Notes under the pieces: model-generated
The model's input: the letters and a program-made list of their open reading frames with translations, nothing else
The model's database searches: none
What the model was told of the DNA's origin: nothing
NCBI RefSeq assembly: GCF_963676685.1
Contig: NC_092346.1
Location: 105,834,001-105,898,000, forward strand
Origin: Mytilus edulis
Taxonomy: Eukaryota
DNA length: 64,000 nt
Direction of reading: 5' to 3'
Shown here: piece after piece, positions 1-64,000 of the stretch
Numbering within the stretch: the stretch's first letter is position 1
Layout of the letters: each line of letters opens with the position of its first letter
Program-made: the position numbers and the translations under genes

Positions 1-1515
1 TTGAATATGAATTTCCTTTTACAATTGCTACGCAGAGAATAATATTTCTTGATTAATGTTTATTTGTTTGTATATCCTGTATATGTATATGTGTGTGTAT
101 CGAGGGGTTAACTAATTAGAGAGAACATAAAGTTATACAAAATGATTTCATGATATCTAATATGTTCTAAATTGTCAAAAATGCCTAATGAAAAATCTTT
201 CAACGGATGAAACAAGATGTGAATAATTCCAATAGCTTTCATGACAAACATTTGTTAAGGTATCTACAAAAAAAAAAATTTGGAAGCCCCCCTCCCCAAA
301 AAAAGATAGCAATCCAAAATGTTTACCACATGTCTAGAAAGAACTACAAATAAAACTTAAATACACTTTACAAACACAAGGAAAACAACAATTTACTCGC
401 TTAAATTTAGATAAATTTGTGCGTAATCGTTGTCAGTATCAAACATATGTTTAATTGCTGTTACAACAGAAATACCATGCAACAATACAAAACTATATGT
501 AAATTTTCCATATCAAATAGTGTATGCACCATTTTAAAAACATCTGTCGTTATTTAGGTCAGATAAATATCAAGATTGTATGTCGAAGAAAACAAGGAGA
601 CAGTTTTGATATCCTTCATCGTAAAGTTTTAATATTGTACATGTAAAACATTGCATGCTGCAATCCATTAGACTTATTTCTTGATTTGTACGTAGTTGCA
701 TCTACTTCAATAAGAAAAAAATATATAAACAGAACTAGGACAATGACATTCACTGTGTTGTACAATGTATCACTGCCAGGACATTAACCTTCAGAGATAT
801 ACAAAATAACAGAAAAGCGGTATATGGTTCCATCAAAAGAGAAAAACATAAAAAAAAATGATACAAATTATGAATAAAAACGAGAAGTGACAAGAAAAAT
901 CACAAAAATACTGAACTCCGAGGAAAATTCAAAGCGAAAAGTCCCTATTCAAATTCCTAACTTGGTACAGGCATTTTCAAATGTAGAAAATGGTGGATTG
1001 AACCTGGTGTTATAGAGCTAAGATATGAGTGGTAAGAAGAATGATTTACATTTTTTTTTTATTGAATCCGTTGTTTTATTTCTCAAAAGTGAAATTAAAT
1101 ACGTATGCAATAAATTCTGTACAGAAAAACGTCAATAAACCATATGACCTTTTGACCACTACGAGTTATCCATGCAACCGACTTTAGGTCTAGGTTGTAA
1201 ACATTTGGTCTAATGTTACTAACATTTAATCAAACTTAGGTAAAAAAAATAAGGATAATAGATTCATGCAAGACTAAAATTACCAAAATAAAATACAATA
1301 TATACGAAATTTATGAGTTTTTAAACGAGCTGCCTTCGTCAGAATTTGCTTTTTGTCATTTAACAGTTTATTTTTTAGTTACCAAAAATAGTTCAGAAAT
1401 AAATCATTTGTTTTCGTGATTAGTATGGTTTTTTTTGCAAAAATAATTAAAGACAAATATCGATATATTAAAATAATGTTTTAGTTGTTTTAATTTGATA
1501 AAAAAAAAAGCTTAC

Positions 1516-1802
1516 CTTCGTAAAATTCGAACAAATTGAAGAAGCCCTAAAGCTTTATGCTGTTCTACATTATATTGCGGAAATTCTAACTGAAACTTCC
1601 ACTATAGGGATATGATGGTTAATGTATATCTAATATAGGTAATCATTGAAAATTCCCTTGGTATATTTAATAGTTCGGGATTTCCCTATAGTTTTATTTT
1701 TATATCCCACTCAATACCGTTTTCATACATAACCAAGCAGCGATCTATTTCTTGGCGGAAATATTCTTCTGGAAGAAGGAAGGAAGTGTAGGTAGGAATT
1801 CC
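1516..1802 (-). promoter_or_regulatory. Candidate NF-kB-responsive promoter and non-coding first exon of a gene running off the left edge
   Basis: GGGATTTCCC (1677-1686), GGGAATTTTC (minus, 1648-1657), GGAATTCC (1795-1802), and a strong donor AAG|GTAAGC at 1516/1515. Confidence 0.35.
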
Positions 1803-2039
1803 GTATTTTAATCTTATAATATGAGTTTTAAAAGATAAAACGCACTTATTCATATCTTCTGTTGCTAAAACAGTGTACGATAATTAATTATCAAATCTTT
1901 ATACACCGTGCATGTAATGTTAAGACACAGCATAGATGCAAACATTTACTTCGGTCAAAAAATATGCTTTTAGTTTAAGTACAAAATATAAAACTGCAAA
2001 TGGAGTAATAATAAACAAAATATCTTTAATTTTCTTTTA

Positions 2040-2840
2040 AACTGTCAAATAACAAATATACCAAACTCGGAGAAATTGTATAAACGGAAAGTCCCTAAGC
2101 AAAATCAAAAGCTCAAAAATATCAAACAGTAGATAACAACTATCATATATTTGACTTTCTACAGACATTTTGTTTTGAAGAAATTGATAGATTAAACCTG
2201 GTTTTATAGCTAGCTAAACTTCTGACAGTCGCATTAAATTTCATTATATTAAAAAATTATATTTAACAAACAGACATAATGGGTAAAAATGTCAAATATG
2301 AGGGAACAGCAGTCATCATTGCAAATATCCTACAACCGATAAACAAAAAGGCATATAACAAAGCACATTAGCAAATACGAAAGACAAGAACACTAAAACT
2401 TAACATAGTACAATAACACAATGACGGGTTGAATAAGTAGATATAGAAAGATATGGTATGAGTGCAAATGAGACAACTCTCCATCCAAATAACAATTTAT
2501 AAAGGTAAACCATTATAGGTCAATGTACGGCCTTCAACACGGAGCCACGTCAAAGGGACATTGCCAAAATAGACTAAACAGTAAAAGTAAAAAATTACAG
2601 ACAAATAAAAAGAATACTATAACACGTGATGAATATGATTAACAACGTTAGTACCTAGAATCTATAATCCTGGTCCATCGTGTATTATTTGTGAGTTCTG
2701 AATAAAATTTATCATTGATACCAGGATTAAATTTCATTTACGCCAGACGCGCGTTTCGTCTACAAAAGACTCATCATTGACGCTCAAATCCCCAAATAAA
2801 GTATGAAGTTAAAGAGCATTGAGGACCACAGTTTCTTAAA
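2040..2840 (-). repeat. Dispersed repeat (retroelement 3'/pLTR-derived) with a nested short repeat at ~2440-2548
   Basis: Shares GGAAAATTCAAA..GGAAAGTCCC and hammerhead-bearing segments with 895-1020, 5590-5700 and other copies. Confidence 0.55.
2741..2786 (-). ncRNA. Minimal type-I hammerhead ribozyme motif, degenerate (core C3->A), inside a dispersed repeat
   Basis: Minus strand: CGUCA-[A]UGAUGA-GUCU UUUGU AGAC-GAAA-C GCGC GUC-UGGCG. Stems I and II and a palindromic stem III are present. A more decayed copy lies at ~46200-46280 (+). Confidence 0.6.
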
Positions 2841-3009
2841 GGAATGGTAGACTTCACTGAAGAAACACACTTTGTTTTATTATGACCGTTGCATGAAATG
2901 CAGTGTCCCGATTTACAAATTTAGGCACCTAAGCTTACTACTGTACAATATGTTGAATGGCAATGTTGAGTAACACTAACACGAATTTGAAGTGTTCCAT
3001 ATCATTCAA

Positions 3010-3440
3010 GAACTTCGTGTAATTATTGCACAGGGAGCCAGCAAGGATTAGAAGTGTTCTGTTAATATCTGGAAGAGATATTTGAGTAAGACTGGCAATA
3101 GTAGAAAGTGTTTTGTATACGTATGATAATAAGTTAGGATAAGTTTTGTCAAGGGACACCAGCAAGTAAAAGAAGTGTTATGTTAAAATGTGGAAGATAT
3201 GTTTTGAGTAAGACTGGCAATAGTAGGAAGTGTGACTTTCGAACAGCGGTATACTACTGTTTTTATTTATGTATATATATGATAATAAGTGAGTACTAGC
3301 TTTGTTAAGGGACACCAGCAAGGGTACGTAGTGTTCTGTTAATATGTGGGGGAGTTGTGTTGATTTACACTTGCTATGGTAAGAAGTGTGATGTATACGT
3401 ACAGTAATTAGTGAGGAAATACTTTGTTAAGGGACACGAG
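3010..3440. repeat. Degenerate ~120-150-bp tandem repeats
   Basis: Recurring GGGACACCAGCAAG...AGTGTTCTGTTAATAT...GAGTAAGACTGGCAATAGTAG. Confidence 0.6.
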
Positions 3441-6123
3441 TGATAGTACAATAATCAAATGGATAATGCATGATATTTGGTGAGAGCACTGTTTATGTTT
3501 CTTAGTCTTAAGTTTTCTATGTTGTGTCCTGTTATTTGTCTCTTAGTCTTTTTCTTTTTAGTTGTCAGTTTATTTTCGATCTGTGAGTTTGAATGTGTCT
3601 CTGGTAACTTTAGCCCCTCTTTAATGACAACAGAACTAGTGGTTTTCACACTGATCATTACGGAATGTTTTGCAAAAAGAGTAAACGATATATTTAGGAT
3701 TTGGTTTAATTTAAATTGATATCAACTTTTTAACCCCCTCATCCCCTAAAAGACACCGATAAATGCTTTGCAAGGGATCACATAGGAGAATCCAGTATGT
3801 TGTTCTAAATTTAAAGATAAAAGTGTGTCTTCTAAAAATAGAAAATGTAATATTTATGTGTGAAAAGAAAAAACAACAAAACTCCAAGGAAAATTCAAAA
3901 CGGAAAGTCCTTTTTCAAAAGAGATTTATGCATAGATATCAGCATTATCATGACTTCAAAATTCAAGTGATTTGGCTAAATATTCGTATGCAGTTTATAT
4001 TCTCTATTGCTACTCGTGTTAATAGTTTTGTTGAATGAATTTTCTAACAGGTATTAATTACTTACGCTTAAAATTAAGTGATTCGAAAATATAATTATGC
4101 GTTCTTGCATATTTTAATTTAATGTGCAACATTTAGGACAACCACCATCAATGCGATTGATTTGCACAATGGTAAGTGTAAATGTACGAAAAGAAAAAAA
4201 GAAAGAAATATGAATTACATATACGTGTTCTGCTACTATGATAACTGAATGTGTAATACAATCAGACTGTGACATCCAGATGCAACTGGAAACAATCATA
4301 GTTAAGTTCCCGGATAAGCATACCAAGAGTTAATTAACCCAAAACAATTCAAATATTTTTTATGATATTTTCAATGACGTAAAAATGAAATTCGTGATAT
4401 AAATCCTTAAACACTTTTCAGTGTCCGCAAGTTAATCTATAATAACCAAATATAATACAGATTTTTATTTACACAAAATAAAATCTTTACATGAAGTTAA
4501 CAAAGGACGGTTTAAAAAGTAGGTCGACTGATATGTTATCTCATACCTGAACAGATTTGTATAGACAATCTTAAAATAAACAGGTATTTATTTGAGACGT
4601 ACAACTTTAAATATAGTAGTATATGATACAGTCACCTTAGACTATATGAAATCGAGGTTGGTTTTCTGTATGCTGACAAACTAAAAGCAATTGTTCTAAA
4701 AGTAAAGATTATTAGTTGTAAATGATAGTTTTAAAAACAAACATCTGATATTCAACAAATGTGTCAAAAATTGAAAAAAAAAGAAAGATATTACATTCTA
4801 AATTGATATAATATATAAGCAAACTAATAAGGCAATCATACCACATCTTCTTTTTTATAACACTTGTTTAAAACCATTTCTTATTATGTAAGTAATTTAA
4901 ATATTCGTTGGTTACAATCATAGTTTTTTCGCACTAAAATAACTAGTACAGAAACAGTTTTTTTTAAAGAATAAAGTAAAATTCAGATTAATTTTTTTTT
5001 GCCAATTCATTGAAAGTAATTTATGTTCAGTCCATTTATTTAAGCTTTTGAAAAGTTACTGCATGTTGTTTTAAATTGTCTCAATTATTTTCAAACTGGG
5101 AAAGCTGAAAGTATTGAAAATTAATTCATCGTGTTAAACATGTTTTATATTATAGGAATAAAAAAGTAAAAATAGGATTTATTCTACTGTTCTAAAAAAA
5201 AAAAAAGCGAAAATAAAAAAACCATGTAACCAATAAATGCTCTTTTTTTTTAGCAAACACAGATTCTATGTACAGAATATTAAGTCAGTACAAAACAAAC
5301 CTATTTATTAATGGTCAAGCATTTCTCTATTATAACATATAATTTGCAATGATAAAAACTTTTTCCATCAAGAAATATTTCAGTATAAGATATTTCATTG
5401 ATCTTCATGAATTGTTTCTTTTTTTAAATATAAAACATAATCTCCATCTATATACTTTTCATTTATTTTATGTAACAACGCTTTTACAAATAAAGATATT
5501 ATAAATTCAGTAAAAACCGGTTATGTATTTTACTCATATGCTTGTCTTAAAAAAAGAGGGACGAGAGATACCAAAGGGACAGTCAAACTTAAAATACTGA
5601 ACTGCGAGGAAAATTCAAAATAGAAATTCCCTAATCAAATGGCAAAATCAAATGATAAAACACATCAAACGAATCCTGACTTGGACATGCATTTTCAAAT
5701 ATAGAGATATTTACATAAAATCTGTATAACTTTGATTTGGTCATTCATTTTCTATAGAAAAAGTAAAGGTATAAAGGATTTTAGTGTAAAAGAAATAGTT
5801 TCAAATGGATAACAAATTAATCTTTTATGAAGACATTTAATATCCCACATGTACAGCTTTTAACATACACTAAGTACTATATAAGTAATCATTAAGGTTT
5901 GATAAATACTTGAAAAAGTGTCTTCTAAATATATCAATTAATTAATATGCATAGAAATGTATTTGTTAACAAAAAAATATTTTTCAACTGATTTCTATTA
6001 TAATAACTGCTAAAGATAAAAATTTGTATTTGACGAACAAATTGTAATACACTTTTGAGTCAATAAATTAAATCTCAATTTCAATCTCAATTTCAATCTC
6101 AATTTAAAGCATAAAAAGTGAGA

Positions 6124-9100
6124 TCATTGAAGAACATTTGATAAAAGAACTGCTCCAAAATATGTAGCATCCTTCGTGAGGTCAATGGTCGTACCAGCAA
6201 TTTTGTTTTGTATTTCTAAAACATCATTCTGCTGAACGAATAATACACTTGTTATGCTGCAAGTCTTCATCTTTTTGTTTTTATGACTTTTTGGTCCATG
6301 AACATAACTGTCGTTGCCTTCCACACACCTAAGTACAGTGTCAGTGTTTGGGTTATGCCGATGATGTATGATGGCTATTTCTTCCCTGGACAAAACATTA
6401 TTGAACACAACCTAAAATAACATATATCTATCCTACAATAACATATAGATATTTCTTCCCTGGACAAAACATTATTGAACACAACCTACAATAACATACA
6501 TTTATTTTTATTTTCAAAATTATTTTCCAGATTCTGTTAAATAAACAATTTTCAGTAGCCAGAGCAATCTAATACAGAATGTTTTAAAAGATTCCTTCAA
6601 TTACAAATATTTGATAAATTACAGGTTTATCTTGGAATTAAACAATGTTTTCTATGTAAAACATAGCGAACACTGATTACTGCGAAACCTTTTCTGGTAA
6701 ATTAACATTTTTTTTAGAGATATGATATAAAATGCCAACAAGTAACTATCAACCAGAGAAAACATTTGAAAAAGATAACTATATGCCATCGAATGGCCTT
6801 TAAAAATGAACAAAACCGATAGCATAATTCAAGCTATAAAAGGAATTAGTGTGAAAACGTGTGGAATAAACCAAAAGAGAAACGAAAGACAAAATATGAA
6901 AAACAGCTTCCAATGTCGATTACTGATTTTTCCCAATTAGTGATGTATTTGTGTGAATTCTTTAACAAATAACTTTAAATTTTCCGTCCTGAATATACGC
7001 GAGATATTTGCAAGCAGTCATCAACTAAAGCTCTACAAATCAATCAATCAATAAGTGGATCTTCAGAAAAACAAAGTCCAAACCAGTGGCTCTTTAACAA
7101 AGAAGCGGAAAATATCAAAGAAAAACATAAAGACTCGAAATTCAAAGAGAGACCAGATAAAAACACGGCTAAACAAACGTAAACGACGAAAAGACAAACA
7201 TCAGTCTACCAAACACGTCATTTAGTTCTGGGCAGCATTTATCACTCCAAAAATTATGGATAAACATCTCGGGTGATGTACAATGGTTAGCAGAACAACG
7301 CCTTCTGATTGGTTGTGTATAATTATCTAAGGTGATTCGCATTGGTTAGCAGAACCCGCCTCTAGATTGTTTGTGACAATAATTGAATAATTAATCTCCT
7401 ATCTAGATTACATAAGTTATCGGTGACAATCTGTCAAGCTGTGACTTGGTCGACAACTATTTTGAATGAGGTTTGATAATTATAGTTAAATACATGGACG
7501 ATGACAATATGATGCATTTAATATACACATTAAAATAACACAAAAAAAATACAAATAAACAAAACACTAATTAACATTATTCGGTAGGTTCTTTATCATA
7601 CAATTCTTAGGTTTCATATGTTACACTTGCGTTTCTCCCAATAAAAAATAATGGTCATTTAAAGTGGATTGCATTCTTAGTACCCAATAAATTATCGTCA
7701 ATAAAGCTATTTTTGGTCGGCCTTGAAATATTTTATCCATTATACTTTTCCGAAACCTCTTCCCCCACAAACAAAATGAAGAAACAACAACCAAATATAA
7801 TTGAGTCCACAAGACATGTGTTTACTGTACGAAGCATGTGGCACCTGACAGACGTGTCTCTGTTATTTGTTTTAGATTTCTAAAGTTTTGTTGTGAGCAT
7901 TCTTGATTCTAATTATAAACTTACGTGGAAGTAAACCAGATAGATCCCTGTTTCTTTGGCTTTATATTTCCCCTTTTCTGTATCATCAAATGGATTTTCA
8001 ACATTATTCCAATTTGATCTCTCAAGAAACGTCATAGTCTGACTGTTTTCTGAAAATAACATATGCTATAGCATCATATACTTTTTTTTATTTGAAAATG
8101 TATCAACATCAGATGTTAAATATATAATGTAAAAATTTTGTCGTAAGTATAATCGGTTTAGAAAATTGTCCATTAACTGGCATCTTTAATTACTTGTCTT
8201 AAATTGAACAGATATTAGTCAGTGAAAATTGGAATACATTTTGGTAAGTATCATGACCATGTGGGGTATGTAACAGTTTCCGTTATTACGCAAACCTCTG
8301 TTTAAATGTCAAATTATGATAATAGCATTTTGAGTGCATTTTGGAAAATACTGTAGAAAAACCTATTTTTATAACATAATTTATGTCCATTGACTACTTA
8401 CTTAAACTTGTATATGTTCTATTTCTACAAACTGTACCATGCCATATGTTATTGCATTCAACTGAAAAAAAAAACAAATTATTCACTCAATGGTTAAACT
8501 TTACAAATAAACGAAATAAACAAAAGCAAAAATGCATTTTAATACTGTACAGAGGAATCTACTAGACAAATACCGCCTTAATTTTTTCACTTGGTACGTG
8601 TAAAATTGTAATGGTGGGTCTTTTTAGAAATTCCTGAAGTAAATTTACAATACATGTGTCTTTCACAAATAATTTTGAAGCCCCAGTCCATCAATTGAAC
8701 ATTATAACGAGCGTTATGCTTATGATGCAATTAAACTATTATAGTTTTATATTTGTCACAGTGTGCAAAAGTTGAATCTCACTTAACTCTTCAATTAAAA
8801 AAATATGAAAGCCTGTATAATTAGTTGTATATTTTTGTAGGTTTTGATAATACTACTGCTGCTTTTACCTATACCTGATTTTCGTAACAGAAGGGAGGAG
8901 CTTCCAAGTAGGATATTGGACTGGTAAAGTAAAGAAACTTGTCAAAATTCTTACGAATTCCATCACAGTTTGGGTTGACTGTTATGGATTATCTTAGTCC
9001 CAGATGACCATGGGTATGTAACACTAGGGGTTCCTCAAGTCCGTTATCTTCGTCTCGTAGCTAGCCTCACTGCATACAACTTATAAGGGGATAATGAAGT

Positions 9101-12100
9101 TACATGAGCAATACGACGGGTGTAATTACTCGAACAAGAGCTACATACCCTTTCGAGGTATGAGTTTATGAGCCAGCGGTATTCTATAGGGTTTACTTGA
9201 ACAAGAGCTACATACCCTTTCGAGGTATGAGTTTATGAGCCAGCGGTATTCTATAGGGTTTACTCGAACAAGAGCTACATACCCTTTCGAGGTATGAGTT
9301 TATGAGCCAGCGGTATTCTATAGGGTTTACTTGAACAAGAGCTACATACCCTTTCGAGGTATGAGTTTATGAGCCAGCTGTATTCTATAGGGTTAATGTT
9401 GTTGACTCTTTACTTTTTTGTGAACCTTCCCCAGAATGTTGTTTGTCTTTTTTCTTTTCCCCATGTTTTTGTCTTTCCTCGACTTATAAATTCCTATTAC
9501 CTCGTTTGTCACTTCTTTTTCTTTTATCATTTCGGTTTTATTTGTAAGTGTGCATTAATTAAAGTTCATAATACTTAACCTTGACGTGAAAAATTAATAA
9601 GTACATGCAAACTTTTTTTAAAATGTTAAACAATGAGTATCATGCATGTACTTTTTTTATTTTTCAAGATATTTCAGAGCTTAATTGACCAGTTTCAAGT
9701 ATTAAACATAACATTTTAAATGAAACAAGTATACGCTTCTCAAAAAGGTTGTCTGGATTTAGCATAGCATATGTAGTAAAAATATTACTGATAAAGGATC
9801 TCAGATAAATGAGGCTTGAATTTGTGTTTTTGCGAAAGTTGTTTATTGCTTCAAAAACTGTATGTAAGAAATATATCTTGATTGTCATATTGTTAACTGA
9901 TTACTGTGAAATTTAAAAAAAAAAAAAACTTGATAAAGACGTTCTCTTGGTTCTTAATTTTAGTGATTGCTTCTTAACTAGATATCAAAAGTTAATTTAA
10001 GCATCAGTGAAAATATAAGGGTGACTAGTCTAAAATGTGAATGATGTGCACCATATTCTCTATAACCATTTTTTGTCTTTTCCCAGATCTTGTCCTCATG
10101 GTTAATGTCGCGATCGAAGTCAGAAGTATAATGTGCTGCTTTTATTTTCATCTGAAAAAATAACTGACAGGTCATGAATAAGATAATCATTTGCATTCAA
10201 ATGATATTTTAAAATAAGTAAAGCATATTAATTTGATGAATTTACAAATAAAAGTATGTATACGGTACATGGACAGAAGAACTATACTTAACAACAAAAT
10301 TATTTTAATTTACCTGTGTATTATATGACGTAATTTGTTTTTCAAATTTGATGTTTTTCTAAAATTGTTTAACATTTCACAGCAGTTTTATACTTTTACT
10401 TTAATAATTCATTACTTATTATTATTAACTCTGTATTTACATTGTATCACAGATCAAATGTATTCTTGAATGCATTGTGTGTTTATTTGTGTCACTTCGT
10501 TTTTTGATGGAGTAAAGTCATTCCAATTATATTTTTTAGTGTGTCTTTCTATGTTGTGATGTTATACTACTGTTATATAAAGAGAAGGTTTGGTAACATT
10601 TTTTTAAATGTTTAATCCCGCTGCAATTGTTTGCACCTGTCCTAAGTCAGAAATCTGCTGTTCAGTGGTTGTCGTTTGTTTACGTGGTTCATAAGTGTTT
10701 CTTGTTTCTCGTTTTTTATATAGATTAGACCGTTGGTTTACCCGTTTGAATTGTTCTACACTAGTATTTTTTTGGGCCCTTTACAGCTTGCTGTCCGATG
10801 TGAGCCAAAGCTCCGTGTTTAAAAAAACCGTACCTTGACCTATAATGGTTTACTTTTATAAATTGTGACTTAGATGGAGAGTTGTCTCATAGGCACTCAT
10901 ATCACATGTTTCTATATCTTTATACAGTACATGTAACTATGGCAACACACGAAATACTATCAGATAAGCAAGATAGTCTATTCTGTATGCAATATGTGTA
11001 TCATCGCACGATCATATTATTGTTTTTCACTAGTTAAATTTACTCATTAAGGTCTTTCCTCTACAAGGGACAGACCTTATTGTTTTTCTTCCGTTTTTTC
11101 TTCCAACATTGTTTTGGCATGGCCTCCCCCCATTTCTGTTGAAGTTAACAAGACCAAATATGGACCATAGATAGACCTCATCATGAAGTATAACCAGATG
11201 ACCCTATTAAGAATTTCATTATCCCCTTTACAAGTTATCTCCCTTTTATTTGATATTTTTGACATGCCCCCCCCCCCCCCTCGTTGTTTATGAAGATATC
11301 ATGACCTTATTTGGACAATAGGTAGATCTCATAATGATGTATCACAATATGAGGCTGCTAAGGATTTAATCATTCCCTTTAAGAGTTATATCCCCTTGAA
11401 GCTATTTCTTTTATTTGCATTTTTCTTAAAAAAAGTATTAGAGATAGAATCGAATTAAAAACGGCAACATGTTGTTATCAACCCTTATAAGGAGTAATTT
11501 CTCTTGAAAGATTATACACAATTTTTGAAAAATTCTTATTCGAGAACCGGACGTCGTAGAGACTTGGAACCTTCGACAATAATCTTAAGTTCATGTGACC
11601 TTTAATTTGCACCCAATGTCAAAGGCCACTGAGTTCAAAAAAAAAAATACGCTGCAATTTCAATCTTACATATTAAGAAAACGATAAGAGTTTGCTGCAT
11701 ACATACTGTGTATAAAATGTTCCTCTGGACGAGCTCTACATTTTATACATTAAGCCCAAAAATGTCCGACCGTCTGTTCAAAAGTTACGACGAGATAATT
11801 ATTAAAAGTACAGTATTGTTTGTATATCTTTGAAAAGGTAACAGATATGAACCTACTGTGAATTGCAAAAATGATCAGTTCTTTAAGACCTTCAATTTGA
11901 GGTCAATGTCAGGTCATGATGAAATTTAACCTTGACCTTTAAAGTGAACTATGACCTTGACCTTGTGATATTTGAAAGGTCAAGTGGTCCTGAGTTGAAT
12001 GGTGATAGTCCCATGTCTCTACGACTTCCGGTTCTCAAGTTTGGTATTGCATCATATATTTGATGATTCATTGTGACCTGGATGAACTTTGAAATTGTCC

Positions 12101-15100
12101 CAATTTTCTATAATGTTGTCCTTCAACTGTAGATCATTTATCATCTAACAGATTTGAGATATCTGTTGTCGTTTTAGAGATAATGCAGTTTGAAATTTTG
12201 CAAGCGGAGGCATGTATTTCTGAATCAACAACAGCTTACCACTTAAATTGTTTAAGAAATTGAAGAGGTTAACATAGTTATATGTTTGACCAAATACCTA
12301 AAACATTCCAATGAAAAAAACACAAAAAAATCAATTTGAAATTTTCATGTTTTGCATTGACTTTGTAAGTTTCATAACTTCTATTTATATAGTTGATATT
12401 GCATCATTTTTGGCACTTTGTCAAATGGAGTCATCTGATATATCAAATTGAAGGTCTTAATAAACTCTATTTAAAAATGAAAATTTTAAACCTCTTTTTC
12501 ATCCCAGGGGGAAGGGTGGCGTCATTTAGTACAAAATTTCAAATTTCTCAGATGGTAAGGTTGTCACATATCAAATGAAAGAACATAAAGCGTACATGTC
12601 AAATTTCAATTGATGTCCCCCAAAAATTGGATGGATGGGGTCATTGAGTGCAAAAAAATTAATTTACCTTTAAGATAGGGTTGTTGTATATCAAAAGAAA
12701 GGTCATGATGTGTACATTTGAAATATCAAATTCCCGACCTCCAAAAATTAGTTGGATAGGGTTATTAGGTGCAAAAATTAAACTTTCTAGAACATGGCGT
12801 TGTCGCATATCAAATGAAAGCTCATCTACTCTATGTTACATATAGCATACTTCCGATCTCAAAAATGTAGGCGGATGAGGTAATTAAGTGTAAAAAGCGA
12901 AAAGTTTCAGAAGGTATGCTTGTCGTATATCAAACAAAGTGTCATGCAAAGTACATTACGAAAACATCACTTTTACAGGAAAGACCTTTCAATTGTTTTA
13001 CAAACAATTGAGATACTAGTGTTGCTATTATTTTTGTTTTACTTATTTAATGATATCAGTCTTGTTCTGTAGTACATGATTTTACAAGAAAGTAAAAAAA
13101 AATTATATGAATTGTGTAAGGCTGGTCGATTTCAATGTTGACATATCAGAGCACAAAACAGACATGTAGACTTATATCTATGTATAATTGCTACAGTTAG
13201 TATGTATTTACCGTTTTACTAGGATCACCTTTCTCCCCTTTCGGTCCTATTAATGAATAATATAAAACGATTGATTAAAAGATGAGGATCGTCAACTTAT
13301 GTTTTAAGATAAATAACCGTGGCTATGTCCTTTAAAAATTACTGGCATATGAGACATAAAATCAAACTGATATATTAGTGGAACGAAACAATATAAAGTA
13401 ACGAAAAAACATATAAAACATGTAAAATATATACCTAGACTGACATATCAAATTTACTGCCGAACTGGCGTTTTAACCGTAAAGCAGATAAAATTGTTTT
13501 CCACTACATATACGTGTATTCGAAGCTTGAAAATATTACATTCCAATTTTGGTAAAATTTATACCCAGACTTAGTAAAATTAAGTAAACACATTTATTGT
13601 ATCGTGTTTTTATTAAATGATACACACCAGTATTTCCTTGAGTTCCAATAGGACCCTGATCTCCTTTTATACCAGGAGCACCACGTGATCCTTGTTCTCC
13701 TGTTGTACCAGATTCACCCTTTTCTCCTCGATCACCTTTGGGTCCGGGAGGTCCTTTTCTCCCACGCCTCCCTCTGCACTTACATCTGCGAGCTGAGATT
13801 TAAATATATTGAACAGATATAATTTTCTATAGAGCTATTTCATTTGAACTAAATGCTGTTTTATTTCCTTATATCCCACATTTGCTATTATTTATATTTT
13901 AGATAAGGGTGGGGGTTTAGTACCATTAAAACGTTTAAACCCGCTGCTATGCACCTGTCCTAAGTCAGGAGTCTGATGTTCAGTAGTTGTCGTTTGTTGA
14001 TGTGGTTCATAAAAGTTTCTCGATCCCCTTTTTTTTATATAGATTAGACCGTCGATTTTCCCATTTGACTGGTTTAACACTAGTCATATTTTGGGGCGCT
14101 TTATAGCTTGTTGTTCGGTGTGAGCCAAGTCTCCGTGATGAAGACCGTTCTTTGACCTATTATTGTTTACTTTTATAAATTATGACTTGGATGGATAGTT
14201 GTCTCATTGGCACTCATAGAACATCTTCTTATATCTATAGATGTTTAAGATGTTACACCCAAAAATTGTATGTGTTCTTTGTTCTTAAAAACACGTACTT
14301 GCCGCGGATTAATGCGGTGGCAGTCTTTAGTGTTTTGGGGGTGTAAAATGTTATCCGAAACTTATCAAACATTTGTATTCATATTTGTATTTTGGAAACG
14401 TTTTGTACTTGTATCGTCTTTACTTATAGCAAATACATTCGAAACGTTTTGTACTTGTATCGTCTTTACTTATAGCAAATACATTCGACACGTTTTGTAC
14501 TTGTATCGTCTTTATTTATAGCAAATACATTCGACACGTTTTGTACTTGTATCGTCTTTATTTATAGCAAATACGTTCGACACGTTTTGTACTTGTATCG
14601 TCTTTACTTATAGCAAATACATTCGACACGTTTTGTACTTGTATCGTCTTTATTTATAGTAAATACGTTCGACACGTTTTGTACTTGTATCGTCTTTATT
14701 TATAGCAAATACGTTCGACACGTTTTGTACTTGTATCGTCTTTATTTATAGCAAATAAGTTCGAAACGTTTCAAAGATCATCTTGTGCAATAGTTATATA
14801 TACCTCTCTTCGTTTTGGTTTTCTTTTGAGCATTTCGTTTAAAAACCACGTGATTGTAAATTTCATCGTCGTCTTCATCCTATTGAAAGTAAATGATAAA
14901 ACTTTGAAAGAAAAGACATCAAATTTAAGGCATAACACGAAATGAAACTAAAAAAAAACCACTAGAAGTTCGCCTTCTATGCATTTGCTGCAACGAGACG
15001 TATAGACATATTTTGTTTTATTGTCTTTTCAAAAATCTAGCCGTTGACAATTGACCTGGATGTCAACATTTTGAAATTTAATGACAAGACAATATCTTTT

Positions 15101-17282
15101 TACATTTTAACATTTTAAACAATAAAAAAAATAAGTATTTATATTTATCAGATATATATTTAATTCTTCCCTGTCTTTTTAACACTAGTAAAAGGATTAT
15201 ATAAAAGATATTTGCCCTTGCAAAGTACGAATAACTTGCAATGTCATTGTTTATTACAGCGTTCATGGTGAAGGTTAATCTAGAAGAGCGCTATGGACAC
15301 ACGCTATTTTCCTATGCAAGCATTTTAGATACGGTATAATGTAAAATTAAATTTAATTGAATGATGCGTTGTTTATTATACAAGTGTTATATAGTTAATT
15401 GACTTTTCTTAGCTGATTTTCATTTCACAATCTAGTGAGTTATTAATAATTTATTATTTCACTTACCGAAATAAGAGGGGCTAGGCTTCGTGTTCATAAC
15501 AACGACATTTGTAAGGTAAACCCCTGCTCCTGTCGACTTTTTTTTTAATATTTTGCCATGCCGTAGCCAATAAAAGCTAACTATACGTTTTTGCTCATTA
15601 TTGAAGGGCTTACAATGCCTGATGGTTGTTTAAAGCCTCGTCTTTTGTCACTGGAAGACGATAAACCAGGTTTATCCTATTATGTTTCGAGAAGCTAAAA
15701 TACATATCGACTTTACTTATACTGCAACTTTAAAAACTAGAAAGGGGAAACTACAGAATGTATTGTTATGAAAAAGGGGAATTCCATTACGTTGTTATCC
15801 TATGAACTAATGTTAATTCGATTTGAGAGTACAAATTATTCTGAAAATGTTAATCGAGACATATGCTAACTACTCTCATTTTTCGTTCATTTTATGTAAT
15901 TTTAAAACGAAATAATTTTGACGGAAATTTTCGCAGAAAATTATCAGATGTATGTAAGAAATGTAGAAAATACAAAGCGCATTACAAAAAAAGAGAAGAT
16001 TGATTGATTGTTGGTTGCTTTACGCCGCATTAGAGAAGAAGGAAAATTTATAGAGCAAGGGAAAGTAGTTATAAAAAGTAACTTACAAAAACTCAAAAAA
16101 AAACTCAAAATTATCTAACAAAATTTACCGGATTGATGTCAAGTCCTTCTTGAGGATTACGCATTTACTGTTTTAGAGATCAAATTCATTAAGGATAAAA
16201 AAAAACCTTTCTTTATTCACAGGAAGTAATTGAATACATAGATTGATGTCAACTTTTGAAGTAATTAAAATCAGTTTAGGTTTACTAAGCCGTTAACACT
16301 ATGATATACATTATGTGACTATGAATGTAAAAGATTTACTGATTTATTTGAACACCTTTGGCACATCATATAGATGAAACTTTCTTCATTTTTGCTGCAT
16401 ACATTGATGGATAAAGATAACTAGTTAAAAAGATAATACAAAGAAAATACCACCAGTCGAAAAAGTAAATATAAGTTTTTTTTTATCTGCAAAAGAGCGT
16501 TGCATCAACCTATGTGCGATGAGTTATAATTGTAAATATTAACTTAAAGATTAATAAAAATAAAAAAACTGAAATGTTTTAATATTAATTTATTTCCCTT
16601 TAAGGTAATCAGATCAATTTACAGAACAGAAAGAGGAAGTAAATTGATTCATGAGAATTTGGCTGATTTCAGCGAATTCAACGGAAAGGGAGATAATACC
16701 AGTTAAGCTGATGTTAATCAATTATGTTTCCTCCGTCATTTTCATGTATCAATTTTACAGTATTATACATGAAGAATGAAGCTTTCTTAACGACATACCT
16801 TCCCTCCTTAAAAGAACCCAACTAAAAACAAAAAAGAAATAAAAATTCAAAATACAAATACAAAAGCGAAAACAAAACACTAGCTAGAATACAAAAATCA
16901 AAAAAAAGGAGAAAAACAGTTTTGCACGTGTAAAAGTATTCGTTAAAGAAAATTGAATTAGAAGTATTTCTATGATTAGAAATAAACATTTTTTAATACT
17001 TACTCGATGAGTTTCTTCAACTCGATTTTGTAATGCCTCTGAGTGTAATGCAGCTTTATGTAACTCGGTAGACAGTTCTTTTCTGATGTTAATATTTTCT
17101 GATAGTATCCATACATTGCATGCCAAAATTGCACAAGACAAAATAAATAGAAGTATAGTTGCTAAGATAATTAGTCTTTGTGAACTCGTAAGTGATGGTT
17201 TTCTTTGCGTTGTTGTGTCACCTCGACATTTAGGACATGGCGACATTTCATGTGCATAATTAGCATCAGAGTATAAATCCAT
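6124..17282 (-). CDS. TNF-superfamily ligand with collagen stalk (ectodysplasin-A-like architecture), ~390 aa, 9 coding exons
   Basis: Exons (minus): 17282-17004 (cytoplasmic + TM LIILATILLFILSCAILACNVWIL), 14879-14804 (DEDDDEIY...KTKTKR), 13792-13628 (ARRCKCR + 16 Gly-X-Y), 13246-13212 (GPKGEKGDPSKT), 10358-10314, 10151-10052 (or 10067, donor ambiguous; IKAAHY = THD strand A), 8461-8402 (CNNIWHGTVCRNRT), 8049-7925 (W...GKYKAKETGIYLVYFH), 6411-6124 (LRC...KTCS...TYFGAVLL, TGA). All junctions GT-AG with compatible phases and no internal stops. Confidence 0.88.
9130..9393. repeat. 67-bp tandem repeat, ~4 copies
   Basis: Unit GAACAAGAGCTACATACCCTTTCGAGGTATGAGTTTATGAGCCAGCGGTATTCTATAGGGTTTACTY. 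Confidence 0.9.
10440..10920 (+). repeat. Dispersed 3'-anchored repeat family (...TTGCACCTGTCCTAAGTCAG...GTTGTCTCATTGGCACTCAYACCACATCTT)
   Basis: Same family at 13893-14239, 24330-24585 and 51125-51574; related copies at 38738-39078 (-), 19798-20120 (-) and 21215-21535 (+). All share the 3' end and vary in 5' truncation. Confidence 0.7.
11047..13020 (+). mobile_element. Helentron/DINE-1-like non-autonomous rolling-circle element in a TNF intron
   Basis: Subterminal inverted repeats AAGGTCTTTCC (11049-11059) and GGAAAGACCTT (12978-12988), 5' hairpin, 3' hairpin TCAATTGTTT...AAACAATTGA, terminal CTAGT, internal degenerate ~120-bp repeats. Confidence 0.72.
14395..14771. repeat. 46-bp minisatellite, ~8 copies
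   Basis: Unit ACGTTTTGTACTTGTATCGTCTTTAYTTATAGCAAATACRTTCGAM; ends ~30 bp from the exon-2 donor. Confidence 0.92.
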
Positions 17283-18031
17283 TTCAAAATTAAAAGTTTG
17301 GTCGAGCAAGCATCAAGCCCAAGTATATATGCTACTAGCTGCTAGTTGCTTTTCCCGCCATTTAAACATACCTTCTCTATTACGTTTTTATTTTTTCCAA
17401 ATTGTCATGCGCATTGTTCATAGATAGGTAAGTACGTACACATATATATATATATATATATCTATATAGGTCTTTAATATCACAGGTGAATTCTACTTGC
17501 ACTTTGATTCCCAGGAAATCACTATTATATTAATATCAATCCAGGGCCCAGATATGTAACTTGTATTTAAATGGTTTTTTGAAAATGATTGATTTGTTTA
17601 CGATATTGTCTGTATAAAACAATGAAATATAGATATTATTATTTAATTTTATGACTAAAATTTCTTGTATTTGATACTTGGGTCACAGTGTTTGCTCCCC
17701 GGGTGTTTTTATCATGATCTATGGATGATTAAACATATTTAGTGTGGAGGGCAAGTCAAATATTATATATCACATATTAACTCCTAGAACTGAAAGCTGT
17801 CAATTAACTCACATTAAAAATTATAGATTCAATTAAAGTTTTGTGTTATTTGACAAATTATATACAAGTATAATGATATTTTTCTATTTTCAATTTTCGA
17901 ACTTGTCCAACATGATAATATATGTATAAATTATTAAACTATATTAAATATCTTTGAACTTTAAAAAGATCAAAGTAATGTAATATGGTTAAGTATTGTT
18001 ATACATTTTGAATAACTATCTCACATATCAT

Positions 18032-21000
18032 ATGGACGTCAAGTTGGTTACCTATTCCCTATTCCCTATTCGTTACCTATTCCCTATTCCCTATTCGTTA
18101 CCTATTCGTTACCTATTCCCTATTCCCTATTCCCTATTCGTTACCTATTCGTTACCTATTCCCTATTCCCTATTCGTTACCTATTCGTTACCTATTCCCT
18201 ATTCCCTATTCGTTACCTATTCCCTATTGGTTACCTATTCGTTACCTATTCCCTATTCCCTATTCGTTACCTATTCCCTATTCCCTATTCGTTACCTATT
18301 CCCTATTCCCTATTCGTTACCTATTCGAACAAAGTTTGGAGACTTATTGTTTTTGCTCAGTTCTTATTATTTTTATTATTCTTCTTCTTCCTCTTCCTAA
18401 TCGTCCTCTTCTTCCTCTTCTTCCTCTTCTTCTTCCGCCACTTTAAAAATGAACTTGTCCGCAGCATTTCTCCAAAATTACTTGTCAGATTTACTTAGGG
18501 TTTCATAAAATGTTAGAATAATATGTCTAGGTGATCCATCAATCGTTCATTTGTGCATTGGGGTCTATTAAGGGGTATTTGGGGGGGGGGGGGGCAGAAA
18601 GAAGGGAGGGGTTTACTATAGAACCCTATGGGATTTTATTTTCTAAAATTTTCAAATGAATATAACTTGAAAACTGTAAGTGATAGATACATGCAGTCTT
18701 CAGAAATGATTAAAGGACAATAAAACAAATCACATAAAATATAGGGGAGTCCCTGGGGGTCATCCCTACCCCCTTTCAATTCGAGAATATGCTTTTAACT
18801 TGTAAACGGTCCAGATCCCCACCCCTAAACCATATATATTCTTGTATGGGACAATAAAACTAATCAAATGAAATTAAATAAAAGTTCCTGGGGGTCATCC
18901 CCATCCCGTTCAATTTGAGAATGTACTATTATCTTGTAAATGGTCCAGATCCCCACCCCTAAACCATATATTATCTTGTAGGGGACAATAAAACAAATGA
19001 AATGAAATAAAGGGAAAGTCCCTAGCGGGTCACCCCCACCCCCTCTTGTTTGAAAACTTATAAACGGTCAACATCCCCACCCCTAAACTATATATATTCT
19101 TGTAAGGGACAATAAAACTAATCAAATGAAATTAAATGGAAGTTCCTTGGGGTCAACCCCACCCCGTTCAATTTGAGAATGTACTATTATCTTGTAAATG
19201 GTCCAGATCCCCACCCCTAAACCATATATGTTCTTGTAGGGGACAATAAAACAAATAAAATGAGATAAAAAGGAAGTCCTGAGGGGGTCATCCCACCCCC
19301 TCTTGTTTGAAAACTTGTAAACGGTCAACATCCCCACCCCTAAACCATATATATTCTTGTAGGGGACAATAAAACAAATAAAATGAAATGTAGGTAAAGT
19401 CCATGGGGGTCATCACCACCCCCTCCTGTTTGAATACTTGTAAATGGTGGAGATCCCCACCAGTAAGCCATATATATATTCTTGTATGGGACAAAAAATC
19501 AAATCAAATTAACATGGGACCATATGAATAGCGAGTTATGGGAGCTTTATTTGGGAGACTTCGTAACAGCATCCTGTTACAATTACTTCTTGTTGTTTAT
19601 ACTCTTATATCTGGTAATAGTTCTAAATTTGTTGAGGTAAAATGATCTTTTTATGACCTATTTATATGTGTTTGTTCTCAACCGATCCTTTTACTTTATG
19701 TTCGATACTCATTTGTTCCTTATTTGATTTTTATACGTTCTACCTTTTAACTGCTTTATGTCCGTATGTTTGAAGATGGATCTTGGTTAGCGCTTGCATA
19801 AAAAAAAAAGATGTGGTATGATTGCCAATGAGACAACAACCCACAATAGACCAAAATGACACAGAAACTATCAACTATAGGTCAATGTACGGCCTTCAAC
19901 AATGAGCATAGCCCAAACCGTGTAGTCACCTATAAAAGGCCCAGATATGACAATTTCAAACAATTCAAACAACAAAACTAACGGCCGTATTTCATATACA
20001 AAAAAATAAACGGAAAACAAATATGTAACACAAAAACAAACGATAACTACTTAATTTCAGGCTCTTGTCTAGGGACAGGCACATACTAACATAATGTGGT
20101 GGGGTTAAACATGTTAGCAGGGTGTACATCGTTTCGGAGCATGCTATTACCTTGTTTAATTCGTTCCATCACTCGCTTATAATTCGCTTATAATACGTGT
20201 ATCATACGTTGCACCTTTTAAAACATGATTTTCAATTGTTTTGTTGTCTCTGGTGGTAGATTTGGATTCTAAGAGGTGATATAACTCTATAAGCGCATAT
20301 GTACCCGTTCCAGCGCTCGGATAATACCCTGTTAAATATTCGTTACTTATTCGCTTTTAATACGTTTGTTCTACGTTGCACCTTTTACTGAGAAAAGGAT
20401 TTTCAATTGTGTTTATATCTCTGGTGGTAACAATGTGTAATTAGAGATGAAATGACCCTATTAGCGTGCATGTACCCGTTCCAGCGCTCGGTTAATACCC
20501 TGTTACCTATTCGTTACCTATTCGTTACCTATTCACTTATAATACGTTTGTTGTACGTTGCACCTTTTAGAAAAGGATTTTCAATTGTGTCCATGTCTCT
20601 GGTGGTAACAATGTGTTCTTAGAGATAAAATGACCTTATTAGCGCGCATGTACCCGTTCCAGCGCTCGGTTAATACCCTGTTACCTATTCACTTATAATA
20701 CGTTTGTTGTACGTTGCACCTTTTAGAAAAGGATTTTCAATTGTGTTCATGTCTCTGGTAGTAACAATGTGTAATTAGAGATGAAATGACCCTATTCGCG
20801 CGCATGTACTCGTTCCAGCGCTCGGTTAATACCCTGTTACCTATTCGTTACCTATTCACTTATAATACTTTTGTTGTACGTTGCACCTTTTAGAAAAGTA
20901 TTTTCAATTGTGTTCATGTCTCTGGTGGTAACAATGTGTAATTAGAGATGAATTGACCCCATTAGCGTGCATGTACCCGTTCCAGCGCTAACGAATAGGT

Positions 21001-23215
21001 AACAGGGTATTATCCGAGCGCTGGAACGGGTACATATGCGCTTATAGAGTTATATCACCTCTAAGAACCCAAATCTACCATCAGAGACAACAAAACAATT
21101 GAAAATCATGTTTTAAAAGGTGCAACGTATGATACACGTATTATAAGCGAACTATAAGCGAGTGATGGAACGAATTAAACAAGGTAGTAGCATGCTCCGA
21201 AACGATGTACACCCTGCTAACATGTTTAACCCCACCACATTATGTTAGTATGTGCCTGTTCCTAGACAAGAGCCTGAAATTAAGTAGTTATCGTTTGTTT
21301 TTGTGTTACATATTTGTTTTCCGTTTATTTTTTTGTATATGAAATACGGCCGTTAGTTTTGTTGTTTGAATTGTTTGAAATTGTCATATCTGGGCCTTTT
21401 ATAGGTGACTACACGGTTTGGGCTATGCTCATTGTTGAAGGTCGTACATTGACCTATAGTTGATAGTTTCTGTGTCATTTTGGTCTATTGTGGGTTGTTG
21501 TCTCATTGGCAATCATACCACATCTTTTTTTTTATGCAAGCGCTAACACGGTGATTTCATCCCTTCGAACCAAGATCCATCTTCAAACATACGGACATAA
21601 AGCAGTTAAAAGGTAGAACGTATAAAAATCAAATAAGGAACAAATGAGTATCGAACATAAAGTAAAAGGATCGGTTGAGCACAAACACATATAAATAGGT
21701 CATAAAAAGATCATTTTACCTCAACAAATTTAGAACTATTACCAGATATAAGAGTATAAACAACAAGAAGTAATTGTAACAGGATGCTGTTACGAAGTCT
21801 CCCAAATAAAGCTCCCATAACTCGCTATTCATATGGTCCCATGTTCATTTGATTTGATTTTTTGTCCCATACAAGAATATATATGGCTTACTGGTGGGGA
21901 TCTCTACCATTTACAAGTATTCAAACAGGAGGGGGTGGTGGTGACCCCAAGGGACTTTACCTACATTTCATTTGATTAGTTTTATTGTCCCCTACAAGAA
22001 TATATATGGTTTAGGGTTGGGGATCTGGACCGTTTACAAGATAATAACACATTCTAAAATTGAACGGGGTGGGGATGATCCCCAGGGACTTCCATTTAAT
22101 TTCATTTGATTTGTTTTATCGTCCTTTTCAAGAATAAATATGGTTTAGGGGTGGGGATCTGAACCGTTTACAAGATAATAGTACATTCAAATTGAACGAG
22201 GTGGGGGTGATCCCCAGGAACTTTTATTTAATTTCATTTGATTAGTTTTATTGTCCCCTACAAGAATATATATGGTTTAGGGTTGGGGATCTGGACCGTT
22301 TACAAGATAATAACACATTCTAAAATTGAACGGGGTGGGGATGATCCCCAGGGACTTCCATTTAATTTCATTTGATTTGTTTTATCGTCCTTTTCAAGAA
22401 TATATATGGTTTAGGGGTGGGGATCTGAACCGTTTACAAGATAATAGTACATTCTCAAATTGAACGGGGTGGGGGTGATTCCCAGGAACTTTTATTTAAT
22501 TTCATTTGATTAGTTTTATTGTCCCATACAAGAATATATATGGTTTAGGGGTGGGGATCTGGACCGTTTACAAGTTAAAAGCATATTCTCGAATTGAAGG
22601 GGGTAGGGATGACCCCCAGGGACTCCCCTATATTTCATGTGATTTGTTTTATTGTCCTTTAATCATTTCTGAAGACTGCATGTATCTATCACTTACAGTT
22701 TTCAAGTTATATTCATTTGAAAATTTTAGAAAATAAAATCCCATAGGGTTCTATAGTAAACCCCTCCCTTATTTATGCCCCTCAAAATACCCCTTAATAG
22801 ACCCCAATGCACAAATGAACGATTGATGGCTCACCTAGACATATTAGTCTAACATTTTATGAAACCCTAAGTAAATCTGACAAGTAGTTTTGGAGAAATG
22901 CTGCGGACAAGTTCATTTTTAAAGTGGCGGAAGAAGAAGAGGAAGAAGAGGAAGAAGAAGAATAATAAAAATAATAAGAACTGAGCAAAAACAATAAGTC
23001 TCCAAACTTTGTTCGAATAGGTAACGAATAGGGAATAGGGAATAGGTAACGAATAGGTAACGAATAGGGAATAGGGAATAGGTAACGAATAGGTAACGAA
23101 TAGGGAATAGGGAATAGGTAACGAATAGGTAACGAATAGGTAACGAATAGGGAATAGGGAATAGGAATAGGTAACGAATAGGGAATAGGGAATAGGTAAC
23201 CAACTTGACGTCCAT
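18032..23215. mobile_element. Foldback-type non-autonomous DNA element with ~2.3-kb inverted arms
   Basis: Termini ATGGACGTCAAGTTGGTTACC / GGTAACCAACTTGACGTCCAT; TSD ACATATCAT at 18023-18031 and 23216-23224 (7-bp CATATCA if the TIR starts at T). Arms 18032-20345 and 20989-23215; subterminal CCTATTC/GTTACCTATTC minisatellite; central ~160-180-bp tandem units; no transposase. Confidence 0.85.
18326..19592 (+). mobile_element. Helentron/DINE-1-like non-autonomous element nested in the left foldback arm (mirror copy ~21764-23015, minus)
   Basis: GGAGACTT subterminal motif at both ends, (TTC)n microsatellite, ~120-bp internal tandem units, 3' hairpin GTAACAG-CATC-CTGTTAC. Confidence 0.65.
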
Positions 23216-23448
23216 ACATATCATTGCATTTTAGGTAATTTATTAATAAGCTGAACATGTATTTCTGTTTTCTTCTATAACTTTTAACGCTTGCGCCGAA
23301 TAAAACACAGACGCAGTCTAATTGTTAGAATAAGCACACTACATATTTTTCATTTTGTATTTTCATTTGATACCCATGTATAATTTCATTATATTCAGTT
23401 ACCGTTACTTCCCTGGAAAATATTGCTGGCTCATAAACTACCCTGAGT

Positions 23449-24050
23449 TAATTCAGACTTAATGTAAACAGCACAGGGTGTCGAGTATCCAAGATGACTA
23501 ATTCAGCATTTATGTAAACAGCACAGGGTGTCGAGTATCCATGGTGACTAATTCAGCCTTTATGTAAACAGCACAGGGTGTCGAGTATCCATGGTGACTA
23601 ATTCAGCCTTTATGTAAACAGCACAGGGTGTCGAGTATCCATGGTGACTAATTCAGACTTAATGTAAACAGCACAGGGTGTCGAGTATCCAAGATGACTA
23701 ATTCAGACTTAATGTAAACAGCACAGGGTGTCGAGTATCCAAGATGACTAATTCAGACTTAATGTAAACAGCACAGGGTGTCGAGTATCCAAGATGACTA
23801 ATTCAGACTTAATGTAAACAGCACAGGGTGTCGAGTATCCATGATGACTAATTCAGACTTAATGTAAACAGCACAGGGTGTCGAGTATCCATGATGACTA
23901 ATTCAGACTTAATGTAAACAGCACAGGGTGTCGAGTATCCAAGATGACTAATTCAGACTTAATGTAAACAGCACAGGGTGTCGAATATCCAAGATGACTA
24001 ATTCAGACTAACTGTGAACAACGCAGTGTTGCGAGTATCAGATGACTAAT
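23449..24050. repeat. 50-bp minisatellite, ~12 copies
   Basis: Unit ATTCAGACTTAATGTAAACAGCACAGGGTGTCGAGTATCCAAGATGACTA. Confidence 0.93.
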
Positions 24051-25910
24051 CAACGTTAATCCTCTTTGTATATTGTTTTACATTTCATTTATGACAAGAA
24101 ATTGACACAGATGGACAACTATAATAATGTAGGATATAACAAACATGACTATTTCAGTTTCGCAATGTCCAATTTTTCTCAGCAATTATACTCCCTGTCT
24201 TCAAATGGCGTTAACATATCTGTTTTACTAATGTATTATGGTTCACATTACTTGGATTTTATAAACTTAAGTGTTCTTCTGACGGAAAAACCTATATTGG
24301 CAAGTTATCATACTTATAACGAATAATTATGCGGACTGTGTTTTTTGATTGAGTTAAGCATTCCAATTGATATTTTATCGTGTGTTTTCTATATTGTGAT
24401 GTTATACTATTGTTTCAGAAAAAGGGAGAAGGTTTGGTACCACTAAAACGTTTAATCCCGCTGAAAATGTTTGCACCTGTCCTAAGTCAGGAATCTGATG
24501 TACAGTAGTTGTCGTTTGTTTATGTTATTTATACGTGTTTCTCGTTTCTCGTTCTCATTGACACTCACACCACATCTTCCTATATCGGTAAGCTGTGTCT
24601 GTGTCTCATACCACGCGGTCGTAGATCTTTCACAAATTAGAACAGTCTTCGTATTTCCCTTTGTTATAGTTTTGCTAAACTTGCTTTACATTTCGATTGA
24701 TGCATGAATATTGAGAGCTGATTGTCCCAAAGAAGCAAGTTCATGCGATTTCGAGGTTTTTTTTAAGTAAAGAAACAAAAAATGAGCCTATGAAATAAAT
24801 GGCTGTTCTACACATTTCGAATTACGTTTAGTAATCGTTCTTCATGCCAACTATTACAAGACGAAGTATCTATATTGCAGACTTTTTGTAGTTCGAACCT
24901 CTTTTACAGACACAATATAAAAAAGAAGATGTGGTATGATTGCCAATGTTTAGTTATGATTGCTGATCTTCTGTAATTCAACCTACTGTTACAGGACAAA
25001 GGGTTTACTAATGACGACATATATTCAGTGTTTAGATCTTTTGAGAGATCTGTAGTTCAAAATATACCATTGGTAGACAATGTTTGGTTTTGTGACAGAT
25101 CTTCTACAGCCAAACTACTGCTAAGAGACTAAGTGTTTGTCTTTTATTAAGAGGACAAACGATGATATATTAGAATACAGAAGATATAATGGATGTAAAT
25201 ATGTGAAAAATTAGCAGATTTAGGAGATGATAGACATATGGTATGGTCAAATTGAGTAGATTTAGAGGATTCATATATGGAAATTGAGCAGATTTTTACG
25301 ATTACAGACAATTTGTGAATATTGCATAGATTAAGAGATTGACAGATTGAACAGGTATTCACGATGACATATGGTATGTTAAATATTGTTTAGATTTATA
25401 CGATTACACTTGATATGTGAATATTGAGTAGATTTAGAGAACACATATATTGACATTGAGCAGATTTTGATGATTACAGACGATTTGTGAATAGTACGAA
25501 GATTAAGAGGATGCCACGATTTATGATATGTGTATTTGTGTAATGACGAACATAAAATCTTAAATATACACAAATAATGCGATGAGTATGCATGAACTGA
25601 TACTTAGTACACTTGATGATGTTACCCAAAACGAATCCAGGTAGATACAATATCTCCAAAACGATATTTTATTTCAGTTAAAAATCAGTTGAAAAAAATC
25701 TCTTTTATGTGAGTTGAAGGCCGTACAGTGCCATTAAGTTTCGCTTCATTTTGGACTATGCTAGATAATTTCATCATTGGTACTATTCCTCATCTCCTTA
25801 TTATCTACTAATTTTGTAAAAGCCTTTGTCTAAAAAGAAATCGTGCTAAAAAAAAAGTTAGAATACAGAATAAAAAATTATAACAGAACAAATGTAAATA
25901 TCTTGAAATT

Positions 25911-28900
25911 TTATTTTTTATGTAATAAAATGACTCCAAAGTTATTGCCGACTCCCCACAATCTTAACTTGGTACTTTGTGTTTCAATACGTATGGATAA
26001 CGTTTGACCTTTGTTTATAATAAATGTGCCTAACGTGGCACATGATTTTTCTGTGAAGTTTTGTTGTCTATCAGCTAGATCTAGTTCATGTCCCATGTAG
26101 ACACCGTCTTGACAAGTCATTATCTGTTTGTCATCTAAGAAGATGGCAGCTCTTTCCTCTAAATTAGTTGGAATGAATAGTATCTGAAAACAAGATGACA
26201 ATTATAACATTGTAGATGACTGACACTGAATCTAATAGTACCTATTTCAAATATTATGTCCAGCAAAGCAACATGAAATTGTGTGACAATATATCAAATC
26301 ATATTCTCTTTGGCATTGGGTTGCTGTCTTGATGATATAAATCCAACACTCATATATTTAAAAATTTAAAGAACGTATGCATTTCATTTGTCATCAAATT
26401 GTGTCTCGGCGATGGAATACGAGTTAGCCTTTCACAGATACCATTACATTGGTTGTGTTGTACATTTGATAAAGTATAATAACAAAAATTTTGAACTTCG
26501 AGAAATATTCTAAACGGAAGTCCCTAAGTAAATGACACTTTGTACATTCATCATGTTGTTCACTAAAGTGATCTTATAAATTTGTTTTTTGACTTTGCAT
26601 ATTCTTGACGTTGAATACATGACTAAACTAGTAACTTTAGGTTTGTGTGCAAGAAAGCCATAATATATAACTTAATCTATATTTTGGAATAATACATCAG
26701 ACACAAAGTTTACGACAAAGTTAGTTTAGTACATTTATTATCTTATATGGAATTTGGTATTTCTTTATTGTTTTGGCATTATGCATTTTCCTCAAGATAT
26801 TAGCTATACTTAAACCACTTACATTCAGATACACTAGATATAAACCATCATATTTTACTTTATATTTCCCATGCTTAGATGTCAGCTCCAGTGGCGACAT
26901 CTCTTTTGGTGACGATAGTTTCCATGGTACACGAAGAGTCTTTTCTGTATTTTTATAGAAATGTATACAATGTTTTCAATTGATTTTGATTAGCAAACAA
27001 GACATACGGATACGCATACTTTTTATTAATTTCAATTATTTTCCAATTAACTTTTGGTACATCCGGGTTATGTTATAGGTTTTATGTTTTGTCATTCTAT
27101 TGTCAGGTCAAAACAAAACATTATTAGAAAAACAATCTTTTGATTGTCAATTTTAATATATGTTTTAAGGTCGTTTGAACTTATATTAACATTTGTAATC
27201 GTATAAAAACACGTTTTCGTTCAATTATAATGATATCATTAATGTGTTTAATCTGTATCGTGATAAGAAAAAAATAATTGCACAGGTTTATATAATTTAT
27301 GATCGTCTGATTAACACAAAAAACAACAAATCAGATTAATTTTGTTTACATCGAGTGTTAAACCATCATGTGTGTAGATTCATCTTGTGTCTGAAGCAAA
27401 AAGACTAACACTATTAAAGCTTCTTATAAACAGGTGATAAAAAGGTACAATGTGTAGAGATAACTGCTCGTATACATCATGGAAACAGAATTCTATTTTA
27501 GTTTATGTTTACGATATCTTCTTCATTTATATCCTTTAGAACTTTCAAATGTTTTACCTGATTGTCTACTGTCCCTCTCATAAGTCTTATTGGTTGAACT
27601 TTCAAATGTTATACCTGATTGTCTATTGTCGCTCTCATAAGTCTTATTGGTTGAACTTTAAAATGTTATACCTGATTGTCTACTGTCGCTTTCATAAGTC
27701 TTATTGTTGTATGTTTTACCTGATTGTCTACTGTCGCTTTCATACGTCTTATTGTTGTAACAAACTAATCCACCAAATTCTTTATAACATTCTGAAAATA
27801 TTTGGGATCTAAATCAAAATATTTCACAATAGATATCAATAACATAAACACATATTCATCATCACTTATGAACTTGTACCGATATATAAACTCTCTCATT
27901 TTTATTTGTTACTTTGACTTTTATCTTCTTAATTTTTGAGATTTGCCCAACTGTAGTTAACTTCTGTCGAACTTTGATATATAACAAGTTTCGTTTTCAG
28001 GATGCCACTAATCTTTCATTACATGTACGTCTACCTTCCAGGTGTATTTTCACATTGTTGTACTTACTGTCAATAGCCATCAATAGTTTTTTCGACATTG
28101 TAGTATTTATACGAAAATCAAGCTCCACATGGGCTGCTTGTAATGCTGCCTGCAATAAAAGTATCTTGTCTGAGTACAACTTAAAATTTAACTGAAAAAG
28201 GGATATTTTTTTTTATTATTATTTCAAATAGAAAAATTGTTTTGCCATAACTTAATTGGTTTTTTTTTTTATTCTAAAGAGAATACCGCGTTAATGGTAG
28301 TTCATTGAAAGTCCTTATATAATTTATTTACCATCGGCAATTTGATGGAACATCTATTTCGACGATGACAAAGAATATGTTCATTTCGTCGTAAACACAA
28401 TCCCATCCTCCTTTTCCCCGAACGTGACATAACGAATTAGACTTATTACCGGGTTGGTACGTTTTGCACAACACGACAGGTGCCACGTATGGAGCATGAT
28501 CTGATTAACCTTGAGAGCACCTGAGATCACCCCGAGGTTTTTAAGTGGTGTTCCTCAGTATTAAGTCATGTTAGTTGTTTATGTTGTTTTCAGTATATCG
28601 GATTGTATTTGCCATTGCGGTGCTAGTCTATTTTTCGACATGAATTTTACCTTGACACAATAACACGTGACTATTATTATAAACTGTAAATATCTAAATT
28701 ATTTTGAATAAGTTGAAATGTTTGTTTTCTGTTTCATTTACGTATACTGTACACATTGAATTCGTTAACGTAATTAATAAATTTCGTGAAATAAAGTATT
28801 TTTAGGCAGAAAAAAACATCTTGTGAAAAAAGTTTCGATACAAAAAAAATAAAGTATCAAAAACAAATGAAAAGTTACGCGCAAATTGTATGCGTCCGTA

Positions 28901-29997
28901 GCGCGTTATCCGATTAACGTTCCACAGGAACGACCACAGATAAAGTTCCACCTGTTGTGTTTGATCATTCAACGGTTTATTTTTAATCCACTCTACGCAT
29001 TTATCACTTAACTGATGTATAATGTGAATATTTTATCGTGTCTTCCTTATTTGGGTGAAATATCATCATTGTAACTTTATCAAAATTTAAGTTAGTGGGT
29101 ACCTCTTTTGAACTGACTATCGCCTTATTGCGCAGCTTCTTCCGACATTTCCTCAGGTATCGTTTTTCTTTCTTGCATTTTTTCTTATCTTAAATATGAA
29201 GACGGTGTCTAATCCTTATGTAGATAAATCAATTTAAAAATATTTCAAGAAGAAAAATAGCAAATTAAACACACAATAAACAGTAAATTCAGATTTATAT
29301 CATAGTTTAAGTTATAGTTATAATTTTACATTATTATTATTATTTGAAGAAAATAACCCAACAATTGTACATGGTTTCAGAAATGCAATGTCATTTAAAA
29401 AAAAGTACAAAAACCATACCTTTATCTGCAAATCTTTTATGGCGAAAATATTGATCGTCGGAAGCTTTGTTTTCTGTGCCATCATCGTCCTGTACATTTT
29501 TATGCATAGGATCATGCTCTCTTGTATTCTGACAAAGTTAAAACATAAACCATAAGTTTAAGAAGTATATTACATAATAGCTTTGTCAAAACAAATGAAG
29601 GAAATTAATAGTTAGACATAAAACACCGTAAAATTGATGTGGACAAACTGTATGTTATATCTTTGTGCAATATTAATAGTTTTTGAGAGAAGATATATTC
29701 AAATATAAAATGTTTGTTATTTCGTGTTTGATGAGGAGTTATCTGAGCAGATATCATAAATATTGGATGTGCTTCTTTTTATATTACATAATTGAGAAAT
29801 TCATAAGCATATAAGAAAGAGATTACCTGAACTGGTATATGGCCGTCTATCAAAATGTCTTGTACAGATTTACGCAGAACAACAACATCGTTTGAAAGTC
29901 GCGCTATTTCTTTGGACGACCATAAAATGTAAAAACATATAATAAAATATCCGAAATTTTGAATGCATACGGGTGCATTATTTTGAGTAACTTTCAT
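25911..29997 (-). CDS. TNF-superfamily ligand (EF-disulfide/Eiger-EDA-like THD) with basic stalk, ~304 aa, 7 coding exons
   Basis: Exons: 29997-29827 (hydrophobic FGYFIICFYILW), 29528-29420 (furin RHKR), 29188-29103 (KKKCKKEKRYLRKCRKKLRNK), 28149-28068 (LQAAHV), 27791-27720 (CYKEFGGLVCYNNKT), 26944-26823 (W...GKYKVKYDGLYLVYLN), 26183-25911 (MTC...KSC...NNFGVILL, TAA). Phases consistent; 915 nt total. Confidence 0.87.
27538..27758. repeat. 4-copy tandem duplication (48/57-bp period) of a TNF exon 3' end plus donor site
   Basis: TACCTGATTGTCTACTGTCGCTYTCATAAGTCTTATTG repeated; the rightmost copy is the exon end at 27720. Confidence 0.85.
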
Positions 29998-30442
29998 GAC
30001 TTGAATAAAGTTAAGCCCTATAGCTACATAAGGTCATAAGAACGTATAATTAAGATTTGTGAAATTCAAAATGTAAACACAGGTGACCGGATTATGATTT
30101 CCGCCTTTTTTTACCTTGACACAATAAATTATTCGAAGTCGGATAAAGCACATAATAAATTAAGCTTGAAGGGTGACGCTTTAAATACTGACAATGAACT
30201 AAGACTTCAGATTAAAATGTTGCATAATAAGGTTGGGTAAAAATATTTGATTATACATTTTCTATTTTATTTTATTTATTCTTGTTTCTTTTCAAAGTAA
30301 CTTTACATATGTTAAGACATACAAGCAGGTGTTAACAATACAGTTATCATATCCACATGGTTATACATTATTCAGTGCTATAGTCATTTATAAAAAATCA
30401 AAAAAAAAAAAAAGACGCACTTTTATGTTGAGATTAAAAACA

Positions 30443-33400
30443 TTATGCAAGTAAAACAGCTCCAAAGTTTGTATTATAGCTATCCAGGTATATTTCGGTG
30501 TTCCTGGTGACTATCTTAACGGTAATTGTTTGACTTCGCTCGACGTAAAACACTCCCGATACACTACAGGTTTTAGCCTTTGAGTTAGTAGACACAGATG
30601 CGGTACCTCTGACATAGTCTAAATTTTCACGACAAACTAATTTTTTGTCATCCGCTATAAATATTCCAACGTCGTGTTTAGAAAGTGTTGCACTGATAAG
30701 AACCTACAACATATATTAAGAAAAGTATACAATTAGAATGCGTTTTGTAATAATAACTTCATGTTGGAAATCTGTATAAAAAATATAATTTTTTGGAAAA
30801 TGCCTTTTGGATTGTTTTTTAAATAGAAAAAAGTTAGCATCATGTCTGTCTTTAAAATATCCACAAATAAATTACAACTAAACGTTGAGCAAACAAATAT
30901 TAAACAAGCCATTAAACCAAGAGTTCAAAATAGAGTTGAAATCATCTCTTCGTAAATTTTACGGAGAACATCACGAGTTGGTTGACAGTTATGGAATATC
31001 CGTTTCACAGATAATATCGGATATGTTATGTCGTAACTACAATCGCGTTCCCTATTCACGAATGTGACTTACCGAATTAGACTATTTACCGGGTGTGTAA
31101 TAAAATGAGCAACACGACGGTTGCCACATGTGGAGCAGGACGGAGCACCTGCAATCACCCCCAGTTTTTGGTTGTGTTCGTGTTGCTTAGTCCTTAGTTT
31201 TATATGTTGTGTCTTGTGTACTATTTGTCTTTTTCTTTTTTATCCATGGCGTTGTCGTATCTTTTACTCCTTTTTAAATAATGGATTCAACAATAAAATA
31301 ATTTCGCTCTAAATATATGCCCGAAATGAAAAATACAAAAATAAATCATTGCTATGGTGTAGGAAAATTAAAATAATTCCTTTGACTATTCAACTGTTAA
31401 TCCTTTAATCCAACTCTCCTACAGCTACTGTTTTCATATTGTTAATGAATATGAACAAAATCAATTTAGATACATATACATATACATATGTGTGGAACTC
31501 ATACCACATCTTCCTATATCTATATTATTTACAAACTATTACATTTAGATACATAAGATATAATCCTCCAGTTTCCACTGTAAATATTCCAGGGCTTGGT
31601 TTGTTCATTCCGAGTGAAAGTACATCTCTATTGTGAGTCTTTGTCCATTGAGCTTTTTTCCAAAATTCTATAATTCTATTAGAATCTATAAATAAGGAAC
31701 AAATTCAGTTCGCAGCATGTGCAAGGTCTTTTGAGATAAATGAAATGGTATGTATATACCAATATACACCAAATGTTAACTTGAATGTAATGATTCAACA
31801 GCAGTATTATACTGATAAGTGAATGGACCTAGACCTCCTGGTAGGTAAAAGTTCCAGAGTCTTTTTATAATTATAAAAAAAAACCATTTGACTTTTCTAC
31901 GCTTCGCACAAGTATTCCTCATTCCAAACTAAAAGACAAATTGAAAAGTTCGTATCACTTTGTTTCATAAAAAGAATGGCCAACGTAGATACAAGTATCT
32001 TGTCTTAGGGAGGGATAAATCCTACTTTGTAAAGGATCACTCTGATTCAAACAAAAAATTCTCTGAAACTGATATTATCAAGATGCTTGATTTCTTGATT
32101 GACAGCATATTTGTTACGTTCGGGGGACGTGTTTTTCAACAGACTGTCGGCATTCCAATGGGAACAAATTGTGCCCCTCTTATTGTCGACTTGTTACTTT
32201 ATTAATAGGAGGCTGACTTCATACAGGAACTTCATAGGAAGAAAGATAAAAAGTTAGCAATATCCTTTAACTCTACTTTGCGCTATATAGAGGATGTTCT
32301 TTCACTAAATAATTCAAAATTTGGTGACTATTTGGTGACACATCTATCCCATCGAACTAGAGATAAAAGATACTACAGATACAGTTAAGTCGGCCTCATA
32401 TCTTGACTTACATCTAGAAATTGACAACGAGGGTCGATTGAAAACAAAACTTTACGACAAAAGAGATGATTTCAACTTTTCAATTGTGAACTTTCCATTT
32501 CTGAGTAGCAACATTCAAGCAGCACCTGCATACGTGGTATATATCTCCCAATTGAAACGATATTCCCGAGCTTGCATTTCCTATCATGATTTTCTTGATA
32601 GAGGGTTACTGCTCACAAGGAAGCTATTAAACCAAGAGTTCCATATCGTGAAGTTGAAATCATCCCTTTGTAAATTTTACGGACGCCATCACGAGTGGGT
32701 TGACCGTTATGAAATAACCGTTTCACAAATGATATCGGATATGTTTCTTACGTCATAACTACAATCCCCTTCCCTTTCATGAATGTGACCTACCGAATTA
32801 GACTATTTACCGGATTTGTTATCACATAAGCAACACGACGGGTGACACATGTGGAGCAGGATCTGCTTACCCTTCCGGAGAACCTGAGATCACCCCTAGT
32901 GTTTGGTGGGGTTCGTGTTGCTTATTGAGTTTTCAATGTTGTGTCATGTGTACTATTGTTCGTCTGTTTGTCCTTTTCTTTTTTAGCCATGGCGTTGTAA
33001 GTTCATTTTCGATTTATGAGTTTGACTGTCCCTCTGGTATCTTTCGTTCGTCTTTTATTAACTATCAATATCAGAAGACCAGTTGAACTATAATTAAGAT
33101 GTGCCCAAGAGTAGGTTATATTTTTAAATTATTAAACGTTATCTTTGTCAGAGGGAAGTCTGCAGAAAACAAAAATATGTATGTATGGTTTAATAGAAAT
33201 TGTTGCAAAAATAATTCATTGGAAATCATCTGGTTTTATTTTTATTTAGAGCGTAGGTCGTTTTTGCTTGCTTTAAAAACTAAAAACAAAGTGTTGAATT
33301 TCATACAATACTCAATTTGCAATTTTATTTTGTTTATTTCTGTACACTTTCATAATTCTTTTTCTGTTGTTCCCTTGTTTTCCTCTTATAGTTTCCCTCG

Positions 33401-36400
33401 GTTTTAGTTTGTAATCCGGATTTGTTTTCTCTCAAACGATTTATGACTTTTGAACAGCGGTATACTACTGTTGCCTTTATTTATTCAAAGCGAAATGAAT
33501 CATACCTATATTCTTAAATGTATTATTCCTACACATCAAACCGTGCCATTTGTTTACACACATTGCATCTAGAATAAAAAGAGATACCATTATCATACTG
33601 AAAAATATCTAGTTAACGTGTTAGAGATATTTAAAACAAAAGTATGTCACTGTATAAGTAGCTAATATGATAGAAAATAACCAAAGGATGTTTGATCAAA
33701 ATGCAAAATATATATTATTATTTGTTTGTTGCACATAATTTGTTTATTTTTAAGAGCTTTTGATTTTCCATTTGATAAGATACTTTTCGTATTGAATTTT
33801 CCTCACAGTTTAGTATTTTTGTTATTTTACTTTTTTCACATAATATTTTATATCATATGTTGAAATGATGTCTTTTGAAAATTATTTGACTTTACGATAG
33901 ATAATTGGAAAGCACTCCAGACGTATATATGTATAAAGCGGTATTTTTATTTTCTTTTGACATAAGTAATGTCTTTGTCTTGCTCATCTTTGTTCTGTGT
34001 TAAAGTAAACTGAATTGAAGTGGTGTAATAAACATATAATTATATAAGTTTCAATTATGTATTCACAAAAAGTGTAGAGTAACACGAGTCATTGTAGTTG
34101 TTTAACAGTGCTAAATATCGCTACATTTTATTTTGTTATAGTGCAACTTACGGAGGTAAATTATTGAAATAAAGAAACACGGAGACCCCCAGCAGAGATG
34201 AAACAATTAGGAATAGGAAACAATCTGTGCAGTTAAAGATCAGATGACTATATTGGAATCTAAAGATCTAAGACCACGAAAACATGTCACTAGAGAGTTG
34301 GGTATAGACACATCTTATTGGTGATACAATTTGTGACCGTTTAACCTGTGTAATGTCGATATCAGTCAATATACGTAAACGTTTGACCGTTTAACCTGTG
34401 TAATGCCGATATCAGTCAATATAAGTAAACGTTTGACCGTTTAACCTGTGTAATGCCGATATCAGTCAATATAAGTAAACGTTTGACCGTTTAACCTGTG
34501 TAATGTCGATATCAGTCAATATAAGTAAACGTTTGACCGTTTAACCTGTGTAATGCCGATATCAGTCAATATAAGTAAACGTTTGACCGTTTAACCTGTG
34601 TAATGTCGATATCAGTCAATATACGTAAACGTTTGACCGTTTAACCTGTGTAATGTCGATATCAGTCAATATACGTAAACGTTTGACCGTTTAACCTGTG
34701 TAATGCCGATATCAGTCAATATAAGTAAACGTTTGACCGTTTAACCTGTGTAATGCCGATATCAGTCAATATAAGTAAACGTTTGACCGTTTAACCTGTG
34801 TAATGTCGATATCAGTCAATATAAGTAAACGTTTGACCGTTTAACCTGTGTAATGTCGATATCAGTCAATATAAGTAAACGTTTGACCGTTTAACCTGTG
34901 TAATGCCGATATCAGTCAATATAAGTAAACGTTTGACCGTTTAACCTGTGTAATGCCGATATCAGTCAATATAAGTAAACGTTTGACCGTTTAACCTGTG
35001 TAATGCCGATATCAGTCAATATAAGTAAACGTTTGACCGTTTAACCTGTGTAATGCCGATATCAGTCAATATACGTAAACGTTTGACCGTTTAACCTGTG
35101 TAATGCCGATATCAGTCAATATAAGTAAACGTTTGACCGTTTAACCTGTGTAATGCCGATATCAGTCAATATAAGTAAACGTTTGACCGTTTAACCTGTG
35201 TAATGCCGATATCAGTCAATATAAGTAAACGTTTGACCGTTTAACCTGTGTAATGCCGATATCAGTCAATATACGTAAACGTTTGACCGTTTAACCTGTG
35301 TAATGCCGATATCAGTCAATATAAGTAAACGTTTGACCGTTTAACCTGTGTAATGCCGATATCAGTCAATATAAGTAAACGTTTGACCGTTTAACCTGTG
35401 TAATGTCGATATCAGTCAATATAAGTAAACGTTTGACCGTTTAACCTGTGTAATGCCGATATCAATATAAGTAAACGTTTGACCGTTTAACCTGTGTAAT
35501 GTCGATATCAGTCAATATAAGTAAACGTTTGACCGTTTAACCTGTGTAATGTCGATATCAGTCAATATAAGTAAACGTTTGACCGTTTAACCTGTGTAAT
35601 GCCGATATCAGTCAATATAAGTAAACGTTTGACCGTTTAACCTGTGTAATGCCGACATCAGTCAATATAAGTAAACGTTTGACCGTTTAACCTGTGTAAT
35701 GCCGACATCAGTCAATATAAGTAAACGTTTGACCGTTTAACCTGTGTAATGCCGACATCAGTCAATATAAGTAAACGTTTGACCGTTTAACCTGTGTAAT
35801 GCCGATATCAGTCAATATAAGTAAACGTTTGACCGTTTAAGCTGTGTAATGCCGATATCAGTCAATATAAGTAAACGTTTGACCGTTTAACCTGTGTAAT
35901 GCCGATATCAGTCAATATAAGTAAACGTTTGACCGTTTAACCTGTGTAATGCCGATATCAGTCAATATAAGTAAACGTTTGACCGTTTAACCTGTGTAAT
36001 GCCGATATCAGTCAATATAAGTAAACGTTATTTAACCTGTGTAATGCCGATATCAGTCAATATAAGTAAACGTTTGACCGTTTAACCTGTGTAATGCCGA
36101 TATCAGTCAATATAAGTAAACGTTTGACCGTTTAACCTGTGTAATGCCGATATCAGTCAATATAAGTAAACGTTATTTAACCTGTGTAATGCCGATATCA
36201 GTCAATATAAGTAAACGTTTGACCGTTTAACCTGTGTAATGCCGAAATCAGTCAATATAAGTAAACGTTATTTAACCTGTGTAATGCCGATATCAGTCAA
36301 TATAAGTAAACGTTATTTAACCTGTGTAATGCCGATATCAGTCAATATAAGTAAACGTTTGACCGTTTAACCTGTGTAATGCCGATATCAGTCAATATAA

Positions 36401-39400
36401 GTAAACGTTATTTAACCTGTGTAATGCCGATATCAGTCAATATAAGTAAACGTTATTTAACCTGTGTAATGCCGATATCAGTCAATATAAGTAAACGTTT
36501 GACCGTTTAACCTGTGTAATGCCGAAATCAGTCAATATAAGTAAACGTTATTTAACCTGTGTAATGCCGATATCAGTCAATATAAGTAAACGTGATTTAA
36601 CCTGTGTAATGCCGATATCAGTCAATATAAGTAAACGTTTGACCGTTTAACCTGTGTAATGCCGATATCAGTCAATATAAGTAAACGTTATTTAACCTGT
36701 ATAATGCCGATATCAGTCAATATAAGAAAACGTTATTTAAGCTGTGTAATGCCGATATCAGTCAATATAAGTAAACGTTATTTAACCTGTGTAATGCCGA
36801 TATCAGTCAATATAAGTAAACGTTATTTAACCTGTATAATGCCGATATCAGTCAATATAAGTAAACGTTATTTAAGCTGTGTAATGTCGATATCAGTCAA
36901 TATAAGTAAACGTTATTTAAGCTGTATAATGCCGATATCAGTCAATATAAGTAAACGTTATTTAAGCTGTGTAATGCCGATATCAGTCAATATAAGTAAA
37001 CGTTATTTAACCTGTGTAATGCCGATATCAGTCAATATAAGTAAACGTTATTTAAGCTGTGTAATGCCGATATCAGTCAATATAAGTAAACGTTATTTAA
37101 CCTGTGTAATGCCGATATCAGTCAATATAAGTAAACGTTATTTAAGCTTTTTCGAGATATAATTGTAATTATTCAACTCACTGTTTGTAAATGTTTGACT
37201 GATAAGATCTCTTGTGACTCCAGTTGGAACATAATGAACGGCTTTAGGCTATAGAAAGGTGTAAAGAAAGATGTATATAATGAACGGCTTTAGGCTATAG
37301 AAAGGTGTAAAGAAAGATGCATTCATGTTATTCATTAGTCTTAATGTCAACAAATGTATAGAAAAACTTTTTATTCTGATTCTTCACATTCTCAATTACG
37401 CTTTCTTTATAAAATACAAAGTTATTTAACAGTGTAATTGTTATGATTGTATGTATAATGTGTATTTTAAATTATTAAAGACATAAAAAAGTAAAAGTGT
37501 TTGCTTCGGTATACTAATACATGGTATGCGTATGAGCATATATGTTAAATTTAAAAATAACTGTTACACTTGATTTAAATATTATAATGAAGAAGAAGAT
37601 AAATTGACTACAATTTCCCTACAATTATTTGCAATTTTTACTTTTTATTATTATTATTTTTTTAAGATCAACTTTTCTGCACATCTGTATTTTTTTTAAA
37701 ACAGTGCATTGAAACCGGTTTTACGACTTCAAATTCTAAATTATAATTAATATTACCTGCTGTACAGGTGCATCAAAATTCAAAATACCACCTGAAATTA
37801 AATAAACACACCGTATTAACACATTTTGCAGCAACAGTTAACAATCTTTCGCATCGTTTGCGATAATTCTTTTTCTATGCGAAAAACTAACCAACCGATA
37901 AAAAGCATTATTAGTTCACGACTATATCGATAAATGGATCGCAAATGCTATGCAATTATACGTTTTCAAAGAATTCGTGAATACATTAATATCAAATAGT
38001 GTATGTACTAAATATATTTTGAAAATAGATACAATTTGAAAGTACTGTTTATGATTGTATTATAGCATATATAAAAAAAAATATAAGATGTGTGACGCAG
38101 TTACCTTGAATATCTTCCATTCTGTTATTTGTTCTCAGATGTCTCCCTCCTAATTCTGTTCAAAAAAAAATATTTGTACATTTAAAACTATGACGCTAAT
38201 AAATAATATACATTGAATATCATATTACTGCAAGTGTTTTTAAATTCACAAAACAGTTGATAGGAAAATAGAAATAGATAATGGTATGGCATATCTGTGT
38301 CTTACTTGTTTTTTCCATTCATTCTGATGATTTATTTTATCAGTTTTATGGATTTTTCCATCTGTTTTATAATTTACATAGGAGTTAGGTACTTTTGTTA
38401 TTTCCTTTTTTACAAAATAAACATTGATTTATCACCAATACAGAAAAGACATAGATTTGTCTCTGTACTAGGCATTGTCATGACTAAAACGTCCCAAGAA
38501 CAGTACATATTACCATTCCTAGACAACTGGTCTCATTAAATAATGGCAGGTATTATTTTCAATCATTCGCCTTTTAGATGGTTCATTTGGTCCAATCATT
38601 CAGCCATGAAGAGAGACGAAAGATACCAGAGGGACAGTCAAACAAAATATAATATAGAATTAATATTAATATTTATGTTCAACCGATTAGTGGTAGGGTT
38701 ATCTTTTTTCAATATTTTACTCGGTAAATGAAAGATGTAAAAAAGAAGAAGTGGTATGATTGCCAATGAGACAATTATCCACAAGAGACCAAATGACACA
38801 GAAATTAACAACTATAGGACACCGCACAGCCTTCAAAAACGAGCAAAGTCATACCGCATAGTCGGCTATAAAAGGCTTCGAAGTGAACCATGTAAAATAA
38901 TTCAAACGGCAAACTACCGGCATTATTTATGTACAAAAAAATGAACGAAAAACAAATATGTAACACAACAAACGACAACCACTGAATTACAGGCTCCTGA
39001 CTTGGGACACGCACATAATAGAGAATGTGGCGGAGTTTAACATGTTAGCAGGATCTCAACCCTCCTATAACCTAGGACATTTTCGTCATTTTTTCTTATT
39101 TGGTAAAATACGCTGTCTGTTTTTCTACTAGTGACATTGTTTTACCTCTTGGTATCATCTTTTATCTTTTATAACGTGAGAAAACAGTAAGACAAAAAAA
39201 ATACAGAACTCCGGGGGGAATTCAAAACTGAAACAACTCGCTGTCACCTCACAACTTTACTATCAGTAATGTTTCATAAGCATTGTACAGTAATGGACCT
39301 ACCTGCACCATGTAGACTTTGGTTACTTGACATTGTATCGTCACTTGCTTCCTTTAGAAGTATATTATCACTCTGTCAAAATCAAAACATACGTAAACAC

Positions 39401-39891
39401 AAAATATATTCGATTGACTGTCATCATTATATATCATGACTTTTTCTCCAGAAAGATAATAAATTAAGAATAGTTACAATGATAATAAAAAGTAAATACT
39501 ACAAAATTAGCTGGCTGGTCGTTTTCTTAAGACTGTTAAATATGTTGAACGGCACTTGTACATGTGATGAATTCTACAAGTATTGAAATAAAAATATAAA
39601 TAGTACATATTTATGAAATGTAATTTGTGAACAAAAAATCTACAATTTGCTTTTTAAAGTTACCTTGATTGTATTTTCCGCTGCTCTAGTAGAATTTATT
39701 TCAGGACTTCTATGCGACAAGGTTAGCAACTCTCTCCTTATCTGTTCAATCTTATTTACAGATAACCACATTAATATAACACAACTAATTGAACAAACGG
39801 ATGAGAAAACACATATAATTAATATTTTAGCGTTAGAACAGACAGACTTTCTGTCCCTTTTCATTGCCTTTTGAATTTCTACGTCGTCCAT
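30443..39891 (-). CDS. TNF-superfamily ligand (EF-disulfide/Eiger-EDA-like THD), ~305 aa, 8 coding exons
   Basis: Exons: 39891-39664 (TM ILIICVFSSVCSISCVILMWL), 39372-39303, 38155-38105 (RHLR), 37791-37757, 37248-37182 (PKAVHY), 33568-33506 (CVNKWHGLMCRNNT), 31685-31543 (W...GIFTVETGGLYLMYLN), 30703-30443 (LVC...KTCS...TNFGAVLLA, TAA). Phases consistent; 918 nt. Most exons are absent from the ORF track. Confidence 0.87.
30908..31272 (+). mobile_element. Short 3' fragment of the same Penelope-like family
   Basis: LNQEF...LKSSLRKFYG and 3' UTR match 32625-33057. Confidence 0.75.
31884..33057 (+). mobile_element. Degenerate 5'-truncated Penelope-like RT element in a TNF gene intron
   Basis: FDFSTL, GIPMGTNCAPL, RYIED (mutated YIDD), YDKRDDFNFSIVNFPFLSSNI and YISQL motifs, with stops and frameshifts, followed by the family 3' UTR. 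Confidence 0.85.
34334..37147. repeat. 50/45-bp intronic minisatellite, ~2.8 kb
   Basis: Unit GTTTGACCGTTTAACCTGTGTAATGYCGATATCAGTCAATATAAGTAAAC; a 45-bp variant appears after ~36025. Confidence 0.95.
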
Positions 39892-40417
39892 CGCCCAAAC
39901 GACTTAAGTCATCAGCTGCTGTCGGACTACAGTATTGCGTGCATTGAAACAAAAATATTGATATTTCAGATTTACTTTTATTTATGTAAATAAGATATAG
40001 TATGATATTTATTTAATCTACTGATGTATGTATGTCACTTATTATCTAATCTTAAAGATACATTTACCACGAACACTGCGTAATTTCTATCTAATTGTTA
40101 TAATGTTACAGGAAACATCATGATAATTATTTGATTTGCTTTGGATATGACAAATCCCTTTCACTCAAAAGGTCAATGGACATTTTAACAATGTCTTACT
40201 TTGCCAAACAATATGGATACAATTATTTCATTTTGAGAAGACATCAAACATCTGTTATCCTATGTTTTACGTAATAGTTGACACAAAATACTTCAATGGC
40301 AGATTGTCAAAAAATATTGTTTATCTAATTTAATGTTTATTTGTTTATTTTTATTTCAAAATAATAGATCGCTTTTTTAATCACCATTTTAAGTACATTT
40401 TGTATACTAAATTAAGT

Positions 40418-40727
40418 AAAAGAGGGACGAAAGATACCCAAGGGACAGTCAAACTCATAAATCTAAAACAAACTGACAACGCCATGGCTAAAAATTAAAA
40501 AGACAAACAGAAAAACAATAGTACACATGACACAACATAGAAAACTAAAGAATAAACAACACGAAACCCACCAAAAACTAGGGGTGATCTCAGGTGCTCC
40601 GGAAGGGAAACAGATCCTGCTCCACATGTGGCACCCGTCGTGTTGCTTGTGTGATTACAAATCCGGTAAATAGTCTAATTCGGTAGGTCACATTCATGAA
40701 AGGGAAGGGGATTGTAGTTACGACGTA
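40418..40727 (-). mobile_element. 3' UTR fragment of the same Penelope-like family
   Basis: Reverse complement of ~32750-33057. Weaker copies occur at ~28370-28640, ~45860-46050 and ~8940-9500. Confidence 0.75.
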
Positions 40728-43040
40728 AGGTAAGTAAAATACATCTGGACAAGTTCATTATTTTCTTGTTCAGATATAAAGTAGATGTCATGTAACTCAA
40801 AACCATACATTTCAGCTTGGATATCGAATATCTCTGTGAGCTTGATTTAAAGGATATTATCGACATTGAGTATTGTGACCTACCAAGATCTCTGTTCTGA
40901 AATTAACTCAGTTGTATAATTCAAACTGAGACCTAGGACAACAATGCAGATTTCATCTGTTTTCTCAGTAGTAGCTCATCAACCATCCTTTCATATTTTA
41001 TTCCCTATCTCAGTTGATAAGTTATGGGTGGCAGCATCCACATCATATGAAATTATTTAACAGGGACATTCTAATATTATTTAAGCAGGATTATGAAAAG
41101 AATGCCACAAAACCAGGTTCAACCCACCATTTTTTCCTTTAAAAATGTCCTGTACCAAGTCAGGAATATGGTCATTGTTATATGATTGTTAGTTTCTGTG
41201 TGTTGTTTTTTCTCTCTTGGTTGGCATATACTAAATGGATTAATAAGCTTTGACCATTGGTAAATTACTGTTGTCTCTTAAAGATATCTGTATGTTTTGA
41301 TGTTTTCTCTGCAGAAAAAGTTGCCATATTGTGTAGAAAAGCTAATGTTCATTTTAATTATATAGTTTGATATATAAATATTAAATATAAATTTCACTTT
41401 GAGATCAGCTATATTGACAATCGAGTGTTACATGCTTATTTCAGAAAAACCTTTCATCCATGTTGTTTACTGTTTGTTTTGAATCAAGTCAAAAAATTCT
41501 TTTGAATATCTAAAAAAATTTCAGATTAAATTGATACCTGTACCAATTGCAAGTCAGGAATATGAAAATTGTTTTTCATTTGTTTGATGTACTTGAGTTT
41601 TTGATTCTGCCATTCGATAAAGGACTTTCTCTTTTGAATTTTCCTTAAAGTTCAGTATTTTTGCTATCTTTACTTTTTATTGTAGTATGCAAACCTTAAA
41701 CATTTTAGGGCAGGACCATGTAACTTCATGCTTTGTACAATACAGATATGCAGGGCCGGATTTTTACATGTGAACAAATCATTTAGCCATCTAGTCTATG
41801 TATTGTATAATGAGGAAAATACTGATTTTTGAAGTCTTTAGTTAGACAAGAAATCAGATCAATTCTGCTCCTCTAAATACAACACATTATCACAAAGCTA
41901 GAAGTGAACAAACCTCTAATGCTGCTGCTCTAAATACACGCACATTATCACAAAGCTAGAAGTGAACAAACCTCTAATGCTAACAGTAAATTATAAGTTT
42001 TTTTCTTTCTAAAATTGCATTTAATACTTATAATTTCTATACAAAAACAATCTATAATTTAAATCACAGTGTTAATTTTGATAGCAGCTCATACATACAT
42101 TGGTAAATGCTTTCAAATAACAATATAAAAATGACTTCACCATAAGGTGGACCTCCACAATTGTGGTCACCATAAATGCAAGGTAAAATAGATATACAAA
42201 CAATATGAAAATGTCAATATAAACAAGTTTCAGAATCTCATGTAATGCTTAAAGTAATTACATTGTTTCTTTAATTAGCAATAAGTTATGTATATATACA
42301 CATCTAAGACACATTTAAACAAGTTCCAGGTTTCCATCATTATATCACAATTTTTGCTATATAAATAAACTGTTACATTACTTCTATGGGTGGTTCAAGG
42401 AAGGAATTTACTATTTTTAGCCCTAATTAATTACATATTATTATTAGTGTTCATAATGCACATGAGAATAATTAGCTTAAAAATTAATTGTCTATTACTA
42501 AAGAATACTCTTTCACAACATTTACAAGATATGACATACCATATCCAATCTTCCATCAATAGGTTTACAGTTTTTATATGAAATCCTGAATAATATAACT
42601 GTATTGTATCTTATTTCTTTCTCTGTCCACATCTTCAAACATCATAATAACTTTTCACATCAAAACAAGTGTAAACAATTTGTGTCAAAGCTTTCTTTCA
42701 TAAATATGAAATTTAATTAGATAAACAACTTACAGGATTTGCCATCACAAGACATTAATATGGTAAAAAGAAAGAGCATAATAAAGTTGCAAACATATGT
42801 TAATTAAGGATGAATGTTACTCTGTTTTATCAAGCTTTAGAAAAGGATATAATAAATTGATAGAATATAAATAACAGAGAAGGCATATAAAAAGTCCTTG
42901 TCTTTCAGATGAAAGACATTGAAAATTTGGATCAAAATGAATCACTCTTGATCTTTATACACTTAACATTTGTATCTTTTTCTTTCAAAAACTATGAAAA
43001 ATAACAAGTATTTTATAACATTTGAAAAATAGCTTTTTAA

Positions 43041-43218
43041 ACTGTATGTATAAGAATTATGACAAGAAAGGTAGGGGTTAGATGGTAAAATGTTTAATGA
43101 ACTGTATGTATAAGAATTATGACAAGAAAGGTAGGGGTTAGATGGTAAAATGTTTAATATACTGTATGTATAAGAATTATGGCAAGAAAGGTAGGGGTTA
43201 GATGGTAAAATGTTTAAT
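43041..43218. repeat. 60-bp tandem repeat, 3 copies
   Basis: Unit ACTGTATGTATAAGAATTATGACAAGAAAGGTAGGGGTTAGATGGTAAAATGTTTAAT. Confidence 0.9.
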
Positions 43219-43944
43219 GGCACGACATGGATAAAACCAAAGAAATCCAAAATATTTCACAAAAAGTCAAAAACAAGAGCAGCTTTAAAATGAGAGCTCA
43301 TGGTAATAAATATTTAGCAAATTGAATGAAAATCAATTAAAATTTTACATCTCACAAAAATAGACTAGGAAACTCCTAAAATAGACTAGGAAACTCCTAA
43401 AATCCTCAAATTATCTGTAGCTTCCAAACAACAGTTTAAATATGGCAGTCATGATAATTTAAAACATCATGATGTAAATAATCTACAACTAATCTGATTT
43501 CTGATTTGCTTTGCCTCCAGACAGTCTTTTTAAAGAGTTGTTGGGCTGTGGCACACCAAAGTGCAGTCCTTATTGAAAACATGTTAATTGCCAACCAGAC
43601 TTGGTGGTGTGTATGTGTATAAAAGATACAAATTAATAAGAAATTGGTTAATGCACAAATTATTTACATGAAATTGGATATTTTACCATTTCAAGATGGA
43701 AACTTGGTTTCATACATTTAGGGTAGAAATTGTCATCATGATTTCTATATGGACTACACCATTAGGATGACAAACAAAATGAGTTCTTAAAAGGCTGTCA
43801 GAGGAATCTTGTATTCATCTTTAAAAAGACTTATATCAGTCAAAAAGACTTATATTAGTAAAAAAGAGTATTCAAAAGACTTGTAATAGTCAACAAGACC
43901 TATAATAGTTAACATGACCTTTCCAAGTCAACAAGATCTAAACC

Positions 43945-44500
43945 TACTATAATCAACAAGATCACTGATTCTTTGGTGCTTCATGATGTATGTTAGCTAT
44001 AATCAACAATATCACTGATTCTTTGGTGCTTCATGATGTATGTTAGCTATAATCAACAATATCACTGATTCTTTGGTGCTTCATGATGTATGTTAGCTAC
44101 AACACAACAATATCACTGATTCTTTGGTGCTTCATGATGTATGTTAGCTACAACACAACAATATCACTGATTCTTTGGTGCTTCATGATGTATGTTAGCT
44201 ACAACACAACAATATCACTGATTCTTTGGTGCTTCATGATGTATGTTAGCTATAATCAACAAGATCACTGATTCTTTGGTGCTTCATGATGTATGTTAGC
44301 TACAACCCTACTATAATCAACAAGATCACTGATTCTTTGGTGCTTCATGATGTATGTTAGCTACAACCCTACTATAATCAACAAGATCACTGATTCTTTG
44401 GTGCTTCATGATGTATGTTATCACTGATTCTTTGGTGCTTCATGATGTATGTTATCACTGATTCTTTGGTGCTTCATGATGTATGTTAGCTACAACACAA
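43945..44500. repeat. ~11-copy tandem array (35-61-bp period) of the Kelch C-terminal codons and stop
   Basis: Core ATCACTGATTCTTTGGTGCTTCATGATGTATGTTA = minus-strand N-I-H-H-E-A-P-K-N-Q-TGA. Confidence 0.9.
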
Positions 44501-47500
44501 CCAAATGTACTCATAACTGTAGGTAATTCTTGTCCTTCTGCCCACGTCTGTCGTCCTTTCTCTTCTTTTAACCAACAGAGTCCTGCCATCCAACTTTTAT
44601 CATCTTCTCCACCAACAATCAATATGGTGTTTCCATATTTTACAATTCCTTAAACAAAACATAATTTGTTGTGCATTTATTTAATAGTGTAAATGTGTTT
44701 ATATAGATAGGTAACAACAATATCAAAATCAAACATTGTGATTTAGGAAACATATAATGGATAAGGTAAAATAATTCTCAACACAATTTTTTCTTGGTGG
44801 GTGGGGGGGGGGGGGGTGGGGGGTTATGTGCCAAAATGAAGTTTGTAAATGTTTACCTTCATTAGTAAAAATAAACTATGCAATAAAGTACAATTTAAAT
44901 TATCATAAAAGTAGTTATGAGTATTTCATATAAAGAACATAAAAAAAATGAATAGTCTAAGGGCAGATAACCCCTATAAATAATGTTTAATGTAAAATAT
45001 GTATTAAAGTTTAACCTTTAAAAAAAAATATGTGCATAATCTTTTTTAGTGAAGACTACTTTTGTGTATAAAATGAATACAGATAAGGGATTTTCTTTGT
45101 TTTATATATTTCACTGGGCAATAAAATCAGTTCATTCATAAGTATGAAAAATGTAACTTACATTTCCAGTAAGAAAATCTATTTTCACAGACATTTTGTT
45201 TGATGATTTTTAATTTTTGCTTCATGTACAAAAAAGATACTCTCAATTTTGTCAGTTTATGTTTTATATTTGGTGAGTTAACACTAACCTTTTATCTAAT
45301 TTGTTTTTAAATTACTAATTTATATTCTTAAAAGAACTGAAAGAGATTGAAGTACATGATTTTTTTATGATATTGTAAGAAACTAATTTACCAGCTCCAC
45401 ATAATGCATTTGGAAGTTCTGGTCCTGGGCTCCAGGTCTGGCTCTCTGGATCAAATATCTCTACAGAACTAACACAGTGTTCTGGTAAAAACTCTCTCTT
45501 CCATTTCTCACTTAATGCTGAATTTCCACCTAATTAAAAAAAACAAACAAACATAACCTAGTGAAGGCTTTTAATATATGATCTAACATTTTATTCTAAC
45601 CTTTCTAATACAAATTAAACTGGGAATATTTATTAAAAAAAAATGCATATAAAAAACTTTCTTTGAAAGTTGCACTGAGTGAACAGAGCTGTTTTATAAT
45701 CCAGTAAAAATATGTTGAGTTGATTTATAATAATTTATACATGCTGATTGACTGGTCAAATATAGTAAATCTTGTGTTAATTCATTAATAAAGGTGTGCC
45801 CTTAATATTTAATTCCATGACACACATCCATAAAGAGAGATATATTACTGTTATAAATTATAACACAACATGTGCCACATGTGGAGCAGGATCTGCTTAT
45901 CCTTCTATAGCACCTGGAATAACCATAGTTTTTGATGAGGTTTGTATTGCCCATTCTTTAGGTGTCTATATTTTGTTTTTTTTGTTTTTGCCCTGGCTTT
46001 GTCAGATTGTTTTTGACTTATGAGTTTGTCTCATTAGTATCTTTCGTCTCATAAGTTATGATCATTGTGCAAAGGTTTGTTATTTTAACATGTTTAAATG
46101 AACAAATGATTACATAATATTTATAATAGAATCTTAAAATATATCCTTCAAAAAGTAACCATGTAAAGTAGGACAAGCTAATATTTCAATTTCTGCAAAA
46201 ATGAGTCTTTTTTAAGTCTTTTGTAGACAAAATGTGTGCCTGACGTACACAATTTAAATCCTGGTATCTACGATGAGTTTAATTAGCAATAGAATGGATT
46301 TAACAAAAGATTATTTGATGAAGGAGGTTTCCCAGTCATATTACCAATAACATAGATCTTGTCTTTATACACAACACTCCCGGCTAGAACTCGAGCTATA
46401 TTCATGGGAGGCAACTCTGTCCATGTATCTTCTGTTGGATCATACCTTAAATATACATCACATGAGTATTACAAATATATGAAAGGATAACTATTCAGGC
46501 TCATATCAATACATTTATAATTAGAAGCATTTTTGTATTAAAATGACCATATGTCTGCCCCCTTCAGGGTGAATAGGTAAAACTTTTATATCTATATTTC
46601 ACTGATCAGAAAACTTGACAAATAATCACTGTAATTGCACCAGAAGAGTATGAATTTAAGGTTAGTAATCAGCTATTGATATATAAAAATTTCTCCCTTT
46701 CTTAAACTTGTTATAAACTTGATGGTTTTCTGTAACCATAGAACATAGGCCTTACAAATTCATAAACACTAAGTTACTAACATTTGTGGATGGTTTTCTG
46801 TAACATTAAGTGATCTTTGATAAAACCTAGTCCTTACCTATACACAGAGTTACTAACATCTGTGGATGGTTTTCTGTAACATTAAGTGATCTTTGATAAA
46901 ACCTAGTCCTTACCTATACACAGAGTTACTAACATCTGTGGTCGCCTCCCCTCCAAAAACATACAACCTTCCCCTGTAACTCAAGGCTGTCATAAATCTA
47001 AGAGCCTTTGGTAGAGGAGCCACCAGCATCCAGGCATTAGAGTGGGGGTCATATCTTTCAACACTACTAAGTATCTCTGTCCCATCCTGACCTCCAATAG
47101 CAAACATGTACCTGTAAATAATTGTAAATAAACATATGTGTATATGTGTATTGTCTATAAAATGTTGAAACAAGTGTCATTAGGCAGTTAGTTTTCGCAA
47201 TTGAATTGTAACATATTTTTCGTATATGGGCCTTTTTATAGCAGACTGTACAATATGTTTTTTTTCTCATTGTTGAAGGTCATATGGTTGCCTATTTTTG
47301 CTTACATCCACTTCATTTTAACTTTGGGGATAACCAGGTTCCATGAAACTAACAAGCAAAAGTTGTACACTTCAGATTTTAGTCAAATTTAAACATGTAC
47401 ATGTTATATCTTTAGCATAAATCCGGACAATGTTTTTCTCCTTTGAATTGTTTTGCATTATGTTATGCCTGGGCCTTTTACATGTTGAATGCTTTTTAGT

Positions 47501-49637
47501 GACCTATCGATGTTTACATTTTTTGCCCGAATTGGGTTAACGTTCCAACAGATACATATAGTTGTCTCATTGGAAATCATACCAAATCTTTCTTCTTATT
47601 TTGAGTCTGTCTGCCTAGGTATTCCAAGTCATCATATACATTGAAGGTCTGTCCCAACTTTACTCCACCTAATTAAGCTTACCCATCAACCACTGTGAGT
47701 GAGAACTGTGACCTACACATATTCATCTTGGCCTTAGTCTGCCAGGCACATTCTAACTGATCAAACATATAGAAGTTGTTGGATACCCCCTCTGTTGTGA
47801 TAGAACCTCTGTAGTTAATCTTCCGTATGGCACCTCCAGCTAAATAAACCTGATTCTCTCCTGTTATTGCACAACCTGAAAGTCACAACAGCAAAGCAGA
47901 ATATTATAGTGATATATACATGTAGCATGTGTGAAATAAAATATAGAAAATTTCTGACATGTTATTGTCTACTTAGGAATGTTAATACTAAATAACATAT
48001 CTATTTTGAAAGATATTATATACAGTACAGTTGTCTTTTTCTTTTTTAGCCACCGTGTTGTCAGTTTATCTCTGATCTATGAGTTTGAAGGTCCCTTTGG
48101 TATTTTTCTTCCTTTTTTATATGTTATCATAGTCATATGTCTACATCAAATTTATAAAACCAAATTGAAAGAGATGTTTCTTCAACAATTTCAAATATAC
48201 ATGTACTATATATTTCCTGTTGTATGTGATATATTTTTCCTTTTACAAAATGTACCACAAAATCATAATTTCCAAAAATATGTGTTTTTTCCAAGTCCTT
48301 TACCATGTTTACGGTAAACTCTTGAAATACTGACCATCATTCAATCAAGTACAAGTACATACCATTTTTGTCAAATTAAGGAAAATAAAATTGAGAATAA
48401 AAATGGTGAATTTTGAAATGTTGGCCAGGATCGATGGAGGCCTGAAAGTACCTTCTGAAAGGTAGTCTAACAGTTTTTGACAATGTCAAGATCCACTAAC
48501 TAGCAAAAATACATACAATGTACAACAAACATGTCATAGATTCAACAGCTAGACATACAACTTACCTGGAGTATACAAACTTTGTGGCAGTTTACATATA
48601 GAAATGACTTCTCCTGTCTTTGGCAGTAGTAACTCCATACTATTGAATTTCTTGAGAGAATCTTCAGTGTACGGATTAGCTATGATCATTACTCCCCTCT
48701 CATATAACATGCCTTGTCTTGGCATTAAGTTCAGATCCATTTCCTGTTGTCTATTTCGTAACATGTGGTAATAATGCACAATATCTAATGTCTTCCGTAA
48801 TGATTCACAGCTCCTCAATAAAGTGTTTGGATCAATTTTATCACAGAAATAGTATGAAGTAATGTTTGCAAACCTTACACAATTCATGATCTCCATTAAA
48901 TGATTTTGTCTTTTTTCCTTTTCTGTCATAACCCATTCTAAGCATGCTTCAAAAACTGTCTCTTCAACCGTAACGTTAATATCATCATCACTGACAATCT
49001 CCACAAGTTTATCGGCAGGCAGAGATAAAAATTCTTGCTGTTTACATAATACTGAAAACTGATTATTAATAATCTCTTTTGCTTTTAAAGCTAAGATCTC
49101 ACACTCATGTGCTTTGGCAAAGAAATAAACACCAATACAATTAACAACAGTGATATGATTCATCATGAATTCAGCACATCCTGTCCGTAACGATAACAAC
49201 TGGAATCGGTTAGACGCAGACAATAAATGTTGTACGGTATCTTCTGATAAACTCACTTGTCCTGTATATATATAATCTAACACTAACTCCATTGTTAACG
49301 AGTCAATCTCATGTAATGCAATCTTATCTTGGTGGCTTTCAGCCATATCTGTTGAAAACATTGCCATGAAAAAAGGACTGGATATTGCCAAGACATTTTT
49401 ATGGCAGGGAAAATCTTTCCCATCAACTGAAAGCACAACATCAACAAATTCTTTGTTACGGTATAGTTTTGAAAACCCTCTAAGGAAGTTATGGGCCCTG
49501 TCTTTGTCTAAAAATAGATTATTATTTGTTGTGACACCATCCCCTTGCTCACTGGTCTGTGAAATATTTGAGTCAATAAGACTTGAGCTCCTACTCTGCT
49601 GAGACTCTACCAATACCAAACCATTATTGTTTTCCAT
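44455..49637 (-). CDS. Kelch-like protein (BTB-BACK-Kelch, Cullin-3 adaptor family), ~631 aa, 6 coding exons
   Basis: Exons: 49637 (ATG; acceptor at 49661, so an upstream start is not excluded)-48566 (BTB 'FPCHKNVLAISSPFF', 'LDYIYTG'; BACK), 47875-47683, 47111-46914, 46445-46345, 45529-45392, 44648-44455. Kelch GG...YDP...W repeats (YLAGG, FAIGG, YVFGG, YVIGG, LIVGG). Orthologue cannot be assigned by eye. Confidence 0.92.
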
Positions 49638-51124
49638 GACTGCACCAACATTAGTCAATATCTGAAACAAATGTAACATTGTTGTCATTATTATATATCA
49701 CACTGCGGGTAAATTATCACGTTGTGATTGGTTTAACGCTGTCACGTGTGACCCCCTATGAGACCGTAGGGGGTTAGGAATTTTCATAGGGGGTTCATGA
49801 CGCGTTAATGGTGACGTCATCTATTAATGTTGTTGTGTTTCATTGTTTATTTTTCAACAAAACGCAGCAGAAAAAGTCCAGCGTGCGATAAATTCTTTAT
49901 ACGGTTAACTTCTGACCCCTGATCCATAGAGGATGAATAAGGAAATAATTTTTAAAAGGTAAAATAGTTTATGATGGTGTGCATACTCAGATCAGGAGAT
50001 AAGACATCAGATCTGAGATTTTGTCATAAAAGTAAACCTCTGATGTCTGATATAAAAATTGTCTTTTAAAGTGTTTTTTTCTTGAATCTTCCAGCTAAGT
50101 GTAATTGGTTTTAAGTGCATTTTACCCTACGGCCTAGTACAAATGCAGTAGCCTTTCTGTTTGCATGATATGTCAGTTGAAAGAAATATTTAGAAGATTC
50201 TGTTTCTTGCTGATTGTTTCATTACCTGTAAAAATAAAGAACATTTACTAGGATTACCTTTTCTTTGAGTACTAATATGACTTAGAGACAAGTAAAGTAT
50301 ATTATATTATTCATGCCCCTTCATCTTTTTTATTTGTGTCCAACATGTTCAATTGATATCCTATTGGTTTAACTGTAAATAAAACTATATGAAATTACAC
50401 CTCAAGCTTGATGAAACTTTCTGCAGCCTAAACACATCAAAAGACACTAAAGTCATTGTAATTATATTATGGATTTATATGAATATTAACAAAAGCTATA
50501 TCTATATATCTTGTCATCACTGGAAGTTCGCCCGATCTCAAATAGTGTGCTACATGTACATTCTGTAGCTATGGAACTGTTCATAGCTCTTAATTTACAT
50601 GTACTTTGATTTACATGTAAGGTCCTAATGATACTGATTTTTTTTACATATCGGTTAAAAACTCATTAGAGTTTATGTTGTCTATGTTTTGTATACTTTG
50701 CCGACTCTAAATAAAGCTTATTTATTTATTACATTTTTTAAAAGTATTTAGTCGTTTTATTGTTGATATTCACCCCAATTTGTATCTAGTGTTAAATTAT
50801 GTATTTATATGACAACACTTTCTTGGTATTCCTAGTTATTGGAAGAATTTTATACACATAAGTAGTATACCTTAAACAACAGTTATTTTTCATTTACCTG
50901 TAGATATTATAATGTATTGTGTATTGTTGTCATTATGTCCCGTCAGGAGCCCTTAATTGAAAAATAAAGAACTTTGAACTTTGAATTAAAACCGTTTTTT
51001 TTCAAAAGTGATTATTTTCGAAGGGTTAAATATTTGTGCTTGTGTCTTGCCATGGCTTTGTTTGGACTTGTTTGTTTGCTTTTTGGCCTTGAATGTTTGT
51101 CCCTAATATTTTATTAACTGTGCA

Positions 51125-51574
51125 TTTGTATTCAGGTACCGCAGATCAAATTTATTCGTTCACAGTGTGTTAATTTACATTTTTTGATTGAGTTTTAGTC
51201 TTCCAATTGATATTTTATCGTGTGGTTTTCTATGTAGTGATGTTATGCTATTGTTTCAGAAAAAGGGAGAAGGTTTGGTACCATTAAAACGTTTAATCCT
51301 GCTGCAAATGTTTGCACCTGTCCTAAGTCAGAAATTTGATGTACAATAGTTGTCGTTTGTTTATGTAATTTATACGTGTTTCTCGTTTTTTATATAGATT
51401 AAACTGTTGGTTTTACACTAGTAAATTTGAGGCCCTTTATAGCTTTTTGTTCGCTGTGAGCCAAGACTCCCTGTTGAAGGCCGTACATTGACTTATAATT
51501 GTTTACTTTTATAAATTGTTATTTGGATGGAGAGTTGTTTCAGTGGCACTCACACCACATCTTCCTATATCTAT
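51125..51574 (+). repeat. Copy of the same dispersed 3'-anchored repeat family
   Basis: Colinear with 10440-10920. Confidence 0.7.
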
Positions 51575-51616
51575 TTAGTTTACACTGTTTTTTAAAAAGT
51601 TTTAATAACGGTATAA

Positions 51617-53043
51617 ATGAGCCTGGGTGATGGTCTGATAGTGATACTACCTGTCTGATACTACCTGTTGATAATGACAGTACTGGGCCTGGGTGACTGT
51701 CTGATAGTGATACTACCTGTTGATAATAACAATAATTGACCAGGGTGACACTGACAGTCTGATACTACCTGTTGATAATAACAGTACTGGGCCTAAGTGA
51801 TGGTCTGATAGTGATACTACCTGTTGATAATAACAATAATTGACCAGGGTGACACTGACAGTCTGATACTACCTGTTGATAATAACAGTACTGGGCCTGG
51901 GTGATGGTCTGATAGTGATACTACCTGTTGATAATAACAATAATTGACCAGGGTGACACTGACAGTCTGATACTACCTGTTGATATAATAACAGTAATGG
52001 GCCTGGGTGATGGTCTGATAGTGATACTACCTGTTGATAATAACAATAATTGACCAGGGTGACACTGACAGTCTGATACTACCTGTTGATATAATAACAG
52101 TAATGGGCCTGGGTGATGGTCTGATACTACCTGTCTGATAATATTTAACAGTAATTGGGCCTGATTGACGGTCTGATACTACCTGTTGGTAATATTTAAC
52201 AGTAATGGGCCTGATTGACGGTCTGATACTACCTGTTGGTAATATTTAACGGTAATTGGGCCTGATTGACGGTCTGATACTACCTGTTGGTAATATTTAA
52301 CGGTAATTGGGCCTGATTGACGGTCTGATACTACCTGTTGGTAATATTTAACGGTAATGGGCCTGATTGACGGTCTGATACTACCTGTTGGTAATATTTA
52401 ACGGTAATTGGGCCTGATTGACGGTCTGATACTACCTGTTGGTAATATTTAACGGTAATTGGGCCTGATTGACGGTCTGATACTACCTGTTGGTAATATT
52501 TAACGGTAATTGGGCCTGATTGACGGTCTGATACTACCTGTTGGTAATATTTAACGGTAATTGGGCCTGATTGACGGTCTGATACTACCTGTTGGTAATA
52601 TTTAACGGTAATTGGGCCTGATTGACGGTCTGATACTACCTGTTGGTAATATTTAACGGTAATTGGGCCTGATTGACGGTCTGATACTACCTGTTGGTAA
52701 TATTTAACGGTAATTGGGCCTGATTGACGGTCTGATACTACCTGTTGGTAATATTTAACGGTAATTGGGCCTGATTGACGGTCTGATACTACCTGTTGGT
52801 AATATTTAACAGTAATTGGGCCTGATTGACGGTCTGATACTACCTGTTGGTAATATTTAACAGTAATTGGGCCTGATTGACGGTCTGATACTACCTGTTG
52901 GTAATATTTCACAGTAATTGGGCCTGATTGACGGTCTGATACTACCTGTTGGTAATATTTCACAGTAATTGGGCCTGATTGACGGTCTGATACTACCTGT
53001 TGGTAATATTTAACAGTAATTGGGCCTGATTGACGGTACTACC
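51617..53043. repeat. ~51-bp minisatellite, homogeneous on the right and divergent/alternating on the left
   Basis: Unit CTGATACTACCTGTTGGTAATATTTAACGGTAATTGGGCCTGATTGACGGT. Confidence 0.93.
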
Positions 53044-53190
53044 TTTCAATAAAAATGAATAAGATGTTCTTCATAAAGGATGAATGAAAACACTAATGCT
53101 GACTAACTTGAATCTTATTTTTCAGAAATTGCCGGAAGTTTATTCCAGTATTGTAAAATGCGGTTCAAAACGGACAAAGTAAAATATCCG
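53040..53190. promoter_or_regulatory. Candidate Kelch-gene promoter / 5' UTR exon (ETS motif)
   Basis: CCGGAAGT at 53132-53139 in a locally CpG-richer patch; donor-like AAG|GTAGTA at ~53043 (minus). The large Kelch exon begins with an acceptor, so an upstream exon is required. Confidence 0.3.
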
Positions 53191-53435
53191 GATTAAATAC
53201 AAATACAAATATTTTATTGGCACAAACTCAATTACAATAATTGGCAACGGCCCATACAACTAGTATACTAATAGTAATGATGCAGCAATTAAACAATAAA
53301 TACTACATAGCATATCATTGGGCACATTTCGAACAATGAAATGTGCAGTTATAAATATCAATATATATAGGTTAATTTGTAAGAATAGACTACTGACATA
53401 AGTATATTGTATGTTATAGCTTCAAATTGTTCATA

Positions 53436-56400
53436 TTACTCATTTATAAGGAAATTTTTCCTTGATTCAAATGAATGATTAATAAAAGATGATATTAATC
53501 TAAGTGTTTTTCTACACTTATTATTAAGTAATAGTTTAATATATTCATCCTCAGTTTTAGATTGTTTGTCATAATTTTTAAAATAGGACAATTTTGATAT
53601 AAGAACATTTCTTTGTGATTCATATTTTGTGCAGTGCAAGATAAAATGTTTTTCGTCTTCTATATTTTTATTATGACATAATTTGCACAACCTTTCTTCT
53701 CTGTTAACTTGCATGTATCTACCTCTTTCAATTTCAAGATTGTGTGCACTTAGCCTTAGTTTTGCCAAAGGTGCCCTATCTTTCAACATATTCAATTGGT
53801 CAACATAGTGTGCACGTTTATTTGAAAAACAAAAATGTCGAAAAAATGATAGTTTTGATGATTCAGTAATATATGAATTCTGTTCTTGTAAAATTTGGTC
53901 ATGAATTCGTTGTTTTATTTGAGCAAGCATAGGTGTAATAGTTATATCAAAAGATGTTAAATATGAGAAACCCAGATTATGGATACATTTCTTCATATTA
54001 CTTGTCCATAGGTTGTTTTCTCTTGTTTGAATAAATATGTCATGAGCTAAGATTTTGTTAGATGAGATTAAATGATCTAAAAATTTCATGGAAGACAACA
54101 AAATTTTAGCTTTTAAGGGGAGTCTACCAAGCTCACTGCGACATGCATGGTTGGAAGTTTTACAGTGAACCCCCCGAATTTCTTTTATAAATTTTATATG
54201 AAACTTTTCATATGGTTCATTCTCATTATTTTTTTGAATTGATTCAATACCCCAAACTTCACTTCCATATAATAAAATTGGAAGTACCATTGTATCAAAA
54301 AGTTTTTTCTAAAAGTCTACTTGAATTGTTGAGACTAAGAGATTTCTTTATTTTAAATAGAGCTTTTCTAGCCTTTTCCATCAATAAATTGGAGGCCAGG
54401 TTAAATTTGCCATTGTATTTTAAAGTTATCCCAAGGTAACAATATTTATCAACTGTCTCAATATAATATTTGTTGATAGTAAAAAAGTTTTGAAATGATT
54501 TGCCGTTAGAATTGAATATTAGGACTTTTGATTTTGTAGAATTTACTTCCAGCTTCCAATCTGTACAGAACTGAGCTAGAGTGTCTAGACTACATTGTAG
54601 TCCTTCTGGACTACTTGACAATAGTACCAAGTCATCGGCATATAACAAACAATGAATCTTATCATCACCAATTAGCACAGGGTCTGTGCTATTGTTTTTT
54701 AAATTTTCAACAATATTATTAATAAAAATATTAAATAGTAAAGGGCTTAGAACATCGCCTTGTTTAACACCTCTTTCAGATATGAAAGATGTACTTGAAC
54801 CATCATTAAATTTTATTCTATTCTTTGTTTTGGAATACATTGAAAAAACTATGTTAAAAATTTTCTTTGGAATTCCATGTGTTAATAGTATATGGAATAA
54901 TCCAATTCTCCATACCGTATCAAAGGCTTTTTTTAAATCAATAAATGCAGCATAAACTTTCTTATGTTTAGTCTTGTATTGTTCAATAATTGATTTCAAT
55001 GAAAAAATATGATCAGCTGTTCGATTATGTTCCATAAAACCAATTTGGTTTTTGCTTATCAAATTGTTGCATTGTGTAAATTTTAATAATCTGGCATGTA
55101 TAATCTTGTTAAACACTTTTCCAAGGTTCGAACTGATAGAAATCCCTCGGTAATTTCCAGGGTCGGCCTTACTACCCTTTTTGTGAAGTGGGACAAGAAG
55201 ACTCTCATTCCATATTTTTGGGAAGATACCTTCATTAAAGACAATATTGAAAAGTTTAACAAGAGATTCCATGGTAGAGGTGGTACCATTTTTTATCATC
55301 TCATTAGATATAAAATCAATGGATGGACTTTTACCATTTTTTAGTGATTTGATGGCCTTTACGACTTCACTTGGTGTGATTACACCATTAAGCTCATTTA
55401 TATCATTATTAAAAGGTAATTTAGCCTTTAGACTTTCAAAGATTTTTGTGACTTTTTCCTGAAAACGATTCATTTCGGGGTGTTCAAGAGTTAGTTTTTC
55501 AAAGTGTTCCTTAAAAGAATTATAAGGTAATGATTCATTTGTTTTACAAGTTGATGACTGATCTAGTTTGTTAATCAATTTCCAGAAAACTTTAGGGTTT
55601 GATTCTACACAATTATCCAACTCATTACAAATCTTTTCTTTGTACTGTTTCTCTTCGTATTTGCATCTACGTCTGAAGCGAGAGCGAAAAGTATAAAAAG
55701 ATTTTCTATATTCAGCATTGAACGGAAATTTGTTGACCAATTTCTCGTAGTTTTTAACAGAGATCCTCAGATCTTTACACGATTCAGAAAACCATGGTTT
55801 TTTCTGTGTTTTATTAGATTTGTTTCTTTTAGGTTTACCCCTTTTAATGAATTTTGTGGACATATTAGCTGTTTCTATTAAAATTGAATTGAATTCGCCA
55901 ACCATTTCGTTGACATCACCAAAATCTTTTTGTATGAAGTTGTTAAATTTATCTTTAATATTTTTACTTTGAATATTTGTTTTGTAGAGCTCTATAGCTT
56001 CATCTGACCAAATGAATTTGCCTGGTAAATCCTCAAGTGTTGAAGAAAAATTACAGTTGTTGACAATGTTAGACAAAATACCACATACAATAGGACAATG
56101 GTTTGATAAAGCAGTAAATTCATGTACTTGGAAAAAACCCACAGAATTAAAAAGTTCATTTGATACAATTGAGTAGTCTACCATTTTTAGATGGTGACGT
56201 TCCCTTGTCACCATCTTATGGTGTTTATATATCTCAACTTGTACGATTCGCTCGTGTATGTAACAATGTATTAGATTTTAGCGAGAGAAATTTATGTATT
56301 ACTGAAAAATTATTACACCAGGGTTTTCGATATCACAAACTGGTCAAAACATTTACTAAATTTTATCACCGGTATAAGGAAATAATTCGTAAATATAACT

Positions 56401-58007
56401 CAACATGCAGACATCTTATACGTTCAGGTATTTCACATCCAAAATTTTATGGAAATATTCTTTATAAAGCACAAAAATGTCAGTATTCTCCTCAGAAACT
56501 AACAAAACCTTTAAATAGACTTATTAAAAGGGGATATAGTTACGATACTGTTGTCAGGTCATTAAAGATTGCATATTTTGGCTTTAACATTGATTCACTG
56601 ATAGGGTCTTTGCATCGGAACTAAACACATTTATTTCTAAAAAAACAGTTGTTGGCATGACACGGGTTATGTTCTTCTCATATATTTTATGATAGTATGA
56701 TACTAAACCCCTAACGGGAGGGATTGTACCTGATATTCATATGATGAAGACATAATCTTTCAATCAGTTTAATTGAGGTCTGGAGCTGGCATGTCAGTTA
56801 ACTGCTAGTAGTCTGTTGTTATTTATGTATTATTGTCATTTTATTTATTTTCTTTTGTTACATCTTTTGACATCAGACTCGGACTTCTCTTGAACTGAAT
56901 TTTAATGTGCGTATTGTTATTCTTTTACTTTTCTACATTGGCTAGAGGTATAGGGGGAGGGTTGAGATCTCATAAACATGTTTAACCCCGCCGCAATTTT
57001 GCGCCTGTCCCAAGTCAGGAGCCTCTGGCCTTTGTTAGTCTTGTATGATTTTAAATTTTGGTTTCTTGTGTATAATTCGGAGTTTAGTATGGCGTCCATT
57101 GTCACTGTACTATTATGCATATTTTAGGGGCCGGCTGAGGGACACCTACGGGTGCGGCAATTATCGCTGCATTGAAGACCCATTGGTTGCCTTCGGCTGT
57201 TGTTTGCTCTATGGTCGGGTGGTTGTCGCTTTGACATATTCACCATTTCCTTTCTCAATTTTATACAAGACTACATCCATTATAAGTAATACAGGTTGGT
57301 CTGCCAAATAAATCACATGTGGTTCGACCATTCAGGATCCTAAGTCCTGATTCTTTACACATATTAAGTAAATGTTTACCACTATTATTTATTCTTTTAT
57401 GGTCAAGATTATTTCTTGGCAAACTAATATCAAACTTATAAAAATCATCATCATTACTAGAATGACTTTTTTCATCATTTACAATAAAGTCAGGCATAGT
57501 GTTGGTGTAAGCATTAAAGTCCCCTTGGATAAGGATATCACCAAGTTTACTGTATTTTACAATTCCTTCTAATAAGTGAGTATACATAGATTGAATATCA
57601 TCTGCACTATGGGCAGCACTTTCAGGAGATATATAAACAAAAGCTACGTAAATGTCTTTAGGGAGGTTGAAAAATTTGTGTTCTAATTTTGTCCAAACTA
57701 TATCTGGATGTTTGGTTGCCAATTTTGATATACCTTTAGAGACAGATGTTTTGGCATAAATGCTTACTCCCCCCGAGTTTCTTCTGGCTTTTTTATTCTT
57801 TTTTCTTGTTTTGGCAACAATTAGATCAAACCCCGGTAAATTAGTACAGGCATTGACATCTTCCAGCCATGTTTCTACCAAGCCAAGGATATGAAAATTT
57901 GAAATAACTTGTAAAAAGTGACTGTCATTTATTTTTGAACTAATAAGCCCTTCAATATTCCACATGGCTATATTGAGGAGCGACTTTTGGTCAAATTTGT
58001 TAATCAT
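53436..58007 (-). pseudogene. LINE ORF2 (APE endonuclease + reverse transcriptase + C-terminal Zn-binding motif), disrupted
   Basis: APE motifs WNIEGL, LVETW, GDFNA, S-L-V-D-Y (split by insertion 56182-57263), SNHCP; RT motifs YRGIS, FIDLKKAFD, GVKQGDVLSP, YADD, YLG. One extra A in an A-run near 54303-54308 shifts the frame (EKTF* versus expected EKLFDTMVLP). Confidence 0.88.
56182..57263 (+). mobile_element. 5'-truncated Penelope-like retroelement inserted into LINE ORF2
   Basis: Encodes the RT thumb/C-terminus PFLDGDVPLSPSYGVYISQLVRFARVC to a stop at 56624, then a long 3' UTR. Removing it restores ORF2 in frame; TAC is duplicated at 56179-56181 and 57264-57266. Confidence 0.82.
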
Positions 58008-58293
58008 TCTAGGTTCAATAATAAATTTGGTTGGGTTATTTTAGGATGTTGGGACTATAATATGATACATGTACATGTGTAATAGTGAACACTGATGATT
58101 ATTTTTTCTTTTTTTCTACTTCATCATTTGATTATAAACATAAAAATAATATAACAAGCTACATAAGAAATGTATGTGCTGTAAAAAGAACAATAATTAT
58201 AAAAAATAAAAATAAAAAATAATAATACTAAACAGTTACAACAAAATACTTTCTATCATGACTAGATTAGATTCATAATTTGTTTATTATTGG

Positions 58294-60411
58294 TTAGTTG
58301 TGAATGTTTTGTTGAGCATCAGGATGAAATGTTGCAATATTTGGTGGCCAAGGTGTATAGGGTGGTACATTCCATGATTGACGCCATGGAGCACACATGT
58401 TCATAGGGATTTGCGGAGGAAACCATTGCATAAAAGGATTTGCTGGCGGCGGAGTCATCATGTTCATAGGTGAAATATGGTTGGTCATCTGAGGACTTTC
58501 GAAAGCGGACGGATTGGATAATGGTCTTGTCATGTCCATGTTATTCATTAGCAATTGAATATTTTGAAATGGAGGCGCAGATGAAGGTCGATCGTTCCAA
58601 GTCCCATTTGGTTGACCATACTGGTGTCGTAATGGTCTGGGAGATGGCGGTGACAGATTCATAGCAGCTTTCAAATGTTTGATAATGACCGAGAGTCCAA
58701 GATTGTTGAGATGAACTTGGTCATGGAACATGTTATCAGATGGTCTAAATTGCTCAATAACAGTAACATTTGAATAGTTCGTGCATACACTGCCTATGAT
58801 TTGATTTGCTTCGGTCACCATTTTATCGGAAAAGTCTCTTCGGCTTGTAATAAGAGACACATATACTTTGGCATGTATCCAGGTTTTTGTACACATATCG
58901 AGAAGTTTAACAAATTCATCATCTTTAATACCATTACTTTGTAGGTCTCTAGTTCCAATGTGTAGAAGTACGTTTTTGGGATTAAATTCTGCCCCCTTCT
59001 TTTCTATAAAGTTGGTACATGTAGAGGCACCTCCTCGAATGAACCGCTTGACACACTTGGCGCCAGGTGTAAAGCGTTCTGTTTGAATCCTTCGAATGAC
59101 TGAATCACTCAGGATCAAGTGGTCACAATTATATGGATTTTTTTGTGGCGGTTTATTTTTAGATTCGGGTTGCTTTTTGTTTCTTACAAATTCTGTCGAT
59201 TCATTATTTGAAGTTTCGAGTTGCCTTTTCTTTCCCGTAACTTCTGTCCATTCATTGTCAGTTTCAATTTGATCGGTTGAGATGTCAGATAATATGTTTG
59301 AATCATGACACACACTTTTAGTGAACATATTTTTATCATTGTCATTTGTTGGCCTCAAAGTAATATCTGCATCTGATTCTTCAATTTTGTGTGGATTCAT
59401 TATGATACAGTGTTCAAGTGATTCGATACGATCAACTAATTTTACAATTAATGTAGACATTTTATCTATAGTGATTTTGTGTTCTACTTGGTTAGCTTTT
59501 AAGTCTTTTACAAGATTATCGGCTACATTTGCTTTTGTTTGAAGAGAATCAATTCCAGTGGCACACTGTTTGATTTTTGCTTCTATTGTGGATAATGATT
59601 CAGTTACTTTTGATTTATGATTGTTTAGCATCTCGCTAATTCTGGCTGATAAGGCATCTGGTGTTTTCATAGTTGCTAAGTTTATGTCATTAAGTTTTTC
59701 TACGAAAAGTTTCATTGTAATATCCATCGTGCTAAGTGAAGTATGAATATCTTCAAGCTTTGAATCCATCATTTTGCTGTGTTGCATGACTCTATGTTTT
59801 GGTGAATTTTCAATATGATTTGATTTTCCAAATATTGCATTTGACACATGTGCACGTATGGGCGTACTTGTAATCTGTTGGAGATCTTCACAACTTTTAG
59901 ATTTTGTTAAATTTAAAATAGGTGTAGTCGGTCTTTTAACAATTGTGTCATCAGCAGAGTTATTTAAGTCACATTTGACAATTGTGTCATCGGCGGAGTC
60001 GAGCAAGTCACATTTTCCCTTTAATGTTTCAAAGAAATGGTCGGAGAATTTGCCACATTTTGCCCCTTGAAAGACGACAGATCCAGAGTGGAAAATATTA
60101 ACTTTGACAGAATTATTTCTGTCTGGACCAATATCAAAATTTACCCTGATTACATTGCAGGTTTTTTGTGGTTGGCAGTTGGTTTTGGACTTCCCAAAAT
60201 GTTCGATAATTGCGGTTTTCCACACGCTTTGCCTTGTGGTTTTGAAAGTAACATTATTGGTTTTGTTGTCGCATTGAACATGCTTGACCGGAATTTCCCA
60301 TGCGTTTGCATCTGTTAATTCATTGTCAATGTTATCAATCTCATCACCGGTAATGCAGTCTGCATATTTATCAGGTAGTTTTGTTACACGAGATTTTAAC
60401 TCGTGCGCCAT
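58294..60411 (-). CDS. LINE ORF1 protein, 705 aa: N-terminal TBP-like motif, coiled coil, SGNH/GDSL esterase-like domain, P/M/N-rich tail
   Basis: Intact ORF with SGNH blocks ILSDS, HIGTRD and DQVHLN; heptad-rich centre; lies immediately upstream of the APE-RT ORF2. Confidence 0.85.
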   Translation of the reverse strand: MAHELKSRVTKLPDKYADCITGDEIDNIDNELTDANAWEIPVKHVQCDNKTNNVTFKTTRQSVWKTAIIEHFGKSKTNCQPQKTCNVIRVNFDIGPDRNNSVKVNIFHSGSVVFQGAKCGKFSDHFFETLKGKCDLLDSADDTIVKCDLNNSADDTIVKRPTTPILNLTKSKSCEDLQQITSTPIRAHVSNAIFGKSNHIENSPKHRVMQHSKMMDSKLEDIHTSLSTMDITMKLFVEKLNDINLATMKTPDALSARISEMLNNHKSKVTESLSTIEAKIKQCATGIDSLQTKANVADNLVKDLKANQVEHKITIDKMSTLIVKLVDRIESLEHCIIMNPHKIEESDADITLRPTNDNDKNMFTKSVCHDSNILSDISTDQIETDNEWTEVTGKKRQLETSNNESTEFVRNKKQPESKNKPPQKNPYNCDHLILSDSVIRRIQTERFTPGAKCVKRFIRGGASTCTNFIEKKGAEFNPKNVLLHIGTRDLQSNGIKDDEFVKLLDMCTKTWIHAKVYVSLITSRRDFSDKMVTEANQIIGSVCTNYSNVTVIEQFRPSDNMFHDQVHLNNLGLSVIIKHLKAAMNLSPPSPRPLRHQYGQPNGTWNDRPSSAPPFQNIQLLMNNMDMTRPLSNPSAFESPQMTNHISPMNMMTPPPANPFMQWFPPQIPMNMCAPWRQSWNVPPYTPWPPNIATFHPDAQQNIHN

Positions 60412-60969
60412 TTTGTTTGTTTACATGTACATTTTGTAGAAAGTTTGTTCCAACATCCATATATATAACCGGTGTTTAAAGTTTTAGAGCATTCTTGTCA
60501 TAATGATTTATGATAGAATTGACTGACAAGGTAGGCTATATGAATACACAGATGTAGTTGGTGTATTGCTAAAAAAATATCAGGAGCAGTTCAGAAAACG
60601 TGTTTCCTCTTCCACTGCTGAGTGACAATACTTGCATTAGATTAAATCATTTATCAGGAGTACTGTTTGATCAACATGTTTTATTATCAAGTCCAGTTAC
60701 AAGGTAACAATGGTTACCCTTTAGCATGTTTAGTATCACTAGATTACACCTATATAAGAATCTTGAAATTTCTTGGTTTCATTGGTTACAAGGTAACATA
60801 GGTAACAACGGTTACTCTCTCTTTAAACATTTAAATAGTGCTATGCAAACCATTTTCTTTTTCAGGCTATGATAATGTCGTTTTTATCCAATAAACGCAT
60901 TTTTCCATATGTAGCTGTTTGACTAACCCTTTTTGTTTTGTATGAATTTGATAGAATAGAATAGAATAT

Positions 60970-62800
60970 TTTTTCATATATTGTAAATATGTACTTGGTT
61001 CCACTAAATATGCTTCTAATATTGCCAGTATGGCAGAACTTGGTCGTTATCCAATCTCTATTATTTGTTATTTTGCAGTCTCTTAAATACTGGCTATATT
61101 TGTACTAAGACCCTCTTTTGAATTTTAAAAAATTAGCATATAAGTCAATCGAAGATGTTGATTGTACCTTTCCATGTACCTTCAATAAACACATTTTTCA
61201 GTTTCTAAAATCAATTCATTTAACCATGTTTGGAATAATAAAGGAACTATGTCAGAAAGAAAACTCATATCTGCAGTGAAAAAAGATATTACAAGAAAGA
61301 TATGGAAAATATTTTTTTCTCATGTTTGTCACAGCAAAACAAATTGCGCACATATTACAAGTTAAAAAAGGAATATAAACCTGAGACTTATACAAAGTTA
61401 AATATCTCAAAACAATATATTAGACAGTTATGTAAGTTAAGAATTTCTAACCACAATTTACACATTGAAAAAGGCAGATATAATAATACGCCTTTGGATC
61501 AAAGAATATGTAAACATTGTTTAACACTAAATTTAAGATGAATAACATTTTATATGTGAATGCAACCTCTATTAACAAGACGATAGGGAAACGTTTTATG
61601 ATGACATTGTTAATATTATACCATGTTTTTGTAATTTAGATAATTTTGATAAATTTAAATATTTAATGAACTGTTCGGAGACTGATGTTCTCACCAGATT
61701 TCTTATATATATATATATAATATGTATATATATAGACAAATGTATATGTTCCAGACCGTATGAGTATTTGGACCGTACGCGTACGGTCTGGACCGTATGC
61801 GTACTTTTTCAAAATACTCATACGGTCGGACCGTACGCGTACGGTCTGACTAATATTAAGAAGTTGTCAAAGTTAATTAGATCCATATAACAGATCAATA
61901 TAACTTAACTCTCAAATAGATACAAAAAAGTTTAATTGTAATTGAAAAAAAACAACAATATATTTTAATGATTTAAAAAATTCCCGCCGTAATTGAATCT
62001 GTTAATCTCTCGTATTTCACATGTCGATCACTCAGTAAAATAATTGAACTATGATCACTAAAATTGAAAATATCGGAAGTAAATATAATGTGGGAGGACA
62101 ATTGTTTTAGAATATTTAGCAACTTTACCAAAAAATATTTTTGCTAAGGAACATACACGAACTGCAAAAATGTAAATGTAAAAAATATTAGTACGTTACA
62201 AGCAAGTGTAGTAACATTGGTTGAGAGTACCAAAATTAGGATCAAGATATACAATTACTGAAACAAATATTTAATTTCAATTGTTCATTTGTTCATTTTA
62301 TCCGTGTAATTGTAATAATATTAAATTAGTAAATCTGAAAATAAACATTTTGATTAATGTTCATTTTTTAAAATTTAACCAATATGATCTAATAACATGT
62401 ATGGTCAGCTCGTACTGGACCATACGCGTATACTCATACGGTCCGACCGTACGCGTATGGTCGGACCGTACGAGTATACGTATACGGTCCGGACCGTACG
62501 CGTACGGTCCAAATACTCATATGGTCTGGAACATATATAATATGTATATATATAGACAAATATATATAATATGTATATATATAGACAAATGTATTTTGAT
62601 TAGACATTCATCAGTGGGAATAATTGCATAATATTGAAGTGTGAGTTTTGTCTCTTGATTGTTATAAGTGTCACAATTGTTGACTGTTATGTTTTATTGT
62701 TGTTTTGTTTTGTATATGTTTTTTATATGTGTTCATGTGTTTCAGCGATGATCCTTTTGTACTGGATTTTATACTGAATAAAATTAGTTACTTAGTTAAT
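60970..62800 (+). mobile_element. Old 3' remnant of an RTE-X-like LINE, interrupted by the MITE
   Basis: AELGRYP at ~61035; KLRTYYKLK...KLRISNHNLHIEKGRY...RICKHC (61302-61541); 3' AATAAA + (TTAGTTA)-like tail near 62778-62805. Confidence 0.7.
61745..62535. mobile_element. MITE / non-autonomous TIR element in a TA-rich site
   Basis: ~44-bp TIR TATGTTCCAGACCRTATGAGTATTTGGACCGTACGCGTACGGTC with one mismatch; repeated internal palindromes GACCGTACGCGTACGGTC. Confidence 0.82.
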
Positions 62801-63627
62801 TAGTTTGTCATATAAGGCCCATAAAGAACAGGTAATTACAACAAGTGTGGACACAGATGAGTGTGGAAGTATTTTTGGATGTTGACAGTGTTTTCTGACA
62901 AAAGTGTTCTCTAGTTTTTCCCATAGGGTTCCATATTATTAACTTTGTTGCACAATGACAGCCAACATTAGCATAAGGGGTATTGTTTATTTAATATCTA
63001 GTTGTTTTATGTTCAAGACTATCAGGGAAGAGACACTTATTGCATTGCCTACCAAATTATTAGGATAGAATATGTTCCACATCTTTGATTTTGTAAATAC
63101 AACAATAAACACCACAGTGAATTTAGTATAGTAGCATCGGTCAAAATCAGATCCATCAGAGACATACATTGTATTATATGTGATGTATTATATGTCTCTG
63201 GATCCATCAACATATAAATTATAAAATACACAAATGAATAAAAATCAAAACTATATTTTATAAGATAAGATGAGATAAGCTAACTTTATTGTATTATCAC
63301 TAAAACATTTAACAATAACAGGTCATTTATATATCAGCACCTCGACTACGTCTCGGACTGATATGGGGGTCTCGGGATGATACCCGGGCCGATATTGAAA
63401 AGGCCATGTAATAATCTCTATTTATTTACTTTCTTTGTTTCACCGGTTTTGAAAGCTCTCCAGAGCTTATGTGTGTAATTGTCTTGTATGTATCTTATCT
63501 TATATCATAGAATAAAACAGATGTGGGATATGATTGCCAACAAGACAACTCTTCCGGTCCGACAAGAAACCAAATGACACAGAAATTAACAACTATAGAT
63601 CGTACTACGCAATGGAATAATATCGTG

Positions 63628-63760
63628 CAGTGGCGGATCCAAAAGGGGGGTCTTGGGGGTTGAACTCCCTTTTTTGGACTATCAATGTATTTGAATGGGG
63701 ACATATGATTGGACCCCCCTGTTATCCTATGTTGGGAACCCCTTTTTTTTAAATAGCTCA
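63628..63760. mobile_element. Truncated small TIR element fragment
   Basis: Begins CAGTGGCGGATCCA followed by G/C-run palindromes; only one terminus is visible. Confidence 0.4.
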
Positions 63761-64000
63761 TGTGACATGAGTGAAGATTCTAGTCCTAGAAAGTATTTTA
63801 ATTTATGATAGTGTTATGGAGTAAAGCAGTTAAAAAAGTAAAGAGAAAGCATGTGACCAGATTTGTTATTGACCTACTATAATCATGTCAATATTAAATA
63901 AACTCAACATATTTCATTAAGTGTGTCAATTGCCACAAACTATGCATTCAATTATTCGTTAACAATGCGTAAAAAGTAAAATGAGTGCACTTTAGAAAAA

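What the first reader, a model, noticed from the sequence alone, without database searches (positions are those of the whole stretch)
6124..39891. Three-gene head-to-tail TNF cluster with one domain scaffold and three different stalks
Seen: three same-strand paralogues share THD exon phases (0-1, 1-1, 1-0, last exon) and a predicted furin site (RARR, RHKR, RHLR). The stalks differ completely: collagen, Lys/Arg-rich with two Cys, and short polar. The collagen gene and the rightmost gene both have a 35-nt phase 1-0 stalk exon. THD sequences are strongly diverged. Inference: an old tandem array that diversified how the shed ligand is presented (multimerised, matrix-tethered, diffusible), with possible heterotrimers as in LTa/LTb or BAFF/APRIL.
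Basis: partly seen in the sequence, partly recalled or inferred. Interest (0 to 1): 0.72.

Follow-up and report, generated by a model that had tools for sequence, protein, structure and literature searches.

The report
Mussel ectodysplasin-like TNF gene array
Three working mussel signalling genes, part of a row of five, are old relatives of the human hair-and-tooth gene EDA and share most of its exon layout; two of them likely lost an ancestral collagen stalk, and all three carry an extra small cysteine-bearing exon so far seen only in molluscs.

Summary
In detail: three intact minus-strand TNF-family genes, whose models agree with Mytilus database proteins; spliced contigs confirm all six introns of the middle gene and one of the right gene. 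Corrections: the array has five genes (two more lie left of the window), and the stalks are not unrelated. The three genes belong to the EDA/Eiger/APRIL/BAFF (E-F disulfide) group. Their intron phases equal those of human EDA once EDA's 24-nt exon and one extra mussel exon are set aside; the 35-nt phase 1-0 exon matches EDA exon 5 in length, phase and position. The middle gene's closest scallop and oyster relatives keep collagen, so its Lys/Arg-Cys stalk is likely a collagen-less remnant of the same plan. The duplications predate the mussel-scallop-oyster split. New here: a symmetrical exon with two Cys and an N-glycan sequon inside the TNF domain, found in bivalves, snails and a chiton and annotated as skippable in two snails. 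Invertebrate EDA-like genes and bivalve TNF tandems are known. Shedding, receptors, heterotrimers and function are untested.

The parts
39664..39891 (-). Gene A exon 1: short cytoplasmic tail and type II transmembrane anchor; ends phase 0
   Evidence: agrees with P0011/P0014
39303..39372 (-). Gene A exon 2 (70 nt, phase 0-1), polar stalk
   Evidence: acceptor corrected from my first model using P0001/P0002
38105..38155 (-). Gene A exon 3 (51 nt, 1-1) with minimal RHLR site; occupies the slot of the collagen exon
37757..37791 (-). Gene A exon 4 (35 nt, 1-0), counterpart of EDA exon 5
   Evidence: EDA boundaries
37182..37248 (-). Gene A exon 5 (67 nt, 0-1), strand A of the TNF domain; first residue aligns with EDA residue 248
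33506..33568 (-). Gene A exon 6 (63 nt, 1-1): inserted two-Cys exon with N-x-T sequon
31543..31685 (-). Gene A exon 7 (143 nt, 1-0)
   Evidence: spliced to exon 8 in 2 of 4 contig sets
30443..30703 (-). Gene A exon 8, rest of TNF domain with the E-F Cys pair; stop lies 446 bp from the ATG of B
29827..29997 (-). Gene B exon 1, short weakly hydrophobic anchor (max Kyte-Doolittle 19-mer 1.5)
29420..29528 (-). Gene B exon 2 (109 nt, 0-1) with RHKR furin consensus
29103..29188 (-). Gene B exon 3 (86 nt, 1-0): Lys/Arg patch with two Cys; spans the phases of C exons 3+4 without collagen
28068..28149 (-). Gene B exon 4 (82 nt, 0-1), strand A
27720..27791 (-). Gene B exon 5 (72 nt, 1-1): inserted two-Cys exon
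26823..26944 (-). Gene B exon 6 (122 nt, 1-0)
25911..26183 (-). Gene B exon 7, last coding exon
17004..17282 (-). Gene C exon 1, type II transmembrane anchor
14804..14879 (-). Gene C exon 2 (76 nt, 0-1): acidic run, KR site, start of basic patch
13628..13792 (-). Gene C exon 3 (165 nt, 1-1): RARR across the junction, C-x-C, collagen repeat
   Evidence: PF01391 E 9e-11
13212..13246 (-). Gene C exon 4 (35 nt, 1-0): last Gly-X-Y triplets and linker
10052..10151 (-). Gene C exon 5 (0-1), strand A; two in-frame donors 15 nt apart (10067 and 10052) give 370- and 375-aa forms
8402..8461 (-). Gene C exon 6 (60 nt, 1-1): inserted two-Cys exon
7925..8049 (-). Gene C exon 7 (125 nt, 1-0)
6124..6411 (-). 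Gene C exon 8, last coding exon

Best explanation
These are three intact Mytilus TNF-family genes of the EDA/Eiger/APRIL/BAFF group, sitting in a five-gene head-to-tail array, and they likely descend by old tandem duplication from one EDA-like ancestor with the plan membrane anchor - furin site - basic patch - Cys - collagen - 35-nt linker exon - TNF domain. Shown: gene models, splicing of B and part of A, subgroup placement, phase series, collagen in B's relatives. Inferred: C kept the whole plan, B lost collagen in the mussel line, the A line lost collagen and most of the basic patch earlier. By analogy with EDA (inferred, untested), B and C would be shed by a proprotein convertase at the exon-2 basic site and held near the source by proteoglycan binding, C additionally bundling trimers through collagen; A, with only a minimal site and a disordered stalk, would be shed poorly or act as a plain trimer. 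The inserted two-Cys exon is predicted to fold as a hairpin on the TNF domain and may tune receptor choice.
For: Profiles of the family rank EDA first among single-domain solved TNF ligands: EDA-A2 35 bits, Eiger 31, APRIL 31, BAFF 24, RANKL 22, TNF 11-13; deeper profile EDA-A2 97, Eiger 84, APRIL 76, TNF 28-32. A model of an A orthologue (mean pLDDT 80) matches Eiger Z 18.4 (rmsd 1.8, 142 aligned), EDA-A2 17.8 (1.8, 135), TWEAK 17.2, BAFF 16.6, TRAIL 14.5; Foldseek ranks EDA-A1 first. The E-F Cys pair is invariant in 72 of 72 aligned rows and marks this group (PMC6684607, passages). Human EDA exon ends from variant names: c.396, 502, 526, 706, 793, 924 and c.741 (reported as likely splice-affecting) give phases 0,1,1,1,0,1,0 and a 35-nt 1-0 exon 5; A and C have 0,1,1,0,1,1,0. 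Model residue 130, first of A exon 5, is aligned with EDA residue 248, first codon of exon 6; the last mussel intron sits at the EDA-A2 junction (alignment). B-like anchors with collagen in Mizuhopecten (P0070, P0074) and Saccostrea (P0078). Collagen-bearing molluscan rows are not one clade (p-AU 1e-53; at least 6 changes for 14 of 37 rows). Orthologue domains are 90-96% identical across Mytilus species.
Against: No vertebrate sequence was in my trees, so orthology to EDA itself rather than to the EDA/APRIL/BAFF ancestor is not shown; Eiger and EDA tie in structure score. Change counts cannot tell loss from gain. B's sister group is unresolved in the careful tree (sister to the scallop collagen genes only in the quick tree, 85). 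The first stalk introns cannot be aligned residue by residue, only by phase and order. Exon structures of other molluscs were not seen. The c.741 boundary rests on one indirect passage plus my recall. In four raw RNA runs (6-18% of each read) A's last exon had no reads and B depth stayed under 1. No cleavage, binding or phenotype data.
Confidence: 0.72

Rival explanations
1. Collagen was gained several times by insertion of phase 1-1 collagen exons into a collagen-free Eiger/BAFF-like stalk; likeness to EDA is partly convergent.
For: Collagen is patchy (14 of 37 full-length rows, at least 6 changes); gene D has the EDA-type domain introns with furin site, two Cys and basic patch but no collagen; symmetrical 1-1 exons can be inserted without frameshift (general knowledge).
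Against: Collagen always follows the same basic-Cys motif; the 35-nt exon is shared by EDA, collagen-bearing C and collagen-free A; a hemichordate protein (P0101) has anchor, RQKR, 19 triplets and TNF domain in the same order.
Confidence: 0.13
2. The tightly linked A and B (or all three) act as heterotrimers or as a read-through fusion, like LT-alpha/LT-beta, BAFF/APRIL or TWE-PRIL (vertebrate examples recalled; APRIL-BAFF heterotrimer structure 4zch seen).
For: A stop to B start is only 446 bp; both appear spliced in the same two runs, and one contig runs unspliced from A's last intron into B exon 1 and on to spliced exon 2; A-then-collagen-gene order is implied by a chimeric Pinctada model (P0058). 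B's anchor is weak.
Against: A contig across two genes shows no single transcript; whole-run co-occurrence is not co-expression in a cell; domains are only 28-34% identical; no A-to-B splice joint was listed (only A exons 7-8 were in the stretch, 3 joints not shown).
Confidence: 0.12
3. A recent Mytilus-specific expansion with neutral drift or decay of some copies.
For: Very low or no reads in four raw RNA runs; a RefSeq M. edulis model of A is only 153 aa (P0012); TNF tandems turn over fast in bivalves and tunicates (PMC8905726, PMC12843592, passages).
Against: Mytilid A+B+C as one clade rejected (p-AU 0.0004); open frames and 90-96% orthologue identity; spliced contigs; each gene present in 3-5 Mytilus species.
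Confidence: 0.03

Closest known systems
Vertebrate ectodysplasin A (EDA)
   Same: Type II ligand; furin site in exon 2, basic proteoglycan-binding region, 19 Gly-X-Y triplets, TNF domain (EDA; gene C); 35-nt 1-0 exon before the domain; domain split by a phase-1 and a phase-0 intron; E-F Cys pair; top sequence match.
   Different: Mussel genes lack EDA's separate 24-nt exon 3, add a two-Cys 1-1 exon in the domain, have Cys before the collagen (C) and occur as several paralogues, two without collagen. About 22-25% identity in the structural alignment. No 2-residue A1/A2-type donor in B or C; a weak in-frame GT at +6 in A only. Receptor unknown.
Arthropod Eiger
   Same: Same E-F disulfide group; structure score ties with EDA (Z 18.4 vs 17.8). 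Gene D groups weakly (80/68) with two unnamed proteins and has Eiger as best TNF hit at E 0.26.
   Different: Eiger is the single TNF of Drosophila (PMC7674686, passage); it has no collagen (recalled); no two-Cys insert matched.
APRIL / BAFF / BALM, and the EDA-BALM and TWEAK-APRIL tandems
   Same: Same subgroup; furin site plus basic patch without collagen resembles B (APRIL feature recalled); tandem arrangement of EDA-cluster genes (PMC7674686, passages).
   Different: Lower scores than EDA; vertebrate paralogues arose separately; their exon maps were not checked here.
Bivalve TNF tandem expansions (Crassostrea 23 genes, Mercenaria 76)
   Same: Tandem TNF clusters are common (PMC8905726, passages).
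   Different: 26 of 28 Pfam TNF matches in this genome cover most of the domain in one reading frame; A-D have intron-split domains and A, B, C were not among the 28.
Database 'ectodysplasin-A-like' molluscan proteins
   Same: The M. trossulus orthologue of C and relatives in Gigantopelta, Mizuhopecten and Saccostrea already carry this automatic name.
   Different: The collagen-free A and B are 'uncharacterized'; their link to the same family is not in the names.

Membership tests
TNF ligand superfamily | C-terminal TNF homology domain (jelly roll) | tested here: met
   PF00229 over cut-off for A (26.1) and C (25.2), under it for B (19.4, E 0.001; cut-off 23); fold match for the A model; B aligns with A and C at E 1e-18 and 1e-9
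TNF ligand superfamily | Type II membrane anchor near the N-terminus | tested here: met
   Hydropathy peaks 3.0 (C), 2.7 (A), 1.5 (B, weak)
TNF ligand superfamily | Forms trimers and binds a TNF receptor | not tested
E-F disulfide subgroup (EDA, APRIL, BAFF, TWEAK, Eiger) | Cys pair linking strands E and F | tested here: met
   Both Cys invariant and aligned to EDA and APRIL Cys; bond itself inferred; feature defined in PMC6684607
E-F disulfide subgroup (EDA, APRIL, BAFF, TWEAK, Eiger) | Closer to these than to TNF/FASL/TRAIL/CD40L | tested here: met
EDA proper | Collagen domain between furin site and TNF domain | tested here: met
   Gene C only
EDA proper | Collagen domain in genes A and B | tested here: not met
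   No Gly-X-Y run, no PF01391; A and B are EDA-like paralogues, not EDA
EDA proper | Furin consensus and basic patch upstream of collagen | tested here: inconclusive
   C: RARR and RGRR fit but lie within or after the basic patch; the positionally kept exon-2 site is a plain KR in C, RHKR in B; A has only RHLR and no basic patch. Cleavage not shown
EDA proper | Exon-intron layout | tested here: met
   Phase series identical after setting aside one 1-1 exon on each side; 35-nt 1-0 exon; two introns aligned by residue
EDA proper | Phylogenetic orthology to vertebrate EDA rather than to the EDA/APRIL/BAFF ancestor | not tested
   No vertebrate rows in the trees
EDA proper | Signals through EDAR/XEDAR; A1/A2 two-residue splice switch | tested here: inconclusive
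   Receptors not testable. No +6 donor in B or C, weak one in A; a 2-aa pair at this junction is annotated in Patella

The most novel reading that the evidence does not exclude
The last common ancestor of mussels and humans already had a complete collagen-bearing EDA gene with essentially today's exon layout, next to a conventional TNF gene; this locus preserves that ancestral two-type tandem (gene E conventional, A-D EDA-group), and molluscs added a skippable disulfide hairpin exon plus a 15-nt alternative donor, kept from snails to mussels, that switch receptor specificity the way EDA-A1/A2 splicing does.
Probability: 0.25. Interest if true: 0.72.

Novelty: new variant of a known kind. Interest (0 to 1): 0.46.

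Why it matters
Papers on TNF evolution state that the links between invertebrate and vertebrate TNF ligands are only superficially analysed (PMC7674686, passage). Intron positions give a marker that does not saturate like 25%-identical sequence: if the 35-nt exon and collagen placement hold across molluscs, the EDA gene plan predates the protostome-deuterostome split, and collagen-free ligands are the derived state. The array offers a natural series (collagen plus basic, basic only, neither) to test what each stalk module does, and a mollusc-specific domain insert under annotated alternative splicing. It is not a new kind of system: EDA-like invertebrate genes and bivalve TNF tandems are in print.

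Tried and rejected
Raw RNA reads (4 runs): almost no cover on the exons, no splice joint in the genes; most reads were repeats; not taken as evidence of silence. RNA was never laid on gene C or on A exons 1-5. Complex prediction of an A2B heterotrimer was not available, so no verdict. First structure model from a 7-row alignment was poor (pLDDT 59) and its fold search did not rank subgroups; replaced. Gene E had no TNF hit among solved sequences; the Atlas puts it near CD40L/FASL-named clusters at 0.91, a lead only, and its tree place is a long unresolved branch. Atlas search with C's domain gave only C1q/TNF leads under 0.9. The neighbouring BTB-BACK-Kelch gene could not be given a vertebrate orthologue (KLHL3 144.9 vs KBTBD2 140.4 bits), so no vertebrate synteny claim is made. 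Weak Pfam hits (DddA-like, LplA, LITAF) rejected as chance. A search for further copies of the two-Cys exon found only itself (18-residue query, weak). Four look-ups of earlier scan findings returned nothing. Two papers could not be read. Ten literature searches listed no paper on molluscan EDA exon structure or the two-Cys insert; Gao 2015, Wiens and Glenney 2011, Pantalacci 2008 and Marin's later vertebrate survey were not read and may cover part of this; no supplements were opened.
Full report
Observation. Six-frame translation and a splice-site scan gave three minus-strand genes, named from right to left A (39891-30443, 8 exons, 305 aa), B (29997-25911, 7 exons, 304 aa) and C (17282-6124, 8 exons, 370 aa), all with GT-AG introns and open frames. 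They agree with Mytilus database proteins: P0020 for C, P0050 for B, P0011/P0014 for A; my first acceptor for A exon 2 was 21 nt short and was corrected from P0001/P0002. A search of the genome with A's last exon returned 3 matches, the three last exons in the window. Paralogue TNF domains are 27.6-33.5% identical, orthologue domains across Mytilus species 90-96%.

Expression. Four raw RNA runs of 2026 (6-18% of each read) showed no splice joint in the genes, no reads on A's last exon and depth under 1 on B exons in one run. Four of 14 contig sets listed as probable RNA and chosen because they hold this stretch showed all six B introns removed at the modelled places (five in 4 of 4, one in 2 of 4) and A's last intron in 2 of 4. 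D has no RNA support here.

The array is larger. A chimeric database model (P0025) and a 309-aa protein (P0017) led to two further genes left of the window on the same strand: D (G000:C3:105818023-105801300, 5 exons, 311 aa) and E (105793480-105777583, 7 exons, identical to P0017). D has a REKR site, two Cys, a basic run and domain exons 0-1, 1-0, last, that is the EDA pattern without the extra exon. E has other domain introns (two in phase 2) and looks like a conventional TNF (lead only). Gaps: A-B 446 bp, B-C 8.6 kb, C-D 22 kb, D-E 7.8 kb. Of 28 Pfam TNF matches in the genome, 26 cover most of the domain in one frame, and A, B, C are not among them.

Family. Profiles built from A/B/C orthologues rank EDA-A2 and EDA-A1 first among single-domain solved ligands, then Eiger, APRIL, BAFF, with RANKL, TRAIL, CD40L and TNF well below. 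A 72-row model of an A orthologue (pLDDT 80; domain mostly 86-98; stalk 79-117 under 50) matches Eiger (Z 18.4, rmsd 1.8, 142 aligned), EDA-A2 (17.8, 1.8, 135) and EDA-A1 (17.6), which tie, then TWEAK, BAFF, APRIL; Foldseek ranks EDA-A1 first. The E-F Cys pair, which marks this subgroup (PMC6684607, passages), is invariant.

Exon layout. Variant names in clinical papers give human EDA exon ends at c.396, 502, 526, 706, 793 and 924 (PMC6892193 results section; passages of PMC12879417, PMC7010634, PMC9339965) and, less directly, c.741 (PMC5042395 passages). This makes exon 5 35 nt, phase 1-0, and the intron series 0,1,1,1,0,1,0; A and C have 0,1,1,0,1,1,0. Setting aside EDA's 24-nt exon 3 and the mussel two-Cys exon, both symmetrical, the series are the same. 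Two introns can be placed by residue: the first residue of A exon 5 (130) aligns with EDA residue 248, the first codon after c.741, and the last intron falls at the EDA-A2 junction (alignment). The order of modules in C (cleavage site in exon 2, basic patch, 19 Gly-X-Y, domain) follows EDA. Whether APRIL, BAFF and Eiger share these introns was not checked.

Stalks. A profile search of 1.84 billion representatives gave 183 hits at E 0.001, 150 listed, 147 new. I looked up 20: 17 molluscs, 1 hemichordate, 2 unnamed. Two scallop proteins and one oyster protein have B's distinctive short anchor, a furin-type site, basic patch and Cys, then collagen; B aligns with them up to the point where their collagen starts (z 10-17, 0 of 500 shuffles). 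B's exon 3 (1-0) spans the phases of C exons 3 and 4. A's stalk gives no clear match to its own orthogroup (z under 2) but A keeps the 35-nt exon. In a 46-row tree of domains only (no vertebrate rows; 45 of the 91 rows left out) A and B lie in one group with scallop, oyster and pearl-oyster rows (94/93, short of starred), A with an oyster and an unnamed row (95/87), C apart; B's sister is unresolved. Mytilid A+B+C as one clade is rejected (p-AU 0.0004; tested after seeing the tree), as is one clade of collagen-bearing molluscan rows (p-AU 1e-53); collagen needs at least 6 changes over 37 full-length rows, direction not given. Consecutive accessions on one contig in Mizuhopecten (three), Saccostrea (two) and Potamilus (two), and a Pinctada chimera of an A-type end with a collagen gene, point to an old array; this is indirect.

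The inserted exon. The 1-1 exon carries C-x8-C, a Gly and an N-x-T sequon in all three genes. A pattern for it matched 19 of the 147 new hits (the match in P0070 fell on its anchor, its true loop is seen); the named ones are bivalves, two snails and a chiton. It is modelled as a confident hairpin between strands A and A'. Database isoforms of Gigantopelta and Patella lack it; Mytilus C is annotated with 370/375-type pairs in four species from two donors 15 nt apart, and Gigantopelta has a 5-residue pair at the same junction; Patella has a 2-residue pair at the EDA-A1/A2 junction. These are annotations I did not verify with reads; all 6 Mytilus-type contig proteins tabulated carry the long form. 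That this loop affects receptor choice is inference from TRAIL and RANKL loops (recalled); the Eiger paper places its modelled receptor on other loops.

Mechanism. In EDA, furin cleavage releases the ligand, a basic region limits spread and collagen multimerises the domain (PMC9339965, passage). By analogy B and C would be shed and proteoglycan-held, C also bundled; A would be a plain, possibly membrane-retained trimer. None of this is shown. Heterotrimers and A-B read-through are open.

Novelty. EDA-like invertebrate TNF genes are in print (PMC7674686 and PMC6684607, passages), C's orthologue is already auto-named ectodysplasin-A-like, and bivalve TNF tandems are common (PMC8905726, passages). 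Marin's model of an ancestral tandem of two TNF types (PMC12843592, section 15) fits E beside A-D but E's type is not established. Ten searches listed nothing on the exon match or the insert; key subscription papers were not read. Verdict: real, a new variant of a known kind, moderate interest.

Noticed in passing
G000:C3:105777583-105818023 (left of window; loci L002-L006): Two further TNF genes, D (EDA-type introns, no collagen, no insert) and E (different introns, conventional-type lead), same strand as A-C.
   Followed up: partly
window 44458-49697, minus strand: BTB-BACK-Kelch gene 4.6 kb upstream of A; KLHL3 and KBTBD2 score alike.
   Followed up: partly
window 6485 vs 6411 and 37294 vs 37248: The 3' splice site and first ~20-30 exon bases are duplicated just upstream in two of the genes (C last exon, A exon 5); use of the upstream copy in C is annotated as a truncated isoform in M. 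galloprovincialis (P0021).
   Followed up: partly
window about 18100-23150: Fold-back-like element between B and C: nested inverted arms up to 545 nt at 98% complementarity around a centre near 20700-21000.
   Followed up: no
window 53439-60420 minus strand; 31945-32755 plus strand: LINE-like element with a 708-aa first frame and split endonuclease/reverse-transcriptase frames; a reverse-transcriptase fragment lies in intron 6 of A (labels from my reading of the translations).
   Followed up: no
window 29420-30962: One contig runs from A's last intron through A's last exon into B exon 1 and spliced exon 2; B's leader reaches to at least 30256, under 200 bases from A's stop.
   Followed up: no
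P0215/P0064 (Patella), P0075, P0217: Short insertions (2, 2 and 4 residues) at the junction equivalent to EDA-A1/A2 in annotated gastropod or unnamed proteins.
   Followed up: no
P0101 (Ptychodera flava): Anchor, RQKR, 19 Gly-X-Y, TNF domain, then a second TNF domain; probably a fused model of two tandem genes.
   Followed up: no
P0052 (M. galloprovincialis B allele): Carries a 16-residue tandem duplication at the end of the inserted exon; may be a model artefact.
   Followed up: no
L035:600-3400: Broken DNA-polymerase-B-like frames of a mobile element next to a single-exon TNF gene (label from my reading).
   Followed up: no

What the first reader, a model, noticed from the sequence alone, without database searches (positions are those of the whole stretch)
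8402..33568. Shared extra symmetric exon inserts a C-x8-C plus N-glycosylation module into all three TNF domains
Seen: between strand A (AAHY/AAHV/AVHY) and the Trp-containing A' exon, each gene has a small phase 1-1 exon: 8461-8402 CNNIWHGTVCRNRT, 27791-27720 CYKEFGGLVCYNNKT, 33568-33506 CVNKWHGLMCRNNT. Consensus C-x3-[WF]-x-G-x2-C-x1-2-N-x-T-[YF], conserved despite low overall identity. Known: the A-A' loop is a receptor-specificity region (extended in TRAIL/RANKL). I do not recall a disulfide hairpin there in vertebrate TNFs. Inference: a lineage-specific disulfide-bonded, glycosylated mini-module defining this subfamily; it can be skipped in frame (60/72/63 nt) and so could switch receptor specificity.
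Basis: partly seen in the sequence, partly recalled or inferred. Interest (0 to 1): 0.72.

Follow-up and report, generated by a model that had tools for sequence, protein, structure and literature searches.

The report
Mollusc TNF disulfide-hairpin cassette exon
Three neighbouring mussel TNF-family signalling genes each carry one extra small exon, shared with chitons, snails and other bivalves, that adds a predicted disulfide-locked, likely sugar-bearing hairpin to the loop that grips the receptor in the human relative EDA; it is kept in all mussel transcripts seen but dropped in some annotated snail isoforms, so it likely reshapes, and may let splicing tune, receptor binding.

Summary
Three phase 1-1 exons (60/72/63 nt, AG/GT) sit between the strand-A and Trp exons of three tandem Mytilus edulis TNF genes of the EF-disulfide (EDA/Eiger/APRIL/BAFF) type. 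They are real coding exons: 40 of 40 mussel-type protein records spanning the region contain them, and 17 RNA reads join gene 1's exon to the next exon, with no skip listed. The module is not mussel-specific. C-x8..12-C, usually followed by an N-x-T sequon, occurs in a chiton, gastropods and distant bivalves. All 35 module rows fall in one 58-row branch of a tree built without the module; none of the 23 rows outside has it. AlphaFold predicts a confident beta-hairpin with the two cysteines cross-strand. The insertion lies in the segment that forms EDA's main EDAR-binding patch. Skipping was not seen in mussel, but RefSeq isoforms of the snail Gigantopelta lack exactly this 23-aa module. Both that gene and mussel gene 1 also use a 15-nt alternative donor just before it. 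Disulfide, glycan and any effect on receptor binding are untested. I found no description in print; the key oyster TNF survey was not readable.

The parts
8402..8461 (-). Gene 1 module exon, 60 nt, phase 1-1, ECNNIWHGTVCRNRTYTSL; predicted hairpin 36-39/42-45 of the TNF domain, sequon NRT
   Evidence: model identical to XP_071160465.1; 17 reads join it to the next exon
27720..27791 (-). Gene 2 module exon, 72 nt, phase 1-1, CYKEFGGLVCYNNKTYESDSRQS, sequon NKT
   Evidence: model identical to XP_071160477.1; 8 of 8 records
33506..33568 (-). Gene 3 module exon, 63 nt, phase 1-1, AMCVNKWHGLMCRNNTFKNI, sequon NNT
   Evidence: 4 of 4 spanning records
6124..17282 (-). Gene 1: type II TNF ligand with TM, RxRR sites, collagen repeat and EF-disulfide TNF domain (EDA-like layout), 375 aa. 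Exons 17282-17004, 14879-14804, 13792-13628, 13246-13212, 10151-10052, 8461-8402, 8049-7925, 6411-6124
10052..10151 (-). Gene 1 strand-A exon with two in-frame donors 15 nt apart (after 10067 or 10052), with or without 5 residues just before the module
   Evidence: long/short RefSeq pairs in M. edulis, M. galloprovincialis, M. trossulus, M. californianus
25911..29997 (-). Gene 2: TNF ligand without collagen, RHKR site, 304 aa. Exons 29997-29827, 29528-29420, 29188-29103, 28149-28068, 27791-27720, 26944-26823, 26183-25911
   Evidence: Pfam TNF E 0.0011, below the curated cut-off
27539..27754 (-). 48/57-nt tandem repeat that copies the 3' end and donor of gene 2's module exon; the second donor (27672) adds 16 aa with a second NKT sequon
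   Evidence: used in gene model VDI55768.1
30443..39891 (-). Gene 3: TNF ligand with TM, no collagen, 305 aa. Exons 39891-39664, 39372-39303, 38155-38105, 37791-37757, 37248-37182, 33568-33506, 31685-31543, 30703-30443
   Evidence: (orthologues)

Best explanation
The three exons are copies of one ancient molluscan cassette exon that adds a predicted disulfide-closed beta-hairpin with a likely N-glycan to the A-A' loop of EDA/Eiger-type TNF ligands, where it likely stiffens and enlarges the outer surface that would face the receptor. Shown: the exon, its phase, its inclusion in mussel mRNA, its spread across chiton, gastropods and bivalves, and its confinement to one branch. Predicted: hairpin with C36/C45 cross-strand, not among the confident trimer contacts. 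Inferred: the exon entered the conserved phase-1 intron of the A-A' loop before the molluscan classes split and was passed on through tandem duplication. In mussel it is essentially constitutive and sets which receptor, or how tightly, each paralogue binds. In some gastropods it is alternatively skipped, which returns the loop to Eiger-like length; the neighbouring 15-nt donor gives a second, finer setting.
For: Exon structure and frame. 40 of 40 spanning mussel-type records include it; 17 reads in 2 of 4 runs join it to the next exon. Named carriers: Liolophura, Gigantopelta, Nucella, Solemya, Potamilus, Pecten, Saccostrea, Pinctada, Mytilus. All 35 module rows lie in one 58-row branch (SH-aLRT 93) of a core-only tree, 0 of 23 outside; 10 changes vs 26 shuffled. 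Three relatives keep part of the module sequence, two of them clearly, but lack both cysteines, as expected of a bonded pair. AF2 mean pLDDT 91, strands 36-39 and 42-45, block pLDDT 92-95; in the natural skip isoform the remaining loop falls below 50. Trimer model 0.87 vs best control 0.00, contact agreement at least 79%, pLDDT 70; module residues are not listed in the interface (a pass by likeness to solved TNF trimers is expected; calibration 21 of 30 pairs vs 0 of 23 single chains, animals 7 of 16). EDA residues 256-273, just before the aligned Trp, form the main electrostatic patch for EDAR CRD2. Gigantopelta X6/X7 lack the 23-aa module; X3/X4 shorten it but keep a sequon.
Against: No experiment shows the disulfide, the glycan or a receptor. 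8 of 27 module rows lack the sequon. 23 of 58 rows in the branch lack the module, and for most I cannot tell loss from skipping. In Eiger-Grindelwald the reported key residues are Asp337, His388-Arg391 and Arg396-Arg401, and removing Eiger's Asn333 glycan site did not change binding; the S. frugiperda model points to the CD and GH loops and strand D. So for single-CRD receptors this loop may not matter. No coordinates were available to measure the S-S distance or the position relative to a docked receptor. The skip isoforms are computed RefSeq models whose read support I could not see. Other cysteine pairs occur in this loop outside the branch (P0153 C-x9-C, P0134, mussel P0006).
Confidence: 0.58

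Rival explanations
1. The exon is mainly a regulated splice switch: inclusion or skipping selects between two receptors, or makes an inhibitory subunit, as EDA-A1/A2 and deltaBAFF do.
For: Symmetric exon; Gigantopelta X6/X7 lack it; the looked-up Haliotis X3 and Pomacea X15 records lack it although close relatives have it; a 15-nt alternative donor occurs in both a mussel and a snail. Precedents: EDA-A1/A2, deltaBAFF. The skip isoform still folds as a TNF domain.
Against: No skipped form in 40 mussel-type records or 17 reads; reads were few and covered gene 1 only. Longer Haliotis and Pomacea isoforms were not seen. Symmetric exons give low-level skipping noise that annotation pipelines record.
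Confidence: 0.25
2. The hairpin and glycan serve folding, secretion, protease resistance or tethering to lectins or matrix in haemolymph and mucus, not receptor choice.
For: Cysteines, Gly and sequon are conserved while the exposed positions vary; the loop is predicted ordered with the module and disordered without (different species); Eiger's glycan did not affect binding.
Against: Many relatives in and outside the branch do without it; the Trp/aromatic at the hairpin tip is kept in 18 of 27, which fits a binding surface; the site is a receptor patch in EDA.
Confidence: 0.2
3. It is a general, already known feature of invertebrate TNF domains, or neutral loop variation.
For: Other invertebrate TNFs have unrelated-looking cysteine pairs in this loop. 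About 20 module-bearing hits are unnamed, so non-molluscan carriers are not excluded. Gao et al. 2015 (oyster TNF survey) could not be read.
Against: Solved Eiger structures have only the E-F disulfide. 0 of 23 rows outside the branch carry it. Two neighbouring mussel TNF genes have the same intron with no such exon found (the scan recovered 2 of the 3 known exons). The module is more conserved than the core. No description turned up.
Confidence: 0.07

Closest known systems
Ectodysplasin A (EDA-A1/A2) and the EDA-EDAR complex
   Same: Gene 1 has TM, furin-type sites, collagen repeat and an EF-disulfide TNF domain; VIA Z 16.9, rmsd 2.1-2.4, 137-139 aligned. EDA uses the A-A' segment as its main receptor patch, and splicing switches its receptor.
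   Different: EDA's A-A' segment is about 22 residues with no cysteine pair (sequence partly recalled); its switch is 2 residues at strand C, not a cassette in the A-A' loop. Genes 2 and 3 have no collagen. Orthology is not established.
Eiger (arthropod TNF)
   Same: Best structural match (6i50: Z 19.0, rmsd 2.3, 148 aligned); E-F disulfide; skipping the module gives an Eiger-like loop length (55-60 vs 59 in an unnamed hit I read as Eiger).
   Different: Single E-F disulfide only, flexible A'A* loop; binds single-CRD receptors through other surfaces.
BAFF/APRIL and deltaBAFF
   Same: EF-disulfide group. A short exon-skipped BAFF isoform forms inactive heterotrimers.
   Different: deltaBAFF loses a core exon at strand A / the A-A' loop (recalled, not checked here); here an extra exon is added, and skipping leaves a complete domain.
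TRAIL/RANKL extended AA'' loop
   Same: Long insertion in the same loop, linked to receptor specificity (recalled).
   Different: Other TNF group, lower Z (14-15); no disulfide hairpin and no separate symmetric exon that I know of (recalled).

Membership tests
TNF ligand superfamily | C-terminal TNF homology domain (jelly-roll) | tested here: met
   Pfam PF00229 above cut-off for gene 1 (25.2 bits) and the gene 3 orthologue (26.1), below for gene 2 (19.4); AF2 model matches TNF ligands, Z up to 19.0
TNF ligand superfamily | Type II membrane anchor near the N-terminus | tested here: met
   Hydrophobic segments in exon 1 of genes 1 and 3; gene 2's is shorter and weaker, read by eye
TNF ligand superfamily | Homotrimer | tested here: inconclusive
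   Predicted only: 0.87 vs best control 0.00, may be from likeness to solved trimers
EF-disulfide group (EDA, APRIL, BAFF, TWEAK, Eiger) | Cysteine pair linking strands E and F | tested here: met
   C124 and C146 invariant in A2 and aligned to the APRIL/EDA cysteines; group definition in PMC6684607
EF-disulfide group (EDA, APRIL, BAFF, TWEAK, Eiger) | Nearest solved relatives are members of the group | tested here: met
   Top sequence hits APRIL, EDA, Eiger, BAFF; top 10 VIA rows all in the group
EDA orthologue | Collagen domain plus furin site before the TNF domain | tested here: met
   Gene 1 only: PF01391 E 2.9e-10, RARR; genes 2 and 3 have no collagen
EDA orthologue | Groups with vertebrate EDA in a tree | tested here: inconclusive
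   The one EDA-like row (P0198, identified from memory) lies outside the molluscan branch in an unresolved fork; few columns
EDA orthologue | Binds EDAR/XEDAR-type receptor | not testable with these tools
   No receptor known
Alternatively skipped cassette exon | Symmetric, frame-preserving exon | tested here: met
   Phase 1-1, 60/72/63 nt
Alternatively skipped cassette exon | Skipped transcripts exist in mussel | tested here: inconclusive
   None in 40 records or 17 reads, but depth is low and genes 2 and 3 had no reads laid
Alternatively skipped cassette exon | Skipped transcripts exist in any carrier | tested here: met
   2 of 7 Gigantopelta RefSeq isoforms lack exactly the module; computed models, read support not seen
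Disulfide-bonded, N-glycosylated module | Cys-Cys bond and occupied sequon | not testable with these tools
   Only predicted geometry, joint loss of both cysteines and sequon frequency 19 of 27

The most novel reading that the evidence does not exclude
Molluscs built a combinatorial splice code into the receptor-binding loop of their EDA/Eiger-type TNF: a 500-million-year-old disulfide-glycan cassette exon, a conserved 15-nt alternative donor beside it, alternative replacement segments in caenogastropod-like relatives, and EDA-A1/A2-style 2-5 residue inserts at strand C, together letting one gene address several TNF receptors.
Probability: 0.22. Interest if true: 0.75.

Novelty: new variant of a known kind. 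Interest (0 to 1): 0.5.

Why it matters
No molluscan TNF ligand-receptor pair is structurally defined in what I read, although molluscs have the largest invertebrate TNF expansions. This module gives a sharp marker for the molluscan EDA/Eiger-type branch and a natural deletion pair (Gigantopelta X1 vs X6) for testing how a small inserted exon changes receptor choice. If splicing controls it, the EDA-A1/A2 principle would have a second, independent solution in protostomes. It is also a clean case of exon gain adding a disulfide mini-domain to a conserved fold.

Tried and rejected
Artefact or chance ORF: rejected (RefSeq identity, reads, cross-species conservation). Mussel-specific feature: rejected. 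More carriers in the M. edulis genome: five protein queries found only the three window genes or nothing; the Pfam scan listed 29 other TNF-domain matches, whose upstream exons I did not map except for two neighbours. The C-x5-C in the neighbouring gene P0006 lies inside its Trp exon, not on a separate exon, so I do not count it as the module. The first tree dropped several module rows through a faulty pattern and was replaced. ESM Atlas searches gave only generic C1q/TNF clusters and no taxon for the basal carrier P0085. A search for an EDA-A5 precedent found nothing. Three look-ups of earlier findings returned nothing. RNA reads were laid on 6050-8650 only, so the strand-A junction of gene 1 and both other genes were not measured.
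Full report
Observation. The window is from Mytilus edulis: gene 1's last exon is 100% identical to a RefSeq protein of that species. The three small exons are at the stated places on the minus strand with AG/GT ends and the stated peptides. Exon-by-exon models show each as phase 1-1 between a phase 0-1 strand-A exon and a phase 1-0 Trp/GxY exon; deleting it keeps the frame. Models of genes 1 and 2 equal XP_071160465.1 and XP_071160477.1 letter for letter. The consensus occurs 3 times in the window and in 0 of 100 simulated windows, a circular test. More telling, the module is better conserved between paralogues (10/15, 6/15, 5/15) than the core (33/126, 33/124, 30/127) or the residues right after it (1-3 of 16).

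The genes. All three are TNF ligands of the EF-disulfide group. A profile of eight domains finds APRIL, EDA, Eiger and BAFF first among solved structures. The AF2 model of gene 1 matches Eiger (Z 19.0, rmsd 2.3, 148 aligned), BAFF, TWEAK, EDA and APRIL (Z 16.5-17.0) above all other TNFs. Gene 1 has an EDA-like layout with TM, RARR site and collagen repeat; genes 2 and 3 lack collagen. Two more TNF genes lie just left of the window. Both have the phase-1 intron after strand A, and a scan found no candidate symmetric exon in either intron; the same scan recovered 2 of the 3 known exons. The module exon is therefore an addition to a shared intron.

Inclusion in mussel. Every fetched record that spans strand A to the GxY motif contains the module: 28 of 28 for gene 1 and its mytilid-type orthologues, 8 of 8 for gene 2, 4 of 4 for gene 3 (many are near-copies or gene models). 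Raw RNA reads were laid on 6050-8650 from four runs, 6-18% of each. Two runs covered the exons: 11 reads (4 starts) and 6 reads (1 start) join the module exon to the Trp exon, about equal to the depth there, and no loose end at that acceptor was listed. This shows inclusion but bounds skipping only loosely. Genes 2 and 3 were not tested with reads.

Distribution. A profile search of 1.84 billion representatives gave 178 hits at E up to 0.001, 150 listed. I aligned 96 sequences, leaving out fusions, very long proteins, most vertebrate TWEAK/APRIL-like hits and some fragments, and dropped 15 more fragments for the tree. In the tree of the core without the module, all 35 module rows fall in one 58-row branch (SH-aLRT 93, not starred) and 0 of 23 rows outside have it; the label needs 10 changes against 26 when shuffled. 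Of ten hits looked up, nine were named, all molluscs. Seven carry the module: Liolophura (chiton), Gigantopelta and Nucella (gastropods), Solemya, Potamilus, Pecten and Saccostrea (bivalves); Pinctada also has it. About 20 carriers remain unnamed, so non-molluscan members are not excluded. After removing 8 near-copies, spacing was C-x8-C in 16 of 27, x9 in 1, x10 in 5 and x12 in 5; 19 of 27 have a sequon within four residues of the second cysteine, 18 the Gly, 18 the aromatic. Three relatives lack both cysteines while keeping part of the sequence, two of them clearly. Against a strict boundary: P0153, which fell outside this branch on a long branch and was not, has a C-x9-C without sequon; P0134 and mussel P0006 have shorter pairs.

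Splicing. Seven RefSeq isoforms of the Gigantopelta gene vary here: X6 and X7 lack exactly the 23-residue module with a junction change that fits a phase-1 exon; X3 and X4 shorten it but keep a sequon; X2, X4 and X7 lack five residues just before it. Mussel gene 1 has the same five-residue choice from two donors 15 nt apart, annotated in four Mytilus species; the His-to-GxY distance is 83 or 78 in both animals and 60 or 55 after skipping. The Haliotis X3 and Pomacea X15 records lack the module, but I could not fetch their longer isoforms. All are computed models whose read support I did not see.

Structure. AF2 gives mean pLDDT 91 and a hairpin with strands 36-39 and 42-45, which places C36 and C45 opposite each other; the sequon follows at 47-49, and the optional five residues lie in a preceding hairpin. 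No coordinates were returned, so the bond distance was not measured. The natural skip isoform folds as a full TNF domain (pLDDT 87.7) with the remaining loop under 50 (different species). A trimer model scored 0.87 against a best control of 0.00, with contacts agreeing at least 79% and pLDDT 70; the alignment was not used, calibration was 21 of 30 pairs vs 0 of 23 single chains (animals 7 of 16), and a pass from likeness to solved trimers is expected. Module residues are not among the confident contacts, which fits an outer position but does not prove it.

Mechanism. In EDA-EDAR, residues 256-273 form the patch that supplies most electrostatic contacts to CRD2, and A259E or D265G abolish binding (PMC9918506, passages and section 7). 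These residues lie just before the Trp to which the mussel Trp aligns, so the module is inserted into that segment. I infer that it reshapes the receptor-facing surface (0.58), with splicing as a secondary control that is weak or absent in mussel. Against this, Eiger-Grindelwald uses other residues and tolerates loss of an Eiger glycan site (PMC8024323, passages), and the S. frugiperda Eiger model points to the CD and GH loops (PMC6684607, passages). Rivals are a regulated receptor switch (0.25), a folding or tethering role (0.2) and a general or neutral feature (0.07).

Literature. Six searches for molluscan or invertebrate TNF structure, splicing or EDA-like genes gave no description of the module. 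I read passages of bioRxiv 10.1101/2024.07.27.603686 (abstract and term passages; zero hits for 'insertion' or 'Mytilus'; its supplement was not seen and may show these models), PMC12843592, PMC4979521, PMC12367993, PMC3308963 and PMC4349256 (deltaBAFF precedent). Gao et al. 2015 on oyster TNFs appeared only as a reference and may bear on novelty. Statements on TRAIL/RANKL loops, the exon missing in deltaBAFF and the labels EDA or Eiger for unnamed hits are recalled.

Verdict. New variant of a known kind; interest 0.5.

Noticed in passing
window 10052-10067 (-): Two in-frame donors 15 nt apart in gene 1's strand-A exon; long/short pairs annotated in four Mytilus species and an equal 5-residue choice in Gigantopelta.
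   Followed up: partly
P0212 vs P0072, P0213 vs P0102, P0074 and P0068: 2-5 residue inserts right after the strand-C YxxY motif in Haliotis, Liolophura, Pomacea and Nucella records, the position of the EDA-A1/A2 two-residue switch. May be chance use of a nearby GT.
   Followed up: no
P0073, P0074, P0078, P0080 vs P0068: Close relatives of the Nucella protein carry different 10-14 residue segments, or none, where the module sits; the Pomacea gene has at least 15 annotated isoforms. Possible mutually exclusive exons.
   Followed up: no
window 27539-27754: Tandem repeat duplicates the 3' end and donor of gene 2's module exon; the second donor adds 16 aa and a second sequon (model VDI55768.1); later donors hit a stop.
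   Followed up: partly
window about 6440-6484 (-): Partial duplicate of the acceptor and first codons of gene 1's last exon; a M. galloprovincialis isoform X3 uses it and ends early.
   Followed up: no
window 37231-37319 and 34334-37139: 46-nt duplication of gene 3's strand-A acceptor and a 2.8-kb array of a 50-nt unit in the intron before its module exon; the RefSeq model of gene 3 is truncated here.
   Followed up: no
G000:C3:105777586-105829000 (L030-L034, L041): Two further TNF genes continue the cluster to the left, five in tandem; one older gene model (CAG2257021.1) fuses three of them into one 946-aa protein.
   Followed up: partly
window 44500-49700 (-): Exons of a BTB-kelch-like gene upstream of gene 3 (read by eye).
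   Followed up: no
window 53400-60420 (-): Long ORFs that look like a LINE-type retroelement (ORF1, endonuclease, reverse transcriptase) broken into several frames (label from memory).
   Followed up: no
window 18047-23200: Large inverted arrangement of satellite and repeat blocks between genes 1 and 2.
   Followed up: no
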